Part shown: one piece after another, positions 1-64,000 of the stretch
Layout: every line of letters starts with the position of its first letter
How positions within the stretch are numbered: position 1 is the first letter of the stretch
Virus record (IMG/VR): IMGVR_UViG_3300046694_000296
Coordinates: 1 to 64,000 of that record
Reading direction: 5' to 3' (one strand)
DNA length: 64,000 nt
Translations under genes and position numbers: made by a program
Notes under the pieces: model-generated
Database searches by the model: none
What the model saw: only the letters and a program-made list of their open reading frames with translations
Told to the model about the DNA's origin: nothing

Positions 1-1
1 C

Positions 2-760
2 ACCCTGCCGGACGCAGAGTTCTACGACGTGAACGACGAGCTGGATGAATCGGCTGGCACGTTCACCGAGGTCGTGGCGAAGCTGCGCATCCTCGCTGGT
101 GACGTGGACGTCGACAAGTTCCTGCAGGAAACCGAGTCCGACACGAACGATCAGCGCGCAACGCAGATCGGTCTGAAGGCGAAGGCGGTTGCCCGCAAGT
201 TCAAGCGCACGATCGCCCAAGGCGACGCGACGGCCAACGCGAAGGAGTTCGACGGTCTGCCGAAGATGGTGTCGGCCGCTCAGACGCTCGACGCAGGCGG
301 TGCTGCAAACGGCGCGGCGCTCACGCTATCGATGCTCGATGAGCTCGGCGATGCGGTCATCAACGGCGCGGACGCATACGTGATGCGCCCGGGCACGATC
401 CGCGCATACCGCTCGTTGCTGTATGCAACCGGCGGCATCCAGCCGGCGATGGTCGAAGTGCCGAACTTCGGTCAGGCGATCCTCGGCCACAACGGTATCC
501 CGATTCTGCGTAACGACTTCCTGTCGAACGCGGAAACGAAGGGCACCAACACGAACACCTGTTCGGTGTATGCAGTGCGCCTGAACGAACTGGATGGCTT
601 TCACGGCCTCTGGGGCGGCAAGCAAGCGGGTATCCGCGTCGAGGACATCGGCACGGTGCAGAACAAGGACGCAGACCGCATCCGCGTGAAGTGGTATTGC
701 GGTTCGGCGCTGAAGAGCACCCGCTCGCTGGCGCGTCTGCGCGGCGTGACGAACGTCTAA
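2..760 (+). CDS. Major capsid protein (HK97-fold), 5'-truncated by window edge
   Basis: Frame open from base 2; EFDGL motif and C-terminal 'RIRVKWYCGSALKSTRSLARLRGV' typical of phage capsids; followed by a terminator and neck genes. Confidence 0.85.
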   Translation, partial: TLPDAEFYDVNDELDESAGTFTEVVAKLRILAGDVDVDKFLQETESDTNDQRATQIGLKAKAVARKFKRTIAQGDATANAKEFDGLPKMVSAAQTLDAGGAANGAALTLSMLDELGDAVINGADAYVMRPGTIRAYRSLLYATGGIQPAMVEVPNFGQAILGHNGIPILRNDFLSNAETKGTNTNTCSVYAVRLNELDGFHGLWGGKQAGIRVEDIGTVQNKDADRIRVKWYCGSALKSTRSLARLRGVTNV

Positions 761-773
761 ACTTCGTCTGCGA

Positions 774-797
774 AGGTAAGTCACCCGTGACTTACCT
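774..797. promoter_or_regulatory. Perfect copy of the dispersed palindromic box (AGGTAAGTCAC-CC-GTGACTTACCT)
   Basis: 11-bp perfect inverted arms with 2-bp spacer; TAAAAT at 802-807. Confidence 0.75.
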
Positions 798-807
798 AGC
801 GTAAAAT

Positions 808-838
808 AAAGGGCGTGGGCTTCGGCTCATGCCCTTTT
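808..838 (+). terminator. Rho-independent terminator after capsid gene
   Basis: AAAGGGCGTGGGC-TTCG-GCTCATGCCCTTTT hairpin with UUCG loop. Confidence 0.7.
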
Positions 839-856
839 GCACATCAGGAGTCACAT

Positions 857-1330
857 ATGAAGATCAAGATGGTCCAGCCGGGCTACGAGCAGTTCACGGG
901 CAACTTTGGCGGCGTCGAGTTCGTCGATGGCGTCTCGGTGGTCGATGTCGCGCCGATGATCGCGACGCGCATCGCCAACGTCGTGCGGGTCGAGAACGCC
1001 GAAAATGGCGTGAACCCGTCGGCCTCGCAAACGGCGCTCGACAGCTACTCGACGCCGATGGCGTTGCGCCCGCAAGATGTCCCGGCCGCCAAGCCCCAGA
1101 AATACACCGAAGCCGAGCTCGAAGTGATCGCCAGCAAGGAAGGCATCAAGGGCGTGCGCAAGATCGGCGATACGTTCGGCGTGAAGGCGACCGGCATCGC
1201 CGAGCTGATCGCGCTCATCCTGCGCGCGCAGGCGCCGGACGAGAAGGCCGACTTCCTGGGCGAAGTGCCCTCGGACGTCGTGAAGGCAGAAGAGCCGGTC
1301 GTCGAAACGCCGGCCCCAGCCGCGGAGTAA
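857..1330 (+). CDS. Phage head-associated hypothetical protein
   Basis: AGGAG RBS before ATG 857; position right after capsid gene. Confidence 0.7.
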   Translation: MKIKMVQPGYEQFTGNFGGVEFVDGVSVVDVAPMIATRIANVVRVENAENGVNPSASQTALDSYSTPMALRPQDVPAAKPQKYTEAELEVIASKEGIKGVRKIGDTFGVKATGIAELIALILRAQAPDEKADFLGEVPSDVVKAEEPVVETPAPAAE

Positions 1331-1333
1331 GAC

Positions 1334-2122
1334 ATGGAACGGTATCTCGCCGCAGCGGACGTGAGCGTGACGATCGCGCTCGTGGATAGTGCGGGCAACG
1401 CGTTCACGCCGTCCTCGGCGAGCTACCGCGTGCTCGATGAAGAGGGCACGGCGCTGCTCGAAGCGGCGCCCGTGCCTTACCTGGACCCGAACGGCGGCCC
1501 GCTCGGGATTCTGATTGGCGCCGATCTGAACGTGCTGCCAGCGGGCGCCGTGCGCGCGCTGCGCGTGGTGGAGGTCATTGCGAAGACCGACGCCGGCACG
1601 CGTCTGGTCACCCAGAGCTACATGATCGAGGCGAGCGAGCCGCTCGTTGTCGGCGTCAACTCGTTTCAGACCATCACGAAGGCCGAATTCGTCGCGATGG
1701 ACATTCCGAACCTGCCGGGCTGGACGGCCGCCGACCGGGCCGCGCGCGCCGCCGCGCTGATCCAGGCCCGTGAGAACCTCGGCCAGCTGCGCTACCGTTA
1801 CCGGTTCGACGACAACTGGATGAACTACGTGATGCCGGAGTTCGCGCTCTACTCGATCACGACACTCACGCCCGAGGAATACCTGGGGCTGCCCGCGCCG
1901 TTTCGCCGCAACCTCGAACGCGCACAGGTAATCGAGGCCGACGACCTGCTTAACGCCGACCCGGTGCTGGAGAAGCGGCGCGCGGGCATCGTCTCCGAGA
2001 CGGTGGGCGACTCGACCACCTCCTTTAACCCCGTGCGACCCAACCGCGGCCTCGTGTGCCCGCGCGCCATGCAGGAGATGACGCGCTACGTGCTGCGCCG
2101 CACCCGCCTGAGCCGAGTATGA
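1334..2122 (+). CDS. Head-tail adaptor/connector-like protein
   Basis: 'NSFQTITKAE..W...AALIQA' and 'GIVSETVGDSTTSF' resemble adaptor families; synteny. Confidence 0.6.
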   Translation: MERYLAAADVSVTIALVDSAGNAFTPSSASYRVLDEEGTALLEAAPVPYLDPNGGPLGILIGADLNVLPAGAVRALRVVEVIAKTDAGTRLVTQSYMIEASEPLVVGVNSFQTITKAEFVAMDIPNLPGWTAADRAARAAALIQARENLGQLRYRYRFDDNWMNYVMPEFALYSITTLTPEEYLGLPAPFRRNLERAQVIEADDLLNADPVLEKRRAGIVSETVGDSTTSFNPVRPNRGLVCPRAMQEMTRYVLRRTRLSRV

Positions 2123-2880
2123 AAAACGTCATCATCGACACGATGGGCGAGTTCGCCGCATCGCAGATCATCGGATACCAGAGCGCGCTCGCGGGCCTGG
2201 TCACCGAGGCCATGAACCCGAACCCGCAGCCGCGGCGCGTGCTGCTCGCGACCATCCAGCGCATGCAGGCGACTACGCTCACGGCGCTCGCCGCGGTGTT
2301 CGACACAGCCGTCACCGATGTCGCGCACAGCGCGGTCGTGAACGCCTACCCCGACACGCCCGATCACGTCGCGGCACAGGTCGCGACCGACGCGCGCGCC
2401 ACGCGCGACGCCGCGCTTGGCACCGTCTCGCAGGCGCTCGCCCGGGATGCAGAGGTCGCGCACGGTCGGATTCGTGACTTTCATCTGAAGGTTGAGATGC
2501 TGCTCGCCGCGGGCGGACGTGGCTACAGCTCGGCGGTGATTGCCGCGGGCATCAGCGAGCGCACGCGCGGCATCACCTTCGGGCAGACCGACACGCTGGG
2601 GCGCCGCTGGAAGAGCTCGCAATTCGTCTCCGCGACGCTCAAGGGCGCCTTGCAGGGCATCTACGCAGACGCGTTCGTGCGCGCCGCCGCAGCGCACGGG
2701 GCAAGCTCGGTCGCGCTGCAGTATGCGGACCCCGAGCACGAGGGTCACGGGCAGATCATCCCGTTTGCCGAGAGCGACGACGCGCCCGGGTATCTGTCCC
2801 TGCGCAACGAGCTTTTTCATCCGAACTCGCGCGCGACGCTCGCGCGGGTGGAAGGGGGCGGCGATGTTCCGGGGCAATAA
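2119..2880 (+). CDS. Minor capsid/head morphogenesis-like protein
   Basis: ATGA overlap; 'DTLGRRW' and 'FHPNSR' motifs resemble minor capsid protein families. Confidence 0.5.
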   Translation: MKNVIIDTMGEFAASQIIGYQSALAGLVTEAMNPNPQPRRVLLATIQRMQATTLTALAAVFDTAVTDVAHSAVVNAYPDTPDHVAAQVATDARATRDAALGTVSQALARDAEVAHGRIRDFHLKVEMLLAAGGRGYSSAVIAAGISERTRGITFGQTDTLGRRWKSSQFVSATLKGALQGIYADAFVRAAAAHGASSVALQYADPEHEGHGQIIPFAESDDAPGYLSLRNELFHPNSRATLARVEGGGDVPGQ

Positions 2881-3205
2881 AAACTGCCAGATCGCGCTGG
2901 CCGGCGAGCGCAACCTCTACGGCGAGGAGACGCCCGGCACGAGCAAGACCGAGCGCTGCGCGGTTGTGGAACTCGTCCAGAAGGTGTCGGTGACCAACCA
3001 GCGCTCGCAGATGGCGGGCTCGATGGCGCACGCCGAGGATCTCGGGGTCACCGCCAAGATCAAGCTGGAGCCTGGCACGACGGCCGTGCTCGGCGCGCAA
3101 CTCACGGTCGATGGGGTGGCGCTGCGCATCGTCTCGATCACGCCGAAGAACACCACCTTCGGGCGCCTGGACCACTACGACGTGGAGTGCGCGCCGTGGG
3201 CCTAG
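2864..3205 (+). CDS. Head closure/stopper-like protein
   Basis: About 113 aa, beta-rich, neck-gene synteny. Confidence 0.55.
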   Translation: MFRGNKNCQIALAGERNLYGEETPGTSKTERCAVVELVQKVSVTNQRSQMAGSMAHAEDLGVTAKIKLEPGTTAVLGAQLTVDGVALRIVSITPKNTTFGRLDHYDVECAPWA

Positions 3206-3654
3206 TCAAAAGCAACTTCAACCCGGAGCTGCTGGCGGTGAAGCTGAACCGCACGGGTGACACTGCCGCGCGCAAGATTCTCGCGGTCATGCGCGAGGAG
3301 GGCGACCGTATCGTCGAAGAGGCGCGCGCGAACGCGCCGGTCGATGACGGCGAGCTCGAGGAGGCCATCGAAGCGGTCGAGAACCGCAGCGGCGCCAACG
3401 GCCGCGTGGTGGTCACCGTGCAGGTCGATCCGAGCGCCGTCGATAGCAAAGGCACGCCCGTCATGCAATACGCGCGGGTGATGCACGAAGCACTCGCGCC
3501 CTACGGCACGGGCGCATTCAGCCTCGGGCCCGCCTCGCGCGCGAAGGATGGCGGCGGCGGGCGCGTCGGGGGCAAGTTCATGGAGCGCGCGATGCGTTCG
3601 CGCATTGGCGAGATGGGCAAGAGAGTCAAGCAGATCGTGAAGGAGTCGGCGTAA
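3196..3654 (+). CDS. HK97 gp10-like tail completion protein
   Basis: 'ARANAPVDDGELEEAI', 'YARVMHE', 'KFMERA' motifs; GGAG RBS before GTG 3196. Confidence 0.75.
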   Translation: MGLVKSNFNPELLAVKLNRTGDTAARKILAVMREEGDRIVEEARANAPVDDGELEEAIEAVENRSGANGRVVVTVQVDPSAVDSKGTPVMQYARVMHEALAPYGTGAFSLGPASRAKDGGGGRVGGKFMERAMRSRIGEMGKRVKQIVKESA

Positions 3655-4040
3655 TGCACCTGGAACCGATTGCGGCGTTGCTCGAGCAGGAAGGCATCGG
3701 CACGCGCGCGAAGACGATTTTCATCAACACGATGCGCCTCGAGGACACGGGCATCCTCCTCAAGCCCGACTACCGGGGCACGGCGATCGACCCGGAGCTG
3801 CCGGGCTACTTCAAGGGCAGCTTTGCGCTCGTCGTGCGCGCGAAGAGCTACTCGGCGGGCGCGGCGCTTATCAAGCGGGCGATGGACGCGCTCTGGATCG
3901 AGGGCGAGACGACGCTCGCAGACGGCATGCTGGTCAAGTGGTGCCGCGCACGCACGCTGCCGATCAACTACCCGGTGCCGGCCTCGGGCGTCACCGAGTT
4001 CGTGGCTAACATTGACTGTTGCTATGTCGAGCCTGTATAG
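3654..4040 (+). CDS. Tail terminator-like protein
   Basis: 128 aa immediately before tail tube gene. Confidence 0.6.
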   Translation: MHLEPIAALLEQEGIGTRAKTIFINTMRLEDTGILLKPDYRGTAIDPELPGYFKGSFALVVRAKSYSAGAALIKRAMDALWIEGETTLADGMLVKWCRARTLPINYPVPASGVTEFVANIDCCYVEPV

Positions 4041-4093
4041 TTAAGCTACGAGTTACTTACCGTAGCTTGGTCCTCTTTGCAAAGGAGTTTTGA

Positions 4094-4609
4094 GTGGCAA
4101 GCGATACAAAGAACGTAAAGATGGGCGTCTGCCTGGTCTATTACAAGGGCGTGGATCTGGGCTACACCCAGGGCGGCGTCCAAGTGACCGTGACCACGGA
4201 AACGCACAAGACGAACGTGGACCAGTTCGGCAAGACCACCGTCAACGAGCAGATCATGAGCCGTGACGTGTCGGTGAAGGTGCCCTTGGCGGAAACCACG
4301 CTGGAAAACCTCGTCACGACCATGCCGGGCGCGACGATCAGTGGCACGGGCTCGGACAAGAAGGCGATCGTCACGACCGGCGTGGGCGTGTCCCTGCTCG
4401 ATCTGGCGGGCGAACTGCGTCTGCACCCGAAGGGCATCCCGGCCGACGACTACAGCGAGGACTTCGTGATCCCGCTGGCGGCGACCTCGGGCGGCCTGAA
4501 CTTCGCCTACGAAGTCGAAAAGGAACGCATCTTCGACGTGACCTTCCAGGGCTACCCGGACCCGGCCACCGAAGAGCTGTTCCAGATCGGCGGCGCGCCG
4601 ACGCCGTAA
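4094..4609 (+). CDS. Major tail tube protein
   Basis: 'DLGYTQGGVQVTV...DQFG' siphovirus tube motif; AAGGAG RBS. Confidence 0.8.
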   Translation: MASDTKNVKMGVCLVYYKGVDLGYTQGGVQVTVTTETHKTNVDQFGKTTVNEQIMSRDVSVKVPLAETTLENLVTTMPGATISGTGSDKKAIVTTGVGVSLLDLAGELRLHPKGIPADDYSEDFVIPLAATSGGLNFAYEVEKERIFDVTFQGYPDPATEELFQIGGAPTP

Positions 4610-4633
4610 GAAAAAGTTACGCGTTACTGACCA

Positions 4634-4654
4634 AGGCCGGCGAAACGCCGGCCT
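4634..4654 (+). terminator. GC hairpin after tail tube gene (possible terminator/processing site)
   Basis: AGGCCGGC-GAAAC-GCCGGCCT; weak U-tract. Confidence 0.45.
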
Positions 4655-4674
4655 GCCTACATCGGATACCCATC

Positions 4675-5016
4675 ATGAGCAACGTGAAAGTCCTGAATCT
4701 CGACACTCTGCCGACCAGCGCGCCGCAGCGCGTGGTGACCATCGGCGGCGTCGAATACCCGGTGAAAGAGATGGACGTCGAGGGCTTCATCGAGACGAAC
4801 CTCGCCGCCGACCGCCTGAAGGATCAAACCGACCCGAAGGTGCAGATCGAGGAAATGATCGCTTCGATCAAGCGCGCGGTGGAGATCCCCGACGCGGTGC
4901 TGAAAAAGCTTTCGCTGGAAAAGCTCGGCGTGCTGGTCGCCTTCCTGCGCGGTCTGTTCGACCCCGACAAGAAGGACGTCGAGGGCGCCGAAGGCGGAGA
5001 AGCTGAAAAAAACTGA
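4675..5016 (+). CDS. Tail assembly chaperone (lambda gpG-like)
   Basis: Between tube and tape measure; ends at slippery A AAA AAC. Confidence 0.8.
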   Translation: MSNVKVLNLDTLPTSAPQRVVTIGGVEYPVKEMDVEGFIETNLAADRLKDQTDPKVQIEEMIASIKRAVEIPDAVLKKLSLEKLGVLVAFLRGLFDPDKKDVEGAEGGEAEKN

Positions 5017-5072
5017 CGCCGCCGGGTGAGGAGAAAGAGCAGGAGCTCGACTTTAGTCTGCTCTTCACCCGG
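5007..5072 (+). other. Programmed -1 ribosomal frameshift signal (slippery heptamer plus stem-loop)
   Basis: A AAA AAC at 5007-5013; -1 frame open into ORF 5091-5357; downstream CCGGGTG/CACCCGG and AAGAGCAG/CTGCTCTT pairings. Confidence 0.85.
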
Positions 5073-5357
5073 GTTCAGCGGCATTACCGCATGACGTATT
5101 GGGAAGTGATGAGACTTCCCATTCGCGCTTTCTGGACCCTGAACCGCAACATCAACCGGCTGCTCGCGGAAGAAGACCTCCGCGCCCTGATGCTGCACAC
5201 GGCCCGCCAAAGCCGAGAGGGCGCGCAGGGCCATGAAACCAAGCTCCGAGCCGAGCTCTATCAGACGGAAGAGAAGCGATTCGATCCGCTGAACGAGGAA
5301 AGAGACGAAACGGGCTTCGCGGAGCTTAAGGCGATGGTGGCCCGTCCGACAAAGTGA
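5013..5357 (+). CDS. Frameshift extension of tail chaperone (gpT-like part of gpGT)
   Basis: No stop from 5013 to 5357 in the -1 frame; 'MTYWEVMRLP' gpT-like motif. Confidence 0.8.
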   Translation: MTPPGEEKEQELDFSLLFTRVQRHYRMTYWEVMRLPIRAFWTLNRNINRLLAEEDLRALMLHTARQSREGAQGHETKLRAELYQTEEKRFDPLNEERDETGFAELKAMVARPTK

Positions 5358-5369
5358 CACAGGACGAAG

Positions 5370-8300
5370 ATGGCAAGCAACCTCGAAAACATTGGCTACA
5401 ACCTGATTCTTGACGACTCGGGTTTTCGCGTCACGGCTCAATCGACCGCCGCCCAGCTGAAGGCGCTCGAAGCGCAGTTCGCGACCACGGGCCAGGGCGT
5501 GAAGGCCATCGAGGCGAAGATCAACTCGGCCGGGGTTGCTTTCCATCAGTGGGTCACCACCATCGGCGCGGTCAAGTTCGCGCTGATGGACATCGATAGC
5601 GTGTTCCTCTCGCTGCCGCGCTCGATCATGGACACCGCGGGCGAGCTGGAGAAGCTCACCACCGTCCTCAAGGGCCTCTCAACTGCTGCGACCGACGCCG
5701 GCCGTAACGCCGACGCCGCGCTCGGCAAGCAGTTCATCCTGAACCTCGAACAGAACGCGCCGTTCAAGCTCGGTGCGCTCACGGACGCGTTCGTCAAATT
5801 CAAGACGGTCGGTATCGACCCCACGAAGGGGTCGCTGGAAGCGCTCGTCAATCAGGTTGCCAAATACGGCGGCGGGTCCGAGCAGCTGAAGAGTGCGTCG
5901 CTCGCGATTCAGCAGATGGCGGGCAAGGGCACCGTCTCGCTGCAAGAGCTGCGCCTGCAGCTGTCGCAGGCGATTCCGAATGCCGCACAGGCAATGGCGA
6001 CCGGCATGGGCATGTCGATGGCCGCGCTCACCAAGGCGATCAGCACGGGCTCCGTGCAGTCGGCGGGCGCCATCAACAAGATGCTCGCGGTGTTTCAGAA
6101 CGACTCGATGGGGGCGGCCGCGCAGCAGATGCGCACCTGGCAGGGCGAAATCGAAAAGCTGAACGTGCGCTGGGAGCTTTTCAAGAACGACGTCGCCGAA
6201 GCTGGCATGTTCGACGCCGCGAAGGCCGAGCTCGAAGAGCTCATGAAGCTCTTCGGCACGCCGCAGGCAAAAGCGTGGGCGACCGACCTGTCCGCTTCGT
6301 TCACGACCCTCATCGGCCTCTTTCACAGTGGCCGGGAGGCGCTCACTGAATACCTTCCGCAGTTGGTGACGCTCGGCAAGGTGCTGCTCGCAGTGTTCGG
6401 CACGAACATGGTCGGGAACTTCCTGGCCGGCATGCGCAATGCGCTCGTGGGCATGAACGCATCGTGGCGCGAATACGCCGCCAACGCGATCATCGCTCAG
6501 GATGCGGTCGCGGCCAAGCAGCTGACGGTCACCGAGCAGATCCTCGCCGCTGACGCGCAGCGCCGCGCGAGCATCGCGCAGGAAAGCGAAATCCGGCAGG
6601 AAGCGCTCGCCAAAGAGATCGGCGACAACCAGAAGCTCATTGCGGCCAACGCCGAGCGCTATGCCGCCGCCGACGCCGCGCGTCACGAGGAGTATGCGAA
6701 GGAAGTCGCCAACAATGAGGCGGTTCTCGCGCAGAAGATTGCGCTCTTCGAGGAGCTGCAGGCGCGCGAAGTCGCCGCCACGCAGTTCGTTGTCGCCGAG
6801 CAATACAAGCGCGCCCAGATGGGCATGGCGAGCAACGCTGCGACCGCCGCCGAATACGCCGCGCAAGACGCCTATACCGCCAAGCTGGAACAGCGCCTCG
6901 CCTCGATGCGCGCGGAGATCGCGCTGCTCGAGCAGGAGACGGTCGCCATCCTCACGCGCAACAATGCGCTCAAGCAGGCGATCGCGCTCGAGACGGAAGC
7001 GATCGTGGCGACCAACGGGCTGACCGCGGCCACCAGCGCTGAAAACGCCGCGCTGGTTGCGAAAAACGCCGCGCTTGCGACTGCAATCACCGCCGAGCAG
7101 GCGGCCGTCGCCAATATGGCCGAGATGACGCGCGGCGCGGCGATGCTCGAGTCCGGCATCATGAAGCTCAAGTTTGCCTTCAACGCGATGGGCGGCTGGA
7201 TCACGGTCGTATCGGCCGCGATCATTGCCGGCATTGCGCTGTGGGAAAAGTATCGCGACACCGCCGCGCAGGCCGCGCGCGCCGCCGTCTCGGCTGCGAC
7301 GCTCAACAAGGCGATGCAGCAAAACAAGGTCACGCAGGGCCAGATCGACGACGCGGACTCGGGCATCAAGAACAAGAAGGCCGAGATCGGCAACATCGAC
7401 ACGCAAATCTCGATGCGCAAGTCGGGGCTGGACGAGCAAGGCAACTGGGTCGGCCGGGTGGGAGACGACGACCCCGAGATCAAGGCGCTGAAAGCCAAGC
7501 GCCAGGCATTGCAGGGCGAGGTGAACAGCCTCTCGGACGTGCGCAAGCAGGCGCAGAGCTCGCTCGACAAGGCGAATTCGGTGCTGGAGAGCCACGCTTA
7601 CGCGCAAGGGCTCCAGGAAAAGTCCGACGAGGAGCTGCGCACGCTGTCGGCTGCGCGTGCGAAGCGCATCGCCGACATTCAAGACGATTTCAAGGATCGC
7701 CTGAAGACGGTCAAGGTCGGCTCCGACCAGGAGAAGGCGATCCTGCAGCAGCAGGCCGACCAGTTGAAGGCGGTCGAGGTGGACATCACCGCGCAGCGCG
7801 TGGCAACGCTCACGCAACGCCGCGACGCGATCAACGATCAGATCAAGAAGGGCTTCGTCGGCAAGGATGCGCAGGCCCAGATGGCTGCGGCCGCGACCGA
7901 GCAAAAGCGCCTGAACGACGAGATTTCGCAGGCGCAGTCGAGCATCGACGCGCTCAACGCGCCCAACCAGATCGGCACGAAGGGTAAGAAGACCGGCAGC
8001 GCGAAGCCGCCGACGGACCTCTTTGCCAAGAAGAACGCCGACATCAGGTCGCAGCTCGAGCAGGCGAAGGCGCAGCTCGCCCAGATCGTCTCGGGCGCCT
8101 CCGAATACGACCAGATCCGCACGCAGGCTGAAGCGAAGATCCGCGCGCTCTGGGAAAACGGCGAACTCGACACGAAGGGTCACGGTAAGGATGCGAAGAA
8201 CACCCGGCCGGACTTCAACGGCTCCAAGGTGCAAGGGCTCATCGACGACGAGACGATGCTCCAAATCACGGAGAACGCCAAGCAGCAGATGGAGTCGCTC

Positions 8301-9854
8301 AAGGGCAAGCTTGCGCCGCTCGCCGAGCAGTATCAGGAAAGCATCACCAAGCTGATGAACGGCGACGTCACGACGCCCGACTCGGACTCGAACAACGGAC
8401 GCGGCGCAATCAAGTTCCTCGAAAAGCTCGCCACCAAGTCGACCGAAGCGGCCAAGGAGATCGCGCCGATCGTCGACTACATGAAGCGGGTCCAGCTCGC
8501 GGCCGACCAAATCGACCTCGTGAACTTCACGCGCGACATCGTGAAGAAGGACCAGGAGACGCAGGCGGCGCTCATCGAGAACGCGCGGGACCGCCTCAAC
8601 GCGCAGATCGCGCTTGAGAACGACGCGTGGGAGAAGGCGGCCAAGGCGCGGCTCGACAAGGTGAAGGCCGACGGCAAAGACCCTTCGCAGGAAGAGGGGC
8701 TGATCGCCGCCGCGCGTGTCACGCGCGACCTGGACAACATGAGGAAGCTGCGCACGCCGATGCAGCAGCTTGCGATCGACTGGCAGGACACGACCGAACA
8801 GATGCGCAAGAAGACGACCTCGTGGTCCGAGTCCACGATCGACGCCTTCGTGAACGTCGCCAAGACCGGCAAGCTCAACTTCGGCAACCTGCTCGAAACC
8901 ATCGGCACCGACATTCTGCGCATTGGCCTGCAGAAGTCGATGGGCGGCGGCCTGCAGCAGCTTTTCGACGGCCTCACCAATAAGGTGACGGGCGCGTTCG
9001 GGGGCAACGGCAAGAGCGATGCGGCGTCTGCCGCCGGCGAGGGTGTCGCGGGCGCGCTGCCGGCGTTTATTAAGGGTCCGCTCGAAAAGGTGGGTGACCT
9101 CTTCACGTCGCTCTTTGGCTCGGGTGAGAAATACAGCACGACGCTCGAAGACAACGTGAAGAACCTGATCGTCGGCCAGACGACTCAGACGAGCACGCAG
9201 AACTCTCTGGTCACGCTCGGCCAGGCGGCGCAATACGTCGCGGCCGCGCTCGCCTCGATCCAGGCGACCTCGGGCGGTGGCGGCGGTGGTATCGGCGGGG
9301 CGCTCGGCTCGATCGCGGGCGCGCTCGCGTCCGCCTACTTCGGCGGCTCGGCCACGGCCACCGACGGCATGCTCGCGCAGACCGCCTCGATGCAGTCCTC
9401 GAGCACACTCATGGGCGTGCAGGGCGGCACCAACACGCTCGGCAACTGGAACTACACCGGCGGCCAGATGAGCAACCAGTATGCATTCGCGGACGGCGGG
9501 ATCATGACCCAGCTGGGACCGCTCGCGCTGCGCAAGTATGCCAACGGCGGCATCGCCAACAGCCCGCAGGTCGCGGTCTATGGCGAAGGCAGCATGAACG
9601 AGGCGTTCGTGCCGCTGCCCGATGGCCGCAGCATTCCCGTGACGATTACCGGCGGCCAACAGCAGCAGAGCGGCGCGGCCGCAGGCGCCGGCGGCGTGAC
9701 GGTCAACGTCATCAACCAGACCGGCCAGTCGGTGTCGGCGCAGCAGCAGGGCCAGCCCCGCTTTGACGGCAAGTCGATGATCCTCGACGTCGTGCTGACC
9801 GCCGCCAGCCAGCCGGGCTCCTTCCGCGACGGACTCAAAGGCGCACTTCGATGA
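5370..9854 (+). CDS. Tape measure protein
   Basis: 1494 aa, Ala-rich helical; N-terminal tape-measure domain; lambda H-like C-terminus (FADGG..GEGS.NEAFVPL). Confidence 0.92.
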   Translation: MASNLENIGYNLILDDSGFRVTAQSTAAQLKALEAQFATTGQGVKAIEAKINSAGVAFHQWVTTIGAVKFALMDIDSVFLSLPRSIMDTAGELEKLTTVLKGLSTAATDAGRNADAALGKQFILNLEQNAPFKLGALTDAFVKFKTVGIDPTKGSLEALVNQVAKYGGGSEQLKSASLAIQQMAGKGTVSLQELRLQLSQAIPNAAQAMATGMGMSMAALTKAISTGSVQSAGAINKMLAVFQNDSMGAAAQQMRTWQGEIEKLNVRWELFKNDVAEAGMFDAAKAELEELMKLFGTPQAKAWATDLSASFTTLIGLFHSGREALTEYLPQLVTLGKVLLAVFGTNMVGNFLAGMRNALVGMNASWREYAANAIIAQDAVAAKQLTVTEQILAADAQRRASIAQESEIRQEALAKEIGDNQKLIAANAERYAAADAARHEEYAKEVANNEAVLAQKIALFEELQAREVAATQFVVAEQYKRAQMGMASNAATAAEYAAQDAYTAKLEQRLASMRAEIALLEQETVAILTRNNALKQAIALETEAIVATNGLTAATSAENAALVAKNAALATAITAEQAAVANMAEMTRGAAMLESGIMKLKFAFNAMGGWITVVSAAIIAGIALWEKYRDTAAQAARAAVSAATLNKAMQQNKVTQGQIDDADSGIKNKKAEIGNIDTQISMRKSGLDEQGNWVGRVGDDDPEIKALKAKRQALQGEVNSLSDVRKQAQSSLDKANSVLESHAYAQGLQEKSDEELRTLSAARAKRIADIQDDFKDRLKTVKVGSDQEKAILQQQADQLKAVEVDITAQRVATLTQRRDAINDQIKKGFVGKDAQAQMAAAATEQKRLNDEISQAQSSIDALNAPNQIGTKGKKTGSAKPPTDLFAKKNADIRSQLEQAKAQLAQIVSGASEYDQIRTQAEAKIRALWENGELDTKGHGKDAKNTRPDFNGSKVQGLIDDETMLQITENAKQQMESLKGKLAPLAEQYQESITKLMNGDVTTPDSDSNNGRGAIKFLEKLATKSTEAAKEIAPIVDYMKRVQLAADQIDLVNFTRDIVKKDQETQAALIENARDRLNAQIALENDAWEKAAKARLDKVKADGKDPSQEEGLIAAARVTRDLDNMRKLRTPMQQLAIDWQDTTEQMRKKTTSWSESTIDAFVNVAKTGKLNFGNLLETIGTDILRIGLQKSMGGGLQQLFDGLTNKVTGAFGGNGKSDAASAAGEGVAGALPAFIKGPLEKVGDLFTSLFGSGEKYSTTLEDNVKNLIVGQTTQTSTQNSLVTLGQAAQYVAAALASIQATSGGGGGGIGGALGSIAGALASAYFGGSATATDGMLAQTASMQSSSTLMGVQGGTNTLGNWNYTGGQMSNQYAFADGGIMTQLGPLALRKYANGGIANSPQVAVYGEGSMNEAFVPLPDGRSIPVTITGGQQQQSGAAAGAGGVTVNVINQTGQSVSAQQQGQPRFDGKSMILDVVLTAASQPGSFRDGLKGALR

Positions 9855-10216
9855 GCTACACGACACTTCCGCACAACGACCTGCTGGACTCGAGCAAATT
9901 CCAGCAGGAGAAAGAGAACCCCGCGATGGCCTCCAAGATGGACGGAGGCTACGTGGTCACGCGCCCGAAGCACACGCGAAAACCCCGGCGCACGTTCACC
10001 TGCGGCTTCACCGACTTCACCGACGCGCAGCGCGCCGACATCGACGCGCACTTCGACGCGATGCACGGCGGCAGCGCGATCTTCTACTTCGTCCACCCGG
10101 TGAGCAAGGAGACGGTCTACGTGCGCTTCTCGACCGACTCCACGCTGCAGTGGTCGTATTCCGGCTCCGGGCGCATGCCGCTCTGGAGCGTCACTTTCAA
10201 ACTCGAAGAGGCGTAA
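9851..10216 (+). CDS. Distal tail protein (gpM/Dit-like)
   Basis: Follows tape measure; ends 'VTFKLEEA'. Confidence 0.7.
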   Translation: MSYTTLPHNDLLDSSKFQQEKENPAMASKMDGGYVVTRPKHTRKPRRTFTCGFTDFTDAQRADIDAHFDAMHGGSAIFYFVHPVSKETVYVRFSTDSTLQWSYSGSGRMPLWSVTFKLEEA

Positions 10217-10852
10217 ATGCCAAACCTGATTTCCGTTGCGAGCATCATCGAGAAGAACAAGATCGGCTCGGACGTCCCGTATCTCGCCTTCATCGACGTA
10301 GGCGTGATCGACCCGACCACGGGCGACGTGTCCGAGACGCTCTACTACGTGAACAACACCGAGGCGGTGGTCCGGCAGGGCATCACGTATTCGCCCATGC
10401 AGTTCTCGCTGGAGCTCAAGACACAAGCGGGCGCCGCGCCCCAGATCACCGTGTCGCTCATCGACTACACGCGCGCGGTGATCGAGAAGATGAACAACTA
10501 CGGCGGCGGCACCGACTTCCCGGTGACAATTCGCGTGTGCCAAACGGGTGGGCTGAACGACACGCCCGATGTCGAGGAGCACTTCGTCATCACGCAAGGC
10601 GCGGTGGACAACTACGTCGTCACCTGGACGCTTGGCGCCGAGAACGCGCTCACCAAGCAGTTCCCGCGCCGGCTGCAACGGCGGGACTTCTGCCAGTGGG
10701 TTTACAAGGACGGGCGCACCTGTCGCTACAACGGCTCGCTTGCATCCTGTGACCGCACGCTTGCCGGACCACTCGGCTGCCGCGCGCACAACAACGTAAT
10801 CAACTTCGGCGGCTCGCCGAATCTGGTTTCAAGCAACCTCGTTGTCGCGTAA
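10217..10852 (+). CDS. Tail tip protein (lambda gpL-like)
   Basis: C-terminal four-Cys cluster 'CQWVYK..CRY..CDRT..GC...NFGG'. Confidence 0.8.
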   Translation: MPNLISVASIIEKNKIGSDVPYLAFIDVGVIDPTTGDVSETLYYVNNTEAVVRQGITYSPMQFSLELKTQAGAAPQITVSLIDYTRAVIEKMNNYGGGTDFPVTIRVCQTGGLNDTPDVEEHFVITQGAVDNYVVTWTLGAENALTKQFPRRLQRRDFCQWVYKDGRTCRYNGSLASCDRTLAGPLGCRAHNNVINFGGSPNLVSSNLVVA

Positions 10853-10853
10853 A

Positions 10854-11246
10854 ATGGATAAGTCACCCATTACATATGTTGACCTGATCGGGACACCCTT
10901 TCGGCGCGGCGCGCGCGGGCCAGACGAGTTCGATTGCTACGGCCTCGTCAAGTTTCTGATCGAGCGCGCCACGGGCCGCGAAGTGCCGGATTACCAGAGC
11001 CCGACGGACAGCGGCGCGACGCACGCGCTAATGATTACCTCGCGCGAGTTCTGGCACCGGCTGCCCGGCCAGCAGGTCGGCTCGATGGTGTTCTTCCGGA
11101 TCGGCCGTGAGGTCTGTCATGTCGGATATGTAATAAGTAACGGGTTATTCATTCACGCGTGGGAGCCATCGGGCGGCGTAACGATCGAGCGGCTCTCGGA
11201 GTGGGAAAAACGGATCGACGGGTTCTATGAATACATCGAAGGCTAA
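10854..11246 (+). CDS. NlpC/P60 tail tip protein (gpK-like)
   Basis: 'GTPFRRGARGPDEFDCYGL', 'HVG', 'FIHA' catalytic motifs. Confidence 0.85.
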   Translation: MDKSPITYVDLIGTPFRRGARGPDEFDCYGLVKFLIERATGREVPDYQSPTDSGATHALMITSREFWHRLPGQQVGSMVFFRIGREVCHVGYVISNGLFIHAWEPSGGVTIERLSEWEKRIDGFYEYIEG

Positions 11247-14200
11247 GGCGGCACCGCAATTCATCAAGGTTCGACGGATCACCAACCCGTTCGAGCCGAT
11301 GCGCGACGTGCGCGAAGAGCAATGGAAGTGGCGCAAGACCTACACGCTTGATCGCTACCTGCCGCTGGTCGAGGCAGCCGACTGCGTGGTGTCGCTCAAC
11401 GGCCGCGCGATCGAGCGCGAGAAGTTCGCCAAGACTCGCCTGCAGCCGAACGATTTCATTGTGATCTGCCCGGTGCCGCGCGGCGGTGGCGGCAAGGGCA
11501 TCTTCCGTATCGTCGGGATGATCGCCATCGCGGTCGCCTCGGTCTACACGGGCGGGCTCGCCGCGATGGCCTATACCGGGGCGGCAACAGTGGGCGCCGC
11601 GACCGCGACGATGGGCGGGATGATGGCGATGGCCGCGGCCTCGGCTGCCGTGACGATCGCAGGCTCGATGCTGCTCAATGCGATCCTGCCGCCGGCGGTG
11701 CCTACTGTCTCGACCGGCAGCGGCCTGGCCGCGAGCTCGACCTATGGTGTCGATGGCGCGAAGAACACTGCCGACGAGATGCTGCCGAACCCGGTGGTCT
11801 ACGGCAACTTCCGCATGGCCGGCAACGTGATCGGCGTGCATACCGAGGCTGCCGGCAACAGCCAGATCCTCTACATGCTCATTAATGCCGGGGAGGGGCC
11901 GATTGCGTCCATCTCCGACATCAAGATCAACGACCGCGCCCTCTCCGAATACACGGAAGTTTCGGTGCAAACGCGCCTGGGCGACGCGCAGCAAACGCCG
12001 ATCGACTGGTTCAGCTCTGTCATCACGCCCTATTCGAAGCAGTTGAAGCTCCCGGCCGACGGCACCTACCTCAATTTCACGACGCAGGGCAACGTCGAGG
12101 CGGTGCGCCTCGACTTCAACTTCCCCTCGGGCCTCTTCTCGGTCAACACGAAGAACGGCGACATCCAGAACAACTCGGTGGCGCTCGAAGCCGACTACCG
12201 GGTGGCGGGAAGCAACTCTGCGTGGACGCCATTCTCGGCATCGGCCCCGCGCTACGTCACCGCGCGCGTGCAGCCGATCACGAATGTCGGCGTGGGTAAC
12301 GTGCCCGGCGCGCTCTACGATGGGATGACCTACCAGTTCGACGGCACGCAGGTCATCACGGACCTCAACATCACGACCAACGACGGCCAGGTGCTCGACA
12401 CCGTGCGCGCCGCGGTGATGGCGAAATTCGGCAGCTACGTGGGCCAGCAAGTGAGCGAGTGGCCGGTCGCACAGGCGGGCGCGGTGAGCATGACCGTGAG
12501 CATCCCGGCCGGCACCGCCGCGCTTGTCGTGACCGAAGCGCTGCGCTCGACTGCGCGGCGCACCTATCTCTCGCCGCAGCTGCAATCGGGCAAGTATGAA
12601 GTGCGCGTGCGGCGCAATCCGAACTACGTCGACTACTCGTCCAACTCGAGCGGCAAGAAGATTACGACCGACACGAGCACGACCGCCTCGTCGGACTGCT
12701 ACCTCGGCGACCTGAACGAGGTCGTCTACGAAGGCGTCGGCTACAACCACACGGCGCTGCTCGCGATCCGCGTGAAGATGGACGACCAGATCAGCGGCGT
12801 GCCGACGGTCACCTTCAAGCACGGCGGGCGGGTCATTCCGACCTACACGCGCACCAACGGCGCGGTAAGCCAGATCAACCAGGCGAGCAACAATCCGGCA
12901 TGGGTGTTGTGGGATGCCCTCACGCACTGGCGCTACGGCGGGGGCATCGACCCTAGCCGCCTGGACCGCTCGGCCTTCTTCGATCTGGCCGAACACTGCA
13001 CGGCGAACAGCTTCACCTTCGACGGCGTGTTCGATACGAACATGAACATGTGGGACGCGTGCCAATACATCGCGCGCGCGGGCCACGCCCAGCTCGTGCC
13101 GGTCGGCACGCGCTACTCGGTCATCATCGAGCGCGCGTCGAACCCCGTGATGATGTTCGGCATGGGCAACATCGTCGAGGGCACGTTCAAGCAAAGCTGG
13201 ATGAGCCGCACCGACCGCGCGACTGAGGTAGACGTCACCTTTTTCGACCAGGACGACGACTACAAGCAAAAGACCGTAAAGGTTGCCGACGCGTCCGCCG
13301 CGCTCGAAGGCCGCCCGCAGAACGCCGCGGCAATCACCGCCTACGGCGTGGTCGACATTCAGCGTGCATACAAAGAGGGCGCGCTCCAGCTCAACATCAA
13401 CCGCTACCTCACGCAGACCTGTGAATGGCAGTCGCCGATCGAATCGATCGCGTGCGCGGCGGGCGATGTGGTGCTCGTGCAGCACGATCAGCCCGCATGG
13501 GCCGAGTCGGGACGTCTCGCGCCGGGCAGCACCTCCACCGTCATCAAGCTCGACAAGACGGTCACGATGGCCGCCGGCAAGAGCTACAAGCTCCTCATGC
13601 TCGCCAACACTGCCGTGCGCGGCACAGGCAGCGTGCGCTCGATTGGCGATCAGTTCATCGGCGTGCTGGGCACGCCCACGAACTACCGCGTGCGCCGCAT
13701 CCGCAATTCGGCAGGCGTCGAAACGGGCGTGACCGCGGTTGTCTCCGATGGCGTCTATGTCGAATCGACCGCGGGCTTTGCCGTGGGGCAGGGCGTCACC
13801 TTCTACGACACGGACGTGATCGAGGATCACGATGTGATTCTGCGCACGGGCGACACCGACACGGTGACGCTTTCGAGCGGCCTGTCGTTTGTGCCGGACG
13901 CATTCACGAACTACATGTTCGGCGAGACGACGAAGGTCAAGAAGCCCTTCCGCATCACCGAAATCTCGCTTGGGTCGAGCGATATGCACCGCGCGATCAA
14001 GGCGCTCGAGTATATCGAGGCGGTCTATGACCTGTCGTCATACGACGAAGTGGCAACGGGCCTCACGCCGCCGGCGCTCGACCCCTCGCAGGCGGCGATC
14101 GGCGTCGTGCAAAGCCTGACCGCGTATGAGGAAACCTACGTGCAGGGCGCGCAGATCCTCTCGCAGGTGCGCACGACGTGGGCGCAGCCGGTCGCTGGCA

Positions 14201-16812
14201 ACTACGCGGGCGCGAAGGTCTTCGTGCAGAAGAATGGCGGGGCATTCAACCTCGCGGGCACGGTCCGGGCCGACACGAGCTTCATCGTGCCGGGCGTGCA
14301 AAAGGGCGACCAGCTGACCATCAAGGCGCAGGCGTTCGACATCTGGGGCAAGGACTCGTCTTACGACCAGTCGCCGATGGTGAGCTACACGGTGATCGGC
14401 ACGGTGACGGCGCTTTCGACCGCCGTCGTCTCGGGCGCCGATTACCTCTGGGCCGGGCGCGACTGCAAGCTCTTCTGGCGCTACAACTCGGTGACAGCCT
14501 CGTTCGAATTCGGCAGCGAGCCGAATGGCGCCGATTCGGGCGCGCGCGACCCGCACTTTCTCGACTACGAGATCCGCGTCTATGAGAAGCCCAACTACGG
14601 CACGAAGAACCAGAAGCTCCTGCGCACCGAGCACACGACGGACAACTCGTATATCTACACCTACGAGAAGAACTTCGCCGACGGCCTGCACCGGGAACTT
14701 GTGTTCGAGATCGCCGTGCGCGACCAGTTCGGCAACATCGGCAAGGCAGCCGTGCTCGACTGCTACAACCCGCCGCCGACCGTGCTGACGGCGTCCACCA
14801 GCGCGAATTTCGAGAGCATCACGCTCAGCTTCACGCACAGCGACGACACGGACTACGCCGGCGCGCGCATCATGCTGCGCTGGTCAGGCGACGTCGGCGC
14901 GCCGACTACGCCCGCCTACGACGGCCCGGACACGACCGTGCTGCTCTCGGGCCTGATGTTCAACGCGGACTACTACCTCACGATCATCCCGTATGACGCA
15001 TTCGGGCTGGACAAGACGATTCCGTCCAACGAGATCCACGTCCACACGCCGTTTCTGGACGTAGAGGCGATCGCCGAGGGCGTTCTCAAGGACAGCCAGC
15101 TCATCCCGGCGCTGAAAACGCGCATCGATCTGGTGGACGCGCCCGAGTCGATCATCGGCTCGGTCAACCAGCGTCTCGCGGACGCCAAGTCGAAGCTCTC
15201 GGGCGACCTGACGGCTGCGATCTCGCAGGAACAGCAGCTCCGCCAGGGCGCGGACAACAGCATGGCCGCGCAGATCACGACGCTCGTGTCGGCAAGCAAC
15301 GCCAATACCGCGGCGATCATCTCTGAGCAGACCGTCCGCACGACCGCCGACGCCGCGCTCTCGACGCGAATTGACACGCTCGCGGCGAACACCGGCAGCA
15401 ACACGGCGGCAGTGCAGGCCGAGGCTACTGCGCGCACGAACGCCGACGCCGCGCTCGCGACGCAAATCAACACGGTCGCGGCCGCCTACGGGGTGGATGC
15501 GACGAACCTGTGCGCGAACCCGGTCGCAGCAGGCGGGCTAAACACCGGCTGGAGCTCGGTGACGGCCCTCGCGGGCACCGCCGGCGACGTGCCGCTTGGG
15601 GCGCCTGCCGCCTACGTGTTTCGCTCGAACATTCGAGACAACCCCTACTCGACACGCACGGTCAACGTCTCGGGCGGCCAGTCGCACTATCTGGAGATGC
15701 GCGCGGCGACCCCTGTGGCAGCCGTCAACATCTCGCTCGGGCTGAAGTGCTCGGGCGCCGGCAAGTCCGATACGTGGGTGTGGGCCGGGTCGCTCGCGGC
15801 GACTTCGACCTGGACGCGCCTCGCAGGCAACGTGACGATCCCCGATGGCTACACAAGCGCGCAGCTTTACGTGCTGATCGACTTCGGCGCGGGCGTGAAC
15901 AACGACAAGAACCGCTGGTATTTCACGGACGTCGAGTGGCGGCCTGCCTCGCAAGTTCAGCCGGCGATGGCGGCGATCAGCGTCGAGCAGACCGCGCGCG
16001 CGAGTGCCGACGGGGCGCTTTCCACCCGCATCGATAGCGTGAACGCCTCGCTTGGCACGACCAACGCGAACGTGCAGACGGAAATCAACGCGCGCGTGTC
16101 GGGCGACAGTGCGAACGCGAGTTCCATCACGCAGATCAACTCGACGCTCGGCGGCCACACGGCCTCGATCAGCACGCAGCAGAGCTCGATCAACGGCCTG
16201 AACGCACAATATTCCGTCAAGATCGACAACAACGGCTTGGTGACGGGCTTTGGCCTCGCGAGCTACCCGATCAACGGCGGCATCGTGTCGGAGTTCGCCG
16301 TCCACGCGCAGCGCTTCTCGGTGTGGATTCCGGGTTACCCCGGCATTCAGCCGTTCACGATCGGCGTGGTCTACGGGCAGCCGCGCGTCATCATCAGCAA
16401 CGCGCTGATCGGCGACGCCTCGATCGACAACGCCAAGATCGGCGACGCGCAGATCAACGGCGCGAAGATCGCTTACGCGGCGATCAACACCGCACACATC
16501 GGCGAGGCACAGATCGATACGCTGCGCATCGGCCAGAACGCCGTCACGACCGGCGTGTTCGCGCAAGGCGGCTCGAACCTCCAGGTGAGCTACTACTCGT
16601 CGGGCGGCTCCTGCACGATTCACTTCTCGGCGCCATTTTCGGCGGTCACCCTGTCTATCGACGGTGCGCAGCGCGCCAACTATGACACGGGCGGCGTCTC
16701 GGGCTACTACGCCGCCTATGTCGCGGGGTTCTACGTGGTTACGCTCGCGCCGGGCTGGCACACGATCAAGACCTCGGGCAACCAACTCGCTATTTTTGAG
16801 GCAAAACGATGA
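11227..16812 (+). CDS. Central tail fibre/tip attachment protein J, with fused gpI-like N-terminus
   Basis: 1861 aa; 'NNPAWVLWD', 'FGMGNIVEG' J motifs; FnIII-like segments; coiled-coil 'EQTARASADGAL' repeats; C-terminal 'IDNAKIGDAQI' repeats. Confidence 0.88.
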   Translation: MNTSKAKAAPQFIKVRRITNPFEPMRDVREEQWKWRKTYTLDRYLPLVEAADCVVSLNGRAIEREKFAKTRLQPNDFIVICPVPRGGGGKGIFRIVGMIAIAVASVYTGGLAAMAYTGAATVGAATATMGGMMAMAAASAAVTIAGSMLLNAILPPAVPTVSTGSGLAASSTYGVDGAKNTADEMLPNPVVYGNFRMAGNVIGVHTEAAGNSQILYMLINAGEGPIASISDIKINDRALSEYTEVSVQTRLGDAQQTPIDWFSSVITPYSKQLKLPADGTYLNFTTQGNVEAVRLDFNFPSGLFSVNTKNGDIQNNSVALEADYRVAGSNSAWTPFSASAPRYVTARVQPITNVGVGNVPGALYDGMTYQFDGTQVITDLNITTNDGQVLDTVRAAVMAKFGSYVGQQVSEWPVAQAGAVSMTVSIPAGTAALVVTEALRSTARRTYLSPQLQSGKYEVRVRRNPNYVDYSSNSSGKKITTDTSTTASSDCYLGDLNEVVYEGVGYNHTALLAIRVKMDDQISGVPTVTFKHGGRVIPTYTRTNGAVSQINQASNNPAWVLWDALTHWRYGGGIDPSRLDRSAFFDLAEHCTANSFTFDGVFDTNMNMWDACQYIARAGHAQLVPVGTRYSVIIERASNPVMMFGMGNIVEGTFKQSWMSRTDRATEVDVTFFDQDDDYKQKTVKVADASAALEGRPQNAAAITAYGVVDIQRAYKEGALQLNINRYLTQTCEWQSPIESIACAAGDVVLVQHDQPAWAESGRLAPGSTSTVIKLDKTVTMAAGKSYKLLMLANTAVRGTGSVRSIGDQFIGVLGTPTNYRVRRIRNSAGVETGVTAVVSDGVYVESTAGFAVGQGVTFYDTDVIEDHDVILRTGDTDTVTLSSGLSFVPDAFTNYMFGETTKVKKPFRITEISLGSSDMHRAIKALEYIEAVYDLSSYDEVATGLTPPALDPSQAAIGVVQSLTAYEETYVQGAQILSQVRTTWAQPVAGNYAGAKVFVQKNGGAFNLAGTVRADTSFIVPGVQKGDQLTIKAQAFDIWGKDSSYDQSPMVSYTVIGTVTALSTAVVSGADYLWAGRDCKLFWRYNSVTASFEFGSEPNGADSGARDPHFLDYEIRVYEKPNYGTKNQKLLRTEHTTDNSYIYTYEKNFADGLHRELVFEIAVRDQFGNIGKAAVLDCYNPPPTVLTASTSANFESITLSFTHSDDTDYAGARIMLRWSGDVGAPTTPAYDGPDTTVLLSGLMFNADYYLTIIPYDAFGLDKTIPSNEIHVHTPFLDVEAIAEGVLKDSQLIPALKTRIDLVDAPESIIGSVNQRLADAKSKLSGDLTAAISQEQQLRQGADNSMAAQITTLVSASNANTAAIISEQTVRTTADAALSTRIDTLAANTGSNTAAVQAEATARTNADAALATQINTVAAAYGVDATNLCANPVAAGGLNTGWSSVTALAGTAGDVPLGAPAAYVFRSNIRDNPYSTRTVNVSGGQSHYLEMRAATPVAAVNISLGLKCSGAGKSDTWVWAGSLAATSTWTRLAGNVTIPDGYTSAQLYVLIDFGAGVNNDKNRWYFTDVEWRPASQVQPAMAAISVEQTARASADGALSTRIDSVNASLGTTNANVQTEINARVSGDSANASSITQINSTLGGHTASISTQQSSINGLNAQYSVKIDNNGLVTGFGLASYPINGGIVSEFAVHAQRFSVWIPGYPGIQPFTIGVVYGQPRVIISNALIGDASIDNAKIGDAQINGAKIAYAAINTAHIGEAQIDTLRIGQNAVTTGVFAQGGSNLQVSYYSSGGSCTIHFSAPFSAVTLSIDGAQRANYDTGGVSGYYAAYVAGFYVVTLAPGWHTIKTSGNQLAIFEAKR

Positions 16813-17183
16813 ACGACATGACGCAAACCGCCTTTGTGATGGCGGACGCGACCGGCAAGATCACCCAGCGCATGAGCATGCCGCGCTGGATGGCTGAGCA
16901 CCAGGCGCCGCCGGAGGGCGGCTGTCTCGTATTCGAAGACGGCGACCTCGACGCTGACTACGTGAAGGAGGGCGCAGTCGTGCCGCGGCCCGCCAACTCC
17001 GCGACGCTCTCGGGCGCGACGCTCGAAAACCTGCCGGTGCCGTGCACGGTGACGGTCGAAGGGGTCGAGCACGCATGCGAGGAGAGCACCGCCGAGCTCT
17101 CGTTCAGTCACCCGGGAACCTACCCGGTCACCGTGTCGGCCTGGCCGATGCTCGACGCCACGTTTGAGGTGATCCAGCCATGA
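16809..17183 (+). CDS. Tail-associated hypothetical protein
   Basis: ATGA overlap with J; synteny. Confidence 0.65.
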   Translation: MNDMTQTAFVMADATGKITQRMSMPRWMAEHQAPPEGGCLVFEDGDLDADYVKEGAVVPRPANSATLSGATLENLPVPCTVTVEGVEHACEESTAELSFSHPGTYPVTVSAWPMLDATFEVIQP

Positions 17184-17368
17184 AGATCCACACGAAGATC
17201 GATGTCGCGCCACGGCGCGCCGCCGACTACATGCCGATTGGCGAGCAGCTCGATGCGCTGATGAAGGGGTTCGCGGCGCTCCAGGAGGCGGGCATCGCGC
17301 TGCCGGCCGAGACGCTCGCATGGATCGAGCACTGCCAGTCCGTGAAAAACGCACACCCAAAGGCTTGA
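17180..17368 (+). CDS. Small tail-associated protein
   Basis: 'Y.PIGEQLDAL.K...W..HC..VK..HPK' motif common after J-like genes. Confidence 0.65.
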   Translation: MKIHTKIDVAPRRAADYMPIGEQLDALMKGFAALQEAGIALPAETLAWIEHCQSVKNAHPKA

Positions 17369-17387
17369 TTAGATTGCCGGTAAGTAA

Positions 17388-22375
<4,988 letters not shown>

Positions 22376-22386
22376 CAGGAGCAACG

Positions 22387-22851
22387 ATGAAAGTAGCGTT
22401 TTTTAAAGGGCGGCACCCGGGCATCAAAGGCTGGCTGGGTGTCATGACGAAGTGGTGGACGGACGGCCCCTATAGCCATGCGGAGCTGGTGGTGGGCGAG
22501 ACGCCCGACGGCAAGAGCATCTGCTGGAGCTCGACCTACCTCGACCGCGGCGTGCGCCAGGCCGAGCTCGAGCTGAACCCGGCCGACTGGGACGTGCGCG
22601 AGTTGCGTCTCACGTCCGCGGAGCAGGCCGCCGCGCTCGCCTGGTTCGAGCAGCATGCAGGCGAACCGTATGACGTGCTGGGCTTGCTCGGCTTCGTGTG
22701 GCGGCGGGAGGAGGGCGCAAAGAGCAAATGGTTCTGCTCGGAGGCGGTCGCGGCGGCTCTCGGCTGGCCGGAAGCCTGGCGCTTTGATCCGAACACGTTC
22801 GCTGCGATCCTCAAGCCGGTGCAAGTCGAGCCGCAGGGGGTTCCGGCATGA
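22387..22851 (+). CDS. Permuted papain-like (YiiX/YebB-type NlpC/P60) amidase
   Basis: His before Cys: 'YSHAELV'...'PYD..G'...'WFCSE'. Confidence 0.75.
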   Translation: MKVAFFKGRHPGIKGWLGVMTKWWTDGPYSHAELVVGETPDGKSICWSSTYLDRGVRQAELELNPADWDVRELRLTSAEQAAALAWFEQHAGEPYDVLGLLGFVWRREEGAKSKWFCSEAVAAALGWPEAWRFDPNTFAAILKPVQVEPQGVPA

Positions 22852-23393
22852 CCTACGCGATCCTGACACTCGTCAACCTGCTCTTCACGGCGCTCGCGAT
22901 GGTGCTCGCGCCGGTCGTCGCGATCTTCTGCAAGGACGACGGCTACCTGCCGAAGTGGCTGTCGTGGTTTCAGACTTTCGACGCGCCGCTCGACGCGGGC
23001 ACGCGCGACGCCTACCCGGGGTTCGATCCAGGCAACTCCCGCTGGTGGAACCGCACGAAGTGGCTCTGGCGCAATCCCGCCTATGGCTTTGCTTACTGGC
23101 CGCTCGGGCAAGTGTTCGACCCCGCGCAATGGATCGTGACCAAGTTCGAAAGCGGTGCCGACTACACGAATTTCCATGCGCGAACGCGCGACGGCCGCCT
23201 CTGGTGCGTGAGCTACAACGGCGCATTCGGGCAATGGAAGCTCGGCTGGAAGGCGTGGAACTACTTCGACGGCATGGACGAGCACGGCAACGCCAAATGG
23301 AAGGGCGCGCCGTGGGGTCCGGAGTGGCGCGTGCCGATCTGCTTCACGCCGAACGTCGTCAAGGCCATCACGCGGCTTTTCTCTAAGGCGTAG
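22848..23393 (+). CDS. Conserved phage membrane-anchored Trp-rich protein
   Basis: N-terminal TM; 'LPKWLSWFQTFD..LD' and 'WLWRNPAYGF' motifs. Confidence 0.7.
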   Translation: MTYAILTLVNLLFTALAMVLAPVVAIFCKDDGYLPKWLSWFQTFDAPLDAGTRDAYPGFDPGNSRWWNRTKWLWRNPAYGFAYWPLGQVFDPAQWIVTKFESGADYTNFHARTRDGRLWCVSYNGAFGQWKLGWKAWNYFDGMDEHGNAKWKGAPWGPEWRVPICFTPNVVKAITRLFSKA

Positions 23394-23477
23394 ATAAGTT
23401 ACGAGTCACTTACTATAATGGTGGATAGGCGGTCATCCCGACGGCCCTCCCACTTCCCACATTCACAGGAGCCATAC

Positions 23478-23816
23478 ATGGCAATCAACAAGGACATCAC
23501 CCAGGACGCTACCGGCGTCGTCGTCGGTTTTCACGTCGTCCAGAGCGTCACGCTCGACAAGGCCGGCCAAACGGCTACGGCCGCTGTGGTGAGCTACGTC
23601 TCCGCCGACGCAAAGGCTGCGGGCAAGCAGATGGTCGGCATGCCGACGCATATCACCGTCGCGGGCCTGCCGGGCGACAAGGAGAACGCCTTCAGCTTCG
23701 TCGAGAAGCAGCTGGTGGCCTCTGAACCGGCCGACGCCGACAAGACGAACCTCGTCTACGGGTTCGGCGGTGCGCGCTACATGTTCGCCGACGGCAAGGT
23801 GGTCGCGGACGTTTGA
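23478..23816 (+). CDS. Hypothetical phage protein
   Basis: AGGAG RBS; upstream palindromic box plus TATAAT. Confidence 0.7.
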   Translation: MAINKDITQDATGVVVGFHVVQSVTLDKAGQTATAAVVSYVSADAKAAGKQMVGMPTHITVAGLPGDKENAFSFVEKQLVASEPADADKTNLVYGFGGARYMFADGKVVADV

Positions 23817-23898
23817 AATAAGTAAGCGGTGACTGGACAAAGGCGGTGCAGAATTGTTAACATCGCCTCTTCACACCATTCCGCGAGAGAGCGACGGC

Positions 23899-24228
23899 AT
23901 GAGTTTCGACCCGAAAGACCAGGAGAACCTGATGACCATCGCCCGAGAAGTTGCCAAGGCGACCGTTGATGAAATGGGCCAGCGCCTGGACGAACGCGAC
24001 AAGAAGTTGCGCGAGAGCATCGTCGAGGACGTCCGAAAGGAGCTGAAGTCCTACTTTGGCGACCAGTCGGCCTCGCAGCACATGATCGAGCACTCGCGCA
24101 TTGCCAAGTTCCTCACCTGGGTGGACGGGCTCGGCAACAGCTTCTGGAGCTCGGTCATCAGCAACGTCATCCGGTCGGCCATCGCCGGCGCATTCGCGGT
24201 TTTCGTCTACACCAAGTGGAAAGGCTAA
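23899..24228 (+). CDS. Lysis-region membrane protein (possible holin/antiholin)
   Basis: Coiled N-terminus, single C-terminal TM; directly upstream of lysis genes. Confidence 0.5.
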   Translation: MSFDPKDQENLMTIAREVAKATVDEMGQRLDERDKKLRESIVEDVRKELKSYFGDQSASQHMIEHSRIAKFLTWVDGLGNSFWSSVISNVIRSAIAGAFAVFVYTKWKG

Positions 24229-24232
24229 CCCC

Positions 24233-24556
24233 ATGCGTTTTCTGAACTCTCTCAAGACCCTGCTGGACGATCGGCTCGTCATCATGGCGGTCCCAGCGTT
24301 GCTGGTCCTCATGACCGATCTGCCAGTGCTCTTCAGCTTGGGCTATGCAGTGGCGATCGTGGTCGCGATCGTCGCGGTGGCCCACTCTCTGCGCCTCTTG
24401 ATCCTGCCGCACATCAAGATGGGCGAACTGGTCGGTTCGGCGCAGATGTCGCCAATGGCCTCCGCAATCATCTTTGCCACCGTGCTCAGCTTCATGGGCT
24501 TGATCGTGCATTCGATGGTTGCCTGGATTCAGGCCGCTGCCGGCCATGTTGCCTAA
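24233..24556 (+). CDS. Putative holin (3 hydrophobic segments)
   Basis: 107 aa, three TM-like stretches, overlaps endolysin start. Confidence 0.6.
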   Translation: MRFLNSLKTLLDDRLVIMAVPALLVLMTDLPVLFSLGYAVAIVVAIVAVAHSLRLLILPHIKMGELVGSAQMSPMASAIIFATVLSFMGLIVHSMVAWIQAAAGHVA

Positions 24557-25160
24557 GCTCGCGTCCCTTTACGTGCCCGTGCTCGCAGCGCAGATTACCG
24601 CGCTGTGGCCCACGATGCCCGCCCCGTCAACGCTCGCCGCGCAGGTCGAGCAAGAGACATGCGTCTCGCTCACGTCAACCCGCTGCTGGAACCCCAAGAC
24701 CGAGCTCAAGACGAGCCGCGAATACGGGTTCGGCCTCGGCCAGCTCACCATCGCCCCGAAGTTCAACAACTTCGAGGCAGCGAAGGGCTGGGACAAGTCG
24801 CTCAAGACCTGGAAGTGGGAAGACCGGTTCGACCCGACGATGCAGCTCCGCGCGCTCGTCGCCTACGACCGCAACCTCTTTAACTCGATCAAGTTCGGCG
24901 CGACGCCCGACGACCGCCTGCAGTTCACCTTCTCGGCCTACAACGGCGGGCTCGGCGGCGTCATCAACGACCGGCACGTCTGCATGGCGACCAAGGGCTG
25001 CAACCCCGAAAAGTGGTTCGGCAACGTCGAGAAGACGAGCCTGAAGGTGAAGACCGCCGTCAAAGGCTACGGCCAGAGCTTCTTCGAAATCAACCGCGGC
25101 TACGTGCGCTCGATCTGGTTCGATCGGCGCCAGCGCTACACCTTCATGGAAGCGAAATGA
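24546..25160 (+). CDS. Endolysin, lytic transglycosylase (SLT) family
   Basis: 'AAQVEQET', 'GLGQL', 'SAYNGGLG' SLT motifs. Confidence 0.85.
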   Translation: MLPKLASLYVPVLAAQITALWPTMPAPSTLAAQVEQETCVSLTSTRCWNPKTELKTSREYGFGLGQLTIAPKFNNFEAAKGWDKSLKTWKWEDRFDPTMQLRALVAYDRNLFNSIKFGATPDDRLQFTFSAYNGGLGGVINDRHVCMATKGCNPEKWFGNVEKTSLKVKTAVKGYGQSFFEINRGYVRSIWFDRRQRYTFMEAK

Positions 25161-25750
25161 GAAACGCCGCACTGATTCTCCTCGCCGCGCTCGCGGTGTT
25201 CCTCGCCGGCGTCATGGCCGGCATGTCGCATTCAAGCACCTCGGCGCTCAAGCAGGAAGTGAAGGCCGAGCACGTCACCGCTCAGCAGAACGCGACGAAC
25301 GTCGCCAAGGCCCAGGACGCGAGCGTGAAGGTCGAGGCGAAGACCGCGGCCACGGCGGCCGCCGTTGACACCAACAAGGTCCAGATCAAGAAGCGCGTCA
25401 CCGCGCAGATTCAGCGGCAGGCCGCTGTCACCTCTACGGAGAACCACCCCGATGCTGCAAGTCCTGAAACGAGCACTGCTGGCAACAGCTGCGGCTTTAG
25501 TCTCGACGTTGGCACTGTGCGCATGCTCAACGCCAGTCGTCAAGGAACCGCTTTTGATCCCGCCCGCGGCGGCAATGAAGCGAGCGACGCCGCTCCAGCC
25601 CTTTGCTTTACCGACTTCATCGACGCCGACCAGGACCTGACGAAGCTCTACCTCGATTTGTCCGAGCGCCACAACGCGCTCGTTGATTCGGTGGAGCAGT
25701 TCCAGTCCGAGCAACGCTCCCGGCTCGGCATCAAGGAACAGAAAGACTGA
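25157..25750 (+). CDS. Inner-membrane spanin (Rz-like)
   Basis: N-terminal TM then coiled coil; 'C...GTVRMLNAS' motif; follows endolysin. Confidence 0.75.
   Translation: MRNAALILLAALAVFLAGVMAGMSHSSTSALKQEVKAEHVTAQQNATNVAKAQDASVKVEAKTAATAAAVDTNKVQIKKRVTAQIQRQAAVTSTENHPDAASPETSTAGNSCGFSLDVGTVRMLNASRQGTAFDPARGGNEASDAAPALCFTDFIDADQDLTKLYLDLSERHNALVDSVEQFQSEQRSRLGIKEQKD
25452..25640 (+). CDS. Outer-membrane spanin lipoprotein (Rz1-like), embedded in +1 frame
   Basis: MLQVLKRALLATAAALVSTLALCA|C lipobox; Pro-rich mature part; lies fully inside the Rz-like gene. Confidence 0.75.
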   Translation: MLQVLKRALLATAAALVSTLALCACSTPVVKEPLLIPPAAAMKRATPLQPFALPTSSTPTRT

Positions 25751-25755
25751 GCACC

Positions 25756-25780
25756 GGCCCGGCACACGTCGGGCCTTTTT
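25756..25780 (+). terminator. Rho-independent terminator after lysis cassette
   Basis: GGCCCGGC-ACAC-GTCGGGCC-TTTTT. Confidence 0.75.
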
Positions 25781-25800
25781 ACTTCCGAGGAGCACTACTG

Positions 25801-26550
25801 ATGGCAAAGCAACCCCGACGCGCCGAACAACAACCGCGCAATTCTAAGCGCCGCACCGAGACGATGCTGAACGAGCTCGAGATGGAGCAGAAGGTGCCGT
25901 TTCGCGCGCCGCCGCCCTTGGCGCCAAAGACCGACTCGCAACGCCGCTACATGAACGCCATCAAGCACTTCCGGCTCGTCTTCGGCACGGGGCCGGCCGG
26001 CACAGGCAAGACCTACATTGCGGGCGCCATCGCCGCACAGCGCCTCGCCGACAAGGAGATCGAGAAGATCGTGATCACCCGGCCGGCGGTTGACGCGGGC
26101 GAGAGCCTGGGTTTTCTGCCGGGAGAGCTCGAGGAGAAGTATGGCGTCTACATTCAGCCGTTTCGCGACGTGCTCGATGAGCGGCTCGGCAAGAGCTTCG
26201 TGGACTACCTGCTGCGCACCGGCCGCATCGAGGCTGCACCGCTCGCATTCATGCGCGGCCGCACCTTCAAGAATGCGCTGATCGTGCTCGACGAGGCGCA
26301 GAACACGACGCCCACGCAGATGAAGCTGTTCCTCACCCGCATCGGCGAGAACTGCACCGTGGTGGTCAACGGCGATTTGAAGCAGAAGGACATTTCCGGC
26401 CCGAGCGGCCTCGAGGATGCCCTGAAGCGCCTCTCGTTCATTCCGAGCGTCAAGGTGGTGGAGTTCGGCCGCAAGGATGTCGTCCGCAGCGGCCTGGTTC
26501 AAGAAGTGGTGGAGGCGTATGAACAAAACGAGGCACTCGCCTATACCTAA
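25801..26550 (+). CDS. phoH: PhoH-family ATPase
   Basis: GPAGTGKT, 'ITRPAV', 'LGFLPG', 'MRGRTF', 'DEAQN', 'GD..Q.D'. Confidence 0.95.
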   Translation: MAKQPRRAEQQPRNSKRRTETMLNELEMEQKVPFRAPPPLAPKTDSQRRYMNAIKHFRLVFGTGPAGTGKTYIAGAIAAQRLADKEIEKIVITRPAVDAGESLGFLPGELEEKYGVYIQPFRDVLDERLGKSFVDYLLRTGRIEAAPLAFMRGRTFKNALIVLDEAQNTTPTQMKLFLTRIGENCTVVVNGDLKQKDISGPSGLEDALKRLSFIPSVKVVEFGRKDVVRSGLVQEVVEAYEQNEALAYT

Positions 26551-26741
26551 AAGGCACGACACAGCGCAGCTTCGGCATCTAAGGCATCGTTGATCGCTTT
26601 GCAGGGCAGCGCGTCAAGCATCAAGACGCGCCGGTTCGCCGGGCGCGACCGTGCCGAGCGGCTGAGTATTAAAGGTATTGACACCAGTGTCGTTATCTAT
26701 CGTTACGGCCTTGTAGCCTCCAAACAACGAATTAGAGAAAT

Positions 26742-27302
26742 GTGATGTCACTGATACCTTGTCCCGAATGCGAAGCTGAAGTCAGCACCAATGCCGCCGC
26801 GTGTCCCAAATGCGGGAATCCTTTGGCGTTCAAAACGGCAGAGCCGCTGAAGAAAATGCCCAGTCGGCTATTTGAGGTGGTCCGTGGAGCGGTAATAATC
26901 CTCCTTGCGTTCATCGCAATTCATTTTTACGTGGAATACGCAGGCAAGCAAACGACTACGAGCGTCGAACGCGAGCCCGCCGCGCGACCTGCCGTAACAG
27001 TCACCGCGGTCAGACTGCTGCACGACTACCAGGAGAATGAAGTAGCGGCTGACGACTACTACAAAGGGCGCGGCGTGTCCGTGGACGGAATAGTCCAAGG
27101 CATTAAGAAGGATTTTAGGGACAACACGTTCATTCAACTTCGCACCGCAGAACGGTTCTCACCAGTTCACGCCTACATTAAAGCGAGCCAAGGGAAGGTC
27201 GCGGCAGACCTTGAACGAGGAGATAAGGTTCACGTCGACTGCACTGGAGCTGGAATGATTGTTGGCTCGCCGATCCTGAACAACTGCGACGTATCGCGCT
27301 AA
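26742..27302 (+). CDS. Accessory membrane protein: zinc ribbon - TM - OB-fold-like domain
   Basis: CPEC..CPKCG ribbon, one TM, 'Y.ENEVAAD..YKG..V.V.G.V' OB-like motif; more AT-rich codon usage. Confidence 0.7.
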   Translation: MMSLIPCPECEAEVSTNAAACPKCGNPLAFKTAEPLKKMPSRLFEVVRGAVIILLAFIAIHFYVEYAGKQTTTSVEREPAARPAVTVTAVRLLHDYQENEVAADDYYKGRGVSVDGIVQGIKKDFRDNTFIQLRTAERFSPVHAYIKASQGKVAADLERGDKVHVDCTGAGMIVGSPILNNCDVSR

Positions 27303-27358
27303 ACCACTTCAGGCACCGAACCCTCCCCGGGCCGCGTGATCTTGTAGGAAGGAGGGGA

Positions 27359-27481
27359 GTGGAACACTTGGGGCTCGGAAGCGCGTCCCTCTATATCTAT
27401 CCCATTTTCAATTCTTTCTATACTGATAAGTAGAAGCTTATTTTAATTTAGGGAACCGCGAGGAAGCCCCAAGTGATCCAC
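27359..27481 (+). promoter_or_regulatory. Long inverted repeat enclosing an AT-rich loop with TATACT; 3' arm covers the GTG start of ORF 27473
   Basis: GTGGAACACTTGGGGCT (27359-27375) / AGCCCCAAGTGATCCAC (27465-27481), 16 of 17 paired; inner CGCG and TCCCT/AGGGA pairs. Confidence 0.6.
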
Positions 27482-28174
27482 CACACCACGTTTTACGGCA
27501 AAGAACTGACGGTCGCGGACTGCGAAATCCTCGCGCTGACCCGCGTCGATCCCTCGCTGCGGGCGGCCGAGAGCCTGCTTTTCGGCCGCAAGTGGTTCGA
27601 CTACCGCGTCTTCCACCCCGTGCAAGCCACCTATCTCTTCGCCCACGAATACGCGGAAAGCACCAAGCGCGCATACGCCCGCCAAAAAGACATTCGCACA
27701 GTCGCGGGCGTGCAGGGGTTCGATGTCGAAAAGCTTTTCGAGAACCGCGAACTCTCCGCGATGTGGCGGGCACGTCAATCCTTTGATGCGATCGGCTGCC
27801 GCTACGACTTCGCCATCGACTTCATCATGAGGCGATTCTGTGAGCGCGGCTGGAGAGTGTGCCCCCGGCCCAACCAGCTCTACGCGGAGGAGGTCGTGCT
27901 CGACGTGCGCGACGCCTGGCAGCGCGAGTGCAAGGCAAAGATGCAGATCGCCAAGCAAGAGCGGTTCGATGCGCGCCGCTACACCGGCCACCCCGACCAG
28001 AAAGCCTACCAGGCGTGGCAAGTCGATCAGGTCAAAACCCGCGGCGGCAACCGAGCCATGCTGCTCGGACGACTGCTGCAGGAGAACGTGCTCGCCGAAG
28101 CGGTAGTGAGCGCGGCATTCGGCGAGGCGACCCTCTTACAAGCACGCAAGTTCGTTGTCTCATCCAATAAGTAA
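27473..28174 (+). CDS. Conserved phage protein heading the replication cluster
   Basis: 233 aa, phage-like codon usage, AGGA RBS; function not recognised. Confidence 0.7.
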   Translation: MIHHTTFYGKELTVADCEILALTRVDPSLRAAESLLFGRKWFDYRVFHPVQATYLFAHEYAESTKRAYARQKDIRTVAGVQGFDVEKLFENRELSAMWRARQSFDAIGCRYDFAIDFIMRRFCERGWRVCPRPNQLYAEEVVLDVRDAWQRECKAKMQIAKQERFDARRYTGHPDQKAYQAWQVDQVKTRGGNRAMLLGRLLQENVLAEAVVSAAFGEATLLQARKFVVSSNK

Positions 28175-28236
28175 TTCGTTACTATACTGGTGAGCAGACG
28201 ACCTAACGTCTCATTCAATTCAACCCGGAGTTTCAC

Positions 28237-28689
28237 ATGAGCCTTACCCCCGAACAAGCCCGCGCCGAACAAGTCGCATATGGCCGCTCGACGCTGCGCG
28301 CCAACCCCGACTACCCGCGTCGCATTCAGCAACCCGCACGCGAAGGTTACGGCTCGCGCCCGCCGCTCGCACGCAAGCCGAACACCGGTGGTCACGACGT
28401 GATCCTGAAGGCGATGCAAGAGGGCGGCCAGAAGGCGACGATTATCACGCAGGGCGACGGCGTTGCGTTCGAAGGCGTCATCACGGGTCGCGACAAATAC
28501 ACGATCACGCTCAAGACGGCGCACCCGGACAAAGAGCGTGCGGCTGCGGGCGAGACGGTTCGCCGTGTGTTCTACAAAAGCGCCATCGAGCAGTTCTGGG
28601 GCGAAGAGGTCCGTCGCAACATTCACGACACCGAGCGCGACGAAGAAGGCTTCCGGTCGCTCGCTGAAATGACCAAGGCGGTGAACTGA
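28237..28689 (+). CDS. Hfq/Sm-like RNA-binding protein
   Basis: HDVILKAM (cf. QDPFLNAL), DGVAFEGVITGRDKYTITL (Sm1), VFYKSAI (cf. MVYKHAI, Sm2). Confidence 0.72.
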   Translation: MSLTPEQARAEQVAYGRSTLRANPDYPRRIQQPAREGYGSRPPLARKPNTGGHDVILKAMQEGGQKATIITQGDGVAFEGVITGRDKYTITLKTAHPDKERAAAGETVRRVFYKSAIEQFWGEEVRRNIHDTERDEEGFRSLAEMTKAVN

Positions 28690-30077
28690 TGACCGCAGCC
28701 GCTCCCGCACTCACCGTGGTGCCGGCGGCGAGGGCGGTCGAGGAACCTCCCAAGTTCAACTTTGACGCGGAGTTCCAGGCACGCATCGCCGCGCTGACGC
28801 TGCGCGACACGACCTTCAACGGAATGGTCGACGGGCTTATCCGTCCCGAATATTTCGAGTCGGAGATCGAAGCCTACCTCGTGGGCACGACGCTGCGTTA
28901 CTTCGGCAAATACAAGAAGGCGCCCTCGGGCTTGCCGATCTACGCCTCGCTCATTCGCGAGGACATTGATTCGAAGGTGCTGCCGAAGAACCTCGCGGCT
29001 GCCGCCATCGGCCGGCTGAAGGAGCTTTTCACCGAAGACATCTCGGATCGCAACTACGTTGTCGATCAGATCGCTACCTTCGCCCGCCACCAGGCGGTGC
29101 AAGAAGCGATGTTCAAGGCGATCCCGATGCTCGACAAGGGCAACTTCGATGCGATCTCCACGCTCATGCGTGGCGCGCTCGACGTGGGCGCGACGACCGG
29201 CGACGACGAGTATGACTACGGCGCCGAGATCGACAGTCGCACGGCCACGCGCTTGCAGCGCGCCGCGGGCACCGCGCCGCCGAGCGGGATCACGACCGGT
29301 TACAAGGTGATCGACGAGCTCCTGTATCACAAAGGCTGGGGGCGCAAGGAGCTGCAGGTGATTCTCGGCGGCCCGAAAGCGGGCAAGACGACGAGCCTGA
29401 TCGACTTCGGCCTGAACGCATGGGCCGCTGGCTACAACGTGCTGTATGCGTCGTGCGAAGTGGGCAAGGACGTCATCAGCGCCCGGATGGACGCGAACGT
29501 CTCGCAGACGCTCTTCAAGGAGCTCGACCACCACACGCACGAAGTCCGGCAGAAGGTGTCGGACTACGTGAGCAAGTGCCTGCGATCGGACGGCACGAAG
29601 TCGGCATTCAAGGTCCACGAATACCCGACGGGCGGGCTGAAGCCTTCGGAGCTGCGGCGTCTCCTCGAGCGCTACAAGGCGAAGGGCGTCAAGTTCGATC
29701 TGGTGATCGTCGACTACGCCGACATCATGTGCCCGGAGCGGCACACCGACAGCGCCATCGAGAACAGCAAGTCGATTTACGTGGACCTGCGCGGTATCGC
29801 CATTCACGAAGACTGTGCGGTGCTGACGGCAACACAAGCGAACCGGGTAGGGGCGAGCGCGAACGTCATCAAGATGGATCACGTCGCGGACGACTTCAAC
29901 AAGGTCCGTATTGCTGACCTCATGATTTCGATTAACCGCACCGACGAAGAGCGCGCAGCGGGCCGGGCCCGGTTGTTCTTCGCGGCGTCTCGCAATCAGG
30001 AGGGTGAATTCACCATCGAGATTGAGCAGGCGCTTGACCGCATGAAATTCATCACCCGAGTCCTCGGGTTCGTTTAA
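28689..30077 (+). CDS. dnaB: DnaB-like replicative helicase
   Basis: Walker A GGPKAGKT, 'LVIVDYAD', 'TATQANR'. Confidence 0.9.
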   Translation: MTAAAPALTVVPAARAVEEPPKFNFDAEFQARIAALTLRDTTFNGMVDGLIRPEYFESEIEAYLVGTTLRYFGKYKKAPSGLPIYASLIREDIDSKVLPKNLAAAAIGRLKELFTEDISDRNYVVDQIATFARHQAVQEAMFKAIPMLDKGNFDAISTLMRGALDVGATTGDDEYDYGAEIDSRTATRLQRAAGTAPPSGITTGYKVIDELLYHKGWGRKELQVILGGPKAGKTTSLIDFGLNAWAAGYNVLYASCEVGKDVISARMDANVSQTLFKELDHHTHEVRQKVSDYVSKCLRSDGTKSAFKVHEYPTGGLKPSELRRLLERYKAKGVKFDLVIVDYADIMCPERHTDSAIENSKSIYVDLRGIAIHEDCAVLTATQANRVGASANVIKMDHVADDFNKVRIADLMISINRTDEERAAGRARLFFAASRNQEGEFTIEIEQALDRMKFITRVLGFV

Positions 30078-30087
30078 GGAGCACGTT

Positions 30088-30426
30088 GTGAAAGAGCGTT
30101 CGTTGATCCTGATTTACCGCGACTGGACAGCCCTCAAGGCGTTTCGTGATACGCACCGCCTTTACGGCGCAATCCCTGCACGCGCCGATCGCCTGCAGAC
30201 CGACCTGATGGGTCGCATGGCGTTCGACTTCATGCTGGTGGACACCGAGCTCGCGCCGCACTGGGAGGACGAGCTCAATCGCCGTCAGTGCGTGCATGTG
30301 GTGCCGGTCGTGCGGCTGCGCTACCGCATCGTCGAGGCAATCGCCAACACCGTCGAGCGCGTGCTGCACCGCATTATCGCGGCCTTCTGCGTCGATCGCT
30401 GCCGGCGCGTGCGGGTGGTGCGGTGA
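30088..30426 (+). CDS. Hypothetical protein
   Basis: AAGGAG RBS; fills gap between helicase and primase. Confidence 0.55.
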   Translation: MKERSLILIYRDWTALKAFRDTHRLYGAIPARADRLQTDLMGRMAFDFMLVDTELAPHWEDELNRRQCVHVVPVVRLRYRIVEAIANTVERVLHRIIAAFCVDRCRRVRVVR

Positions 30427-31520
30427 ACGACGATCTCGGCGAGCTCCTCGAGCGCGTCGACATGGCTGCCTATCTCGACCGCGAGGGCATCTCCTACCGG
30501 GAGACGCACGGACGGTCGGGCCAGCAGTTGAACATTCGCGAGTGCCCGCTGTGCGGCAACAGCGATTGGAAGGTCTACGTCAATGCTGAGTCGGGCGTGG
30601 GCAACTGCTTTGCAGGCTCCCACCCGGCTGAAGAGCGCTTCTTCACGAAATACAAGTTCATCCGTGCCCACCTCGGCTCGCCGATGGGCGGTAAGGTGGT
30701 CGATCACATTCGCGTGTTCGCGCGTGAAATGGGCTGGCGGCCCGCGCGACGCGTCTCAGCCAAGGTCGAGAACGCACCGGGCGCGTGGGAGTTGCCCAAG
30801 CACGTCACGCTGCCGCACAACGGGCAGAACATGCCGTATCTGGAGAACCGCGGGATCGACTCGGAGCTCGCCGCCTATTTTCACCTCGGCTACTGCGCGA
30901 ACGGGGCGAGCTTCCGATACCTGTCTGAGCGTGGCTGGGCCTCGCAGGACTGGTCCCGTCGCATTCTGATCCCGGTCTATGACCTCGACGGCAAGATCGC
31001 GACCTTCCAGGGGCGTGACGTGACGGGCCGGGCAGAAAAGAAATACCTGTTCCCGCCGGGCATCGACGGCTCGGGCGTGCACCTGTTCAACGGGCTGAAC
31101 GTCCGCGACACGAGACGTATCGTGGTGGGTGAGGGCGCATTCGACGTGGCGGCGACCAAGATCGCGCTCGACGGCGACGCCGAGCTGCGCGACGTGGTGC
31201 CGGTGGGCACCTTCGGCAAGCACCTCTCCTCGGGCAGCGAGAACAGCCAGCTCGCAAAGTTCCAGACGTTGAAAGAGCGCGGCGTCGAAGAGGTAACGCT
31301 CATGTGGGACGGCGAGGTCCAGGCCACCGACGACGCGATTGTGGCGGGCCTGCTGCTCAAGTCAGTCGGCTTGCGCGTGCGCGTGGCGATGCTGCCGGCA
31401 GGGTGCGATCCGAACGAGGTGTCGGCCGACGTAGTGCGCCAGGCGTTCTACCAGGCGAGGCTGCTCGACCGCCGCTCGGCGCTGGAAATCATGACGCTTC
31501 GTCGCAAAATGAATGGATAA
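30423..31520 (+). CDS. DNA primase (Zn-finger + TOPRIM)
   Basis: CPLC..C..H zinc site, 'YLENRGI', 'FQGR', 'VGEGAFD', 'WDGE', 'DPNE'. Confidence 0.9.
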   Translation: MNDDLGELLERVDMAAYLDREGISYRETHGRSGQQLNIRECPLCGNSDWKVYVNAESGVGNCFAGSHPAEERFFTKYKFIRAHLGSPMGGKVVDHIRVFAREMGWRPARRVSAKVENAPGAWELPKHVTLPHNGQNMPYLENRGIDSELAAYFHLGYCANGASFRYLSERGWASQDWSRRILIPVYDLDGKIATFQGRDVTGRAEKKYLFPPGIDGSGVHLFNGLNVRDTRRIVVGEGAFDVAATKIALDGDAELRDVVPVGTFGKHLSSGSENSQLAKFQTLKERGVEEVTLMWDGEVQATDDAIVAGLLLKSVGLRVRVAMLPAGCDPNEVSADVVRQAFYQARLLDRRSALEIMTLRRKMNG

Positions 31521-31568
31521 GTTACGCGTTACTATACTGTTACATAACGATAAATCAGGGAGGGCGAA

Positions 31569-32045
31569 ATGCCAGGTTGTCAGATTCGCCGCAGGTTTTC
31601 GCACCACAAGCTCGGCACGAAGGCTTATCAGGTATGGGAAGTCCAGCACAACAACGCCGTGGTCGTGGTCTTCCAATACGGCTCTTTCACGATGGGTCGC
31701 GACGCGGTGACGATGGGCGGCACGATCGACGTGAACGAAGCGATGCACCCGATGAACGCCGACATGTTCGCGACGAAGAAGGTCACCGAGAAGAAGCGGC
31801 GCGGCTATGAGGAGTGGGTCGTCGAGACGTGCCCGTGCAGCGGCTACAACGACTTCCGCGAGATCCTCCAGACGGCATTCGGCAGCGGAAAGGCCAGCAC
31901 GATCGTCGCGAAACTGGATCAGTTCAACCTCGCTGTCGGGTCCAACCCCGCGCCAACGGTCGATCCCGAAAATGATGACAAGGGCAAAGCGAAAGCGCCC
32001 GCAATCGAAATCGAACAATCCTCGCCCGAATGGGGCAGCTGGTAG
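31569..32045 (+). CDS. WGR-like domain protein with C-terminal SPEWGSW
   Basis: 'KAYQVW....VVVFQYG....A..F..KKVTEKKRRGY' resembles WGR-domain pattern. Confidence 0.55.
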   Translation: MPGCQIRRRFSHHKLGTKAYQVWEVQHNNAVVVVFQYGSFTMGRDAVTMGGTIDVNEAMHPMNADMFATKKVTEKKRRGYEEWVVETCPCSGYNDFREILQTAFGSGKASTIVAKLDQFNLAVGSNPAPTVDPENDDKGKAKAPAIEIEQSSPEWGSW

Positions 32046-32056
32046 GAGAGAGAGTG

Positions 32057-32734
32057 ATGACCACCGAAACCGCCGTCGAAGCAAAACCGATTCTGCCGCC
32101 GTCCGTGTCTGCGGACGCGAAGCGCAACGCCTTCTACACGAAGTGCCCGGAGCAGCAATCGACCAAGCCCTACGCGATGTGCCAATACATCGCGGCCAAT
32201 CAGGGCGACGACTCGATCAAGACGCTCTACGGCGATTGTCTGAGCGCGATTCACCGCGGCCGCTGCGTCGCGGTCGGTATGCGCGAGGAAGAGGAGCTCA
32301 AGGGCCAGGCAATTTACTTCGTCGAGCGCGTCAAAGGCGAGGCGCTGGTCGCCGCGCAGACGACGTGGGCCGCAAGCGCGCCGAAGCGCGGGTATCAGCG
32401 CAACAAGTATTCAGAGGGCGCGAGCTTGCAGCCCGCGCCGCGCGTCGCTATCCCGCGCCCGAGCACGCCTGCGCCCGCACCGAAGAAACCCGCGTTCGAG
32501 TTCGACGGCAACATCTACGCCGCCGCGCTAAACGCCGCAGTGAAGAAGGAGCGCAACGCAACTAACGATCAGGCTACGCCTGCAAAGGTGACGCCCGCCG
32601 CTGCCGCGCCGGTCGCACCGACCCCGGCTCCCCAGCCGGAAGCCGCACCCGCACCCATCAACATGACCAGGCGCGCGGGCGAGTCGCCTCTCGAAATGGC
32701 TCGCCGCCTTCGCGCACAACAAGGGAGTAAGTAA
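32057..32734 (+). CDS. Hypothetical protein (4-Cys N-domain, Pro/Ala linker)
   Basis: GGAG RBS; four Cys in N-domain; terminal 'GESPLEMARR'. Confidence 0.7.
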   Translation: MTTETAVEAKPILPPSVSADAKRNAFYTKCPEQQSTKPYAMCQYIAANQGDDSIKTLYGDCLSAIHRGRCVAVGMREEEELKGQAIYFVERVKGEALVAAQTTWAASAPKRGYQRNKYSEGASLQPAPRVAIPRPSTPAPAPKKPAFEFDGNIYAAALNAAVKKERNATNDQATPAKVTPAAAAPVAPTPAPQPEAAPAPINMTRRAGESPLEMARRLRAQQGSK

Positions 32735-32737
32735 CAC

Positions 32738-34168
32738 ATGACTTCGATGACATCCTGCCAGGCATTCAAGGCGATCGAGAAAATCGCCGCGACGTCCCGC
32801 AAGAAAGACAAGGAGGCGATGGTCAAGCAGTTCCTCGCCTTCGACACGTTCAAGCGCGCGATCATCGCCGCGCTCGACCCGCTCGTGACCTACGGCATGC
32901 AGCAGGTGCCGGATCGCATCGACGGCGCAGCACCGGGCGCCAACACGTTCGAGAACGCGCCGATCTGGGAGACGCTCGACAAGCTGGCAAAGCGCACGCT
33001 CACCGGCAACGAAGCGCGCGACGAGGTGCAGCGCCTGATGACCTTCCTCACGCCCGAGTCGGCCGAGCTCTTCAAGCGCATCATCCGCAAGGACTTGCGT
33101 GCGGGCTTTTCCGAATCGACCGTCAATAAGGCATGGAAGGGCCTCATCCGCGAGTTCCCCTACATGCGCTGCGCGCTGCTCAAGGATGCGAAGCTCGACA
33201 CCTGGACGTGGGCCGAGGGCGTCATCTCGCAGGAGAAGGCCGACGGCATGTTCATGAATATCGACCACGAGGAGGGCGGTGTGGTCCGCATGACTAGCCG
33301 GCAGGGCACGCCATTCGATGTCGATGCGTTCGGCGAGTTTGCGGATCGCGTGCGTGCGCTGCTCACGCCGGGCACGCAGACGCATGGCGAGATGGTCGTG
33401 TTCGTCAATGGCAAGCTCGCTGCGCGTGAAATCGGCAACGGCATTCTGAACCGCGTAGCCGCGGGCGGCGCGTTCGGCCCGGACGAATCCCCGCTGTTCT
33501 ACGCATGGGATCAAATCCCGCTGGCTGCGGTCGCGCCGAAGGGCAAATACGAAGTCGGTTATCGCGATCGGCTGGTCGCGATGGCGGCGGGCCTGAAGAA
33601 AGGTGTGCCCACGCTCCAGCTCGGTCAGGCGATGATGATTCAGGTGATCCCGACGAAGCTGGTCAAATCGCTGGAAGAGGCGATGGTTCACTACCGCGAG
33701 CTGCTGGCGAAGGGCAAGGAAGGCACCATCATCAAGAACGGGGCCGCGATCTGGCGCGACGGCACGAGCAAGGAGCAGATCAAGCTCAAGCTCGAAGTGG
33801 ACGTCGATCTGGTCATCACGGGCATCGCACCGGGACGCGTGGGGACGAAAAACGAAGGCCGCGCCGGCGCGTTCAACTGCTCGAGCTCGGACGGCCAGCT
33901 GCGCGTCGATGTGACGGTCAAGAACGAGGATCTCCGGACCGCGGTTGACGCGAACGGCGATGACTTCATCGGTCGCATCATCGCAGTGCGGGCGAACGCG
34001 GTGATGAAGCCGAGCGAGAGCAGCGAGTTTCATTCGCTCTTCCTGCCGCGCATGGTCGAGGCGAGCTACCGGACGGACAAGAGCGAAGCCGACAGCCTCG
34101 AGTCGATCCTCGCACAGTTCGACGCCGCGGTCGGCGCGTCGCCGGCGAAGGTTGCGGAGGCCGCCTGA
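32738..34168 (+). CDS. ATP-dependent DNA ligase
   Basis: Motif I EKADG, 'HGEM', 'FYAWD', 'EGTIIK', 'KLK', 'LFLPR'. Confidence 0.93.
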   Translation: MTSMTSCQAFKAIEKIAATSRKKDKEAMVKQFLAFDTFKRAIIAALDPLVTYGMQQVPDRIDGAAPGANTFENAPIWETLDKLAKRTLTGNEARDEVQRLMTFLTPESAELFKRIIRKDLRAGFSESTVNKAWKGLIREFPYMRCALLKDAKLDTWTWAEGVISQEKADGMFMNIDHEEGGVVRMTSRQGTPFDVDAFGEFADRVRALLTPGTQTHGEMVVFVNGKLAAREIGNGILNRVAAGGAFGPDESPLFYAWDQIPLAAVAPKGKYEVGYRDRLVAMAAGLKKGVPTLQLGQAMMIQVIPTKLVKSLEEAMVHYRELLAKGKEGTIIKNGAAIWRDGTSKEQIKLKLEVDVDLVITGIAPGRVGTKNEGRAGAFNCSSSDGQLRVDVTVKNEDLRTAVDANGDDFIGRIIAVRANAVMKPSESSEFHSLFLPRMVEASYRTDKSEADSLESILAQFDAAVGASPAKVAEAA

Positions 34169-34169
34169 G

Positions 34170-34385
34170 ATGGAACAGCTGACTCTCCCTGCGATCCTCG
34201 CAGCGTCGCCGGCGCCCTGGACCTCGCAGGTGAACTTCGACGGCATCGGCGGCTGCCGCATGATTGATGCGAAGGGTGCCGAAGTGCCGCTGCTGTCTAT
34301 AATCGCGTTCGCGGGCATTCTCACCGCGACCATCGCCATGCAGAAGGCTTCACAACAGCCCGCGCAGGCACAACAGCCCGCATAA
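34170..34385 (+). CDS. Small hypothetical protein
   Basis: GGAGG RBS; follows ligase. Confidence 0.55.
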   Translation: MEQLTLPAILAASPAPWTSQVNFDGIGGCRMIDAKGAEVPLLSIIAFAGILTATIAMQKASQQPAQAQQPA

Positions 34386-34404
34386 CACAGCGCGTTGCAC
34401 CACA

Positions 34405-34431
34405 GAAAGCCCGGCCAAGAGCCGGGCTTTC
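34405..34431 (+). terminator. Hairpin terminator (possibly bidirectional)
   Basis: GAAAGCCCGGC-CAAGA-GCCGGGCTTTC. Confidence 0.65.
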
Positions 34432-34490
34432 GCCGTTGCGGAACGTCGAAGCGGGGCCGTATCATGTGCGCAATTCAGGAGAAAGGGCAC

Positions 34491-34889
34491 ATGACCTACA
34501 AGACCTTCACGCTCGGCGACCTACGCACGCTGCTCGCGCCGCTACCGACCACCCGCAAGCAAGCAGTTCTCTACACGCTCGACACGCGCGGCACGCTCGA
34601 CTACACGACCGTCCTCGGCTGGAAGGAGGCGCTGCGCACGCCCGCGAGCGAGTTCGCGAAGGACATCATTCGCGCACAGCCGCGCCACCTGCGCCTGGAC
34701 TACGTGTTCTGGGAGTATCACGAGACGGGCCAGGCCGCGCCGCTTTTCGGGCTCGAGGATAGCCTGCGGGAAGTGACGATGGGACGGAGCTTTGGCGAGC
34801 TGCAGGAGCTCTACGACCGAATGATCTGGATCGACAGCAGGGTGGAAGCGGAGCACTTCGTGCACACGCTGCTCAAGGAGCTGAATTAG
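34491..34889 (+). CDS. Hypothetical phage protein
   Basis: Purine-rich RBS; coherent codon usage. Confidence 0.6.
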   Translation: MTYKTFTLGDLRTLLAPLPTTRKQAVLYTLDTRGTLDYTTVLGWKEALRTPASEFAKDIIRAQPRHLRLDYVFWEYHETGQAAPLFGLEDSLREVTMGRSFGELQELYDRMIWIDSRVEAEHFVHTLLKELN

Positions 34890-35158
34890 AGATTGCGCCG
34901 GCGTGCGTGCAGGACGTTCAAGATGTCGATCCGCTTTAGCATGATGCGGTAGACGACGATGTAGTTCGGCAGAACGACCATCTCTCGCGTGTTCGGCCTG
35001 CGGCCCTCGCGATAGACATAGGGGTGATCGGGAAGTGTGGCGGCCGCAGCAAGGATCGTCTCTTGCACGAAATCTGCGGCGTCGATGCTGTCTTTGCTTA
35101 TGTGTTCGTGGATTTCGTCGAGTCGGCGTTCAGCACGCGGGGTCCAGTTAACCACCAC
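34886..35158 (-). CDS. RelE/ParE-family toxin
   Basis: 'WTPRAERRLDEI..I...A.......L...P..YREGR..TRE.V...NYIVVYR....I.ILNVLHARR'; GTG start overlapping the antitoxin end. Confidence 0.88.
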   Translation of the reverse strand: MVVNWTPRAERRLDEIHEHISKDSIDAADFVQETILAAAATLPDHPYVYREGRRPNTREMVVLPNYIVVYRIMLKRIDILNVLHARRRNL

Positions 35159-35345
35159 GCGCTTTTCTCCGCTCTGCGGCACGCGCGCGCAGGTTCGCGA
35201 CAACCTGATCGTGCGGGATCAACTCGCCGCGATCAGCTTCAGCCAGGCCCGCTTCGACCTCTTCACGGAACCACTTGTCGTAGGCTTCAGCCTCTTCCTT
35301 CGTGTCATGCCCGCTGACGGCGGGTTCGGTCCAGATATTTCCCAT
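35148..35345 (-). CDS. Cognate antitoxin
   Basis: 'AYDKWFREEVEAGLAEAD.G.LIPHDQV' antitoxin motif, upstream of and overlapping the toxin. Confidence 0.85.
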   Translation of the reverse strand: MGNIWTEPAVSGHDTKEEAEAYDKWFREEVEAGLAEADRGELIPHDQVVANLRARAAERRKARGG

Positions 35346-35566
35346 GAGTCACCTCATTCAGATGCCTTCATGATAGCGCGTGCAGCTTGGCACGTCACCG
35401 CGTCGTCTGCGGCGTGAACCCCTACCTGGTCGTGTTTGTTGATCATCGTTCTTCCTATGTCGTATTGATCAGGAGAAACGTGCTCGCGCTTGACGAAGCC
35501 ACGATAGAATAAAGCGCACCCACCGTCGCGGCCACGTGAGCCGTATGTTCAGCAAAGGCAGATGAC

Positions 35567-36115
35567 ATGAGCGTTGAGGAAGCAAAAAAGAGAGCGCTGG
35601 CAATCGTTCGGGAAAAGGGGCTGGACGTCGCCCTGATAACCGCGTTCCTTGAGACGCGGCATTACGCATCGTGGAGCAAACGGGACGATTTCGCCAAATA
35701 CAATATTGGCCTGTCGAACATATCTGGCGGACCGATGCCCGTGACGGTCGGATTCGCGAGCGGGAACGGCAACTCTGTGACAGCACAGCTGGACGGCATC
35801 GTGTTCACGCTGCGGGGCGTGTGGTATCTGCCTATGTCGTTTGATAGCAGTATCGCGACCGACATCTATGAAGGCGTCGAACTGTTGCTCGGTAACGATG
35901 TCGTGCTTGCTGGGGTGTATCAGGCGCGTGACCACGACGCGTGCATCCCGGCTCAATTTTCGCTGGTCAGCGTTGAGGGTTACCACTCAAGTCCGACGGC
36001 GGAACAGCTGCTCACGAAAATTTCAGATTTGATCAAGGCACACAAAGCGAAGCAAGCGGCCGAGCGCCAGGCCGCGGAAACGGAAAAGTATCGTGGCAAG
36101 TTCTCCTTTGACTAG
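35567..36115 (+). CDS. Accessory hypothetical protein
   Basis: 182-aa ORF with lower GC; no recognised motif. Confidence 0.6.
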   Translation: MSVEEAKKRALAIVREKGLDVALITAFLETRHYASWSKRDDFAKYNIGLSNISGGPMPVTVGFASGNGNSVTAQLDGIVFTLRGVWYLPMSFDSSIATDIYEGVELLLGNDVVLAGVYQARDHDACIPAQFSLVSVEGYHSSPTAEQLLTKISDLIKAHKAKQAAERQAAETEKYRGKFSFD

Positions 36116-36154
36116 GAGTTCCTCTGCGGTTTTCTTTTCACGCCTGCACAGGCT

Positions 36155-36182
36155 AGTTGACATAATACAAATTATCACCGTT
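36155..36182 (-). other. dif-like XerC/XerD recombination site
   Basis: Minus strand AACGGTGATAA-TTTGTA-TTATGTCAACT: 11-6-11 layout, ATAA/TTAT inner dyad, XerD arm 9/11 to TTATGTTAAAT. Confidence 0.75.
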
Positions 36183-36241
36183 TTGGGGCCAGATCATTTT
36201 TTGTCGTCCATGAGCTGGACAAGGCCGGGGAAGCATTAGCG

Positions 36242-36904
36242 TTATTTTTGCTTGTCCGGTTTCAGTTTTATGCCTTGCAGTATGCACATAGCCTCCCTAA
36301 GGTCGTCACCTTCTCGTTTCGGCCGCGCTGCTCGCGCTGCTCGCGCTTCTGGGGTGCACACATCCGCCGAGGTCAGCTTTGTCGCTGAGGCGGGAGCGGG
36401 TGCGCTTGCTGGTGCGATTGGGGGTGCGCTTGCAGTTGCGGGTGCGGTTGCAGTTGTGGGTGCGGGTGCGGGTGCGGGTGGAGAACCTACAGCCTTGGGT
36501 GGTGGACCGGGAGACGGCTCAGCCGGCAGCAACCTATCTAACATCGCCATATACAACTCGGCCTTCTTATCCTTGTCGATGTTGTCTCTCGACATCATCT
36601 GGCAAAAGAGATAGAGCAGTCGATACTTTACATTCGCCTGCTCCGATGTCGGCACGTCGGCGAGATTTTGCGTCACCTGACTCATGTTCCTCTCAACGTT
36701 CCCGCCGATGTCTACAATCTTGTATAACGTTTTTGCTCCGGCGCGAGCCTTTTCCTCGGACCTCTGTGTGAGTTGGATGCGCGGGTCGAGTGGAGAGCAA
36801 TCGTAGACGGGATCGTCGGCCAGCGCTTCGGTAGGACAAGCGACGGCGAAAACCGAAAACGCCGCAGCCGCGATGGAACGTTCCGTGTTCTTCAAATGAC
36901 GCAT
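36242..36904 (-). CDS. Exported accessory protein with Pro/Ala-rich linker
   Basis: Signal-peptide-like N-terminus (ALA|DD), paired Cys, PAPAPA linker. Confidence 0.6.
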   Translation of the reverse strand: MRHLKNTERSIAAAAFSVFAVACPTEALADDPVYDCSPLDPRIQLTQRSEEKARAGAKTLYKIVDIGGNVERNMSQVTQNLADVPTSEQANVKYRLLYLFCQMMSRDNIDKDKKAELYMAMLDRLLPAEPSPGPPPKAVGSPPAPAPAPTTATAPATASAPPIAPASAPAPASATKLTSADVCTPEARAARAARPKREGDDLREAMCILQGIKLKPDKQK

Positions 36905-36951
36905 GATGTTTGCCCCTGCTAACTGGCATTGCCTGTCGGCAAAAAAAGACT

Positions 36952-37248
36952 TTACGCCACCCGGCACCACCATGATTGAGCGTAGGCAGTTCCGTCCACA
37001 AACTCAATGCCAGTCAGCACAAACCCGAGCGGACCCATCCATGACAGCGCTGCGTCGTGCAGCGGCGGGAGCGGCTGCGGATCAGCTGCGCCGCCGGTCT
37101 GAAAGCGCGCGATGTTGGTGTAGCGGTTCAGCGCCGAGGACTTTTCCTGGCCGACCACCATGTCGCCCCGAACACCGGGCGCTCGCTGGACGTCGGCGTG
37201 ATCTTGCGCCTTGCCGCGCACGCGCATGGGTGTAGCTTGAATCAGCAT
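36952..37248 (-). CDS. Conserved small proteobacterial prophage protein
   Basis: 'LPPLHDA.L..M...GFVLTGIE.VDG.AYAQSWWCR' motif. Confidence 0.7.
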   Translation of the reverse strand: MLIQATPMRVRGKAQDHADVQRAPGVRGDMVVGQEKSSALNRYTNIARFQTGGAADPQPLPPLHDAALSWMGPLGFVLTGIEFVDGTAYAQSWWCRVA

Positions 37249-37250
37249 AA

Positions 37251-37670
37251 TTACCAGATGCGTTGAATTGCTGTGACCAGCGTGGCCGCCGCGAAAATAA
37301 ACGCGTAAAAAGCAATCATGGCTTTGACGATGCCAAGTAAGTGCCGGGTCGCGCGGCCCGTTCGTCGTGCCAAAATTTCGACGCCAGGGTCGACGGCCTT
37401 CTCCTCGGTTGTCTTCTGCTCAATTTTTGCGAGAGTTCCGTCAATGAGAGTCTGCTGCGGCTCGCTGACCTCCCGTCTTAACTCTTTCAGCTCGGCTACC
37501 AACTCGTTCATGTCCTTCTGAATTCTCGCTGCTTTCTCGTCTCGGAGCTTCTCAATCTCCAGCAGCCCTTTTTTGATCGTTATTGCACTAGAGAGGATTG
37601 TCGCAATTCCGACCAATGGGACGACGATTGCCGCTAGCACTTTAAGGACGTCGATCAAGCTATCGGGCAT
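37251..37670 (-). CDS. Two-TM coiled-coil membrane protein
   Basis: N- and C-terminal hydrophobic helices flanking a charged coiled coil; lower GC. Confidence 0.65.
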   Translation of the reverse strand: MPDSLIDVLKVLAAIVVPLVGIATILSSAITIKKGLLEIEKLRDEKAARIQKDMNELVAELKELRREVSEPQQTLIDGTLAKIEQKTTEEKAVDPGVEILARRTGRATRHLLGIVKAMIAFYAFIFAAATLVTAIQRIW

Positions 37671-37679
37671 GGTAACAAC

Positions 37680-37895
37680 TCAAAAATTCGATTCCAGCCA
37701 TGCCCTCGCCCACGCGATCCCGCGCTCGAAGGCCGCGGCCTCGGTGTCGAAGTAGCCGATGTCGGTGAAGTGGAAAATGTGCCCCATGTCGTCCTCGCCC
37801 AACGAGCCTCGCTCGACCTCGACCCACGCGTGCCAGTGATGGCCCTTCTTTTGGGGAACCGAGTGGATCGTCCACTCGTGATGCTCGACCTTCAT
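37680..37895 (-). CDS. Small hypothetical protein (Burkholderiales-type)
   Basis: GGAG RBS; 'GYFDTEAAAFERGIAWARAWL' motif. Confidence 0.7.
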   Translation of the reverse strand: MKVEHHEWTIHSVPQKKGHHWHAWVEVERGSLGEDDMGHIFHFTDIGYFDTEAAAFERGIAWARAWLESNF

Positions 37896-37927
37896 TGAAA
37901 ACTCTCCACAGGCTTACCCACCGTTTC

Positions 37928-37936
37928 TGTGGATAA
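37928..37936 (-). promoter_or_regulatory. DnaA box
   Basis: TGTGGATAA = reverse complement of TTATCCACA, just downstream of rep. Confidence 0.55.
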
Positions 37937-37968
37937 GTCGATACGTTCGGGCCTGACAGTTAGTTGCA

Positions 37969-38712
37969 TCAAAGCGGCAGCGTGCCTTGGGGATTGCGCC
38001 GGAATTCGAACCGAATGTCCGTCACCTTGCGCCCCTCCTTAATCGGCGACCACGTAATGTCCCATCCGTCTTTCTCCTGCAACTCCTTCACGGCGACCTC
38101 GATGATCTGCTTGCGAGCGTCCTTGAAGTTCTGCAGATGGCTCGGCTTCGCGTCCATCGCGTGCAGGAAGTCCTTGATGGGCATCTGACGCCAGCCGGTG
38201 TCTTTGAACTGCATGAGGAGCTCGAGCAGCCGCCACGAGTAGATCGAGCGAAGCTCCGACGCCTGGCGCAAGAGATAGGTCGTGTGGTTGCCTCGCAGCA
38301 CCATCAGATACGGCGTCGCTTCCGGCGAGAAGCGCAGCTCCACCCACCCTGCCCTGTCCACGTAAGTCGCCCCGCTCACCCACCGATCCTTGTGGGCCGC
38401 GATCGCACCGCGCTGCACCGGCTCGGTCCAGGTGATCCATCGCTCCGCGAGCCCCTCGACGCCGGACTTCAGTTGCTCGTAGGCGGTCGTGGGATCGAGA
38501 TTGAATGTCTCGGCGTATTCCTTCGCTGTCAGTCGCACCTTGTAGCGGTTGTGACTGTCAAGGCGCACACTGTCGATCTTCGCGGCGCACGACTTGACGA
38601 TGCGCTGCTCGGCAAGCGTCTTGAGCCCATGCGAGGCGACCAGGAGGTCGTTGTGCATGGAGACGTGTCGATCAACGAGACTCAGCCCAGGAGTGGCGTG
38701 CTTGAGCTTCAT
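37969..38712 (-). CDS. Plasmid replication initiator (Rep_3/RepB family)
   Basis: 'NDLL.AS..L.L.EQR', 'W V....Y....G.V.L.FS....PYL', 'L.S.YS.RL.ELL.QF', 'GRKV....F.F'. Confidence 0.92.
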   Translation of the reverse strand: MKLKHATPGLSLVDRHVSMHNDLLVASHGLKTLAEQRIVKSCAAKIDSVRLDSHNRYKVRLTAKEYAETFNLDPTTAYEQLKSGVEGLAERWITWTEPVQRGAIAAHKDRWVSGATYVDRAGWVELRFSPEATPYLMVLRGNHTTYLLRQASELRSIYSWRLLELLMQFKDTGWRQMPIKDFLHAMDAKPSHLQNFKDARKQIIEVAVKELQEKDGWDITWSPIKEGRKVTDIRFEFRRNPQGTLPL

Positions 38713-39137
38713 TGGGAGGAATTCCGGTTTCGCGGGAGCGGCTTATTGGGAGTGATCGGATTTTGCACCCCCTTTTCTCCTTTGTCACTGGGAGGATTTC
38801 CGATTCAATGGGAGGAAAACCGGGTTACTGGGAGGATTTCCGGGTCCGGGAGCCTGTGCATAACCCTACTTCGACCGGCTTTTCTCCCAATGCGTGACCG
38901 GTCGCCCTCCTACTTTGACCGGTCGCCCACCCATTTAACCCGGAATCTCTCCCATTACCTGCCTGCAAACCCATGCTGGGTAAGGCTTTGAGCCGTATAC
39001 AAACGTTTAAGAACGTATACAAACCACGCGCGAGTAGGCTGTGAACAACTTCTCGCATCTCTTTGATTACCCGGGATTCCTCCCAATCCAAATATCCCGG
39101 GAATCCTCCCAATTCGCGTAACCCGGAAATTCTCCCA
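38713..39137. repeat. Iteron array / plasmid origin, consensus TGGGAGGAWTTCCGGG
   Basis: Plus copies at 38713, 38789, 38809, 38829; inverted copies at 38875, 38939, 39070, 39096, 39122; degenerate near 38747, 38898, 38919; DnaA-like boxes at 38855-38863 and 39040-39048. Confidence 0.88.
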
Positions 39138-39175
39138 ATAGGACAAGTCCTAAAAGGCAGTCTGCAAAGGGGTGG

Positions 39176-39547
39176 TCAGTCCATGCCCAGGCGCTTCTTC
39201 TCGCGCGCGACTTCCTTGGCTACCGCCTCGGCGATGAAGTCGTTCTTGGTCTTGCCGAGCGCGAAGCAGAGCAGGTTCAAATCCTCCTTCAGCGCTGGCG
39301 GGATGCGAACCGGCTGCTGCACCGGCGTCTCCTTCTTCGGCAGCGCCGCGCGGATGGCCTGCAGATCCACACCTTTACCCACGCGAACCGGCGCCCTCCT
39401 CTCTGCAACGACCACCGGCTCAGGTGCTTGGTCCTCTATCTCCCCCGCCTGAGCTGCGGGCGCCGGCTCATCAATGGCCGCCGTCTCTGCATTCAGGCTG
39501 TCGAGCCACGCTTTGCTTTTCGGTGCGCTCATCGGGTCTTTGCTCAT
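39176..39547 (-). CDS. Partition adaptor, ParG-like ribbon-helix-helix protein
   Basis: Disordered N-terminus plus 'QQPVRIPPALKEDL......GKTKNDFIAEAV' RHH; downstream of parA. Confidence 0.75.
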   Translation of the reverse strand: MSKDPMSAPKSKAWLDSLNAETAAIDEPAPAAQAGEIEDQAPEPVVVAERRAPVRVGKGVDLQAIRAALPKKETPVQQPVRIPPALKEDLNLLCFALGKTKNDFIAEAVAKEVAREKKRLGMD

Positions 39548-40200
39548 GAAAACACTCCAAGGTAAAGGTCTTTCATTTCGTTGGCAGCGGCACTATCCCA
39601 ATCCCGGCCCGAGAGCTCGGACACCGCCCTCCCCTGCGCATTGGCGAACTTGTAGGTTTCACGCGTCGCGACCAGCTTCGTCAGGACCGGCAGCTTGTCC
39701 TCGAACGGCTCCAACTGTTTGATCATCGACTTGGTGAAGCGCTTGCGCGGATCGGCCTGATTGAGCACCACGCGAATGTCGATCTGGCGTTTGTAGCTGC
39801 CGACCAGTGCGTGTAGATCGGGCACCGTGTCGAGGTCCATCTGCGACGGGATCAGCGGCGCGAGCACCTTCTCAGCGACGGCCAGGCCGTAGCGGAAGCC
39901 GTCCGAGTCCTTGCCGCCGACGTCGATGAAAACGTCCTGATACTGATCGGTGAGACGATCGAGCACCTCGGCGAATTCCTGCTTCGTGATCGGCTTGCGC
40001 GGTTCCCACCGCTCGACATGGACCTGCGGAAGAGCCGGGTCGTTAGCGCGGCGTGCCGCCCACTTCGCGGTGCTGTTTTGTCCGTCGAGGTCGAATACGG
40101 CAACCGTGCGCTTGAGCGATGCCCGGATCGCTGCCAAATTCTGGGTGAAGGTAGATTTGCCCACGCCTCCCTTCTCTGTTCCCACCATAATTACGGCCAT
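39544..40200 (-). CDS. parA: ParA partition ATPase (type Ib)
   Basis: Deviant Walker A KGGVGKST, 'DLDGQ', 'FIDVGG'; no N-terminal HTH. Confidence 0.92.
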   Translation of the reverse strand: MAVIMVGTEKGGVGKSTFTQNLAAIRASLKRTVAVFDLDGQNSTAKWAARRANDPALPQVHVERWEPRKPITKQEFAEVLDRLTDQYQDVFIDVGGKDSDGFRYGLAVAEKVLAPLIPSQMDLDTVPDLHALVGSYKRQIDIRVVLNQADPRKRFTKSMIKQLEPFEDKLPVLTKLVATRETYKFANAQGRAVSELSGRDWDSAAANEMKDLYLGVFS

Positions 40201-40310
40201 AGAAGCCTCGATTGAATGTGTGAATTGTGCGTAGAGTAAAGGCTTGCGCCCCACACTTCAAGTAGATTATGAGCATTTGGAACTACGTCGGAGCAATGCA
40301 AGCCACTATT

Positions 40311-40366
40311 CAACCGAGGTATCAAGGTATGTTGGTATCAAGATACCAACCGAGGTATCAAAATAC
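40311..40366. promoter_or_regulatory. Candidate centromere (parS)/par operator
   Basis: CAACCGAGGTATCAA at 40311 and 40347, palindrome GTTGGTATC-AA-GATACCAAC at 40331-40350, repeated GGTAT; upstream of parA. Confidence 0.65.
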
Positions 40367-40615
40367 CGCCGGACGGAGAAACGCCGTTGTAGCCGAAGCA
40401 AGGTAGATCGGTCTGAGGCGAGGCAACGCGCAACTAAGTTTGTTTGGTCAGTAGGTCGGTCTGCCGAGAGCGAGCGTGAGACGATTCTCTCTATTGTGCG
40501 AGCGCGCACACAAGCCCCAACGCTACAGAGAGATCAATCGATGGCCCTAAGAAGCTGGCAAGGTGAGAGTAAAGCTTGATCGGCAGAACGCGATCAAAGA
40601 AGGGACCAGCCAAAC

Positions 40616-40641
40616 AAAAAACCCACGTCTGAGCGTGGGTT
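40616..40641 (-). terminator. Terminator of XRE regulator gene
   Basis: AACCCACG-TCTGAG-CGTGGGTT with A-run on its left (U-tract on minus strand). Confidence 0.75.
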
Positions 40642-40675
40642 CATATCCAACAAGTATGCGCCAATGGGTGCTCCC

Positions 40676-41095
40676 TTATTTGTCTGTTCGCTTGTTGTAA
40701 TCCTTCAGAACATGGCGAATTGCTCCATTGAACTCAGGATCGTCAAAGTCCACGTCAGCACCTTTGAGCTCTTCCGAGACTATCCGCTGGAAGTCTTTCT
40801 GCGATTTCGTCACGAACTTGTCGCCGAGCACCTCGTCGATGACCTTCCATGCATCCGGCATGTATTCGTTCATCACGAGCTTCAGTAAGTGCGCCGGATC
40901 GACTCCCAACACGATCGCCATTGCTCGGACCTTGTTGATCGGCAGCTTGGTCTTGCCTTGCTTGAACAGCGTGATGACGTTGCGGTTCGGATATTCGAGC
41001 GCATCGCATATCTCAGCCTGCGTCTTGCCGCTCAAGTCGATCGCGCGAGTGATGTATTCCGCCACCGAGAGTGGCTGCTGTTTCTTCGTGGTCAT
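40676..41095 (-). CDS. XRE-family HTH regulator (putative repressor)
   Basis: 'GKTQAEICDALEY.NRNVITLFKQGKTKLP...V..MA..LGVDP' HTH; divergent from lytic genes. Confidence 0.82.
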   Translation of the reverse strand: MTTKKQQPLSVAEYITRAIDLSGKTQAEICDALEYPNRNVITLFKQGKTKLPINKVRAMAIVLGVDPAHLLKLVMNEYMPDAWKVIDEVLGDKFVTKSQKDFQRIVSEELKGADVDFDDPEFNGAIRHVLKDYNKRTDK

Positions 41096-41111
41096 GTTTC
41101 CCCCAGATTGT

Positions 41112-41297
41112 TAGTAATTAGTGACATACAGATTGTGAGAACAAATTGGTAACCGCTAACTTTCCCTCATGTGTTTGATTATAGAACGCAAAATTGGTTG
41201 CCGAGAAAAAAACACTGCCGATGCTGATGGCGATGCTGTTTGCTGAAGTTGCATCGTGTTCGGTCGCGCACACTACAATATAAGTTAGACGTTACAT
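41112..41297. promoter_or_regulatory. Divergent control region with three copies of the palindromic box
   Basis: Boxes at 41112-41127, 41147-41162, 41282-41297; AT-rich; TACAAT at 41274-41279. Confidence 0.6.
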
Positions 41298-41337
41298 AAC
41301 AAGTGACGTAATTCTAACCCTACCGAGGAGTTGCCTG

Positions 41338-41577
41338 ATGTTGCAGAATTTCACCATCGTGTCCCTGAGCCAAGACCAGGCGATCGTTCTGTTGGCCGAG
41401 ACGATCGAGGCCGGGAGCACGTTGGATGGGGGTTCGGTGCAAACGACCGTATGCCGTCATCCCGCGATTGGCGAGCTCATCCTGGTCCAGAACGCACTCG
41501 GGACGTCTGCCGTAGCACTCGACAAAGCCCAAATTCCTGCGTTAAGTGATTGGTTATCTCCTAGTCTGACCCATTGA
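41338..41577 (+). CDS. Small hypothetical protein
   Basis: GAGGAG RBS; first gene of rightward operon. Confidence 0.6.
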   Translation: MLQNFTIVSLSQDQAIVLLAETIEAGSTLDGGSVQTTVCRHPAIGELILVQNALGTSAVALDKAQIPALSDWLSPSLTH

Positions 41578-41650
41578 GCGCCAAGACGCGACCGTTAGAC
41601 TTTTGTCTATCGAATTAAAACCGTTGTTTTTTCTCAATAGGGGAATGACC

Positions 41651-43954
41651 ATGCAGGTGAACAATCGTGTCCTCGTGATGCGCGAGGCGATCACCAAAAT
41701 TGTGCCGATGTTAACTCAACGCTCAGTGCGCGTGACGCAGCAAGGCACGCAAGCATTCGTTGAATACCACGGGACCACGCTGGAGGTGAAGCGCGTCAAC
41801 CTGCCGTATATCCCCGAAGACGCCAGCGACCAACTGCTCGACGCGACGCAGGGCTTCCTCGATCACGAGGTCGGCCACGTCCTGTTCACCGAGCAGCGCT
41901 TTGTGAAAAAGGCCGCGAAGCTCAAGGTCCACTCGCTGCACAACATGGTCGAGGACACGTTCGTCGAGCGGAAGATGGGCGAGAAGTTTCCGGGCTGCGG
42001 CTCGAACCTGACGCGCATGCACGGGTTCTTCCTCACCGAATACATCGACACTCAGCTCGCCGAAAAGCCCGAGCACTCAGCCGCAATCCTGATGGTGGTT
42101 GCGATTCGTGCATGGGCGGGCCAGCCCGCCTTCGTCGACTACATGAAAGACAAGTGGGAGTTGATGAAGGACGTCGTTGACCGTCTCGGTGCCGACTTCC
42201 CGAAGATGGTCCGGGGCGTAGACAGCACCGAGCAGGCGCTCAAGGTCGCGATCGAAGCGAAGAAGCGCCTCGAACCGAAACCGCAGCCGACGCCGCCCGC
42301 GCCGCCGATGACCCCGCCGCCGGCACCGCCCGAGCCGCCGAAGTCGAGCACGCCGCCCGAAGAGCCGCAAGAACCGCAGCAGGGCGGCCAGGGTGACGGC
42401 GAGCCCGACGAGGAAAACGAGAACGACGAGCCGCAGCAGCCCAACGACATGCCGAACTTGGGCGAGCCGGAACCCGAGCAGAGCGCGCCGAGCACCCCGC
42501 AGCCGGAAGGTGACGACGAGGACGACGAACCGAAGGGTGAGGAAGAACAGGAGCCCAACGGTGAGGAGGTTCAGGAGCCGGAACCCGAGCCGACGCCCGA
42601 AGCGGGTGACGAGGAAGACGAGCCCGCACCTGCGCCGAGCAACGAAGCGGGCGATGAGTCCGACGAGGGCGAAGGTGACGACAGCGACGACGAGGATGAA
42701 AACTCGAGCGGTGGCATGTCGGGCGAGGAAGGGGAGAACGACAGCGACGCCGAAGACGAAGGTGCACCGAGCGGCGCGGGTGACGGTCTGCCCGGCGGTG
42801 AGCAGTCTGAGGACAGCGCCGAGAGTGACTCGGGCGACGCAGGTGGTGAGGACGAGAACGGGGCCGGTCAGCAGGACGCGGGCGACCAGCACGGTCACGG
42901 CACGCCGGAAGCAGGGGAGGGCGATCCGACCGGTGGGCGCGATCCGAACGACGATCGCGACTTCATGAAGGAGCTCGAGGACGCTGATATCAAGGAGTTC
43001 GACGAGGCTGCGGCCGAAGCGCTCTCGAAGCAAGCCGTCGAAGCGACCAAGGGCGCGGATTACACCGTGTTCACCCGCGATGAGGACGTGATCGGCGTGC
43101 TCGAAGTGCCGGAGGAGTTCGGGCAAGAGACGGTCACGCACATGCAATCGAAGGTGGACCACATGATCGGCCCGCTCCAGAAAGACCTGCAGCGCGCCAT
43201 TGCTGCCCGCTCGCAAGCAATCTGGACAGGTGGGCACCGGCGCGGCCAGCTGCACGGTGCCTCGCTTGCCCGCGTGCTGACCGGCCGCGAAGACGTGTTC
43301 CGCCAGAAGCAGGTGTCGCGCACGAAAGACGTCGCCGTGTCGCTGCTCGTCGATGGCTCGGGCTCGATGTGGCAGCACGGCAAGATCAAGGTGGCCTCAT
43401 ACGCCGCGTATGCGCTCTCGGCCGTGCTCGACAACATCGGCATCACCAACGAGGTGCTCGCCTTCAGCACGAACGAGTTCAGCTACGGCACGCTCAAAGC
43501 GATGAGCGAGGAGGCCAGCCAGCACCGCCTGCGTTACTCGCGGGGCGCCGCACTTGAGATCCGCATCCTCAAGTCGTTTGCTGAGCGCATGACGCCGATC
43601 GTGCGCCGTCGCTTCGCGCTGCTCTCGCAGGGTGATGCAATGATGCAAGAGAACGTCGATGGCGAGAGCGTGCAAATCGCGAACCACCGTCTCCAGCAGC
43701 AGCGCGCGACGCGCAAGGTGATGATGGTGCTCTCGGACGGGATGCCTGCGGTCAACGGGCACCGTGCCCCGATCCTCGCGAAGCACCTCAAAGAGGTCGT
43801 CAAGCAGATCGAGAAGCGCGGCACCGACGTCGTAGCGCTCGGCATTCTCGACCCGTCGGTTAAACAGTTCTACGACCGCGCGCTCGTCCTGAATTCGGTC
43901 GAGGAGCTGCCGTCGCTGGTCATGAAGGAACTTCACCGCCTCCTGGTGCAGTAA
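41651..43954 (+). CDS. CobT-like vWA protein with N-terminal HExxH domain and acidic linker
   Basis: HEVGH at 41864-41878 plus 'NMVED'; about 250-aa Pro/Asp/Glu linker; MIDAS DGSGS and 'VLSDG'. Confidence 0.85.
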   Translation: MQVNNRVLVMREAITKIVPMLTQRSVRVTQQGTQAFVEYHGTTLEVKRVNLPYIPEDASDQLLDATQGFLDHEVGHVLFTEQRFVKKAAKLKVHSLHNMVEDTFVERKMGEKFPGCGSNLTRMHGFFLTEYIDTQLAEKPEHSAAILMVVAIRAWAGQPAFVDYMKDKWELMKDVVDRLGADFPKMVRGVDSTEQALKVAIEAKKRLEPKPQPTPPAPPMTPPPAPPEPPKSSTPPEEPQEPQQGGQGDGEPDEENENDEPQQPNDMPNLGEPEPEQSAPSTPQPEGDDEDDEPKGEEEQEPNGEEVQEPEPEPTPEAGDEEDEPAPAPSNEAGDESDEGEGDDSDDEDENSSGGMSGEEGENDSDAEDEGAPSGAGDGLPGGEQSEDSAESDSGDAGGEDENGAGQQDAGDQHGHGTPEAGEGDPTGGRDPNDDRDFMKELEDADIKEFDEAAAEALSKQAVEATKGADYTVFTRDEDVIGVLEVPEEFGQETVTHMQSKVDHMIGPLQKDLQRAIAARSQAIWTGGHRRGQLHGASLARVLTGREDVFRQKQVSRTKDVAVSLLVDGSGSMWQHGKIKVASYAAYALSAVLDNIGITNEVLAFSTNEFSYGTLKAMSEEASQHRLRYSRGAALEIRILKSFAERMTPIVRRRFALLSQGDAMMQENVDGESVQIANHRLQQQRATRKVMMVLSDGMPAVNGHRAPILAKHLKEVVKQIEKRGTDVVALGILDPSVKQFYDRALVLNSVEELPSLVMKELHRLLVQ

Positions 43955-44089
43955 ATCTTCCCGCAGGTGAATCACTTTGCCTGCATAGGATAGTAAGTGG
44001 TGACTTGACGTAGCCAAGAGTAACCACTTACTATTTCACCTGTAGCGAATCACAACCAATTTTAATTTTTCTCTGCATCGGAGGATTCA

Positions 44090-45301
44090 ATGAGCGATAC
44101 CGGCGACAAGATCTCTTGCCAGGAGTGCGGCGCGCTGACCCACGCGATCCAGTTGCACCTGCCGGAAGCCCACCCGGGCATGACCCTCGCCGACTACCAG
44201 GCGAAGTTTCCCGAAGCACCTGTGCTGTCCGAGCGCGCGAAAGCCGAGCTCGAGCGCCAGCGTGTCGCAAAGGCCGCTGCAGCGCCCGCAGTCACCGCCT
44301 CGATGGCCGGTAGCGCGCTGCCCGCTAACGTGGTCGCGCTGAACCCCGACGGCAAGACGACCGCCGCGATGCACGAGATCTTCGGCTTGGTCGATGGTCA
44401 TGGGAAACCTGTCGCAGCTGCCTTGAGCTCGCGCAAGGAACCCGTGCCGGTCACGATCTTCGCCTCCCCGCGCGACGCCGACATGGTGCCCGAGATCGAC
44501 GCAGGCTTCATTTTCGACATCGAAAACCTGAAGAATGCGCTGATGGCGATCGAGCTCCGCAAGAACCTCTACGTGTGGGGTCACGCCGGCACCGGTAAGA
44601 CGACGCTGATCGAACAGGTCGCGGCGCGCACCGGGCGTCCGGTCATTCGGGTGCAGCACTCGATCGGCACTGAAGAGTCGCACGTCCTCGGTCAGTGGGT
44701 GGTGCGTGGCGGGCAGACCGAGTTCCAGCCGGGCTTGCTCCCGCTCGCGATGCGCAACGGGTGGACCTACCTCGCGGACGAATACGACTTCGGTAACCCC
44801 GCGGTCCTCGCGGTCTACCAGCCGATTCTCGAACCGGGCAAGAGCCTGGTCATCAAGGATGCGCCCGACGAATGGCGCGTCGTGAAGCCGCACGAGAACT
44901 TCCGCTTCGTCGCAACGGGCAACACCAACGGTTCCGGTGACGACACGGGCCTCTATCAGGGCACGCAGATTCAGAACGCCGCGAACTACGACCGTTTCGG
45001 GATGGTCCTCGAAGCCGCCTACATGAAGCCGGAGCTCGAGTCGGCGATTCTCGTGCAGCGCTGCCGGATTCAGAAGAAGAACGCCGACTCGCTGGTCGAT
45101 TTCGCAAACCGCGTGCGCGAAGCCTACAAGAACAAGGAGATCGGCAGCACGATCTCCCCGCGATGCCTGATCGACGCGGCCGACATCGGTCTGCGACGCG
45201 CGAACTGGCGCGCGGGCGTGACGCTCTCCTTCATCAACAAACTCTCTGCGGTAGACCGCGCTGTCGTCGACGGCGTTGCATCGCGCATCTTCGACAAGTA
45301 A
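44090..45301 (+). CDS. CobS/MoxR-like AAA+ ATPase with N-terminal C2H2-like zinc finger
   Basis: CQEC..H...H; GHAGTGKT; 'ADEYD'; 'FRFVATGNT.G', 'DRF'. Confidence 0.9.
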   Translation: MSDTGDKISCQECGALTHAIQLHLPEAHPGMTLADYQAKFPEAPVLSERAKAELERQRVAKAAAAPAVTASMAGSALPANVVALNPDGKTTAAMHEIFGLVDGHGKPVAAALSSRKEPVPVTIFASPRDADMVPEIDAGFIFDIENLKNALMAIELRKNLYVWGHAGTGKTTLIEQVAARTGRPVIRVQHSIGTEESHVLGQWVVRGGQTEFQPGLLPLAMRNGWTYLADEYDFGNPAVLAVYQPILEPGKSLVIKDAPDEWRVVKPHENFRFVATGNTNGSGDDTGLYQGTQIQNAANYDRFGMVLEAAYMKPELESAILVQRCRIQKKNADSLVDFANRVREAYKNKEIGSTISPRCLIDAADIGLRRANWRAGVTLSFINKLSAVDRAVVDGVASRIFDK

Positions 45302-45325
45302 TCGGATAAGTAACAGGTAACTATC

Positions 45326-45964
45326 ATGCAATTGGCCCAATCGACTGTAACGAATGCCCGCACCTCCACGCGCTACGAGGACCACACGGGGATGCTGCAC
45401 AAACTGGCAAAACGCGGCTGGGGCCGGTTGCAGGAGGCAGGGCTCTCCCTGCCTTACGACGACGTGTTCCAGCAGATGTGCGAGTCGTTCGTGAAGTGTC
45501 AGGCGACCTACAAGGCTGACACCGGCTTCACGTTCTCGGCGTATTACGGTCGCTCGATCTGGAACAACTTCAACAAGTGGGCCGAGCGCCAGATCGAGGA
45601 AAAGCACACGCTTGGCCTCGTCTCGGTCGAGTCGCTGTGCGGCGCTGACGATGAAGGGGAGGGCGACGCCTACGAATTCATCGAGCAAGAGGACGAAGAC
45701 GACACGCCCGAAGATCGCCTGGCCGCGCGTCAGGAGAGCCACCGGCTCGCCCGCATGCTCTCGGACGACGCGAAGCGCATGGTGGCGCTGCTCGCGCACC
45801 AGACCCCGGCGCTTGAGCGCTGGATGGAGGAGCGCAACGCCCGGATGCTCAAGAAGACGCATCACATCAATCTGTGGCTGCTCGGCGAGTTCCTCGGTTT
45901 CGACCGCAACAAGACGAGCCGCCTGCGCCTGGAGCTCGAACGCGTCTACGGCGTGGAGCTGTAA
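45326..45964 (+). CDS. Sigma70-family-like factor (region 2 plus C-terminal HTH)
   Basis: 'DDVFQQ...F.K....Y....G.TFSAY....I.N' region-2 pattern; 'LSD..K' and 'LGEFLGFDR..TSRL' region-4-like. Confidence 0.65.
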   Translation: MQLAQSTVTNARTSTRYEDHTGMLHKLAKRGWGRLQEAGLSLPYDDVFQQMCESFVKCQATYKADTGFTFSAYYGRSIWNNFNKWAERQIEEKHTLGLVSVESLCGADDEGEGDAYEFIEQEDEDDTPEDRLAARQESHRLARMLSDDAKRMVALLAHQTPALERWMEERNARMLKKTHHINLWLLGEFLGFDRNKTSRLRLELERVYGVEL

Positions 45965-46578
45965 TGAGCCACCCTAGCTGCTTCGGGCTGCCGTCGGTAT
46001 TCGCGGCCGGCACGCAGACCTGCACGGCGTGCGCCTCCCGCGCGCTATGCGTGCCCGCCTGCTACTCGATGCTCGTGTCGCTCTCCGAGAAGATCGATGT
46101 GGCGGCACCGCTCGCGCAGCTAGAGCGCACGGCCAAGGTTGTGACCGCGCAGTCGATACCCGCGCCCACGGTCGAAACGACGATCGCGGCGCCCGCACCT
46201 GCCGCGGTGCGCGTGAACCTGGAGTGCGGTGCGCGCGAGCAAGAGTTGCTTGCGAGCCTGCCTGTTCGCGCGCAGAAGGTCATGCGCCCGCTTCTGAAGC
46301 GCGGCGGTGACGCACGCGCACGCCTCGCGCTCGCGAAAGGGCAGAACCCCTTCGACGGGCGCGGCCCGCAGTGGTTGCGGCTTGCGGGCGAGAAGCTCCT
46401 CGCCGGCGGCTTCACGAAGGGCGACCTGCGCCGCGCCTACATCAACGAATACGGGTGGTCGGAAGCGACCGCCTTCTCGCGCGTGTCCATCGTGGTGTCG
46501 GTGATTCCGGCGCTGCGTCTGGGCCGCGTCGCGGGCGATACGGTGCTTCGCACGCCAACGCCCGCCCGCGATCATTGA
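45964..46578 (+). CDS. Cys-rich N-domain hypothetical protein
   Basis: CFG...CTAC...C...C; TAATG overlap; possible C-terminal winged helix. Confidence 0.65.
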   Translation: MSHPSCFGLPSVFAAGTQTCTACASRALCVPACYSMLVSLSEKIDVAAPLAQLERTAKVVTAQSIPAPTVETTIAAPAPAAVRVNLECGAREQELLASLPVRAQKVMRPLLKRGGDARARLALAKGQNPFDGRGPQWLRLAGEKLLAGGFTKGDLRRAYINEYGWSEATAFSRVSIVVSVIPALRLGRVAGDTVLRTPTPARDH

Positions 46579-46609
46579 TACATCAACCCATTCACCGCAG
46601 GAGCTCAAG

Positions 46610-49600
46610 TTGAATATCAAGCATCTGCTTTCCGCGAGGTCGGACTTCTCGCTCGGGGAGTCCACGCTGCAGGTCGGCACCCTGATCGAAACCGCGAAGG
46701 CACAGGGTTACGAGACGGTTGCGCTGGTGGACAACATGTCCATCTCCAACATGGTCGCGTTCACGGACAAGGCGAAGAAAGCGGGGATCAAGCCGATCGT
46801 GGGCTGCACGATCCGCATGGTCGACGATCCGACCTACCGCAAGCCGCCGAAGGCGTCGGGCGAGGTCGAGCGTCCGAACCCGCTCGTCATGCTCAAGGTC
46901 TACGCGAAGACCGACGCGGGCCTGCGCAGCCTCATGAAGCTGCTCTCCAAGGGCAACAGCCCGGAATACTTCTACTATCACTCGCGGGTGGGCCTCGAGG
47001 ACGTGCTGCAGCTGGAAGAGTGCGCGGTCGCGACCGGTGACTTCTACGGCCTGTTCCATCACAAGCGGTGGGAGGAGATCGCGTATCGCCTGAGCGAGAA
47101 GTTCGGCCGCGACTTCTGTGTGGAGTTCGTGCCCGGCGCGACGCCGCTGCACAAGACGCTCAACAAGCTCGCGCTCACCTGCCTCGACCGCTTCACCGCG
47201 ACGCCGATCGGCACCTGGCCCGCGCTCTATGCGACCGACGATCAGGCCGACAGCCTCGACGTGCTGCGCGCGATTCTCGGCAACAACAAGATGACCGACC
47301 GGTGGCTGAACAAGCCCTACCTGCGGAACTTCTCGGTGCGCGCGCCGGGCGATCTGGTGAAGGCGCTCGTCGCCGAAGGCTTGCCCGCGAAAGAGATCAT
47401 CAAAGGCAACCAGGCGCTTGTCGATTCGTGCACGTTCGAATTCAAGAAGCTCGACCCGTGCCTGCCGAAGATGGCAGAGGACGAGTTCAAAGCGCTCTGC
47501 GCCGAAGTCGCGAAGGGCTGGGCGCAACGCTTTGCGGCGCCCGTGCTCGGGCACAAGCCGGAACCCGAAGAGCTGCCGCAATACAAAGCGCGGCTCGCCT
47601 ACGAGCTCGACGTGCTCCGCAAAATGGGCTTCTCGGGCTACTTCCTGCTCGTGCAGCACATCGTCCAGTGGAGCAAGCAAAACGGAATTTTGGTCGGTCC
47701 CGGCCGCGGGAGCGTTGGCGGTTCCCTCGTCGCTTACCTGATGGGAATCACGGACGTCGATCCGATCCGCTTCAATCTGCTGTTCGAGCGCTTCATCAAT
47801 CCGGAGCGTCTCGACTTGCCCGACGCCGACCTCGACTTCATGTCCAAGCGCCGGCACGAGGTGATCGATTACATCGCCACTCACTTCGGGCGCGAGAACG
47901 TCGCGGGCGTGTCCAACTACAACACGATGGGCGCCGCGGGCGTGATGCGCGATACGTCGCGTGTCCACGAACTCAACCCGTTCGACTATGCCTGCTCGAA
48001 GCAGATGGAAAAGCAGCACGGGGTGTCGCTCTCGCTGGAGGAGTCGGCCGCGATCGTGCCAGAGATCGACAAGTTCAAGGGCAGCTTCCCGGACATTTGG
48101 AAGCACATGGTGAACCTCGAAGGTGCCGCGCGCGGTCTTGGGCAGCATGCAGCGGGCGTCATCGTCGCGGGCGAGCCGATCGTCAACCGCGCCGTGGTCG
48201 AAACCCGCACGGGCGGGCCGGTCTGCAATTGGGACAAGCGAACGGTCGAGGACTTCGGGCTCATCAAGATGGACATTTTGGGCTTGACTAACCTCGACGT
48301 GATGAAGCTCGCCGCCGACTACATCAAGGAGCGGCACGGCAAGACGATCGACTTCCTGCGGCTGCCGCTCGACGACAAGAAGGTGCTGGAAGCATTCGGG
48401 CGGGGCGACACCACGGGCGTGTTCCAGTTCGAGTCGCCCGGCATGCGCCGGCTCTTGCGTGAGATGGCGCTATCGGGCGCGGTGACGTTCGACGATCTGG
48501 TGGCGGTGGTCGCGCTGTATCGCCCGGGTCCGCTCGACGCGGGTCTGTGCGACGACTACGTGGCGATCAAGCAGGGTTCCAAGCAGCCGTATTACGAGCA
48601 CCCGAACATGGCCCCTGCGCTCAAGGACACCTACGGGGTGATCGTGTATCAGGAGCAGGTGATGCAGATCGCGCGTGACCTGGCGGGCTTCTCGATGGCG
48701 GGCGCCGACCATCTGCGTAAAGCGATGGGTAAGAAGGACAAGGAGAAGATGGCCGAAATGCGCGACAAGTGGGTGGCCGGTTGCGTGTCGCACTCGGGCA
48801 TGACCGAAGGCTCGGCCAATGCGCTCTTCGACAAGATCGAAGTGTTCGCCGGATACGCCTTCAACAAATCGCACTCAGTGGAGTATGCGGTCATCAGCTG
48901 GTGGACGATGTGGCTGAAGGTCAACTACCCGGCCGAATACTTTGCGGCCTCGCTCACTGAGATCGACAAAGAAGAGAAGCGCGAGCCGCTCGTGCAGGAT
49001 GCGCGGCGCATGAGCATGCAGGTGTTGCCGCCCGATATAAACCGGTCAAGCGCCCGGGTAGAGATCGTGGGCGAGGATAAGCTCTACGCCCCGTTCCAGG
49101 CGCTCAAGGGTTTATCCGAGAAGGCGGCAGGCTACATCGTAGACGCACGCATAAAGTGGGGCAAGCCGTTCGCGAACCGCACCGACTTCGACGCCGCAAT
49201 GAAGGCGGCAGGCTACACCGGCCGGCACATCAACCAGGCGGTCAAGGACAAACTCGTGCTGATCGGTGCCTTCGCCGAGTGCGAGGGCGACAAGGTGCCC
49301 GCCATGCACCCCGATCGGCTGAAAAACCGCATCGAGCTACTGCCAGGTTTCACGGTCGATACTGTGAAAGCTGACCGAACGCTTAACGCTGAGCACCTCG
49401 CCTTGCTGCAATTGGTGCGCATCGGTGAGGAGACGCGCTCGTGCGAGAAGTGCTCGCTCAAGGGCGGCTGTCACCCGATGCCGCGCATCGGGAAGACGCC
49501 GAAGTTCATGGTCGTGTCCGACAACCCGAACTGGCAGGAGGAAAAGGCAGGGAAGCTCCTCGAAGGCGATAACGCGAAGCTCGTCATCAACGCGTTGAAG

Positions 49601-49954
49601 GAAGCGGGGCTCTCGGCACAGGACGGGTATTTCACGACGCTCGTGAAGTCCGGCAAGCCGAAGGATCAGAAGACGCTCACGAACGAACAGATCAACGGTT
49701 GCTCCGAATACCTCAAGCGCGAGCTGGAGATTCTCAAGCCGCCGGTGGTCGTGACACTCGGGAGCAACGCGGCGCGCTTCTTTGCGCCGGGCGTGAAGGG
49801 CGGCTCGATGGAGCTCGCGGGCAAGGTCATCTTCGACCCGAAGCTCGACGCCTCGATTGTTTTTGGCATCAACCCGGGGCAGATTTTCCATGACCCGGGC
49901 AAGTATTCCGTTTTGCAAACCGTGGCCGCGAAGGTGGCCGACCTTATCACCTGA
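46610..49954 (+). CDS. dnaE: DNA polymerase III alpha subunit with C-terminal UDG-like domain
   Basis: 'GPGRGSVGGSLVAY', 'FERFINPER..LPDADLDF', 'HAAG', 'KMDILGL', 'GYAFNKSH'; last ~175 aa resemble family-4 UDG. Confidence 0.95.
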   Translation: MNIKHLLSARSDFSLGESTLQVGTLIETAKAQGYETVALVDNMSISNMVAFTDKAKKAGIKPIVGCTIRMVDDPTYRKPPKASGEVERPNPLVMLKVYAKTDAGLRSLMKLLSKGNSPEYFYYHSRVGLEDVLQLEECAVATGDFYGLFHHKRWEEIAYRLSEKFGRDFCVEFVPGATPLHKTLNKLALTCLDRFTATPIGTWPALYATDDQADSLDVLRAILGNNKMTDRWLNKPYLRNFSVRAPGDLVKALVAEGLPAKEIIKGNQALVDSCTFEFKKLDPCLPKMAEDEFKALCAEVAKGWAQRFAAPVLGHKPEPEELPQYKARLAYELDVLRKMGFSGYFLLVQHIVQWSKQNGILVGPGRGSVGGSLVAYLMGITDVDPIRFNLLFERFINPERLDLPDADLDFMSKRRHEVIDYIATHFGRENVAGVSNYNTMGAAGVMRDTSRVHELNPFDYACSKQMEKQHGVSLSLEESAAIVPEIDKFKGSFPDIWKHMVNLEGAARGLGQHAAGVIVAGEPIVNRAVVETRTGGPVCNWDKRTVEDFGLIKMDILGLTNLDVMKLAADYIKERHGKTIDFLRLPLDDKKVLEAFGRGDTTGVFQFESPGMRRLLREMALSGAVTFDDLVAVVALYRPGPLDAGLCDDYVAIKQGSKQPYYEHPNMAPALKDTYGVIVYQEQVMQIARDLAGFSMAGADHLRKAMGKKDKEKMAEMRDKWVAGCVSHSGMTEGSANALFDKIEVFAGYAFNKSHSVEYAVISWWTMWLKVNYPAEYFAASLTEIDKEEKREPLVQDARRMSMQVLPPDINRSSARVEIVGEDKLYAPFQALKGLSEKAAGYIVDARIKWGKPFANRTDFDAAMKAAGYTGRHINQAVKDKLVLIGAFAECEGDKVPAMHPDRLKNRIELLPGFTVDTVKADRTLNAEHLALLQLVRIGEETRSCEKCSLKGGCHPMPRIGKTPKFMVVSDNPNWQEEKAGKLLEGDNAKLVINALKEAGLSAQDGYFTTLVKSGKPKDQKTLTNEQINGCSEYLKRELEILKPPVVVTLGSNAARFFAPGVKGGSMELAGKVIFDPKLDASIVFGINPGQIFHDPGKYSVLQTVAAKVADLIT

Positions 49955-49970
49955 CACTCAAGGAACAAAC

Positions 49971-50639
49971 ATGAGCACCGATACGCTCTCGATCGAAGAA
50001 ATGGCTGCCCTCGTCGGCGACCTGGAGAACCCGCCCGTCGCCGGCGCGAACGCCGCAGTGACCACGCCCACCGTAGCGGCTGCCGCCAATGCGCCGGCCG
50101 CCACCACAGCGCCGGCGCCCGCGGTCACGAAGTCGGGCCTGAAGGTCTTCGTGGACGTGGCGCAGCTCAAGAAGGATCTGCAGGTCAACCCGAACGATCT
50201 GGACGATGCGGTCATCAGCCAGGCACCGATGTTCGTGCATTACGCGCAGCAAGCCGCGTATGCGCGCCGCCAGTATGAGAAGGCGAAGCTCGCGGCCGAC
50301 ATCCTCGAAAGCCAGCTCGATAGTGCCTGGCGCAAGAAGCTCGCGGAAGACGGCGGCAAGGTGACCGAGAAGATGGTCGAGAACGCCGTCAAAGCGGACC
50401 CGCGCTATGCCAACGCGCAGAACCAGATCATCGAGGCGCGCGCGCTTTTCGACATCGCCAACGATGCGCGCGAAGCCTACATGCAGCGCAAGGACATGAT
50501 CGTGCAGGTGTCGGTCGATCGCCGTCGCGAGCGTGAAGGGCAGCTGCGCATCCTCGCCGCGAAGGAAGGCGAGAACGCTGTGCAGTCGGGCCGCGAAGCC
50601 GCGCTCGCCGCCGAAGCCGCTCGCCGCCAAGCCGCCTGA
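49971..50639 (+). CDS. UvsY-like helical recombination mediator (tentative)
   Basis: All-helical 'L.....P....Y......A......K......TEK.VE..V..DP.Y' pattern; next to SSB. Confidence 0.5.
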   Translation: MSTDTLSIEEMAALVGDLENPPVAGANAAVTTPTVAAAANAPAATTAPAPAVTKSGLKVFVDVAQLKKDLQVNPNDLDDAVISQAPMFVHYAQQAAYARRQYEKAKLAADILESQLDSAWRKKLAEDGGKVTEKMVENAVKADPRYANAQNQIIEARALFDIANDAREAYMQRKDMIVQVSVDRRREREGQLRILAAKEGENAVQSGREAALAAEAARRQAA

Positions 50640-50785
50640 AGGATCTTTCAACCTTTTCGAGGTCCGGTAAGTGACGCGTTACTATACTTGACGATGCAGG
50701 GCGAGACGGTGACGAAGCTGTCACAGCCTCGTCCGCAAAACCTGTGACTTACTACCTCCAAACTCTGACTAAGGAAACAAAAACC

Positions 50786-51826
50786 ATGTCTACTCAAGCT
50801 CTGATGGAACTGCTGCAAAAGCGCAAGGCTGCAACCGGTGGTCAAAAGACGATCAAGCCGAAGGCTGGTCGCAACCGTTACCGCATCCTCCCGGGATGGC
50901 GCACGAACGGTGACCCGACGTTCTTCCATGACTTCGGCCAGCACTTCATCAAGGACGCGGCGGGGCAGGTGAAGGCGGTCTACATTTGCGCGGACAAGAC
51001 CTTCGGTCGTCCGTGCGAGGTGTGCGATGCGGTCGCGCAGGGCATCCAGATGTCCACCGACGACGTGCAGAAGAAGCGCGTCGAGGAAGCGAAGTCGAGC
51101 GGCCGCGTGCTGCTCAACGTCCTCGAGCTCGACGGCACGCAGCCGACGGTGCCGCAGATTCTCGAAGTCGCGCCGACGGTGTTCAACGGCAAGAAGGGCG
51201 TGGGCGGCATCATCGCGCTGTTCGACGAATGGCCCAACATGCTCGACCCGAACACCGGCAACGACATCATCGTCGAAAAGTCGGGCGCGGGCCTCGACAC
51301 GGCCTACAGCGTGCAGATCGCGGGTGCCTCGAAGCCGGTTCCGGCCGAAGCGCTCACGAAGCTGAACGATCTCGACGCCTACGTGATGCAGGAAAACGCG
51401 CAAGCGCAGCAGCGCGCTCTCGCCTCGGTGCGTCAGGTCGCGGGCCTCCCGGCCCCGACGCAGACCTACCAGCCGGCCGCAGCACTCCCGGCAGGTGCGT
51501 CGAACGTCTACACCGCGCAGGGGGCGACACCGTGGGAAGCCGACGAGACGCTCGACATCGGCACGCTCGCGAACCCGGCAGTGGCCGCAGCAGTTGCGAC
51601 GCCCGCTCAGCCGGTCGCAGCAGCGCCGGTGCAGCCCGCAACTGCCGAAGTGGCAGCGGCGGTCGCAGCGGTCGCCACGCAGGTTGCGCAGCCGGTGGCA
51701 GTCGCACAGCCCGCAGTCGCGACGCCTGCACCCGCAGCAGTGGCCCAGCCCGCAGTTGCAGCAGCCCCGGCTGCCGCAGCAGGCACGGGCGACCCGGAGC
51801 TCGACGCTCTGCTCGCGGGCCTGTAA
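50786..51826 (+). CDS. gp32-like single-stranded DNA-binding protein
   Basis: 'G.N.YRILP', 'HF....C....G..CEVC', 'DP..GND..V.K.G.GL.T.Y'; Ala/Pro linker and acidic tail DPELDALLAGL. Confidence 0.78.
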   Translation: MSTQALMELLQKRKAATGGQKTIKPKAGRNRYRILPGWRTNGDPTFFHDFGQHFIKDAAGQVKAVYICADKTFGRPCEVCDAVAQGIQMSTDDVQKKRVEEAKSSGRVLLNVLELDGTQPTVPQILEVAPTVFNGKKGVGGIIALFDEWPNMLDPNTGNDIIVEKSGAGLDTAYSVQIAGASKPVPAEALTKLNDLDAYVMQENAQAQQRALASVRQVAGLPAPTQTYQPAAALPAGASNVYTAQGATPWEADETLDIGTLANPAVAAAVATPAQPVAAAPVQPATAEVAAAVAAVATQVAQPVAVAQPAVATPAPAAVAQPAVAAAPAAAAGTGDPELDALLAGL

Positions 51827-51847
51827 TCGAAGCCTGATGTAACGACC

Positions 51848-51878
51848 AGCGGCGGGGCTCACACCTCGCCGCTTCTCA
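51848..51878 (+). terminator. Hairpin/terminator after SSB
   Basis: AGCGGCGGGG-CTCACA-CCTCGCCGCT then TCTCA. Confidence 0.5.
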
Positions 51879-51894
51879 TTGAGAGGTTTCGATA

Positions 51895-52833
51895 GTGGCA
51901 AACACATTCCTTGTTGACGCGAACTCCATCGGTCGCGCATCGCATTCCGGCACCGTGCTCACGGTCGGCAAGTTCCAGACGCAGGCGGTCTTCGGGTTTG
52001 TGCGCTCAATGGGCGCGCTGTATCGCGACTATCCGGCGTTCGAAAAGTCATTCGTGCTGTGGGACGGACGCGCGGACTTTCGTTACGCGATCCACCCCGG
52101 CTACAAGGGCAAGCGCAAAGACGCGCTGGTCGATCCGGTAAAGGCTGCTGAGCGCGCGGCATACGACGCACAAGTGCCCTTCATCAAGAAGGCGCTCGAT
52201 CTGTTGGGCGTGCCACAGATGGTGAACGCCGAGCGCGAAGCAGACGACCTCGGGGGCTTTCTCGTGCCGCGCTTGACGAAAACGGGGAAGGTGCTGCTAG
52301 TCACGGGCGACACCGACTGGTGGCAGCTCGTCGGCCCGAACTGCGATTGGTTCGATCCTCGCAAAGCGGGCATGTATGTGTCGCTCGAAGACTTCTTCCA
52401 GAAGACCGGCTACTTCACCCCGGACGAATACATCGAGGGCAAGGCGCTGATCGGGGATACGACCGACGACATTCCGCCGGCCGGCGGCATCGGTAAGAAG
52501 GGCGCACCGGAGTTCATGGCGCAGTTTCGCTCGATGCAGAAGTTCCGCGACATGTGCGACGCGGGCGAATTTCAGCCGAAGCTCAAGAAGCACGTCGAGC
52601 TGTGGAAGGGCGAGAGCCGCCGCAACTGGGACAGGAACATGCAGCTCATGGACCTGCGCAACGCGCCCGCACCGGACCCGGCGAAGACCACGATCACGCA
52701 GGGCACGCTCAACGAGGATGGGTTTCGCGCGCTGTGTGAGCGCCTCGCATTTCGGTCGATTCTCGCGCAATGGGATCACTTCATGACCCCGTTTCGCCAA
52801 CGTTACCAGGCGCGTCTCGCGCGCGCCGCTTGA
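51895..52833 (+). CDS. 5'-3' exonuclease / flap endonuclease (T4 RNase H-like)
   Basis: 'LVDANS', 'YKGKR', 'EADD', 'TGDTDW.QL', 'GDTTDDIP..GGIGKK'. Confidence 0.92.
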   Translation: MANTFLVDANSIGRASHSGTVLTVGKFQTQAVFGFVRSMGALYRDYPAFEKSFVLWDGRADFRYAIHPGYKGKRKDALVDPVKAAERAAYDAQVPFIKKALDLLGVPQMVNAEREADDLGGFLVPRLTKTGKVLLVTGDTDWWQLVGPNCDWFDPRKAGMYVSLEDFFQKTGYFTPDEYIEGKALIGDTTDDIPPAGGIGKKGAPEFMAQFRSMQKFRDMCDAGEFQPKLKKHVELWKGESRRNWDRNMQLMDLRNAPAPDPAKTTITQGTLNEDGFRALCERLAFRSILAQWDHFMTPFRQRYQARLARAA

Positions 52834-52845
52834 AGGACAAAGAAC

Positions 52846-53100
52846 ATGGACGACATTGTGATTGAAAAGCACGTCCCGCCGCCGAAGGCAGGACACGGTT
52901 CATGGGGCAGCGTGCTCGCCCGCATGGAGGTCAACGACTCGTTTGTCGCTGACGACGAGAAGGCAGCGCGCGGGGCGATTCGCACCGCGGCCGCGCGCCT
53001 GAACATCGCCCTGACGATCCGCAAGGAAGTGGACGCAGACGGGAAACTTATCGAAGGAAAAATGCGCGTGTGGCGCATCGAAAAGGAGCAAGCAGAATGA
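52846..53100 (+). CDS. Small putative DNA-binding protein
   Basis: 'IEK.VP.P......W...L..MEV.DSF......RVWR' motif. Confidence 0.65.
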   Translation: MDDIVIEKHVPPPKAGHGSWGSVLARMEVNDSFVADDEKAARGAIRTAAARLNIALTIRKEVDADGKLIEGKMRVWRIEKEQAE

Positions 53101-54155
53101 GCATCGCAGACGATCTGGCAAAAGCAATCATGGGTGCAGTGGGTGAGTCCGACGCCGAGCTCGAGGTTCCCGGCTACATCGACACCGGCTACGAGCCGCT
53201 CAACGAGATCCTCTCGGGCGACCCGAAGAACGGCGGCATCGCGATGGGTCGCATCTTCGAAATCTTCGGCCCGTCATCGTCGGGCAAGACGTGGCTTGCC
53301 ACGCAGCTCATGAAGCAGGCGCAGGTGATGGGCGGCATCGCGCTGTTCATGGACCACGAACTGACCTTCCAGCAGCCGTTCGCTGAGAAGTCGGGCCTCA
53401 CGACGGAGTTCCCGTGGTTCATCTACAAGCGCCCCGATACGTGGGAAGCCTCGAACACGATGGCTCTGCAAGCGGCCGACGCGATTCGCAAGAGCAAGAA
53501 GCTCGATCCGCTGGCGCCCATCGTAGTCGTGTTCGATTCGGTCGCCGCGATGATCCCGCAGTCCGTGTTCGAGAAGGGCATCACGGACTACAACATGAAC
53601 GACACGACGGCGCTCGCTCGCGTGTCCTCGACGACGCTCAAGTCCATCAACCAGCAGTCGGCGAAGATGAATGTGACGATCGTCTACCTGAACCAGATCC
53701 GCACGAAGCCGGGCGTGGTCTACGGTGACCCGACGACGACCCCGGGCGGCTCGGCGTTCGAGTTCTATGCCACCGGCCGTCTCGCGTTGGGCAAGAAGTT
53801 CATCAAGGCGAAGGTCAACGGCAAGGACGAGATCGTCGGACAGCTGATGGGCATCGAGACGAAGAAGAACAAGCTGGCTCGCCCGCGTCAAGAGGTCGAT
53901 CTGCGCCTGCAGTTCCTCGACGATGGCATGACGACCGTGAACCTGACGCTCTCGCTGCTCGACCACGCGGTCGCCGTGGGCAAGCTGAAGAAGCTCTCCA
54001 CGGGCCGCATCGAGTGGATCAACGGGTCGAGCTACCCGCCGGGCCAGCTCGCGGACATGATCGACAAGGGCGGCCTGAAGACGGCGCTCCTGCACGTCAT
54101 CTACCCGAACCACTACCCGGCGCCCGCAGTCGCCCCGGTCGCGGCAGCAGCCTAA
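53097..54155 (+). CDS. recA: RecA/UvsX-like recombinase
   Basis: 'GRIFEIFGPSSSGKT', 'VFDSVAAM', 'NQIR.K.GV.YGDP.TTPGG', 'KNK'. Confidence 0.93.
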   Translation: MSIADDLAKAIMGAVGESDAELEVPGYIDTGYEPLNEILSGDPKNGGIAMGRIFEIFGPSSSGKTWLATQLMKQAQVMGGIALFMDHELTFQQPFAEKSGLTTEFPWFIYKRPDTWEASNTMALQAADAIRKSKKLDPLAPIVVVFDSVAAMIPQSVFEKGITDYNMNDTTALARVSSTTLKSINQQSAKMNVTIVYLNQIRTKPGVVYGDPTTTPGGSAFEFYATGRLALGKKFIKAKVNGKDEIVGQLMGIETKKNKLARPRQEVDLRLQFLDDGMTTVNLTLSLLDHAVAVGKLKKLSTGRIEWINGSSYPPGQLADMIDKGGLKTALLHVIYPNHYPAPAVAPVAAAA

Positions 54156-54208
54156 CCCATCCCGCTCCCTATACTCGAAAGCAGGTCAATCGAGATAGGG
54201 AGCGCGCG

Positions 54209-54568
54209 ATGGAACAACACGTAATCGAATTTGCGCCGCCGGCCGAAGGGCTCGACGGCGTTTCTGTTTTCAACACCTTTCGCCTCGGGCGAGTGTGGCA
54301 CGAACGTCTGAAAGAGGGCGACGAGGTGTTCCTCATGTGGGCGAAGAAGATGCAGGTGTTCGGGCGCGCGACGGTCGGCCCGGTGCACAAGGGCAAGCTC
54401 AGGGAGCTCGCCGAAGCGCACGCGCGGTTCAACCACAACCAGACAGCGAACCCCGACACGGCGGGCGCTGCGGATCGTCTGATCGCCAACATGACGAAGC
54501 GCTATGGGCCACACATGGTTCACGACAATAAGCTTTCGACAGTCATTTATTTGCAGAGGATCGAATGA
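54209..54568 (+). CDS. ASCH/PUA-like domain protein (tentative)
   Basis: 'NTFRLG..W...LKEGDEV.L......FGRA.V..V' resembles ASCH pattern. Confidence 0.5.
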   Translation: MEQHVIEFAPPAEGLDGVSVFNTFRLGRVWHERLKEGDEVFLMWAKKMQVFGRATVGPVHKGKLRELAEAHARFNHNQTANPDTAGAADRLIANMTKRYGPHMVHDNKLSTVIYLQRIE

Positions 54569-54816
54569 TCGACATTCCAATCGAACTACCCGCGGGGTGG
54601 CGGGCATCGCGCTTTGACGACGACTGCATCATGGTCTGCGCGCCGGGCCTCGGTCGCGTCGCCGTGACCATCAACGTGAAGGAGCGCTCCTTCGTTCTGG
54701 GCGCGCTGCGTCCGCGTCGCACCGTGCTCGGCGTGGACGTCTATCGCGGGCGCGGCTGGCAGGCGCAACTCTACACGGCCGCCGTCGAAGCATTGCAGAG
54801 GTCGCTCAATGGCTGA
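54565..54816 (+). CDS. Hypothetical protein
   Basis: ATGA overlap; 'Y.GRGW..QL...AV..L' motif. Confidence 0.6.
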   Translation: MIDIPIELPAGWRASRFDDDCIMVCAPGLGRVAVTINVKERSFVLGALRPRRTVLGVDVYRGRGWQAQLYTAAVEALQRSLNG

Positions 54817-55252
54817 GCTCAAGGTCAAAGAGTGGAAGCCCTCGACCTGCGGCAAATTCCAGTGCGCCAAGGTCAAGAAGGGCCACAGCCTCTACGGCGA
54901 GATCCGCAAGTATCCGAACGGCATGTCGATCTACTGGGCCTTTCGCAAGCCCGACGAGGTGTTCGTGGAGCTCGACGCCTGGGCGGTGGATACCGAGACG
55001 ATCTCCGTCATGAAGAGCCGACGCGTCACGCACATCGGCATTCTGGTGAGCAACGGCGACCAATACCTCACGCGCATCGAGACGATGACCGACAAGGACA
55101 AGGGCGCCGTGGTCCTGAACTACAGCAAGCACAAGGGCGCTCGCGGCAAGTTCGGCGCGCGCCAGTGGTATCTGCCGCGCTCGCAGTTCGTGCAGCAACT
55201 CGCGCCGCCGGAGTCGACGCTGGAGCAGATGAAGATCAGAGGGCGCAGATAA
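54809..55252 (+). CDS. Hypothetical phage protein
   Basis: Overlapping operon position, coherent codon usage. Confidence 0.7.
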   Translation: MAELKVKEWKPSTCGKFQCAKVKKGHSLYGEIRKYPNGMSIYWAFRKPDEVFVELDAWAVDTETISVMKSRRVTHIGILVSNGDQYLTRIETMTDKDKGAVVLNYSKHKGARGKFGARQWYLPRSQFVQQLAPPESTLEQMKIRGRR

Positions 55253-55308
55253 GTAAGCCGTTACGTGTTTGCTACAATCGGTCATTCTGAAATGAGGGAA
55301 CCAACACG

Positions 55309-55716
55309 ATGATTCTAGCCAGTGCTCTGCTGTGCCTTACTTTGAACGTGTATCACGAAAGCCGGGACCAACCCATCCTCGGGCAATACGCCGTCGCCGC
55401 CGTCACCATGAACCGCGCGGGCGACGATCCGGCCAAGGTCTGCGAGGTCGTCACGCAGCCGCATCAATTCAGCTGGACGACCACTAAGCTCGCGCGCGAC
55501 CGCAAGGGCTGGCGGCTCAAGACGGCGGGCGTGCCCAAAGACGACTTCGCCTGGATGATCGCGAGCCGCATCGCCTACAACACGCTCACCGGCAAGAAGA
55601 TCGACCTCACGCGCGGCGCGACCTACTTCCACACGAAAGCCGTGCGCCCAAGCTGGCGCGAGAAGTTCATCCGGGCTGTCACCATCGGCGACCACGTTTT
55701 TTATCGCGTCACGTAA
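55309..55716 (+). CDS. Cell wall hydrolase, SleB/Hydrolase_2 family
   Basis: 'CLTLNVYHESR.Q...GQ.AVA.VT.NR', 'QFSW', 'GATYFH', 'IGDHVFY'. Confidence 0.9.
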   Translation: MILASALLCLTLNVYHESRDQPILGQYAVAAVTMNRAGDDPAKVCEVVTQPHQFSWTTTKLARDRKGWRLKTAGVPKDDFAWMIASRIAYNTLTGKKIDLTRGATYFHTKAVRPSWREKFIRAVTIGDHVFYRVT

Positions 55717-55788
55717 GCAACGGGTTACTATACTGTCACCTGTAGCGCACAAGTTTCTCACCTTTCAACCACTCAGGAGTCACACCGC

Positions 55789-56337
55789 ATGTCCATCGCC
55801 TCGTTCTTCTCGAAGCTCTTTCTGCACGCCGCCTCATGGGCGGTGCTGCTCTACGGCCTGCTCGCCCCGGCGCACGGCTACGAAAATCTCGCCGTGTTCG
55901 CGTTGGGCATGATTTCGGTCATGGGCCTCATCAGCACGATCGTCGGCGGCGGCGTCAGTTCGCTCGACGTGCCGGGCAGCTTCTTCGGCAAGCTCATGTT
56001 CCGGGCCTTCCAGATCTCGGCCGCGCTATTGGTCTTTGTCCTCGCCGAGCACGGGCACTTCGTAGCCGCCACGCTCATGACCCTCATGTGGTTCGTGCGA
56101 CAAGCCGCTTTCCGTGAAATGCGCATGCGCGAAAAAGCCTTCAAGGAGATTCTCAAGGAAGCGGCCGCCCGGTTCGACGAATTCGACGAGCAGATCCGCG
56201 CCGGGAAAGAGGTCGAGCAACCTGCATTCGGCACGAAAGCGACCACGGCCCAGGTGAAGGTCAATCCGAACGCCGCCCGTGACCCCGCCTTCGGTTATCC
56301 GTTCACCCCGAGCGACATCGCCGCGACCAGCGCGTAA
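55789..56337 (+). CDS. Membrane protein (about 4 TM)
   Basis: Hydrophobic N-terminal 100 aa; AGGAG RBS. Confidence 0.7.
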   Translation: MSIASFFSKLFLHAASWAVLLYGLLAPAHGYENLAVFALGMISVMGLISTIVGGGVSSLDVPGSFFGKLMFRAFQISAALLVFVLAEHGHFVAATLMTLMWFVRQAAFREMRMREKAFKEILKEAAARFDEFDEQIRAGKEVEQPAFGTKATTAQVKVNPNAARDPAFGYPFTPSDIAATSA

Positions 56338-56355
56338 CGCATCACCAGCAGTAGA

Positions 56356-56378
56356 AACAGGGGCCGAGTGCCCCTGTT
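56356..56378 (+). terminator. Hairpin/terminator
   Basis: AACAGGGGC-CGAGT-GCCCCTGTT. Confidence 0.5.
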
Positions 56379-56435
56379 CAGCTTCCAGAACTTCGTCATG
56401 AAAATGACGCAATCGAATTCAGAACGAGGGAAACC

Positions 56436-57500
56436 ATGCAGCCATACGGGGTGCTTTCCGATTCACATTGTCACGACTGGTCCGCATTCGCGACCGAAAA
56501 CGACGACCTGATTAATACGCGGCTCGCAGTCATCCTCGACGAGATCGAGCGGTGCGCGGCCGAAGTGCACAAGGTGGGCGGGGATACCGTCTACCACGCG
56601 GGCGACCTGTTCCACGTTCGCGGGCGCATCGCGCCGAGCGTGCTGAACCCGACGCGGGATCGCTTCGAACACATCTACCGGACCTACGGCGTGAAGTTCC
56701 GCCTGCTCCCGGGCAATCACGACCTGGAACACAAGCACAGCAATCGCGTGGGCAACGCCATCGAGGCGATGCGCAGCCAGTGGGTCGAGGTCGGCCACGA
56801 CACGCAGGTGTTCGCCGAGCACAACGTCCTGATGGTCCCGTGGGTCGAGGGTGTCGCGGATCTGAAGAAGCGCCTCGAGTTGGAGCGCGACAACCTGCTC
56901 ACGCAGGGCGAAGACCCGGCCAACTACAACCTCATCATCCATGCGCCGATCGACGGCGTGATCGAGGGCTTGCCCGACCACGGCCTCACCGGCGAGTGGC
57001 TCGCAGCGCTCGGCTTCAAGCGGGTGTTCAGCGGCCACTATCACAACCACAAGGAGATCGCGCCCGGCAAGGTGTGGTCGGTGGGTGCCACGACGCACCA
57101 GACATGGGGTGATACCGGCAGCAAAGCGGGCTTCCTGATCGTTTCGACCGAGGACGTGAAGTGGCACTGCTCGCGCGCGCCGCACTTCGTGGACATCGAA
57201 GCGGGCATGGACCCGAGCGAAGTCGCGCTGCGCTGCGACGGCAACTACATTCGCGTCAAGGTCAGCAACGCGAAGCCTTCCGAGGTCAGCGCGATCCGCG
57301 ATGGTCTGATGAAACACGGCGCGCTCGGCGTGAACGTGAACGTGGTGAAGGTGCCGACGACGGGCCGCGCATCGACGAGCACAGTGAAAGCGGGCGCATC
57401 GGTCGAGGTGCAGGTGACGGATTACATCAAAGCGGCGGGCTTCGAGCACGCCGATCTGGTCGCGCAGGGCGCGATCAGTGTTCTCGCGGAGGCAGTGTAA
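56436..57500 (+). CDS. SbcD/Mre11-like nuclease (gp47-like)
   Basis: SDSH, GDLFH, GNHD, GHYH metallophosphoesterase motifs. Confidence 0.92.
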   Translation: MQPYGVLSDSHCHDWSAFATENDDLINTRLAVILDEIERCAAEVHKVGGDTVYHAGDLFHVRGRIAPSVLNPTRDRFEHIYRTYGVKFRLLPGNHDLEHKHSNRVGNAIEAMRSQWVEVGHDTQVFAEHNVLMVPWVEGVADLKKRLELERDNLLTQGEDPANYNLIIHAPIDGVIEGLPDHGLTGEWLAALGFKRVFSGHYHNHKEIAPGKVWSVGATTHQTWGDTGSKAGFLIVSTEDVKWHCSRAPHFVDIEAGMDPSEVALRCDGNYIRVKVSNAKPSEVSAIRDGLMKHGALGVNVNVVKVPTTGRASTSTVKAGASVEVQVTDYIKAAGFEHADLVAQGAISVLAEAV

Positions 57501-59462
57501 ATGGAAATTCTCAAACTTCGGGCAGTCAACTTCCTGACGCTCGGCGACTCGGGCGACCTGTTGCTCAAGGACCGCGGGCTCGTCCTCATTCAGGGCGTGA
57601 ACAAGGACGACACATCAACCGAATCGAACGGTGCGGGCAAGAGCTCCATCGCCGACGCACTGTGCTGGGCGCTCTTTGGCGCGACCGCGCGCGAAGAGTC
57701 CGGTGATTCGGTCATCAATGAGAAGGCGAAGAAGGGCACCTACGTGTCCGTCGTCGTGCAGGACGGCGAGACGATCTACGACATTCGTCGCCACCGCAAG
57801 GACAAGCAGTTCAAGAACGCGACCACAATCACGCGCTGGAACCCGGCCGTCGAGTATCAGAACGGCGCGCAGGGCGAGCGCATCGAGAAGGGCACCGAGA
57901 AAGAGATCCAGCTCCAGATCAACGAGATCGTCGGCTGCAACTACGACGTGTTCAAGTCGGCGATCTACGCGGGCCAGGAGGACATGCCCGACCTGCCGAA
58001 AATGACCGACAAGCCGCTCAAGATGCTGATCGAGAAGGCGTCGGGCATCGAGCGGCTCGAATCGGCCTACAACATCGCGAACCGCAAGCACGACGAGGCG
58101 AAGGCGGCGGTCGAGTCGGTCAACACGAAGATGGGGCTCTTGGAGAACCAGATCGTCAACTGGAAGGTGTCGGTTGCGCAGCTGGAGACGCAGCACGCAC
58201 AGTTCGAGGCCGCGCGCCCGAGCGTGCAACAGCAGTTCCTCGACCAGGCTGCGGCTGCCGCCGATGCGCTCAAGAAGAACTTCGCCGCCTATCAGGGACT
58301 CAACGAGGCCGCAGCAGCGAAGGAACGCGACGAGTTGCAAGCGATCCTCGCAGATCACCGCAAGTTCACCGACCAGCGCGACCAGCTGCTCAAGGCAGAG
58401 CATGCGGCGTCGCGTGCGTATCACGCCCGGAAGGGCGACTTCGAGCGCGCCCGCGCGCAAGTGTTGGCAGCGGTCGAAGCGGTGAAGAACGCGCCGGCTG
58501 CGATGGAAAAGCCCTGCACCGAGTGCGGCAAGCCCCACACCGCCGAAGAGAAGGACGAGTTCGTCGCGCACCAGACCAAGCGCGCGAAGGAGCTGAGTGT
58601 CACCGCCGGTCAGATCCAGACCGAGGTGACGGAGCTGCAGAACGTCGCGGCCGCCGCCGGGAAAGAGCTCGAAGAGTTTACGGCGACGATCCCTGACGTG
58701 TCGGCGACCAGCACCCGGCTCGCGCAGGTGCAGCAGACACTCACCGCGTGCCAGCAGTTGAAGAACGTGATCCAGCGTCAGAAGGCCGACCACGATCGTC
58801 TGAAGGAAGAAGGGCAGAAGGCGCTCGTCGCGGTCAACCCGCACCAGTCGGCGATCGACATGGGCCGGGAGAACGTCGGCAAATGCGAGCAGGCGATCGA
58901 CAAGCTGAAAGCCGACGCGGCCGAGCGCATCAAGGCGGCCGAGGTTGCCGCGAGCGTCGCGAAGGTGTTCAGCCCCGGTGGCGTGCGCGCGCAGATTCTT
59001 GATACGGTGACGCCGTTCCTGAACGACCGCACGAGCGACTACCTCTCCGCGCTCTCGGACGGGAACATCAGCGCCGTCTGGTCGACGCTCACGACGACCA
59101 CGAAGGGCGAGCTCCGCGAGAAGTTCAACATTGAAGTCGAGAACGCCACGGGCGCAAAGTCGTTCGGTGGTCTGTCGGGCGGGGAAAAGCGCAAGGTGCG
59201 GCTCGCGACGATGCTCGCGCTGCAAGACTTGGTTGCCTCGCGCGCGACGAAGCCGCTCTCCCTCTGGGTGGGCGACGAGATCGACGATGCGCTGGACGCA
59301 GCGGGCCTCGAGCGCCTCATGACCGTGCTGGAGCAGAAGGCGCGCGAGAAGGGCACCGTGCTCATCATCAGCCACGAGTCGCTGTCCGATTGGTGTGACC
59401 AAATCGCCACCGTCACGAAGGAGGGCGGGCAATCGACGGTCAGCGGGGCGCTGTCGGCATGA
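57501..59462 (+). CDS. SbcC/Rad50-like ATPase (gp46-like)
   Basis: NGAGKSS, CTEC zinc hook in coiled coil, LSGGE, 'DEIDDALD', 'IISH'. Confidence 0.93.
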   Translation: MEILKLRAVNFLTLGDSGDLLLKDRGLVLIQGVNKDDTSTESNGAGKSSIADALCWALFGATAREESGDSVINEKAKKGTYVSVVVQDGETIYDIRRHRKDKQFKNATTITRWNPAVEYQNGAQGERIEKGTEKEIQLQINEIVGCNYDVFKSAIYAGQEDMPDLPKMTDKPLKMLIEKASGIERLESAYNIANRKHDEAKAAVESVNTKMGLLENQIVNWKVSVAQLETQHAQFEAARPSVQQQFLDQAAAAADALKKNFAAYQGLNEAAAAKERDELQAILADHRKFTDQRDQLLKAEHAASRAYHARKGDFERARAQVLAAVEAVKNAPAAMEKPCTECGKPHTAEEKDEFVAHQTKRAKELSVTAGQIQTEVTELQNVAAAAGKELEEFTATIPDVSATSTRLAQVQQTLTACQQLKNVIQRQKADHDRLKEEGQKALVAVNPHQSAIDMGRENVGKCEQAIDKLKADAAERIKAAEVAASVAKVFSPGGVRAQILDTVTPFLNDRTSDYLSALSDGNISAVWSTLTTTTKGELREKFNIEVENATGAKSFGGLSGGEKRKVRLATMLALQDLVASRATKPLSLWVGDEIDDALDAAGLERLMTVLEQKAREKGTVLIISHESLSDWCDQIATVTKEGGQSTVSGALSA

Positions 59463-60370
59463 ACGCAAAGATCGCGGCGGGTCTGAAAGCCCGCCAGTTC
59501 AGCAACCGCGACGAGCTCATCTGGACCCCGCCCTCGAAGCCGCAGACCGTGGAGGAGTTCCAGAAGGAGTATATGACCGTGATCTCCACCCCGCGGCAGT
59601 TGGGCAAGAGCCACTTCGACGAGGAGTTCAAGAAGTTCGCCGTCGAGCAGATTGAGAAAGCGACGAGCAAGGCGCTCACGGGCGCGACGCTCACCGCGAG
59701 CACGATCACTGTGCCTCCGGTCACGCTCACCGCGGAGGAGCTCAAGAAGCAGTATGAAGAGTTGCGCAAGCTCGCGATGTCCGGATCGCCGGCACCGTGG
59801 GCGCCACCGCCCGCAACCGGCGGCGGGCTGCTTCGCCAGCCGACCGTGTTGGGCGCCGCGCCCGCACCGAAGAAGCCGGGCGTGCTCGACAGCCTTGTTA
59901 CGAGCGCCACCGAGTTCACACGATTTCAGGAGAAAAACCAGATGACAGATGCAGAGAAGGAAGCGGCGAAAGCAGTCGCCGCAGCGATCAACGGGCTGCT
60001 CACGCCGTCGGGTGCGGGTCCGTTCAAGCTCACCGGCCCGGCGCAATTGACGATCAAGACGCGGCAGGGCCAATACAAGAAGAAGGCGTTCATGGGCGAT
60101 GAGGAGATACGCCTCACGACGAGCTATGCAGGCTCGCGCGACGGCGTGATCTGCGTGTTCAAAAACACCGTGCCCGTCGAATACGCCGCGATCGAGATTC
60201 CGCTGATGGAAGCGCGCGAGCTTCTGTCGGGCTTTTCGAAATACGTCGATTCGCTCAACATTGCGGACATGGACAACATCGTCGCGGGCATCGAGCAGAA
60301 CATCGCGCAGGCGGTCGCCGTCGAGCGCGAAGAGGCAATGGCTGTATCCCCCGAGTTTGGTAGCTGGTAA
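59459..60370 (+). CDS. Hypothetical protein with C-terminal SPEFGSW
   Basis: ATGA overlap; possible internal restart at Met 59942 after AGGAG. Confidence 0.65.
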   Translation: MNAKIAAGLKARQFSNRDELIWTPPSKPQTVEEFQKEYMTVISTPRQLGKSHFDEEFKKFAVEQIEKATSKALTGATLTASTITVPPVTLTAEELKKQYEELRKLAMSGSPAPWAPPPATGGGLLRQPTVLGAAPAPKKPGVLDSLVTSATEFTRFQEKNQMTDAEKEAAKAVAAAINGLLTPSGAGPFKLTGPAQLTIKTRQGQYKKKAFMGDEEIRLTTSYAGSRDGVICVFKNTVPVEYAAIEIPLMEARELLSGFSKYVDSLNIADMDNIVAGIEQNIAQAVAVEREEAMAVSPEFGSW

Positions 60371-60381
60371 AGGAAAAGAAC

Positions 60382-60987
60382 ATGAAACTGAAGATAGTTG
60401 GACTCGATCCGTCTTTGACCCACACGGGCATCGCGATCATGGAATACGACACGATCACGGGCACGCTCGGCACGCCGGAGCTGCGCCTGATCGTGACCGA
60501 GGGGCAGGGCAAGAAGAAGGTGGTGCGCCAGAACTCGGATGACGTGCGTCGCGTGCGTGAAATCGTCAAGGGTGTGCATGACGCCTGCAATGGCGCGCTC
60601 TTCGCCGTCTCTGAGATGCCCACGGGCGCGCAGAGTTCGCGCGCTGCGTTCGCGTTCGGCATGGTGATCGGCGTGCTCGCCGGCTTGCCGGTGCCCATGA
60701 TTCAGGTCAGCCCGCTCGAAGTGAAGCTGGCAGCGGTCGGGCACAAACAGGCCGCGAAGGAAGAAATGATTGAGTGGGCACACCAGAAGTATCCGGCGGC
60801 GAACTGGCTGCGTCACGAGAAGAACGGTCGCGTCAAAACCAAGCTCGGCTTCAAGGAATGGAAGGCGGGCGATTTGGTGAACGACAACGAGCACCTGGCC
60901 GATGCCATCGCGGTCGCCGAAGCCGGGTTGCTCACCGACCAGTTCAAGCAGGCGGTGGCGATGCTGTCCTTCGCGAAGGCAGCTTAG
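60382..60987 (+). CDS. ruvC: RuvC-like Holliday junction resolvase
   Basis: 'IVGLDPSLTHTG', 'E', 'P.EVK....G...A.KEEM', 'ADAIAVA'. Confidence 0.88.
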   Translation: MKLKIVGLDPSLTHTGIAIMEYDTITGTLGTPELRLIVTEGQGKKKVVRQNSDDVRRVREIVKGVHDACNGALFAVSEMPTGAQSSRAAFAFGMVIGVLAGLPVPMIQVSPLEVKLAAVGHKQAAKEEMIEWAHQKYPAANWLRHEKNGRVKTKLGFKEWKAGDLVNDNEHLADAIAVAEAGLLTDQFKQAVAMLSFAKAA

Positions 60988-61119
60988 TCCCGGAAGCGGG
61001 CAGCCAACCTATACTGAAGAGGGAAGGGGTCGCGAGCAGCGGCTTATTTTTTGGCTTTGCTGTAGAGTAACCACTGACTTACAATCCATTCCCCCTCCGA
61101 ACGAACCCGAGAAACATAC

Positions 61120-63393
61120 ATGCAAGTTATCAAGCGCGACGGCTCAAGTGAGCCGCTGGACATTGCCAAGATTCAAAAGTGCGTCGAATGGGCCTGTGCG
61201 GGCCTGAACGTGTCGCAATCCGAGCTCGAAACGAGCGTCGGCGACATGCTGTTCGATGGCATGAGCACCCAAGACATTCACCGCGCGACCATTCTCGCCG
61301 CCGCGGGCCTGATTTCCCTCGCCGCGCCGGACTACACGTTCGTCGCCGCGCGCCTCCTGAAGCAACAGATTTTCAAGGAGTCGGTGGGCTCGATCGCCTA
61401 CCCGCATTTGTCCGACTACATCGGCGAGGCCGTGCTGAAGGAAAAGCTGACCCCGGAGATGACCGACGGCCGCTTCGACCTGGAGCTGCTCAACGACGCC
61501 ATCGTGCCGGATCGCGACTACCAGTTCGACTACCTGGGCCTGCAAACGCTTGCCGACCGCTACTTCATCCGTGAGACGCCCGACGGCCGCATCATGGAGA
61601 TGCCGCAGCACTTCTTCATGCGCGTCGCGATGGGCCTGGCGCTGCGCGAGGGCGACCCGACCGAGCGTGCCATCGAGTTCTACACGGTCCTCTCGCGCTT
61701 CGAGTTCATCAACTCGACGCCCACGCTGTTCAATTCGGCGACGCTGCACCAGCAAATGTCCTCGTGCTACGGGAACATGGTCGGCGACACGATCGTCTCG
61801 GACGCGGATGACCACCCCTACAACTCGATCTACGGCGCCATCACCGAGTGCGCGCTGCTCTCGAAGTATGCCGGCGGCATCGGGACCGACTGGACCCCGG
61901 TGCGCGGCAAGAACAGCTACATCAAGGGCACGAACGGCAAGTCCTCGGGCGTGGTCCCGTATCTGAAGGTCTACAACGACACCGCGGTCGCCGTGAATCA
62001 GGGCGGCAAGAGGAAGGGCAGCTTCGCGCCTTATCTCGAAACGTGGCACCCGGACCTTCCCGCCTTCCTGCAGCTGCGCAAGAACACCGGCGACGAGCAT
62101 GCCCGCGCGCACGACATTTTCCCGGCGAACTGGATTCCCGACCTGTTCATGGAGCGCGTCGAAGCGAAGGGCAAGTGGCACTTCTTCGATCCGCACAGCT
62201 ACCCGGAGCTGCATGAGCTCTACGGCGACGCCTTCAAGGCGCGCTACGAGGAGCTGGAAGCGGCCGGCGCATACGTGGGCGAGGTCGAGGCGCTCTCCCT
62301 GTGGAAGGACATGCTGACCGCCTTGTTCGAGACGGGCAATCCGTGGATGACGTTCAAGGACGAAATGAACCGTCGCAATCCGCAGAGCCACGACGGGGTG
62401 ATCCACAACTCCAACCTGTGCACCGAGATCGCGCTGAACAACTCGCCGACGGAAACGTTCGTCTGCAACTTGGGCAGCGTCAACGTGGTGCGCGTGAACC
62501 CGTTCGACCACCCGAAGCGCTTCCGCGAGGTCATCCAGACCGCGATGCGTATGCTCGATAACGTGATCGACATCAATTACTACCCGAGCGACCGCGCCAA
62601 AAAGTCGAACCTGCGTCACCGGCCGGTGGGTCTGGGCCTGATGGGCTTGACCGATCTGATGGCGCAAAAGGGCATCGATTGGGAGTCGCAGGCGTGCCTC
62701 ACGATCAACGACGAGTTGCTCGAAGCGCTGTCGTTCCATGCGATCAACGCCTCGGTGGACCTGGCGGTCGAGCGCGGCGCATACAGCACGTTCGTCGGTT
62801 CGAAGTGGCATCAGGGCATTCTTCCGATCGATACGGCGCGCGACCAGTCGCAATCCGGCGTGTTCGATTGGGAGGCAACCCGGGCACGCGTGAAGCGCCT
62901 CGGGATGCGCAACTGCAACACGATGGCGATCGCACCGACCGCGACGATCAGCAACATCATCGGCGTGACCCCGTGCATCGAGCCGAACTTCGAACTGTTT
63001 TTCTCCAAGAAGAATATGGGCGGCAAGTTCCTCGTGCTCGCACCGTCGCTGCGCTACGCGGCGCCCGGCTACACGGTCAAGACGTGCTTTGACATTGACC
63101 CGGACTGGATCGTGGACGCAGCAGCGCGCCGCCAGAAGTGGATCGACCAGGCACAGTCGACCAACATCTGGATCAAGGCGGGCACGAAGGGCAAGCGCCT
63201 GTCCGACATTTACATCGGTGCGTGGAAGAAGGGCCTGAAAACCACCTACTACCTGCGCAGCCAGTCGGCAGAGGACGCGGACAAGCAGCCCGAACCGACC
63301 TACTCGACGCAGCCGGTGGTCGACGTGATGGAGCAAGACGTCTCGGCGGGCCTGTGCTCGATCGAGAATCCGGACTGCCAGTCCTGCCAGTAA
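61120..63393 (+). CDS. nrdA: Class Ia ribonucleotide reductase alpha subunit
   Basis: ATP cone 'VIKRDG', 'TPTLFN', 'SSCY', 'NLCTEI', 'APTATIS', 'KTTYYLR', C-terminal CxxC. Confidence 0.96.
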   Translation: MQVIKRDGSSEPLDIAKIQKCVEWACAGLNVSQSELETSVGDMLFDGMSTQDIHRATILAAAGLISLAAPDYTFVAARLLKQQIFKESVGSIAYPHLSDYIGEAVLKEKLTPEMTDGRFDLELLNDAIVPDRDYQFDYLGLQTLADRYFIRETPDGRIMEMPQHFFMRVAMGLALREGDPTERAIEFYTVLSRFEFINSTPTLFNSATLHQQMSSCYGNMVGDTIVSDADDHPYNSIYGAITECALLSKYAGGIGTDWTPVRGKNSYIKGTNGKSSGVVPYLKVYNDTAVAVNQGGKRKGSFAPYLETWHPDLPAFLQLRKNTGDEHARAHDIFPANWIPDLFMERVEAKGKWHFFDPHSYPELHELYGDAFKARYEELEAAGAYVGEVEALSLWKDMLTALFETGNPWMTFKDEMNRRNPQSHDGVIHNSNLCTEIALNNSPTETFVCNLGSVNVVRVNPFDHPKRFREVIQTAMRMLDNVIDINYYPSDRAKKSNLRHRPVGLGLMGLTDLMAQKGIDWESQACLTINDELLEALSFHAINASVDLAVERGAYSTFVGSKWHQGILPIDTARDQSQSGVFDWEATRARVKRLGMRNCNTMAIAPTATISNIIGVTPCIEPNFELFFSKKNMGGKFLVLAPSLRYAAPGYTVKTCFDIDPDWIVDAAARRQKWIDQAQSTNIWIKAGTKGKRLSDIYIGAWKKGLKTTYYLRSQSAEDADKQPEPTYSTQPVVDVMEQDVSAGLCSIENPDCQSCQ

Positions 63394-63403
63394 CCTAAAA
63401 GGA

Positions 63404-63423
63404 AGGGCCGGGAAACCGGCCCT
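63404..63423 (+). terminator. GC hairpin after nrdA
   Basis: AGGGCCGG-GAAA-CCGGCCCT. Confidence 0.45.
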
Positions 63424-63431
63424 CGTTACCT

Positions 63432-63695
63432 ATGAGCAATGTCATCGACCTCGGCGCGCGCCGCGCCGCCAAGAAAGCACCCGAACCTATCGCCGAACCC
63501 GCAGCACCGTTGCCCGCGGCAATGGAGCAGGCGATCGAGCAGAACTTCGCGCAGATCGGATTTGCGCACTCGCTCGTCGGCCAGGCGCTTCAGTTCTACG
63601 CCAATCAGGGCTTCGATCATGGTCAGCGCGCACGGACTGCGCTCGCGGCGATGCACGGCGCTATCGAACTCGTTCACGGAGAGTCACAAGCATGA
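63432..63695 (+). CDS. Small hypothetical protein between nrdA and nrdB
   Basis: 'SNVIDL..RR' N-terminus; ATGA overlap with nrdB. Confidence 0.6.
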   Translation: MSNVIDLGARRAAKKAPEPIAEPAAPLPAAMEQAIEQNFAQIGFAHSLVGQALQFYANQGFDHGQRARTALAAMHGAIELVHGESQA

Positions 63696-64000
63696 AAACC
63701 GCAGTTCAGATCATCAACGAACGCCGGCTCGCCTTCGGCCCACGCAGCGAGCTTATGGCAATCTCGCCGGCCAAGCACAAGTGGGCGCGGGACGTCTGGA
63801 AACAGATGCTCGCAAACAATTGGGGGACGCACGAGACGGACCTGACGGAAGACGGCCCGTGCTTTCAGCGCCGGCTCACGGAAGGGGAGAAGTTCGCCTA
63901 CGAGAGCGCGCTCGCGTTCGCCTCGAACCTCGACGGGTTCCAGCTGCACTCGCTCGCCAACGTCGAGGCGTGCATTACCTCGCCCGAGGTGGAGATGTGC
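63692..64000 (+). CDS. nrdB: Ribonucleotide reductase beta subunit, 3'-truncated
   Basis: MKTAVQIINERR...'P.KHKWA...WKQM.ANNW...E.DL..D...LTE.EK......LAF...LD..Q..........ITSPEV'. Confidence 0.9.
   Translation, partial: MKTAVQIINERRLAFGPRSELMAISPAKHKWARDVWKQMLANNWGTHETDLTEDGPCFQRRLTEGEKFAYESALAFASNLDGFQLHSLANVEACITSPEVEMC

Follow-up and report, generated by a model that had tools for sequence, protein, structure and literature searches.

A shared C-terminal peptide on unrelated proteins of an SSU5-like phage and its relatives, a possible docking tag

Genes and features of the locus

The window analysed here is a stretch of 64,000 nucleotides, positions 1 to 64,000 of the IMG/VR virus record IMGVR_UViG_3300046694_000296, which derives from a phage of the SSU5-like family (about 100-120 kb). 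Two of its proteins, designated here families A and B, end in nearly the same short peptide. The features relevant to this observation are the following:

31569-32045 (+), family A, 158 aa: predicted WGR-like domain (residues 1-124), flexible linker (125-151) and tail SPEWGSW-COOH
32022-32042 (+), tail codons of family A (S P E W G S W), followed by a TAG stop at 32043-32045
32057-32734 (+), conserved small protein with four Cys (phrog_4558)
32738-34168 (+), ATP-dependent DNA ligase (PF01068 and PF04675)
41603-43954 (+), CobT-like protein: N-domain with an HExxH motif, acidic Pro-rich linker and vWA domain with an intact MIDAS
44090-45301 (+), CobS-like MoxR AAA+ ATPase (PF07728 AAA_5 and PF08406 CbbQ_C), partner of the CobT-like protein
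59459-60370 (+), family B, 303 aa: variable or disordered N-terminal part (residues 1-159), conserved domain (160-296) and tail SPEFGSW-COOH
60347-60367 (+), tail codons of family B (S P E F G S W), followed by a TAA stop at 60368-60370

The original prediction that two otherwise dissimilar proteins of this phage share a C-terminal tag was confirmed, and the phenomenon proved larger than reported. The family A protein ends in EQSSPEWGSW and the family B protein in AMAVSPEFGSW, with the codons as originally given, while BLASTP found no similarity between the two proteins apart from the tail itself (residues 141-158 against 283-303, E 0.013). In addition, three further unrelated ORFs of the same phage, which lie outside the window and had been missed, were found to carry such a tail, namely (in contig coordinates) 75190-75681 (DLAGSW), 75675-75929 (SPMAGSW) and 94495-95055 on the minus strand (ERWGGW).

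In the AF2 model of the family A protein, residues 1-124 have a pLDDT of about 95, whereas residues 125-158 have a pLDDT of 62-74 and no secondary structure. A Pfam search returned no hit at E <= 0.01, although some homologues are named WGR-domain proteins by JGI. The best Foldseek matches in the PDB were the WGR domains of PARP2/1/3 (probability 0.97, E 0.01); over these and 2ra8 the probability was 0.96-0.98, but E was only 0.01-0.1 and TM 0.40-0.46. In the ESM Atlas, clusters carrying PF05406 (WGR) were matched at a feature score of 0.91 and TM 0.62. The small protein phrog_4558 always follows the tail protein and precedes the ligase, and the same cassette occurs in distant relatives. Its true start is the ATG at 32057, after the RBS GAGAGAG, and not 32030, as start and RBS are conserved in six genomes.

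The start of the family B gene overlaps the stop of the SbcC-like gene (ATGA). In the AF2 model, residues 160-296 have a pLDDT of 80-89, while the 291-300 block averages 52 and residues 300-303 fall below 50. No fold match was found in the PDB. Syntenic tail-bearing proteins are SSU5_076 (PTWATW) of Salmonella phage SSU5 and gp091 (DFGGWA) of Pseudomonas phage nickie.

Conservation and enrichment of the tail

The tail residues are among the few invariant columns in homologues down to 35-39% identity. In family B, P298, E299, F300, S302 and W303 are invariant in an alignment of 11 sequences, while in family A P153, W155 and W158 are invariant in 17 sequences, and sixteen homologues keep the tail. 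Of the 150 best representatives of the WGR family (clusters at 50% identity), 145 end in [WFY][GA]x[WFY], including hits whose profile match stops before the tail. Furthermore, orthologues use different synonymous codons for the same tail (in family B CCC/CCG/CCT, GAG/GAA, TTT/TTC and AGC/AGT), which supports the proposal that selection acts on the protein and not on the DNA.

Enrichment against background had been proposed beforehand as a test of the motif, and it was found to exceed chance. In each related genome the pattern [WFLMIVY][GAS][STGA]W closes 3 ORFs, where 0.03-0.06 are expected from its internal frequency. With a broader pattern, nickie has 11 such ORFs (Poisson P 1e-12), BUCTxx99 13 (2e-14) and RHEph10 5 (1e-4). 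The motif is enriched only at the C-terminus, with zero or one residue after it, whereas internal copies occur at background frequency.

The consensus derived from 44 tails is P-[E/D]-x-[Y/F/W]-G-x-[W/F]-COOH, and the motif runs through the clade with a dialect that is uniform across the tagged proteins of each lineage. It is WG[ST]W in the group of the present phage, WATW in Salmonella phage SSU5, YGxW in Stenotrophomonas phage BUCTxx99 (13 ORFs, two of them BRCT domains) and in JGB6, FGGW[A/S] in nickie (11 ORFs) and FGRF in Rhizobium phage RHEph10. However, one relative (G017) keeps the whole replication core, including CobT/CobS, but has no canonical tails.

The tail thus behaves as a short linear motif as regards sequence: it has four to seven conserved positions, sits at the extreme end of a flexible segment, recurs on unrelated proteins (five per genome, which share the tail and nothing else) and is conserved in their orthologues while the flanks diverge. 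No description of it was found in the literature searched.

Candidate readers of the motif

The original interpretation, namely a docking motif or degron for a common partner, possibly the vWA/AAA+ machine of the window, was only partly supported. Protein-level selection, the character of a short linear motif and the absence of a description in the literature searched all held, and a common reader is the natural inference. On the other hand, nothing ties the tag to the vWA/AAA+ pair, a proposal that is neither supported nor refuted.

According to that proposal, the tail would be the client tag, or degron, of the CobT/CobS-like MoxR-vWA motor at 41603-45301, the MIDAS and/or the HExxH N-domain gripping the acidic, carboxy-terminal tail and the AAA+ ring remodelling the tagged protein or feeding it to proteolysis. 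The CobT-like protein matches PF11775 at 2.7e-32, and its residues 402-780 align to the solved CobT 9uka at E 4e-20. In 10 sequences the MIDAS residues D584, S586, S588 and D712, as well as E89 of the HExxH motif, are invariant, and H88 and H92 are nearly so. In the real cobaltochelatase the client CobN is held between the M48C-like CobT N-domain and the vWA, with its last two helices next to the MIDAS (preprint 10.64898/2026.07.21.739949). Enterobacterial hosts of SSU5-like elements are not known to possess CobN, and the phage motor there would have to act on other clients. The pair is present in every tail-bearing relative examined and in 15 of 15 complete relatives, but this co-occurrence is uninformative, since about 25 other core genes show the same pattern. 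In addition, the unrelated CobT-bearing phages ICP2 and CRP-810 have no such tails, and G017, as already mentioned, has the motor without canonical tails. The conserved tail positions are the two aromatic residues and the glycine, while the acidic position, on which the idea of MIDAS binding rested, is only a preference. The single complex prediction gave no answer and does not count either way. We regard this reading as unlikely, although it is not excluded.

A second possibility is that the tail docks the phage proteins onto a conserved host hub, such as the beta sliding clamp, SSB or RNA polymerase, by mimicking a host motif or creating a new one. No recognisable phage clamp gene was found next to the DnaE-type polymerase, so that host replication factors are probably used, and hub-and-tail logic is typical of host clamps and SSB (PMC11139829). 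However, the tail does not fit the clamp-binding consensus QL[SD]LF or QLxLxL, as it has no Gln, a different spacing of hydrophobic residues, and Trp and Gly where that motif has none. Moreover, host hubs are very conserved, yet phages of different proteobacteria use distinct dialects and nickie adds one residue after the Trp, while the core enzymes of the phage itself lack the tail. A host hub thus appears doubtful.

The tail might also be a degradation signal read by a host or phage protease, limiting the lifetime of early and middle proteins. Exposed C-terminal tags on flexible ends are how ssrA-type degrons work, many tagged proteins of BUCTxx99 and nickie are small proteins in early-looking gene arrays, and nickie encodes an HslV-family peptidase. 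However, the HslV homologue is absent from the present phage, and the tail does not resemble known C-terminal degrons of ClpX, ClpA or Lon: all 44 tails end in W or F, or in nickie in W/F plus A, S or G, and not in (L/A)AA-COOH or a related ClpX motif. The tagged proteins include likely stoichiometric partners of enzymes, one of them translationally coupled to SbcC, and those with WGR-like or BRCT domains or coupled to SbcC look more like recruited accessory modules than substrates for destruction. A choice between degron and docking site cannot be made firmly on present evidence, but we consider a degron improbable.

Targeting into the procapsid, so that the proteins are injected with the DNA, seems very unlikely. 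C-terminal cargo peptides exist for the HK97-fold shells of encapsulins, and some tagged proteins are predicted to bind DNA ends or breaks, which would suit co-injected DNA-protection factors. Nevertheless, the tagged genes lie in the replication/early region and not in the structural module, we found no virion proteomics data, and eleven to thirteen cargo proteins would be unusual for a siphovirus.

Equally remote is the possibility that there is no protein reader and that the two aromatic residues act directly, for example by stacking on DNA bases at nicks or ends, or by driving condensate formation or self-association. Aromatic C-terminal residues of T7 gp2.5 mimic bases in a DNA-binding cleft, and several tagged proteins have predicted DNA-break-binding domains. 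However, the acidic residues and proline just upstream argue against direct DNA binding, and the strict terminal position and genome-wide uniform dialects are hard to explain without a specific pocket.

A putative docking motif

With moderate confidence, we interpret the tail as a C-terminal short linear docking motif at the end of a flexible linker, carried by several unrelated accessory proteins. In this genome these are a protein resembling a WGR nick/break sensor next to primase and ligase, a protein translationally coupled to SbcC and three small proteins, while in relatives the carriers include BRCT-domain proteins (31 bits against a cut-off of 21.3). In this view, all copies would be read by one common partner with a pocket for two aromatic side chains three residues apart and for the chain end, most likely phage-encoded and part of the replication/repair apparatus, and the tag would tether exchangeable DNA-structure-sensing modules to it. 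The uniform dialects are what co-evolution with one reader predicts, and tagged proteins sit beside primase/ligase, SbcC and DnaQ.

Our analysis establishes the motif, its position, conservation, enrichment and lineage dialects, whereas protein binding, the existence of a single reader and its being phage-encoded are inferred. The leading candidates for this still unidentified reader are the ligase/Okazaki-maturation module, the DnaE polymerase and the CobT/CobS motor. The ligase is a candidate by Rosetta-stone reasoning only, since elsewhere WGR is fused to ATP-dependent ligases (PMC7470946). It should be considered, however, that none of the core enzymes (DnaE, ligase, FEN, SSB, RecA) carries the tail, unlike classical clamp systems, in which the polymerase does. 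Furthermore, many tagged proteins in relatives are small proteins of unknown function in arrays, which would also fit host-takeover proteins, a degron or virion targeting.

Comparison with known systems

In T7, the unrelated replication proteins gp2.5 and gp4 carry similar flexible, acidic C-terminal tails with an essential terminal Phe, both docking on the DNA polymerase. Here the core is aromatic-Gly-x-Trp/Phe with an upstream Pro-Glu instead of a poly-acidic run, five to thirteen proteins carry it instead of two, and the carriers are accessory proteins rather than the SSB and the helicase. In T4/RB69, the sliding clamp reads tails of gp43, gp33 and gp55, and, as with the PIP-box and beta-clamp motifs, one hub reads a short hydrophobic or aromatic motif, often C-terminal, on the flexible ends of many unrelated clients. 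In our case no phage clamp gene was recognised, the sequence does not fit any clamp consensus, and the polymerase, ligase and FEN lack the tail.

The bacterial SSB tip (DDDIPF-COOH) similarly combines an acidic stretch and a terminal aromatic residue with a free carboxylate on a disordered linker, and is read by a hydrophobic pocket with a basic rim. There, however, the hub carries the tail and the clients the pocket, whereas here many clients carry the tail, and the phage's own gp32-like SSB has a different acidic tail ending in Leu. MoxR AAA+/vWA motors (CobST-CobN, CbbQO-Rubisco, NorQD) grip a client through the vWA domain, but no MoxR-vWA system is known to read a shared C-terminal peptide on many clients, and there is no evidence that the present one does. 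Finally, WGR and BRCT domains are covalently fused to DNA ligases (as in LigA BRCT) or PARP in other organisms, whereas here they are predicted in stand-alone proteins that end in a common peptide, suggesting non-covalent attachment, though not necessarily to the ligase.

Biological significance

C-terminal docking tails organise the T7, T4 and bacterial replisomes. A new motif of this kind, conserved across a very large and poorly studied phage group, would point directly to the central hub of its DNA metabolism. IMG/VR alone holds 386 relatives of one core gene, and the group includes Salmonella SSU5 and related phage-plasmids of Klebsiella and Escherichia. The motif also offers a simple experimental handle, as a peptide of 10 residues suitable for pull-downs and as a regular expression that flags dozens of proteins of unknown function as members of one putative interaction network.

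In addition, the finding bears on the unexplained CobS/CobT genes of phages. If the unlikely reading of a private recruitment code were true, the C-terminal P-E-x-Ar-G-x-W peptide would mark up to 13 unrelated accessory proteins per genome of SSU5-like phages and phage-plasmids as clients of the CobT/CobS-like machine, whose N-domain keeps an HExxH metallopeptidase motif, and this enigmatic 'cobalt chelatase' would gain a function as a tag-directed protein remodeller or protease. More generally, the shared tail suggests that WGR and BRCT modules, which are fused to ligases and PARP elsewhere, are attached non-covalently in these phages.

Identification of the tails

Two ORFs of the phage end in closely similar peptides, and their tail codons were confirmed to be those given in the original prediction. 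A BLASTP comparison of the two proteins aligned only the tails (E 0.013). The original observation that two dissimilar proteins share a C-terminal tail is therefore correct. However, the phenomenon is larger than had been described. The window is the first 64 kb of a 215,656-bp contig consisting of two related phage genomes of about 108 kb joined head to tail (copy A, 1-108902; copy B, 108903-215529), which are about 80% identical and collinear, with a 127-bp terminal overlap (bases 1-127 equal 215530-215656). Copy B is 94-99% identical (99% over most of its length) to an independent IMG/VR contig of 105,058 bp, so that the join is most likely a chimera of co-assembly. A regular-expression scan of the whole contig found the two ORFs and their orthologues in the second copy, while listing every ORF ending in W revealed three more unrelated families per genome. 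The five families (A-E), which share nothing but the tail, comprise the two ORFs of the window (A and B) and three ORFs given in contig coordinates (C, D and E):

31569-32045, plus strand, 158 aa, family A, ending ..SSPEWGSW
59459-60370, plus strand, 303 aa, family B, ending ..VSPEFGSW
75190-75681, 163 aa, ending ..DVADLAGSW
75675-75929, 84 aa, ending ..DSPMAGSW
94495-95055, minus strand, 186 aa, ending ..TDERWGGW

In addition, two conserved small ORFs outside the window, at contig positions 82124-82411 and 83733-84059, end in Trp with other endings (..EQIEVCW and ..DLDQYDW, the latter ..DLPQYDW in relatives). These endings are kept in most of the IMG/VR relatives checked and may represent a second or degenerate tail class.

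Conservation and enrichment

Family B has 10 homologues (35-87% identity), in which P298, E299, F300, S302 and W303 are invariant, while the N-terminal half is variable or absent. Family A has 16 homologues (39-99%), with P153, W155 and W158 invariant. Six further complete relatives from IMG/VR keep families B and E with their tails, all but the incomplete G006 keep A, and four keep C. A tblastn search of GenBank phages with either protein gave no hit.

Orthologues encode the same tail with different synonymous codons, which in family B are CCC/CCG/CCT, GAG/GAA, TTT/TTC and AGC/AGT, indicating that selection acts on the peptide. The possibility of a DNA or RNA element underlying the tail was rejected, since codons differ among families and orthologues. 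The pattern closes 3 ORFs per genome, where 0.03-0.06 are expected from its internal frequency, and internal copies are at background level and are not conserved.

Predicted nature of the tagged proteins

The model of family A shows a confident domain (residues 1-124, pLDDT about 95), followed by an unstructured linker and tail (pLDDT 62-74). Its best PDB structural matches are the WGR domains of PARP2, PARP1 and PARP3, with a probability of up to 0.97-0.98 but an E of only about 0.01. ESM Atlas places the protein in viral WGR clusters, while Pfam itself does not reach significance. A profile search of 1.84 billion cluster representatives returned 157 clusters, and 145 of the best 150 end in [WFY][GA]x[WFY], overwhelmingly WG[ST]W, including hits whose profile match ends before the tail. 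In distant members the gene order DnaB, primase, WGR-like tail protein, small protein and ATP-dependent ligase is kept. The small protein (phrog_4558; 32030-32734 as a mechanically called ORF) always sits between the tail protein and the ligase, and has four Cys and a low-complexity Ala/Pro tail. The mechanical start at 32030 overlaps the family A tail, while the conserved RBS GAGAGAG and the ATG at 32057 mark the real start.

Family B has a conserved domain at residues 160-296 (pLDDT 80-89) and a disordered tail, and its start codon overlaps the stop of the SbcC-like gene. Foldseek and VIA-align found no fold match for it. Pfam and PHROGs gave no annotation for families A-E or for the tail proteins of phages nickie and SSU5, and PDB sequence searches found nothing either. 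For family E, ESM Atlas gave only a weak helix-hairpin-helix-like lead (TM 0.41).

Distribution and lineage-specific forms of the motif

By DnaE and CobT similarity the phage belongs with Pseudomonas phage nickie, Stenotrophomonas phage BUCTxx99, Xanthomonas phage JGB6, Rhizobium phage RHEph10, and Salmonella phage SSU5 with its Klebsiella and Escherichia relatives. It shares about 40 syntenic core genes with nickie, about 30 of them in all three named relatives compared. Several relatives (G005, G006, G013, G017 and G019-G021, IMG/VR proviruses; P0024 and P0026) are classed as proviruses or are whole contigs of about 105-109 kb in Burkholderia or Paraburkholderia assemblies, and some carry integrases next to the ligase. 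As the group includes SSU5 and relatives that are phage-plasmids, this phage may be temperate or plasmid-like. A four-gene block next to the terminase (contig 99290-103144, outside the window) encodes two ParB_N-domain proteins, an ABC-type ATPase and a 411-aa protein. The ATPase is 57-70% identical across all lineages, as conserved as the terminase.

The motif was found throughout the clade, each lineage having its own dialect. In nickie, 11 ORFs end in hydrophobic-G-x-[W/F] plus one A, S or G, among them the protein after SbcC (DFGGWA), the homologue of family C after DnaQ (DAGGWS) and the protein after primase. In BUCTxx99, 13 ORFs fit the pattern, most of them [E/N]xYGxW and most of them in a run of small consecutive genes. 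At 27312-30074 on the minus strand (locus L062, 7312-10074), nine consecutive small genes (64-138 aa) almost all end in YGxW. Two of them are BRCT domains, at 30.9 and 31.2 bits against a cut-off of 21.3, while the others may be diverged paralogues. JGB6 uses the same YGxW dialect. In RHEph10, five ORFs end in [F/Y]G[R/M]F, including the protein after primase. In SSU5, SSU5_042, between primase and ligase, ends TGWATW, SSU5_076, between the SbcC-like exonuclease and the RuvC-like gene, ends PTWATW, and a third ORF ends PAWDW. Two further IMG/VR relatives carry WG[STA]W and [WF]GSW tails.

Poisson probabilities for these counts are 1e-12 (nickie), 2e-14 (BUCTxx99) and 1e-4 (RHEph10). Forty-four tails give the consensus P(-7/-6), E/D(-6), N/E/D(-5), Y/F/W(-4), G(-3), x(-2), W/F(-1)-COOH.

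Candidate readers of the tail

The original prediction regarded the tail as a docking motif or degron for a common partner, and proposed the vWA/AAA+ machine of the phage as its speculative reader. This interpretation is only partly supported, as a docking motif with a common partner remains our most likely reading, while nothing specific links that machine to the tag. The genes at 41603-45301 are a CobT-like protein (41603-43954) and a CobS-like MoxR AAA+ ATPase. The CobT-like protein has an N-domain with a conserved HExxH (E89 invariant, H88 and H92 nearly so) plus E117/D118/E122, an acidic Pro-rich linker of about 250 residues and a vWA domain with an intact MIDAS, and it may be an active metallopeptidase attached to a MoxR motor. 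Recent preprints show that real CobT has an M48C-peptidase-like N-domain and holds its client CobN between that domain and the vWA, with the last helices of CobN next to the MIDAS. The idea is therefore mechanistically reasonable. In addition, the enterobacterial hosts of SSU5-like elements are not known to possess CobN, so those phage motors would need other clients.

However, the pair is simply a core gene, present in 15 of 15 complete relatives, and thus its presence gives no discrimination. Moreover, two unrelated CobT-bearing phages have no such tails. The IMG/VR relative G017 has no canonical tails but keeps the whole core, including the motor and a divergent ATP-dependent ligase, and so it points to no hub. 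A complex prediction using proteins of the window only, in which CobT 20-225, CobT 480-783 and ligase 1-465 were folded against the 24-residue tail of family A, scored 0.00 and gave no answer, which is no evidence either way. The ligase is an alternative candidate by Rosetta-stone logic only.

Two false leads were rejected. A conserved internal IGAFA in DnaE resembled the nickie dialect, but it aligns at the end of the Pfam helix-hairpin-helix match (803-894) in all lineages, and corresponds to the structural GAFD of bacterial DnaE rather than to a tail-like motif. This DnaE-type Pol III alpha (46610-49954) carries a C-terminal domain of the uracil-DNA-glycosylase superfamily (PF03167, residues 962-1071), where no OB-fold or tau-binding domain was detected, and the fusion region is covered by the DnaE matches in the named relatives (query coverage to residues 1102-1114). 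A NrdB tail mimicking the motif was also rejected, since NrdB ends ..GTLDWD and tblastn found no NrdB homologue in two tail-bearing lineages.

Comparison with known tails and proposed role

In logic the tag resembles the T7 gp2.5/gp4 tails, the T4 clamp-binding tails, PIP-box and beta-clamp motifs, and an inverted version of the SSB tip, while in sequence it fits none of them. No description of this tag was found in the literature searched for the motif strings, for phage tail motifs, for CobST in phages and for WGR in phages. The gp32-like SSB of the phage (50744-51826) has its own, different C-terminal tail (..DPELDALLAGL, with D354 and L357 invariant), following a long Ala/Pro-rich, low-complexity region that we take to be disordered. 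This would be a second tail code in the same replisome.

The fixed position at the chain end, the flexible approach, the two aromatic residues three positions apart with a glycine taken as obligatory, the recurrence on unrelated folds, and a dialect that is uniform within a genome but differs between lineages are together the signature of a short linear docking motif, most likely read by one pocket-bearing partner that co-evolves with it. While the tails, their conservation, enrichment and dialects were established from the sequences, binding to a protein and the existence of a single reader are inferred. The dialects argue for a phage-encoded reader rather than a highly conserved host hub, but this step is also inference. 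The identifiable carriers (WGR-like, BRCT) are DNA-break or nick-sensing and scaffolding modules that are fused to DNA ligases and PARP in other organisms, and they also lie beside primase/ligase, SbcCD and DnaQ. We therefore read the tag as a putative tether that would attach exchangeable accessory modules to a common component of the phage replication/repair apparatus.

What the first reader, a model, noticed from the sequence alone, without database searches (positions are those of the whole stretch)
34886..41095. Self-contained plasmid-maintenance island inside a virion-encoding genome
Seen: TA pair, dif-like site, Rep_3 with iterons, ParA/RHH adaptor with candidate parS and a repressor, almost all on the minus strand amid plus-strand lytic genes; no integrase in the window. 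Established: this combination defines phage-plasmids. Inference: an SSU5-like phage backbone carrying a betaproteobacterial-type replicon, possibly an uncharacterised lineage.
Basis: partly seen in the sequence, partly recalled or inferred. Interest (0 to 1): 0.6.

Follow-up and report, generated by a model that had tools for sequence, protein, structure and literature searches.

The report
Plasmid-maintenance cassette of a rhizosphere phage-plasmid
This stretch is the plasmid-style replication, partition and addiction module of a temperate tailed phage that apparently persists as a ~109-kb plasmid rather than integrating; close relatives carry other plasmid replicons, and one carries an integrase, between the same two genes.

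Summary
Window 34,886-41,095 carries a ParE2/PaaA2-type toxin-antitoxin pair. It also carries a Rep_3 (WH1+WH2) initiator with nine iterons (0.09 expected by chance), two DnaA boxes and an AT-rich stretch. Next come a small ParA, a 123-aa probable ribbon-helix-helix adaptor, palindromic repeats upstream of parA, and an HTH repressor. The dif-like site scores at chance level.

The 215,656-bp "complete" record is an assembly join of two related genomes, A (108.9 kb, which holds the window) and B (106.6 kb). They meet at a 156-nt identical stretch in the capsid gene. Independent contigs show that each genome closes on itself. Neither encodes a tyrosine or serine recombinase.

Genome A is collinear with Salmonella phage SSU5 but only distantly related (29 of 145 ORFs, 37% aa). 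Its nearest cultured relative is a closed 107-kb circular plasmid of Cupriavidus metallidurans.

Relatives fill the ligase-to-repressor slot differently: RepA_C (B), TrfA (Cupriavidus plasmid, L040), an HTH_36 protein (L012, L019), or a tyrosine integrase without Rep or ParA (L011). One diverged backbone (L013) carries this rep-par cassette at 92-96% nt against 73-83% in the flanks.

Verdict: a new, uncharacterised member of the phage-plasmid kind, with a swappable lysogeny-maintenance cassette. Plasmid maintenance itself is untested.

The parts
34886..35203 (-). ParE2-type toxin of a type II toxin-antitoxin pair. The likely true start is GTG 35158, overlapping the antitoxin stop by 11 nt.
   Evidence: Pfam ParE_toxin 2.2e-14; PDB ParE2 chains 5czf and 5cw7, 1e-16; start codons and the GGAGAA Shine-Dalgarno sequence.
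35148..35345 (-). PaaA2/RelB-type antitoxin.
   Evidence: NCBIfam TA_RelB_antitoxin 59.7 bits, above its cut-off of 50; Pfam PaaA2 1.2e-5, below its cut-off. A homologous pair sits at the same place in sister genome B.
35567..36115 (+). 182-aa ORF of unknown function. Cargo specific to genome A.
   Evidence: No Pfam, PHROG or NCBIfam hit; no usable Atlas hit. Identical in L009; absent from B and L013.
36242..36973 (-). 243-aa ORF of unknown function with a Pro/Ala-rich repeat. Cargo.
   Evidence: No family hit; 12-nt periodic repeat at 36384-36479.
36952..37248 (-). 98-aa ORF of unknown function, conserved in L013.
   Evidence: Codon-position GC pattern typical of a gene; 83% nt identity to L013 3080-3366; no Pfam hit.
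37251..37670 (-). 139-aa ORF of unknown function with hydrophobic ends. Cargo.
   Evidence: No family hit.
37680..37895 (-). 71-aa conserved small protein just downstream of rep. It marks the left edge of the stretch shared with L013.
   Evidence: 66% aa to the B homologue beside RepA_C and 77% aa to the L013 homologue. Weak CV_2116 hit below its cut-off. Atlas neighbours are unnamed.
37928..37936 (-). Perfect DnaA box, TTATCCACA, just downstream of rep.
   Evidence: L001 1460-1468. Two matches in 5.3 kb, 0.23 expected.
37969..38712 (-). Rep_3 (WH1+WH2) iteron-binding replication initiator.
   Evidence: Rep3_N 5.8e-34 and Rep3_C 9.4e-15; PDB 1hkq, 1rep and 2nra; 96% nt and 99% aa to L013.
38713..38843 (+). 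Four iteron copies in inverted orientation (38713, 38789, 38809, 38829). They flank a promoter-like site on the minus strand (38788-38760), and one reaches up to the rep ATG. Proposed rep operator for autorepression.
38855..38863 (-). DnaA box, TTATGCACA, inside the origin.
   Evidence: L001 2387-2395.
38875..39137 (-). oriV. Five direct iterons (39137-39123, 39111-39097, 39085-39071, 38954-38940, 38889-38875). An AT-rich stretch at about 39035-38990 holds two GTTTGTATACG copies. Two GGGCGACCGGTCA repeats follow.
39176..39547 (-). 123-aa partition adaptor (centromere-binding protein). Disordered N-terminus and a probable C-terminal ribbon-helix-helix. Its start overlaps the parA stop.
   Evidence: PHROG Arc-like 1e-3; YlcI_YnfO_N 7e-5; alignment with adaptors of relatives; AlphaFold2 model.
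39544..40254 (-). Small ParA ATPase without an N-terminal HTH (type Ib). The likely start is ATG 40200, giving 218 aa.
   Evidence: Pfam CbiA, MipZ and AAA_31; weak ParF match, 4dzz; Walker A KGGVGKST and start codons; 98% aa to L013.
40311..40367 (.). Candidate parS and par operator. Two GGTATCWWGATACC palindromes and an exact 15-nt direct repeat, CAACCGAGGTATCAA.
   Evidence: The motif TTGGTATCAAGA is repeated upstream of parA in genome B.
40619..40642 (-). Terminator-like hairpin with a T-run after the repressor gene. It coincides with the point where A/B nucleotide homology resumes (40613).
40676..41095 (-). HTH regulator, putative lysogeny (immunity) repressor. It is part of the conserved backbone.
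   Evidence: PHROG transcriptional regulator/repressor families, 7e-7 to 3e-4. Conserved at 37-71% aa in relatives, including integrase-bearing ones.
41143..41203 (.). Two AAATTGGTWRCCG repeats in the divergent intergenic region. Candidate operators.
   Evidence: Sequence only; significance was not tested.
41338..41577 (+). 79-aa ORF transcribed divergently from the repressor. A Cro-like role is proposed but unproven.
   Evidence: Conserved in relatives at 31-77% aa; no family hit.

Best explanation
The interval is the lysogeny-maintenance region of a temperate siphovirus-type phage-plasmid, genome A, about 108.9 kb.

Shown by sequence:
- A Rep_3 initiator sits next to an origin. The origin has five direct iterons, an AT-rich stretch and DnaA boxes. 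Four inverted iterons flank the rep promoter-like site and reach up to the rep start codon.
- A parA-adaptor operon lies behind palindromic repeats.
- There is a ParE2/PaaA2-type toxin-antitoxin pair.
- An HTH repressor is divergently transcribed from a small ORF.

Inferred mechanism, by analogy with pPS10, F and R6K Rep proteins, with TP228 ParFG-type partition, and with PaaA2-ParE2:
- In the lysogen, Rep monomers bind the direct iterons and, with host DnaA, open the AT-rich stretch for theta replication.
- Rep dimers on the inverted copies repress rep. Iteron handcuffing limits copy number.
- The RHH adaptor binds the repeats upstream of parA, autoregulates the operon and stimulates ParA, which segregates copies.
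- ParE kills cells that lose the element.
- The HTH repressor silences the plus-strand lytic genes. These include the phage's own DnaB, primase, DnaE, ligase and recombination genes, which presumably drive lytic replication.

The rep-par core (37,680-40,350) behaves as an exchangeable cassette in a fixed slot between the ligase/orf164 genes and the repressor.
For: - Domains and repeats are documented.
- The phage is complete. The window has capsid, tape measure, tail J, tail fibre, DnaB, primase, ligase, DnaE, SSB, exonuclease, recombinase, SbcCD and RNR genes. Terminase, portal and scaffold lie outside it.
- PF00589 and PF00239 find nothing in the whole record, while the controls respond.
- Genome A closes on itself. 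In two other samples, contigs run from the A-end through the 156-nt repeat. They then carry A-start letters at 2 of 2 and 14 of 14 diagnostic positions.
- The island with both of its junctions is 99.9% identical over 11.9 kb in an independent contig, L009.
- The nearest cultured relative is a closed circular 107,329-bp plasmid of C. metallidurans ZM02. It has the same order of genes, and its slot holds TrfA, an adaptor, a MipZ/ParA protein and an HTH protein.
- The slot varies among relatives. B has RepA_C with its own iterons. L040 has TrfA. L012 and L019 have an HTH_36 protein plus ParA. L011 has a 421-aa integrase and no Rep or ParA.
- Provirus-class relatives have a long integrase and lack ParA.
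- Against L013 the cassette is 92-96% nt identical, against 73-83% nt in the flanks.
Against: - Nothing here shows replication, partition or killing activity, or an extrachromosomal state in a cell.
- A circular assembly is equally expected from a circularly permuted, headful-packaged virion genome.
- No multimer-resolution function was found. There is no recombinase and no credible dif-like site.
- The RHH assignment of the adaptor rests on sub-threshold profile hits and a medium-confidence model.
- The host is unknown.
- Recombinases of other classes (for example DDE transposases) were not searched for.
- Two ParB/Srx-like genes elsewhere in genome A could be alternative ParA partners.
Confidence: 0.85

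Rival explanations
1. The element integrates after all, by a recombinase not recognised here or by host XerCD. The Rep_3/ParA/TA genes would then be a relic, or would serve only transiently, for example during lytic or early replication.
For: - Many relatives of the same backbone are integrative. Among records at least 90% complete, 17 of 24 have a tyrosine recombinase. Several records are provirus-class with a long integrase and no ParA.
- Only two recombinase families were searched in the window's own record.
Against: - All cassette genes are intact and have gene-like codon bias.
- The iterons and operator layout are intact.
- The cassette is kept at 92-96% nt across diverged backbones.
- In relatives, ParA and long integrases mostly exclude each other.
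- The Cupriavidus relative is a free circular plasmid.
- The dif-like site is at chance level.
Confidence: 0.08
2. The island is an assembly artefact: a fragment of a true plasmid joined wrongly into a phage contig.
For: The record is demonstrably a mis-join of two genomes at a shared repeat.
Against: - The same island, with both flanks, is found at 99.9% identity in an independent contig (L009).
- Its words are held in 24 rhizosphere runs.
- The syntenic slot holds plasmid modules in B, L013, L012, L019 and L040 and in a closed isolate plasmid.
- The only mis-join lies in the capsid gene, 35 kb from the island.
Confidence: 0.01
3. The 215.7-kb record is real: a heterodimeric cointegrate or jumbo phage-plasmid carrying two replicons and two par systems.
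For: - IMG/VR classes the record as complete, with direct terminal repeats.
- A and B occur together in at least one other run, X4.
Against: - The 127-nt 'terminal repeat' occurs three times (positions 1, 108903 and 215530). It is the only exact stretch of 127 nt or more that A and B share.
- A 105-kb contig from another sample joins B-start to B-end directly.
- Contigs in runs X5 and X7 join A-end to A-start.
- Near-complete relatives are 98-116 kb.
Confidence: 0.04

Closest known systems
Cupriavidus metallidurans ZM02 unnamed plasmid NZ_CP083720.1 (107,329 bp, circular), with the near-identical NZ_CP090528.1
   Same: - The gene order matches: tail, capsid, portal and terminase genes, then DnaB, ligase, [slot], CobT-like, MoxR/CobS-like, DnaE, RecA, SbcCD and RNR.
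- At least 45 of 145 ORFs are shared, at a mean of 45% aa; DnaE is 55.7% identical.
- The slot lies on the opposite strand and holds an initiator, an adaptor, a ParA/MipZ protein and an HTH protein.
   Different: - The initiator is TrfA, not Rep_3.
- None of the genes annotated in its slot is a ParE/PaaA2 pair.
- The sequence is too diverged for nucleotide matches.
- No paper found here treats it as a phage-plasmid.
Salmonella phage SSU5 (NC_018843) and the SSU5 supergroup of phage-plasmids (Pfeifer et al. 2021, PMC7969092)
   Same: - It is a siphovirus-type phage-plasmid of about 103 kb.
- It is collinear from terminase through tail genes to DnaB, primase, ligase, CobT/CobS-like genes, DnaE, SSB, exonuclease, recombinase, SbcCD and RNR.
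- TerL is 61%, portal 54% and the major capsid protein 54% aa identical.
   Different: - Only 29 of 145 ORFs are shared, at a mean of 37% aa.
- SSU5's ParA (30.5 kb) and rep (59.4 kb) are scattered. Its ligase-to-CobT interval holds only small ORFs and a tRNA.
- SSU5's rep is not detectably similar to this Rep_3.
- The SSU5 supergroup is enterobacterial and mostly IncFIB (PMC7969092).
Acinetobacter 'AB' phage-plasmid group, and Rhizobium phage RHEph10 / pLM21S1-like elements
   Same: - DnaE is 49-50% aa identical to the Acinetobacter baumannii plasmids of about 108 kb, and 44-46% to the RHEph10-like phages.
- The AB group is described as distantly related to SSU5, in phage and recombination genes (PMC7969092).
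   Different: - The host clades differ.
- Whole-genome gene sharing with these elements was not measured here.
Burkholderia phages KS14 and FLC10 (KS14 is listed among phage-plasmids in PMC7969092)
   Same: Their Rep_3 initiators are 44-45% aa identical to the window's. These are the closest phage-borne homologues.
   Different: They are about 32-kb phages with an unrelated backbone. Only the initiator is shared.
Iteron replicons pPS10 (RepA), F (RepE) and R6K (Pi)
   Same: - The initiator has the same WH1+WH2 architecture.
- Direct iterons lie beside an AT-rich stretch and DnaA boxes.
- Inverted copies lie at the rep promoter.
   Different: - Sequence similarity is low (E about 1e-10 or weaker).
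- Iteron spacing is 26 nt for the first three copies and irregular after that.
- Function is untested.
PaaA2-ParE2 of E. coli O157:H7, and ParF-ParG of plasmid TP228
   Same: - The toxin matches ParE2 structures at 1e-16, and the antitoxin hits PaaA2/RelB models.
- ParA is a small Walker-type ATPase, followed by a small protein with a C-terminal RHH-like fold.
   Different: - No PaaR2-like third gene was identified.
- The ParF match is weak (E 0.003).
- The adaptor has no significant sequence match to ParG or to any PDB chain.

Membership tests
Phage-plasmid (temperate phage maintained as a plasmid) | Complete virion, packaging and tail gene set | tested here: met
   Major head, tape measure, tail J and fibre genes; terminase, portal and scaffold genes.
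Phage-plasmid (temperate phage maintained as a plasmid) | Plasmid-type replication initiator and partition system | tested here: met
   Rep3_N and Rep3_C with iterons; ParA with an adaptor.
Phage-plasmid (temperate phage maintained as a plasmid) | No integrase in the complete genome | tested here: met
   PF00589 and PF00239 find nothing in the 215-kb record, and the controls respond. Other recombinase classes were not searched.
Phage-plasmid (temperate phage maintained as a plasmid) | Extrachromosomal maintenance in a lysogen, and inducible virions | not testable with these tools
   Only indirect support. The genome closes on itself in assemblies, and a relative is a closed circular plasmid in an isolate.
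SSU5 supergroup (sensu Pfeifer et al. 2021) | High gene-repertoire relatedness to SSU5-group members (between-community wGRR 0.23-0.59 in PMC7969092) | tested here: not met
   29 of 145 ORFs are shared at a mean of 37% aa. That is roughly 0.08 by my own rough estimate, the level the paper reports between SSU5 and the AB group. Gene order is conserved.
SSU5 supergroup (sensu Pfeifer et al. 2021) | IncFIB-type replicon | tested here: not met
   The window's Rep_3 finds no homologue in SSU5 by tblastn at E 1e-5. SSU5's rep lies at a different locus.
Rep_3 iteron-type theta replicon | Initiator with WH1 and WH2 domains | tested here: met
   Both Pfam domains score above their cut-offs; PDB 1hkq, 1rep and 2nra.
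Rep_3 iteron-type theta replicon | Cluster of direct iterons next to rep, an AT-rich stretch and DnaA box(es), and inverted copies at the rep promoter | tested here: met
   Nine copies against 0.09 expected; layout read from the sequence; DnaA boxes; promoter-like site.
Rep_3 iteron-type theta replicon | Rep-dependent autonomous replication | not testable with these tools
   Needs a mini-replicon experiment.
Type Ib (ParF/ParG-like) partition system | Small ParA with a deviant Walker A and no N-terminal HTH domain | tested here: met
   218-236 aa with KGGVGKST; CbiA, MipZ and AAA_31 hits; weak ParF match. NCBIfam ParA_partition scores 108.7 bits, below its equivalog cut-off of 180.
Type Ib (ParF/ParG-like) partition system | Downstream small centromere-binding protein with a ribbon-helix-helix fold | tested here: inconclusive
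   Sub-threshold Arc-like and YlcI hits; no PDB sequence match. The AlphaFold2 model shows an extended stretch and two helices at pLDDT 82-89, but the strand of an RHH forms only in a dimer.
Type Ib (ParF/ParG-like) partition system | Repeated centromere/operator site upstream of parA | tested here: met
   Two palindromes against 0.16 expected; a 15-nt exact repeat; a related repeated motif upstream of parA in genome B. Binding is untested.
PaaA2-ParE2-type type II toxin-antitoxin | ParE-fold toxin preceded by an overlapping small antitoxin of the PaaA2/RelB type | tested here: met
XerCD dif/cer-type multimer-resolution site | 28-bp site with conserved XerC and XerD arms around a 6-8-nt spacer | tested here: not met
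   The best site, 36155-36182, matches 5 of 11 and 9 of 11 arm positions. Shuffles give equal or better scores. There is no match to the dif core. The comparison was with E. coli dif only.

The most novel reading that the evidence does not exclude
In this phage lineage, the interval between ligase/orf164 and the immunity repressor acts as a dedicated 'mode-of-lysogeny' slot.
- At least four non-homologous plasmid initiators with their own iterons (Rep_3, RepA_C, TrfA, an HTH_36 protein) replace one another there, and in one relative a tyrosine integrase does.
- The par genes and the backbone stay homologous.
- Two sister phage-plasmids (A and B, about 80% nt) that co-occur in the same rhizosphere samples differ in exactly the initiator and iterons. 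That fits replicon exchange as an escape from incompatibility.
- The Rep_3-par cassette has moved recently between backbones.
Probability: 0.6. Interest if true: 0.55.

Novelty: new member of a known kind. Interest (0 to 1): 0.45.

Why it matters
Phage-plasmids are known mainly from enterobacteria, Acinetobacter, Vibrio and Firmicutes. This adds an unstudied, apparently widespread rhizosphere lineage: its DNA is held in 24 rhizosphere metagenome runs.

The lineage is a clean natural series. The same backbone appears with four different plasmid initiators, and with an integrase in the same slot. That makes three questions directly testable:
- How do temperate phages switch between plasmid and integrated lysogeny?
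- Does replicon exchange relieve incompatibility between co-resident relatives?
- Which minimal cassette suffices for maintenance?

There is also a practical warning. A record labelled a complete 216-kb genome with direct terminal repeats is really two genomes of about 108 kb joined at a shared k-mer.

Tried and rejected
- **Nucleotide searches.** Megablast of the island against the phage and plasmid collections found nothing.
- **dif-like site.** Rejected as chance-level.
- **ParA-adaptor complex.** Complex prediction on ParA (residues 19-236) plus the adaptor gave no verdict (score 0.01, mark 0.34). This is not evidence for or against binding.
- **Adaptor sequence.** The PDB sequence search was blank.
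- **RNA genes.** No Rfam family and no tRNA in the window.
- **Cargo ORFs.** Pfam, PHROG, NCBIfam and Atlas left them unexplained.
- **Host identification failed:**
  - The genome-contig scan gave one distant hit in a Sutterellaceae MAG.
  - The portal protein found nothing in 401 sampled genomes of that MAG's order.
  - Exact-protein look-ups placed an integrated relative in GCA_001524825.1 (an 890-kb contig) and GCA_001524725.1. The tools could not name those organisms. No host flank could be fetched either.
- **Large protein searches.** The two large protein searches (search for homologous proteins, the search of protein representatives) were not used. Family scans and locus comparisons sufficed.
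- **Rival readings.** The ideas that the island is a mis-assembled plasmid fragment, and that the 215-kb record is a real dimer, were considered and rejected (see the rival explanations).

Full report
**What is in the interval**

ORF listing and codon-position GC give a minus-strand block inside a mostly plus-strand genome. A crude gene call finds 111 plus and 35 minus ORFs. From left to right:
- **Toxin, 34886-35203.** Pfam ParE_toxin 2.2e-14; PDB ParE2 chains at 1e-16. The likely start is GTG 35158, behind a GGAGAA Shine-Dalgarno sequence.
- **Antitoxin, 35148-35345.** NCBIfam TA_RelB_antitoxin 59.7 bits, above its cut-off of 50. Pfam PaaA2 just under its cut-off.
- **Cargo, 35.4-37.7 kb.** ORFs of 182, 243, 98 and 139 aa that no library explains.
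- **A conserved 71-aa ORF, 37680-37895.**
- **Rep_3 initiator, 37969-38712.** Rep3_N 5.8e-34 and Rep3_C 9.4e-15. PDB relatives are pPS10 RepA, F RepE and R6K Pi.
- **A 460-bp non-coding origin region.**
- **A 123-aa adaptor, 39176-39547.** Its start overlaps the parA stop.
- **A small ParA, 39544-40254.** The likely start is ATG 40200. The Walker A motif is KGGVGKST.
- **A 420-bp leader.**
- **An HTH regulator, 40676-41095.** PHROG regulator families, 7e-7.

**The origin**

The motif TGGGAGRWWWNCCGG occurs nine times between 38713 and 39137. 0.09 matches are expected in the whole window, and the only other match is at 62869.

Read in the direction of rep, the layout is:
- three direct iterons spaced 26 nt apart;
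- an AT-rich stretch with two GTTTGTATACG copies;
- a fourth iteron;
- two GGGCGACCGGTCA repeats;
- a fifth iteron;
- a DnaA box, TTATGCACA;
- three iterons in inverted orientation;
- a promoter-like site;
- a last inverted iteron reaching up to the rep ATG.

A perfect DnaA box, TTATCCACA, lies just downstream of rep. This is the textbook arrangement of an iteron replicon with an autorepressed initiator. That reading rests on established knowledge of pPS10, F and R6K. No activity was tested.

**Partition**

- Upstream of parA there are two GGTATCWWGATACC palindromes, 0.16 expected, and an exact 15-nt direct repeat.
- Genome B repeats a related motif, TTGGTATCAAGA, at the same place.
- The adaptor has only sub-threshold Arc-like/RHH hits and no PDB sequence match.
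- Aligned with the equivalent ORFs of relatives, it shows the strand-helix-helix sequence pattern.
- Its AlphaFold2 model has an extended stretch plus helices at 84-97 and 101-120, pLDDT 82-89, behind a disordered N-terminus. This is compatible with a ParG-like protein but does not prove it.

**The dif-like site**

The best candidate (36155-36182) matches 5 of 11 XerC-arm and 9 of 11 XerD-arm positions of E. coli dif. Shuffled genomes give best scores of 15-17 out of 22, against 14 here. A dif core with 3 mismatches allowed finds nothing. I treat the site as unsupported. The element therefore has no identified multimer-resolution function.

**What the record really is**

The window is the first 64 kb of a 215,656-bp IMG/VR record classed as complete, with direct terminal repeats.
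- A self-comparison shows two collinear halves at about 80% nt identity.
- The 127-nt 'terminal repeat' occurs three times, at 1, 108903 and 215530. It is part of a 156-nt identical stretch in the major capsid gene. That stretch is the only exact match of 127 nt or more between the halves.
- The record is therefore R-A-R-B-R, a walk through both loops of a figure-of-eight assembly graph.
- A 105,058-bp contig from another metagenome is 98-99% identical to B and joins B-start directly to B-end.
- I laid public contigs on the A-end/R/B-start junction (3,001 letters, within the operators' limit). In run X5 a 1,274-nt contig, and in run X7 a 606-nt contig, run from the A-end through R. Beyond R they carry the letters of A-start at 2 of 2 and 14 of 14 diagnostic positions. 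In X6 the contigs stop at the end of R. X4 holds both forms.

So A (108,902 bp, holding the window) and B (about 106.6 kb) are separate self-closing genomes. Relatives that are near-complete measure 98-116 kb.

**Phage or plasmid**

- Genome A has capsid, tape measure, tail J, tail fibre, DnaB, primase, ligase, CobT/CobS-like genes, DnaE, SSB, exonuclease, recombinase, SbcCD and RNR in the window.
- Terminase, portal and scaffold lie outside it.
- Neither PF00589 nor PF00239 matches anywhere in A or B, and the controls respond.
- The gene order matches Salmonella phage SSU5 from end to end.
- Only 29 of 145 ORFs are shared with SSU5, at a mean of 37% aa. SSU5 keeps its ParA and rep elsewhere.
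- By DnaE, closer relatives are two closed circular plasmids of Cupriavidus metallidurans of about 107 kb (55.7% aa). Then come Acinetobacter plasmids of about 108 kb (49-50%), and RHEph10-like Rhizobium phages (44-46%).
- The Cupriavidus plasmid has a full phage gene set and the same slot on the opposite strand.

**The slot in relatives**

A scan of IMG/VR with the CobS-like protein gave 80 loci. Their content between ligase/orf164 and the HTH gene is:

| Element | Slot content |
|---|---|
| L009 | The A island, 99.9% nt over 11.9 kb including both junctions |
| B, L010, L015 | H-NS-like gene, a ParE/PaaA2 pair, orf76, RepA_C (3e-31) with its own GCGCCCCCATTTATTCG iterons and DnaA boxes, then adaptor, ParA and HTH |
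| L040, Cupriavidus plasmid | TrfA, adaptor and ParA |
| L012, L019 | An HTH_36/DnaD_N-like protein and ParA |
| L011 (backbone about 80% nt to A) | A 421-aa tyrosine integrase with an arm-binding domain, plus an SRAP protein; no ParA, Rep_3, RepA_C or TrfA |
| L023 | An integrase, a short tyrosine recombinase and ParA |

- Across 50 records, those classed as provirus with a long integrase at their edge lack ParA.
- ParA-positive records mostly lack long integrases. Some of them have a tyrosine recombinase of about 210 aa next to ParA, probably a resolvase.
- The HTH gene and the divergent 79-aa ORF are conserved in both kinds. I therefore assign them to the backbone immunity switch, not to the cassette.

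**Cassette mobility**

- Against L013 (a 107.5-kb record with terminal repeats), identities are: rep 96.1% nt (99% aa), parA 94.7%, the adaptor 91.9% and the origin 90.6%.
- The flanking genes in the same comparison are 73-83% nt.
- The block shared with L013 is 37,680-40,350.
- Between A and B, the backbone is 81-87% nt, parA is 74%, and rep with its iterons has no homology.
- The smallest unit replaced between A and B is thus the initiator with its iterons.

**Literature**

- Pfeifer et al. 2021 (PMC7969092) define phage-plasmid groups. They note conserved phage genes and variable plasmid genes.
- Pfeifer and Rocha 2024 (PMC10879196) document conversion of P1-like phage-plasmids to integrative prophages. 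They suggest that replicase loss or exchange avoids incompatibility.
- I found no paper on this lineage or on the Cupriavidus plasmids as phage-plasmids.

The finding is therefore a new member of a known kind, with an unusually clear modular series.

**Limits**

- No function was measured.
- A circular assembly does not separate a plasmid from a circularly permuted virion genome.
- The host is unknown. Attempts to identify it are listed under Tried and rejected.
- Rep_3's nearest plasmid relatives (at most 49% aa) span alpha-, beta- and gammaproteobacteria, so 'betaproteobacterial-type replicon' is not established.
- No alternative genetic code was used.

Noticed in passing
G000:C1 positions 1, 108903 and 215530 (window 1-156): The record labelled a complete 215.7-kb genome with direct terminal repeats is two genomes of about 108 kb, joined at a 156-nt identical stretch of the major capsid gene. 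The 127-nt 'terminal repeat' occurs three times.
   Followed up: yes
window 18,900-22,060 (C-terminal part of the tail-fibre gene 17391-21821): This is the only large structural stretch with no nucleotide homology between sister genomes A and B. It suggests different receptor specificity.
   Followed up: no
L004 2505-2858 (G000 143,504-143,857): Genome B carries an H-NS-like gene (Histone_HNS 1.9e-9) directly beside its toxin-antitoxin pair. Genome A has no counterpart.
   Followed up: no
G000 99,290-99,976 and 100,391-101,101 (outside the window): Two ParB/Srx-like proteins, followed by two genes that PHROGs annotates as ABC-transporter ATPases, lie upstream of the terminase. The same arrangement is seen in SSU5 and in the Cupriavidus plasmid. 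They could be packaging or partition factors.
   Followed up: partly
window 41603-43954 and 44090-45301: A CobT-like protein of 783 aa sits beside a MoxR/CobS-like AAA ATPase. Roughly 220 residues of it, by eye from the translation, form an acidic and proline-rich low-complexity insert. The pair is conserved next to the slot in every relative examined. Its role in the phage is unknown.
   Followed up: no
L100-L103 4496-5191 (relatives of window 46610-49954): In integrated relatives, the 1119-aa DnaE-type polymerase also hits the UDG (uracil-DNA glycosylase) family. The window's own polymerase was not checked for this.
   Followed up: no
L011 4107-4814 and 5275-6540: The integrase-bearing relative has an SOS-response-associated peptidase (SRAP, 1.6e-45) next to the integrase, in the slot where A has its replicon.
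   Followed up: partly
window 36384-36479: A 12-nt periodic repeat encodes a Pro/Ala-rich tract in the 243-aa ORF of unknown function.
   Followed up: no
window 34886-41095: Near-identical island DNA is held in 24 rhizosphere metagenome runs, 15 of them with at least half of the sampled words. No RNA run is on record.
   Followed up: partly
L103 (ncbi GCA_001524825.1, contig LOXU01000053.1, 486,826-492,016): A relative at 70% aa identity in the CobS-like protein lies in the middle of an 890-kb contig of an isolate genome, so it is chromosomally integrated. In one sequencing run the same element assembles as a stand-alone 105.7-kb contig that starts 151 nt before its integrase gene.
   Followed up: partly

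What the first reader, a model, noticed from the sequence alone, without database searches (positions are those of the whole stretch)
36155..36182. dif-like Xer site between convergent accessory genes
Seen: a 28-bp site with 11-6-11 layout, a near-consensus XerD arm and a divergent XerC arm. Established: XerCD resolves dimers at dif, and some mobile elements integrate or exchange cassettes through dif-like sites. Inference: the element borrows host XerCD in place of a Cre/lox-type system, which matters because it encodes its own RecA. The flanking low-GC genes may have arrived through this site.
Basis: partly seen in the sequence, partly recalled or inferred. Interest (0 to 1): 0.6.

Follow-up and report, generated by a model that had tools for sequence, protein, structure and literature searches.

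The report
Host-type Xer site on a phage-plasmid
A 28-base site in the plasmid-maintenance block of a soil phage closely matches the chromosome-unlinking (dif) sites of Burkholderia-family bacteria, so this phage, which has no recombinase of its own, most likely borrows the host XerC/XerD enzymes to keep its plasmid form single-copy; this is a known trick of plasmids seen here in a phage-plasmid.

Summary
The site is real. It has an 11-6-11 layout at 36155-36182, read on the minus strand. Against the published Burkholderia mallei dif it matches 18 of 22 arm bases; the next best place in the record has 7 mismatches, and about 0.001 such matches are expected by chance. The "divergent" XerC arm is normal for Burkholderiaceae.

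The site lies in a plasmid-maintenance block: PaaA2-ParE, Rep3 with iterons, and ParA. The record has no tyrosine or serine recombinase.

The 216-kb record is not one jumbo genome. It is two diverged genomes of about 108 kb in tandem, joined at the only shared 156-bp exact repeat, so it is probably an assembly figure-of-eight.

Copy B, a complete 107.5-kb relative and a Cupriavidus plasmid carry other initiator genes (Rep3, RepA_C or TrfA). Each has one dif-like site in the same slot, with similar arms and different central regions. Three relatives with an integrase have none.

Best reading: a XerCD dimer-resolution site of a phage-plasmid (confidence 0.7, no experiment). Cassette capture through the site is not supported. 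This is a new member of a known kind, of moderate interest.

The parts
36155..36182 (-). 28-bp dif-like Xer recombination site (xrs): XerC arm 36182-36172, 6-bp centre 36171-36166, XerD arm 36165-36155
   Evidence: Sequence. 4 of 22 arm mismatches to B. mallei dif; unique in the record; about 0.001 expected by chance. 24/28 to a Paraburkholderia diazotrophica site.
36183..36197 (-). 15 bases beyond the XerC arm, partly shared with the site of copy B; role unknown
   Evidence: 38-bp local alignment of the sites of copies A and B. Contigs of run X4 match only 36157-36197.
35567..36115 (+). 182-aa orphan ORF that ends 40 bp before the XerD arm
   Evidence: No Pfam or PHROG family. Called as a gene in JGI contigs.
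36242..36973 (-). 243-aa orphan ORF (hydrophobic N-terminal stretch, Pro/Ala-rich tail), convergent on the site
   Evidence: No Pfam or PHROG family. Same neighbours in all 12 contigs that encode it.
34886..35345 (-). PaaA2-type antitoxin and ParE-type toxin pair
   Evidence: Precomputed Pfam hits PF21217 and PF05016 on the called genes; phrog_2455.
37969..38712 (-). Rep3-family plasmid replication initiator
   Evidence: Rep3_N 5.8e-34 and Rep3_C 9.4e-15. 44-49% identical to Burkholderia, Ralstonia and Paracoccus plasmid Rep proteins and to Burkholderia phage KS14 gp37.
38708..39142 (.). Iteron field: repeats of about 20 nt in both orientations, the presumed plasmid origin
   Evidence: Repeat families D2-D4, D10 and inverted pairs I1-I11.
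39176..40254 (-). Partition pair: 123-aa small protein and a ParA/MipZ-type ATPase
   Evidence: CbiA, MipZ and ParA hits; gene calls.
53070..54155 (+). Phage-encoded RecA
   Evidence: PF00154, 146.9 bits, over the cut-off.

Best explanation
The site is a functional Xer recombination site (xrs) of a phage-plasmid of about 108 kb whose host is a member of the Burkholderiaceae, probably Paraburkholderia or a close genus. In the lysogen the phage replicates as a low-copy circular plasmid, using Rep3 with iterons, ParA-based partition and a ParE toxin-antitoxin pair. Homologous recombination, which the phage's own RecA may add to, makes plasmid dimers. Host XerC and XerD bind the two arms of the site on each copy, exchange strands across the identical 6-bp centre and return the dimer to monomers, so that partition works. 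Shown: the sequence match, its uniqueness, the context, the lack of any phage recombinase, and the pattern among relatives. Inferred: binding, catalysis, and how recombination is activated (FtsK or accessory proteins).
For: (1) Match to host-family dif: 18/22 arm bases to the published B. mallei dif, unique in the record, about 0.001 expected by chance. The exact XerD arm plus GKTGATAAT occurs in 16 of about 185,000 species genomes, and 13 of those are Burkholderiaceae. In that family the looser pattern occurs mostly 1-3 times per genome and once per replicon in complete genomes, and a reversed control is rare. (2) XerC and XerD each score over their equivalog cut-offs once in 5 of 5 such genomes. 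(3) No PF00589 or PF00239 gene in the whole record. (4) The site lies 1.8 kb from rep, within the maintenance block. (5) Relatives: copy B, which equals the stand-alone 105-kb contig G008, has a RepA_C initiator. G007 (107.5 kb, complete) has Rep3. A circular 107-kb plasmid of a cultured Cupriavidus metallidurans has TrfA. Each has exactly one dif-like site in the same slot between the ligase and CobT genes, and none has a recombinase. G006, G009 and G010 carry a tyrosine integrase and have no such site. (6) The XerD arm core is invariant across the four sites and the centres all differ, as expected for sites that must bind the same enzymes but recombine only with themselves. [quoted passage not shown]
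Against: No experiment exists. The host is inferred, not shown. The site is next to the origin, not opposite it. E. coli-type KOPS do not converge on it, so a chromosome-like FtsK mode has no support. The unit size of about 108 kb falls in the range where enterobacterial plasmids more often carry their own resolvase. The XerC arms of copy B and of the Cupriavidus plasmid are weak (GTTAA, TCGAA). The nearest Rep3 phage kin, KS14 and FLC10, have no such site; KS14 carries an annotated serine recombinase.
Confidence: 0.7

Rival explanations
1. The site is an attP. The phage uses host XerCD to integrate into a host dif with a matching centre, as IMEX elements such as CTXphi do, either instead of or besides dimer resolution.
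For: Chromosome-type Burkholderiaceae dif sites with the same centre exist in metagenomes (L161, L162, L166, L170, L172, L173) and in genomes. The exact XerD arm variant of the phage is the one found where chromosomal dif-type sites abut P2-like prophages and other variable DNA. Those P2-like proviruses show no integrase.
Against: The phage carries a full replication, partition and toxin-antitoxin block. A syntenic relative is a free circular plasmid in a cultured isolate. No contig joins the phage to other DNA within the centre of the site. The integrated relatives (G009, G010) use an integrase and lack the site.
Confidence: 0.12
2. The site is one end of a pdif-type module, and the flanking low-GC genes were captured or swapped by Xer recombination at it.
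For: Genes on both sides of the site differ between copy A, copy B and G007. Run X4 holds contigs that share only 36157-36197, with unlike DNA on both sides. A toxin-antitoxin pair sits beside the site in copy B and in two Paraburkholderia contigs.
Against: There is only one site per unit genome, and pdif modules need pairs. Homology breaks lie 0.7-1.9 kb from the site, or at its outer ends, and not in its centre. Other short pieces of the region are shared away from the site, as expected of ordinary mosaicism.
Confidence: 0.05
3. The site is not a working Xer site. It is a decayed relic, a binding site for another protein, or a promoter-like AT-rich element that resembles dif.
For: One sigma-70-like match overlaps it. 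The arms of copy B and of the Cupriavidus site are imperfect. No accessory or KOPS context was found.
Against: The promoter-like count is no higher than in shuffles, and any transcript would run antisense into convergent genes. There is no RNA structure. The match to host dif is about a thousand-fold beyond chance. The site is kept in four plasmid-type genomes and missing from three integrase-type ones.
Confidence: 0.1

Closest known systems
Chromosomal dif of Burkholderia (B. mallei chr1 and chr2; Carnoy and Roten 2009, PMC2731167)
   Same: 28 bp with an 11-6-11 layout. GATAA at the inner XerC arm, a centre that starts with TT, and the XerD arm at 10/11. Intergenic and AT-rich.
   Different: It lies on a phage-plasmid beside the origin, not at a replication terminus. 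It lacks the tandem repeats of about 22 bp that flank the XerC side of most chromosomal sites in this family. There is no KOPS convergence.
28-bp xrs of large enterobacterial plasmids such as R27 (Fournes et al. 2025, PMC11724359)
   Same: A dif-length site with a 6-bp centre and no recognisable accessory sequence, on a large low-copy replicon that relies on host XerCD.
   Different: The host family is different and the replicon is a tailed phage. At about 108 kb it is smaller than the replicons shown to be FtsK-dependent there (180 kb and above). The activation mode here is unknown.
cer/psi-type plasmid sites (ColE1, pSC101)
   Same: A plasmid borrows host XerCD for multimer resolution. The XerC arm and the centre are more variable than the XerD arm.
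   Different: Those sites need about 180 bp of accessory sequence on the XerC side, plus PepA with ArgR or ArcA. Here only 59 non-coding bases lie on that side, and no such architecture could be tested.
P1 Cre/lox (phage-plasmid dimer resolution)
   Same: The same task in the same kind of element: keeping a plasmid prophage monomeric.
   Different: P1 encodes its own recombinase. This phage encodes none and would depend on the host.
IMEX elements (CTXphi, VGJphi, TLCphi, gonococcal island)
   Same: A mobile element carries a dif-like site and uses host XerCD.
   Different: Those elements integrate at dif. This one has plasmid replication and partition genes, and no integrated form was seen.

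Membership tests
XerCD recombination site (dif/xrs) | Two 11-bp arms in inverted orientation around a 6-8 bp centre | tested here: met
   11-6-11 layout with inner ATAA / TTAT symmetry.
XerCD recombination site (dif/xrs) | Arms match the dif consensus of the host lineage beyond chance | tested here: met
   XerD 10/11 and XerC 8/11 to B. mallei dif. Unique in the record; about 0.001 expected by chance. XerD 11/11 and XerC 9/11 to a P. diazotrophica site.
XerCD recombination site (dif/xrs) | The host encodes XerC and XerD | tested here: met
   TIGR02224 and TIGR02225 each over the cut-off once in 5 of 5 Burkholderiaceae genomes. The host itself is inferred from the site type, Rep3 kin and a 77.6% DNA match to a Paraburkholderia plasmid.
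XerCD recombination site (dif/xrs) | XerC/XerD bind the site and recombine two copies of it | not testable with these tools
   Needs gel-shift and in vivo resolution assays.
XerCD recombination site (dif/xrs) | One site per replicon, kept in related replicons | tested here: met
   One site each in copy A, copy B, G007 and G008, and one candidate in the Cupriavidus plasmid locus (30 kb scanned). None in the integrase-bearing G006, G009 and G010.
Chromosome-like, FtsK-controlled dif | KOPS converge on the site, and the site lies opposite the origin | tested here: not met
   On unit A, GGGNAGGG counts are 5 forward and 1 reverse on one side and 9 forward and 2 reverse on the other. The site is 2.6 kb from the iterons. 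There is no GC-skew pattern. The KOPS motif of this host family is assumed to be the E. coli one.
cer/psi-type site with accessory sequences | About 180 bp of accessory DNA with ArgR or ArcA boxes on the XerC side | tested here: inconclusive
   Only 59 non-coding bases lie on that side, and 15 are partly shared with copy B. No model of such boxes exists for this host.
pdif-type module | Two or more sites in a replicon bounding a gene cassette | tested here: not met
   A single site in unit A. The only other hit in the record is the positional homologue in copy B.
IMEX attP | The element is found integrated at host dif between two hybrid sites | tested here: inconclusive
   The four runs laid show no junction within the centre of the site, but only contigs were available. 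Host dif sites with the same centre exist.
Phage-plasmid | Phage genes together with plasmid replication and partition genes, and relatives kept as free plasmids | tested here: met
   Rep3, iterons and ParA. Phage-type replication genes: DnaE, DnaB, primase, SbcCD. A syntenic 107-kb circular plasmid in a C. metallidurans isolate.

The most novel reading that the evidence does not exclude
The site serves two roles. It resolves plasmid dimers. Because its centre and arms equal those of some Burkholderiaceae chromosomal dif sites, it also lets this tailed phage-plasmid enter and leave a host replicon through XerCD without any integrase. The integrase-less P2-like prophages that abut dif-type sites in the same bacterial family would then point to Xer-dependent integration being used by tailed phages there.
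Probability: 0.1. Interest if true: 0.7.

Novelty: new member of a known kind. Interest (0 to 1): 0.4.

Why it matters
Plasmid prophages must solve the dimer problem, and the textbook answer is a phage-encoded recombinase (P1 Cre/lox). Here a lineage of phages of about 105-108 kb appears to leave that task to the host. The lineage gives a natural comparison. The same slot in the genome holds either an integrase, or one of three unrelated plasmid initiators together with a dif-like site. This ties the site to the plasmid way of life and gives a sequence-only marker for telling plasmid-type from integrating members. It also predicts host range, because the site must fit the host's XerCD. For database users, it shows that a 216-kb "complete jumbo phage" record is most likely two genomes joined at a 156-bp shared repeat.

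Tried and rejected
1. Megablast of the region against the phage and plasmid collections found nothing, and the intergenic stretch alone found nothing useful.
2. Single-protein locus searches with the two flanking orphans and with CobT returned only identical copies of the same phage. The exact-protein look-up likewise showed one context only.
3. The exact 22-mer of the site is absent from the species genomes.
5. I first took the weaker hit at 144392 for a partner site in one replicon. I rejected this once the self-comparison showed it is the homologous position in a second genome.
6. I first read the region around the site as wholly non-homologous between relatives. A more sensitive alignment showed other short shared pieces, so I withdrew the claim that the site is the only conserved island.
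7. KS14 and FLC10, the nearest Rep3 phage kin, have no such site.
8. The Paraburkholderia fungorum plasmid hit is only a phage remnant broken by IS elements.
9. Tests for KOPS convergence, GC skew, a terminator, a promoter and RNA folding gave nothing.
10. The tblastx search for a P2-like prophage beside the B. ubonensis site found only the fabI match.
11. I did not use the large protein searches, structure prediction or complex prediction, because the claim does not rest on them.

Full report
**The observation**

The 28 bases at 36155-36182 read, on the minus strand, AACGGTGATAA / TTTGTA / TTATGTCAACT. They sit in the 126-bp gap between two convergent ORFs, 35567-36115(+) and 36242-36973(-). 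This stretch has a lower GC content than the rest of the window.

Against E. coli dif the match is only 18/28, and it ties with one chance hit in the record. On that reference alone the site would not be convincing.

**What the window is**

The window is the first 64 kb of a 215,656-bp IMG/VR virus record with a 127-bp end overlap. The DNA occurs in many rhizosphere metagenomes.

The site lies inside a plasmid-maintenance block with these parts:
- a PaaA2/ParE toxin-antitoxin pair at 34886-35345;
- a Rep3 initiator at 37969-38712;
- a field of iterons at 38708-39142;
- a small protein plus a ParA ATPase at 39176-40254.

Around this block lie phage-type replication genes: DnaB, primase, ligase, CobT/CobS-like proteins, DnaE, RecA, SbcCD and RNR. 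Neither a tyrosine recombinase (PF00589) nor a serine recombinase (PF00239) is found anywhere in the record.

**Host-family dif**

Scanning one genome for each of about 185,000 species for GKTGATAAT-N5 plus the exact XerD arm gave 16 hits. Thirteen are in Burkholderiaceae: Paraburkholderia, Caballeronia, Trinickia and Burkholderia.

In five of those genomes the loose pattern ATAA-N6-TTATGTNAANT occurs 2-5 times, and a reversed control never matches. In 61 genomes of the family it occurs mostly 1-3 times, and once per replicon in complete assemblies.

The published dif of B. mallei chr1 is AATGTCGATAA / TTGATA / TTATGTCAAAT (PMC2731167). The phage site matches its arms at 18 of 22 bases. No other place in the record has fewer than 7 arm mismatches, and about 0.001 such matches are expected from base composition.

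So the "divergent XerC arm" is the family norm: GATAA, not GCATAA. All five genomes encode one XerC and one XerD above the equivalog cut-offs.

The host assignment also fits two other results. The Rep3 protein is nearest to Burkholderia-group plasmids and to Burkholderia phage KS14. Part of the window matches a Paraburkholderia fungorum plasmid at 77.6% DNA identity.

**The record is two genomes**

A self-comparison shows two collinear copies, A at 1-108,902 and B at 108,903-215,529, with 71-89% DNA identity. Three results point to an assembly artefact:
- The only stretch of 127 bases or more that is identical in both copies is 156 bp long. It lies at 1-156 and at 108,903-109,058, exactly where the contig starts and where the copies meet.
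- Copy B exists alone as a 105-kb contig from another sample, 96% identical over 21 kb.
- The DNA across the A/B joint is contiguous in every relative of 105-107 kb.

The simplest reading is a figure-of-eight walk of the assembly graph through one shared repeat. A true cointegrate cannot be excluded without long reads. The unit genome is therefore about 108 kb.

**Comparative test**

The weaker hit at 144392 (ACGGGTGTTAA / TGCTTA / TTATGTCAATC; L216:3393-3420) is the positional homologue in copy B. Relatives found through the ligase gene give the following pattern:

| Genome | Rep or integrase in the slot | dif-like site |
|---|---|---|
| Copy A | Rep3 | one |
| Copy B / G008 | PaaA2-ParE, then RepA_C with its own iterons, then ParA | one |
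| G007 (107.5 kb, complete) | Rep3 block 91% identical to A, other neighbours differ | ACGAGTGATAA / ATAATA / TTATGTAAAGT |
| C. metallidurans ZM02 plasmid (107,329 bp, circular, cultured isolate) | TrfA and a MipZ/ParA gene | candidate GCAGGGTCGAA / CATAGA / TTATGTCAAAT just before them |
| G006 | P4-type integrase | none |
| G009, G010 (proviruses in isolate genomes) | integrase at the provirus edge | none |

None of the plasmid-type genomes has a tyrosine recombinase. No serine recombinase was found in the record that holds copies A and B or in the Cupriavidus plasmid; G007 and G008 were not searched for one. Across the four sites the core of the XerD arm is invariant, while the centres all differ.

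This is what is expected if the arms must bind the same host enzymes while each replicon recombines only with its own sister copy.

**Mechanism**

The best reading is plasmid-dimer resolution by host XerCD. The work of Fournes et al. gives context. In enterobacteria, xrs of 28 bp without accessory sequences are almost restricted to large replicons, and the cloned ones recombine with XerCD under FtsK control (PMC11724359).

Here the activation mode is open:
- E. coli-type KOPS show a plain strand bias and do not converge on the site.
- The site is next to the origin, and there is no GC-skew pattern.
- Only 59 non-coding bases lie on the XerC side.
- No promoter, terminator or RNA structure explains the site.

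**Rivals**

- Cassette capture through the site is not supported. There is one site per unit. Homology breaks lie 0.7-1.9 kb away or at the outer ends of the site, not in its centre. Other short pieces of the region are shared elsewhere.
- An IMEX-like second role cannot be excluded. Chromosomal dif-type sites with the same centre exist, but no junction was seen in the four runs laid, which offered contigs only.

**Literature**

Two full-text searches found no paper that describes Xer sites as the dimer-resolution system of phage-plasmids. A recent review lists multimer resolution only as a generic plasmid function (PMC11652158). This covers only the open library that was searched.

**Verdict**

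The main inference is well supported by comparison but untested at the bench, and the cassette idea is not supported. This is a new member of a known kind.

Noticed in passing
Whole record; window 1-156 and genome 108,903-109,058: The 215,656-bp 'complete' virus record is two diverged genomes of about 108 kb (71-89% identity) in tandem. They are joined at their only shared exact repeat of 127 bases or more (156 bp), which is also where the contig starts. Probably an assembly figure-of-eight, not a jumbo phage.
   Followed up: yes
Window 34.9-41.5 kb; L216; L191, L192, L220: The slot between the ligase and CobT genes is a swappable lysogeny module. It holds Rep3, RepA_C or TrfA with ParA and a dif-like site in plasmid-type members, and a P4-type integrase (with an SRAP gene) in G006.
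   Followed up: yes
L127-L156 (Burkholderiaceae genomes), about 60 bp on the XerC side of each dif-type site: Most chromosomal dif-type sites in this family are preceded by two tandem repeats of about 22 bp (core CGACATTTCTA...GC), ending in CTACA 5-8 bp before the XerC arm. The repeats are shared by the different sites of one genome and across genera. They are absent from the phage sites and from some plasmid-like contigs. Their function is unknown, and I know of no description.
   Followed up: partly
L034, L046, L049, L082, L122 (IMG/VR proviruses); G001:C5:207,367-208,372: P2-like prophages of Burkholderiaceae directly abut the XerD arm of dif-type sites, in L082 beside host fabI. Three proviruses that are 90-100% complete show no PF00589 integrase. 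B. ubonensis has fabI and the site at the same place without the P2 genes. This hints at Xer-dependent integration by a tailed phage. Only one site per provirus record was seen, so both ends are not yet in hand.
   Followed up: partly
L130:7261-7658 and L142:590-1328 (Paraburkholderia contigs); L216:2860-3420: A toxin-antitoxin pair (Phd/ParE or PaaA2/ParE) sits right against the XerD arm of the dif-like site in two Paraburkholderia contigs and in copy B. In copy A the 182-aa ORF lies between them.
   Followed up: partly
Window 36157-36197 in run X4; 34108-34137, 36058 and 36813-36830 in run X3: Other contigs in the same kind of sample match only the site plus 15 bases, with unlike DNA on both sides. 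Variants in X3 break at several points around the block, including a possible form that skips 34138-36812. The contigs themselves could not be fetched.
   Followed up: no
Window 41263-41290 and genome 148475-148502: A shared 20-base motif (GCGCACACTACAATATAAGT) lies upstream of the CobT-like gene in both copies. It may be a conserved promoter or operator.
   Followed up: no
L158, L168, L169, L171 (metagenome contigs, GC 0.63-0.67): Another dif-like site has the same centre and XerD arm as the phage but a different XerC arm (ATTACTGATAA). The DNA on its XerD side is conserved and the DNA on its XerC side varies. The organism is unknown.
   Followed up: no
Window 36384-36479: Imperfect 12-nt tandem repeats lie inside the 243-aa ORF and encode its Pro/Ala-rich tail.
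   Followed up: no

What the first reader, a model, noticed from the sequence alone, without database searches (positions are those of the whole stretch)
49420..49954. DnaE ends in a catalytically degenerate family-4 uracil-DNA glycosylase domain
Seen: after the polymerase core comes CEKC-SL...'KFMVVSDNPNWQEE..G..L.G'...'YFTTLVKS'...'C..YLKRELEILKP.VVVTLG..A'...'INPG'. Established: family-4 UDGs have GE(A/G)PG, N..KCRP and HPA motifs with four Fe-S cysteines, and SPO1 polymerase carries a UDG-like domain on a family A enzyme. Here the motifs read SDNPN, T..KSGK and NPG. The usual DnaE C-terminal OB/tau-binding region appears replaced, and the PHP metal ligands are also degenerate. Inference: a non-catalytic DNA-binding/processivity or modified-base-sensing module, reminiscent of poxvirus D4.
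Basis: partly seen in the sequence, partly recalled or inferred. Interest (0 to 1): 0.65.

Follow-up and report, generated by a model that had tools for sequence, protein, structure and literature searches.

The report
Phage-plasmid DnaE polymerase with altered UDG-fold tail
The replicative DNA polymerase of this phage-plasmid ends in a true uracil-DNA-glycosylase fold whose catalytic residues are replaced by a different, strictly conserved set; the fusion itself is already known, but the function of the altered pocket has not been tested.

Summary
ORF 46610-49954 (+, 1114 aa) is a DnaE-type polymerase made of PHP, Pol III core, fingers and HhH domains. Its last ~180 residues are a family-4 UDG domain (Pfam PF03167 E 6e-13; PDB 4zbx E 7e-15; AlphaFold model TM 0.77-0.83 to 4zby/1vk2/1ui0). 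No OB or tau-binding domain is present.

The canonical residues are substituted. Motif A Glu becomes D971. The uracil-reading Asn becomes T1010. Motif B His becomes N1088 and its Arg becomes H1094. The third Fe-S Cys becomes S1014.

'Degenerate' is the wrong word, though. D971, T1009, K1013 and N1088-P1089 are among only 23 of 202 columns invariant across DnaE-UDG branches 26-42% identical (nickie, RHEph10, SSU5, ANB28). The domain is also better conserved than the PHP and HhH domains.

C945, C948, H955 and C1031 are kept or lost together, which suggests a remodelled Cys3His metal site.

The architecture was reported in 2014 (Timinskas et al.) for Yersinia and Salmonella extra polymerases. The window is an SSU5-like phage-plasmid.

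Best reading: a DNA-binding module that does not excise uracil and replaces the OB domain. A probable internal beta-clamp motif is retained at 907-911. An altered-specificity glycosylase is not excluded. I found no evidence of base modification.

The parts
46610..49954 (+). dnaE-type (C-family) DNA polymerase gene, 1114 aa, TTG start, fused C-terminally to a UDG-fold domain
   Evidence: ORF list and translation. Pfam finds PHP, DNA_pol3_alpha, DNA_pol3_finger, HHH_6 and UDG. PHROG 405 'DNA polymerase' matches residues 7-1113 at E 1.5e-291. Full-length AF2 model: pLDDT 91.6, pTM 0.82.
46637..47065 (+). PHP domain (Pfam residues 10-152) with non-canonical metal-ligand positions (S8, R10, E17, N42, T67)
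   Evidence: Pfam PF02811 E 4.4e-17. Alignment to E. coli alpha residues 10-73. The family consensus also lacks the HxH pair.
47504..48790 (+). Pol III alpha catalytic core (residues 299-558) and fingers (561-727)
   Evidence: PF07733 E 4.5e-74 and PF17657 E 5.6e-58. These are the most conserved parts of the family.
49016..49291 (+). HhH / beta-binding domain (residues 803-894)
   Evidence: PF14579 E 1.2e-10. Aligns to E. coli alpha 741-891, ending at GAFDRL, which matches GAFAEC 886-891 here.
49328..49351 (+). Candidate internal beta-clamp-binding peptide RIELLPGF (residues 907-914). Family consensus is [RQ]-[LI]-E-L-[ML]-P-G-F; the forms in SSU5, ANB28 and RHEph10 are QAELM, QLELM and QLELL.
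   Evidence: E909 and L910 are invariant in deep branches, and P912 and G913 are at least 97% conserved. The peptide lies ~20 residues after the HhH domain, where E. coli alpha has QADMF 920-924 (PMC3201878). Inferred only: the complex prediction gave no verdict.
49394..49951 (+). Family-4 UDG-fold domain (residues ~929-1114, including the N-terminal helix 929-943)
   Evidence: PF03167, PDB sequence matches, AF2 domain model and Foldseek.
49442..49474 (+). C945-x2-C948-x6-H955: two canonical Fe-S cysteines plus a family-specific His
   Evidence: 116/120 conserved each. C945, C948, H955 and C1031 are lost together in P0102, P0110 and P0117 and in SSU5, RHEph10 and ANB28. All four are present in nickie.
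49517..49531 (+). Motif A equivalent SDNPN (970-974), where the canonical motif is GE[AG]PG. D971 sits at the Glu position.
   Evidence: D971 120/120 and P973 120/120. D is invariant in all deep DnaE-UDG branches. Alignments to 4zbx and to type-4 UDGs.
49628..49651 (+). YFTTLVKS (1007-1014), where the canonical motif is [FY]xTNxxKC. Asn becomes T1010 and the third Fe-S Cys becomes S1014.
   Evidence: Alignments. Position 1010 is S/A/T in the family and position 1014 is S/A/V.
49700..49702 (+). C1031, the retained fourth canonical Fe-S cysteine
   Evidence: 117/120 conserved. Aligns with the Cys of ACSPYL in 4zbx.
49871..49891 (+). Motif B equivalent NPGQIFH (1088-1094), where the canonical motif is HP[SA]xxxR. 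His becomes N1088 and Arg becomes H1094.
   Evidence: N1088 111/120 and P1089 114/120. N-P is invariant in deep branches while all canonical and PolA-fused comparators have H-P.

Best explanation
This is the replicative C-family polymerase of an SSU5-like phage-plasmid. The OB and tau-binding domains of cellular DnaE have been replaced by a complete family-4 UDG fold. The fold is intact, but the residues that family-4 enzymes use to excise uracil are replaced family-wide. The water-activating Glu is Asp. The uracil-reading Asn is a small residue. The leaving-group His is Asn. The intercalation-loop Arg is Phe or His. The Fe-S site is remodelled to Cys3His here and is absent in other branches. 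Most likely the domain no longer removes uracil. Instead it serves as a built-in DNA-binding module next to the clamp-binding peptide. It would hold template or single-stranded DNA, possibly with a base flipped into the conserved pocket, which is the job the OB domain does in cellular DnaE. Processivity would come from the host beta clamp through the retained QLELM-like motif. Proofreading would come from a phage-encoded DnaQ-like exonuclease rather than from the PHP domain. Shown here: the fold, the substitutions, their conservation, the co-variation of the metal ligands, and the gene content. Inferred: loss of uracil excision, DNA binding as the selected function, clamp use, and the exonuclease partnership.
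For: Fold and family. Substitutions at positions whose roles are established for family-4/UdgX enzymes (E52 activates water, N91 and H178 hydrogen-bond uracil, R184 binds DNA; PMC10359453). Purifying selection: the UDG domain averages 61% identity to the window protein, against 46% for PHP and 45% for HhH. Pocket-equivalent positions D971, Y1007, T1009, K1013 and N1088-P1089 are among 23/202 columns invariant across five branches 26-42% identical. The Fe-S site is dispensable: all four ligands are absent in SSU5, RHEph10 and ANB28 while the D and N-P motifs persist. OB/CTD replacement; Timinskas 2014. Clamp motif position and conservation. No phage DnaN or clamp loader. DnaQ-like exonuclease at G000 70083-70562 and non-canonical PHP ligand positions. 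No AP endonuclease of the ExoIII or Nfo type that would complete phage-encoded BER. Precedent: N4-like PolA carries a family-4 UDG domain without catalytic residues, proposed to be a processivity module (PMC10201439).
Against: No biochemical data exist for any member. The strict conservation of a carboxylate (D971) and of Asn-Pro in motif B is what a working active site would also show. A purely structural DNA clamp would not need these exact residues. Serbin-type PolA-fused UDG domains also have Asp at the Glu position while keeping His and all four Cys, so Asp may be compatible with catalysis. I could not read model coordinates. The position of the domain relative to the template path and the geometry of the Cys3His site are therefore untested. 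The clamp-binding prediction gave no verdict.
Confidence: 0.55

Rival explanations
1. The domain is still a DNA glycosylase, with a changed mechanism or specificity. D971 would activate the water. N1088 would play the role Asn plays in motif B of MUG-type enzymes. Loss of the uracil-specific Asn would open the pocket to another lesion or base. The polymerase would then carry replication-coupled base surveillance, like the SP15-like PolA-UDG enzymes.
For: D971 and N1088-P1089 are invariant over very deep divergence. The carboxylate is kept at the exact Glu position. Asp occurs at this position in otherwise intact PolA-fused UDG domains such as Serbin. Active fused UDG domains that read template dU ahead of the polymerase are demonstrated for YerA41 and phiLo PolA (PMC13697223). 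The phage encodes a ligase and a FEN.
Against: Both residues that stabilise the uracilate leaving group (Asn and His) and the DNA-binding Arg are changed together. The stacking Phe is Leu or Met. No AP endonuclease (ExoIII- or Nfo-type) was found in the genome; polymerase X was not searched for. The metal site is lost in several branches.
Confidence: 0.22
2. The domain is mainly a protein-protein hub. It would replace the tau-binding CTD and couple the polymerase to the phage DnaB-like helicase, primase or gp32-like SSB.
For: The tau-binding domain is missing and no tau or clamp loader is encoded. The phage encodes its own helicase, primase and SSB. UDG proteins bind polymerase cofactors in poxviruses and herpesviruses (PMC13697223 introduction).
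Against: The invariant residues sit at active-site-equivalent positions rather than on a new surface. No interaction was tested.
Confidence: 0.12
3. The domain is the intrinsic processivity factor, as proposed for vaccinia D4 and for the SPO1/T5 polymerases. On this view the polymerase needs no sliding clamp.
For: No phage clamp or clamp loader is encoded. The idea was proposed for UDG-PolA enzymes (PMC3201878; PMC10201439).
Against: The beta-binding (HhH) domain and a QLELM-like peptide are conserved at the place of the E. coli QADMF motif. This points to use of the host clamp.
Confidence: 0.15
4. The domain senses a modified base in a hypermodified phage genome.
For: UDG-PolA fusions cluster in phages with T-modified DNA (PMC13697223).
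Against: The genome encodes ThyX and RNR and no ThyA-like hydroxymethylase or dUTPase. The same fusion occurs in SSU5/pHCM2-type elements of enterobacteria, which replicate as ordinary plasmids. The element assembled from ordinary sequencing reads.
Confidence: 0.04

Closest known systems
DnaE with UDG domain in Yersinia pestis and Salmonella enterica extra polymerases ('DnaEX' variant, Timinskas et al. 2014, PMC3919608), matched in the phage collection by phage SSU5 and related E. coli/Klebsiella records; PHROG 405
   Same: Same architecture: PHP-Pol3-fingers-HhH with OB and CTD replaced by PF03167. Full-length match to PHROG 405. tblastn finds the same C-terminal domain in SSU5, nickie, RHEph10 and ANB28. 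D in motif A and N-P in motif B are shared.
   Different: Only 27-41% identical in this domain. The window clade and nickie keep a Cys3His site that SSU5, RHEph10 and ANB28 lack. The 2014 paper named the domain but did not discuss its catalytic residues.
[quoted passage not shown] 2023, PMC10201439)
   Same: A phage replicative polymerase fused to a family-4 UDG fold whose canonical catalytic residues are not conserved. A processivity or DNA-binding role has been proposed.
   Different: It is an A-family polymerase with an N-terminal fusion, and the N4 domain has deletions. Here the polymerase is C-family, the fusion is C-terminal, the fold is complete, and a conserved alternative residue set is present.
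SP15-like and SPO1-like PolA-UDG (Missoury et al. 2026, PMC13697223)
   Same: A polymerase-fused family-4 UDG fold. Foldseek matches phiLo 9qhs_A and SP-15 DNAP.
   Different: Those domains keep motifs UDG-A and UDG-B and excise template dU. Several of their phages have T-hypermodified DNA and encode PolX and a ligase. Here the motifs are changed and no modification genes were found.
Stand-alone family-4 UDGs and UdgX (4zbx, 1vk2, 1ui0, 6ail)
   Same: Same fold over ~185 residues at 21-24% identity. The N-terminal CxxC and the last Cys are shared.
   Different: The window has SDNPN for GE[AG]PG, TT for TN, KS for KC, and NPGQIFH for HP[SA]xxxR.
Vaccinia D4 with A20
   Same: A UDG-fold protein working as part of a viral replicase.
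   Different: D4 is a family-1 UDG, a separate catalytically active protein, bound to a B-family polymerase through A20. The resemblance is by analogy only.
Family-2 MUG/TDG
   Same: Asn rather than His in motif B (NPSGLS in E. coli MUG, from my own knowledge). Weaker structural matches to TDG and MUG (TM ~0.6).
   Different: The sequence and fold are clearly closer to family 4, and motif A differs (GINPG in MUG).

Membership tests
UDG superfamily, family 4 | Alpha/beta UDG fold and profile match | tested here: met
   PF03167 scores 49.6 bits against a cut-off of 24.3. Foldseek TM 0.77-0.83 to 4zby, 1vk2 and 1ui1.
UDG superfamily, family 4 | Motif A GE[AG]PG with Glu | tested here: not met
   The window has SDNPN. 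D971 sits at the Glu position and both flanking Gly residues are absent.
UDG superfamily, family 4 | Asn in [FY]xTNxxKCRP that reads uracil | tested here: not met
   T1010 in the window; S/A/T in the family.
UDG superfamily, family 4 | Motif B HP[SA]xxxR | tested here: not met
   NPGQIFH. N1088 is 111/120 conserved and H occurs in 1/120.
UDG superfamily, family 4 | Four Cys ligands of a [4Fe-4S] cluster | tested here: not met
   C945, C948 and C1031 are kept; the third Cys is S1014. H955 co-varies with the three Cys and may be a substitute ligand. The metal content is untested.
UDG superfamily, family 4 | Uracil excision activity | not testable with these tools
   Needs a biochemical assay.
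C-family DNA polymerase, DnaE type | PHP + Pol3 catalytic core + fingers + (HhH)2 | tested here: met
   PF02811, PF07733, PF17657 and PF14579 are all above their cut-offs.
C-family DNA polymerase, DnaE1 (cellular replicase) | C-terminal OB domain and tau-binding CTD | tested here: not met
   No OB or CTD match. The sequence after the HhH domain is the UDG fold.
DnaE-UDG fusion of phage-plasmids (PHROG 405; Timinskas 'DnaEX' UDG variant) | Full-length collinear match including the C-terminal UDG domain | tested here: met
   phrog_405 E 1.5e-291 over residues 7-1113. 271 word-search hits, and all 120 listed carry PF03167 together with the Pol III domains. tblastn to SSU5, nickie and RHEph10.
SSU5-like phage-plasmid | Plasmid replication and partition genes together with phage genes on a ~105-120 kb element | tested here: met
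   Rep3, ParA and iteron-like repeats. Unit length ~107 kb. Relatives sit on 104-115 kb contigs. Structural genes were not examined.
N4-like UDG-PolA | A-family polymerase with N-terminal UDG | tested here: not met
   The polymerase is C-family and the domain is C-terminal.

The most novel reading that the evidence does not exclude
The conserved Asp / small-residue / Asn-Pro pocket could be a working site. It would be either a glycosylase of new specificity or a non-cleaving 'read-ahead' base sensor that flips template bases ahead of a C-family replicase. That would make this the first C-family polymerase with built-in template-base surveillance. The Cys3His metal site would be an evolutionary intermediate on the way to cluster-free forms.
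Probability: 0.2. Interest if true: 0.7.

Novelty: new member of a known kind. Interest (0 to 1): 0.38.

Why it matters
Phage-plasmids of the SSU5/pHCM2/pMT1 kind are common in enterobacteria, Pseudomonas, Rhizobium and Burkholderia. Their own replicase has never been studied biochemically. The domain that replaced the OB and tau-binding module is under strong selection, with an active-site-like pocket built from non-canonical residues. Knowing whether it binds, senses or cuts DNA would show how a C-family polymerase works without tau. It would also show whether replication-coupled base surveillance, just demonstrated for A-family phage polymerases, also exists in the C family. The all-or-none pattern of the Cys3His ligands gives a natural series for asking what the metal site does in family-4 UDG folds.

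Tried and rejected
1. Complex prediction of residues 880-1114 with the E. coli beta-clamp dimer returned no verdict (score 0.01). It counts neither for nor against clamp binding.
2. Near-identity DNA searches in the phage and plasmid collections found only a 234-bp conserved core stretch in Rhizobium and Sinorhizobium elements. No annotated close relative was available.
3. A word search with the domain alone found no stand-alone family with the same altered motifs. It returned only fragments or split pieces of DnaE, followed by canonical type-4 UDGs at weak E-values.
4. Modified-DNA hypothesis: I looked for ThyA-type hydroxymethylase and dUTPase and found none, while ThyX is present.
5. Phage-encoded BER: I looked for ExoIII- and Nfo-type AP endonucleases and found none.
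6. Model coordinates are not exposed to scripts. I therefore could not measure the Cys/His geometry or the position of the domain relative to the polymerase cleft.
7. Literature searches for a functional study of a DnaE-UDG fusion found only the architectural mention in PMC3919608.
8. The large profile search (search of protein representatives) was not run, because the family scans had already settled the identity.
Full report
**The sequence.** CEKC is at residues 945-948. SDNPN is at 970-974. YFTTLVKS is at 1007-1014. The C..YLKRELEILKPPVVVTLG string starts at 1031. INPG is at 1087-1090. The finding's coordinates 49420-49954 cover residues ~938-1114 plus the stop codon.

**Domain content.** Pfam gives PHP at 10-152 and the DNA_pol3_alpha core at 299-558 (E 4.5e-74). 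It gives fingers at 561-727 (E 5.6e-58), HHH_6 at 803-894, and UDG PF03167 at 962-1071 (E 5.7e-13; 49.6 bits against a cut-off of 24.3). No OB or tau-binding domain is found. PHROG 405 ('DNA polymerase') matches residues 7-1113 at E 1.5e-291. The whole fusion, tail included, is therefore an established phage protein family.

**The tail is a real family-4 UDG fold.**
- phmmer against PDB sequences gives Sulfolobus tokodaii UDG 4zbx at 7.4e-15, Thermotoga 1vk2 at 1.2e-13, Thermus 1ui0 at 2.2e-12, and UdgX at ~1e-6.
- A profile of 90 family members raises 4zbx to 5.8e-21.
- An AlphaFold2 model of residues 915-1114 (pLDDT 92.8, pTM 0.90) matches 4zby, 4zbx, 1l9g, 1vk2 and 1ui1 at TM 0.77-0.83 and E ~1e-13 over ~188 columns. 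Family-5 UDG and TDG/MUG follow far behind.
- In the viral structure library it matches stand-alone phage UDGs and the UDG domains of many phage PolA enzymes, including SP-15.
- The full-length model is also confident (pLDDT 91.6, pTM 0.82).

**Catalytic residues.** I aligned the domain to 4zbx and 1vk2, to nine bacterial type-4 UDGs, and to phage UDG domains. These give one consistent mapping.

| Canonical family-4 feature | Window |
|---|---|
| Motif A GE[AG]PG | SDNPN (Glu becomes D971) |
| Stacking Phe in GxPFxG | L984 |
| [FY]xTNxxKC | YFTTLVKS (Asn becomes T1010; third Fe-S Cys becomes S1014) |
| Motif B HP[SA]xxxR | NPGQIFH (His becomes N1088; Arg becomes H1094) |

For family-4/UdgX enzymes the roles of these residues are established. 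Glu activates the water. Asn and His hydrogen-bond uracil and stabilise the uracilate. Arg binds DNA (PMC10359453). An ordinary, fully active UDG is therefore unlikely.

**The substitutions are fixed, not decayed.** Among 120 relatives that are at least 52% identical in this domain, D971 and P973 are invariant. T1009 is 118/120, K1013 is 110/120, N1088 is 111/120 (His in only 1), and P1089 is 114/120.

I then compared five deep branches that are only 26-42% identical to each other. These were the window protein, Pseudomonas phage nickie, Rhizobium phage RHEph10, Salmonella phage SSU5 and Stenotrophomonas phage ANB28. Only 23 of 202 gap-free columns are invariant. They include D971, Y1007, T1009, K1013 and N1088-P1089. 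All canonical and PolA-fused comparators have His-Pro at the last site.

Domain-wise, the UDG region averages 61% identity to the window protein. That is close to the fingers (64%) and well above PHP (46%) and HhH (45%). The pocket is therefore under purifying selection with a new residue set. A carboxylate is retained at the Glu position. Asn-Pro in motif B is what E. coli MUG has (my knowledge). Serbin-type PolA-fused UDG domains also use Asp there while keeping His and all four Cys. 'Non-catalytic' is thus a reasonable inference for uracil, but it is not demonstrated.

**Metal site.** C945, C948 and C1031 correspond to three of the four canonical [4Fe-4S] ligands. The fourth is S1014, which is S/A/V in the family. 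A family-specific His, H955, is conserved 116/120. The three family members that lack C945 (P0102, P0110, P0117) lack C948, H955 and C1031 as well. SSU5, RHEph10 and ANB28 lack all four, and nickie has all four. This all-or-none pattern suggests the four residues form one Cys3His site. It also shows that the site is dispensable for whatever the fused domain does.

**What the element is.** The window encodes the following:
- a Rep3 initiator at 37969-38712 (-), with iteron-like repeats at 38784-39139, and ParA at 39544-40254 (-)
- a CobT-like VWA protein and a MoxR-type ATPase just upstream of dnaE
- a DnaB-like helicase at 28689-30077, a DnaG-like primase at 30288-31520, and an ATP-dependent ligase at 32738-34168
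- a gp32-like SSB at 50744-51826, a FEN at 51895-52833, and a RecA-like protein at 53070-54155
- Mre11/Rad50 at 56436-59462 and an RNR large subunit at 61120-63393

Relatives of the polymerase lie on 104-115 kb contigs, including Paraburkholderia and Burkholderia cepacia records. The same C-terminal domain is found in nickie-like, RHEph10-like and SSU5-like phages of 103-122 kb. This is an SSU5-type phage-plasmid.

The source record holds no DnaN, no clamp loader, no ThyA, no dUTPase, no ExoIII- or Nfo-type AP endonuclease, and no second UDG. It does hold ThyX and a DnaQ-like exonuclease.

**PHP domain.** Aligned to E. coli alpha residues 10-73, the five N-terminal metal-ligand positions read S8, R10, E17, N42 and T67. 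The family consensus agrees. Together with the phage DnaQ-like gene, it suggests an E. coli-style arrangement in which PHP binds a separate proofreader. That arrangement is inferred.

**Clamp motif.** The match to E. coli alpha ends at GAFDRL 886-891, which aligns to GAFAEC 886-891 here. About twenty residues later comes RIELLPGF (907-914). The family consensus is [RQ]-[LI]-E-L-[ML]-P-G-F. It reads QLELL in RHEph10, QKELL in nickie, QAELM in SSU5 and QLELM in ANB28, with E909 and L910 invariant. This resembles the QL[SD]LF clamp-binding consensus. It lies where E. coli alpha has QADMF 920-924; the same argument was used for phage 0305phi8-36 in PMC3201878. With no phage clamp encoded, use of the host clamp is the simplest reading. 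It makes a D4-like role as the sole processivity factor less necessary. A complex prediction with E. coli beta gave no verdict and is not used as evidence.

**Prior knowledge.** Timinskas et al. 2014 (PMC3919608) described a DnaE variant in some Yersinia pestis and Salmonella enterica strains. In it, OB and CTD are replaced by an archaeal-type UDG domain (PF03167). The RHEph10 GenBank note lists 'uracil-DNA glycosylase-like'. For A-family polymerases, N4-like enzymes have a family-4 UDG domain without catalytic residues, with a processivity role proposed (PMC10201439). SP15-like enzymes have an active one that excises template dU ahead of synthesis (PMC13697223). The UDG-as-processivity idea dates to at least 2011 (PMC3201878). 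I found no paper on the catalytic residues or function of the DnaE-fused domain.

**Verdict.** The fusion is a new member of a known architecture. The canonical catalytic set is gone, but it has been replaced by a conserved alternative set.

My best explanation (about 0.55) is a DNA-binding module that does not excise uracil. It would take over the ssDNA/template-handling role of the OB domain beside the clamp-binding peptide. An altered-specificity glycosylase or read-ahead sensor (about 0.2) is the interesting alternative. Protein coupling (about 0.1) and modified-base sensing (below 0.05) follow.

Noticed in passing
whole source record G000 (window = bases 1-64000 of it): The 215,656-bp 'virus record with direct terminal repeats' is two related but distinct ~107-kb genomes joined head to tail. 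Collinear blocks are 74-90% identical at an offset of ~107,251 bp. The terminal repeat is only 127 bp, a typical assembler k-mer length. This is either a chimeric assembly of two co-occurring strains or a cointegrate. Both halves carry a DnaE-UDG gene.
   Followed up: partly
window 37969-40254: Plasmid maintenance module: Rep3-type initiator (37969-38712, -), three short arrays of 20-26-bp iteron-like repeats (38784-39139), and ParA (39544-40254, -). It lies in the lowest-GC part of the window.
   Followed up: partly
window 41603-45301: A CobT-like VWA protein (783 aa) and a MoxR/CbbQ-type AAA ATPase (403 aa) lie directly upstream of dnaE. Their role in a phage-plasmid is unexplained.
   Followed up: no
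window 26742-27302: A small protein with an N-terminal zinc ribbon and a tRNA_anti-like OB fold (PF12869, E 1.3e-20) is encoded near the helicase and primase genes. It is a separately encoded OB-fold protein in a genome whose DnaE has lost its OB domain.
   Followed up: no
window 36390-36480: A GCGGGT hexamer repeated ~15 times lies inside ORF 36242-36973 (-), which has no Pfam match.
   Followed up: no
G000 65338-65943 and 70083-70562 (just beyond the window): ThyX and a DnaQ-like (RNase_T family) exonuclease. The second is the likely separate proofreading subunit for a DnaE whose PHP domain lacks metal ligands.
   Followed up: partly
window 5370-21821: Three very long + strand ORFs (1494, 1861 and 1476 aa) were seen in the ORF list and not examined.
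   Followed up: no
related proteins P0121, P0129; PHROGs 4335 and 13175: In some relatives the C-terminal piece exists as a separate gene product. Examples are a 315-aa HhH+UDG protein and a 203-aa UDG-only protein, the latter on a 110,811-bp contig. This suggests split dnaE genes or frameshifts.
   Followed up: no
locus L011 (Methanobacterium virus PhiF1): [quoted passage not shown] Its UDG keeps the Asn, KC and HPS motifs but has GLNPG in motif A. This is the opposite domain order to the window protein.
   Followed up: no
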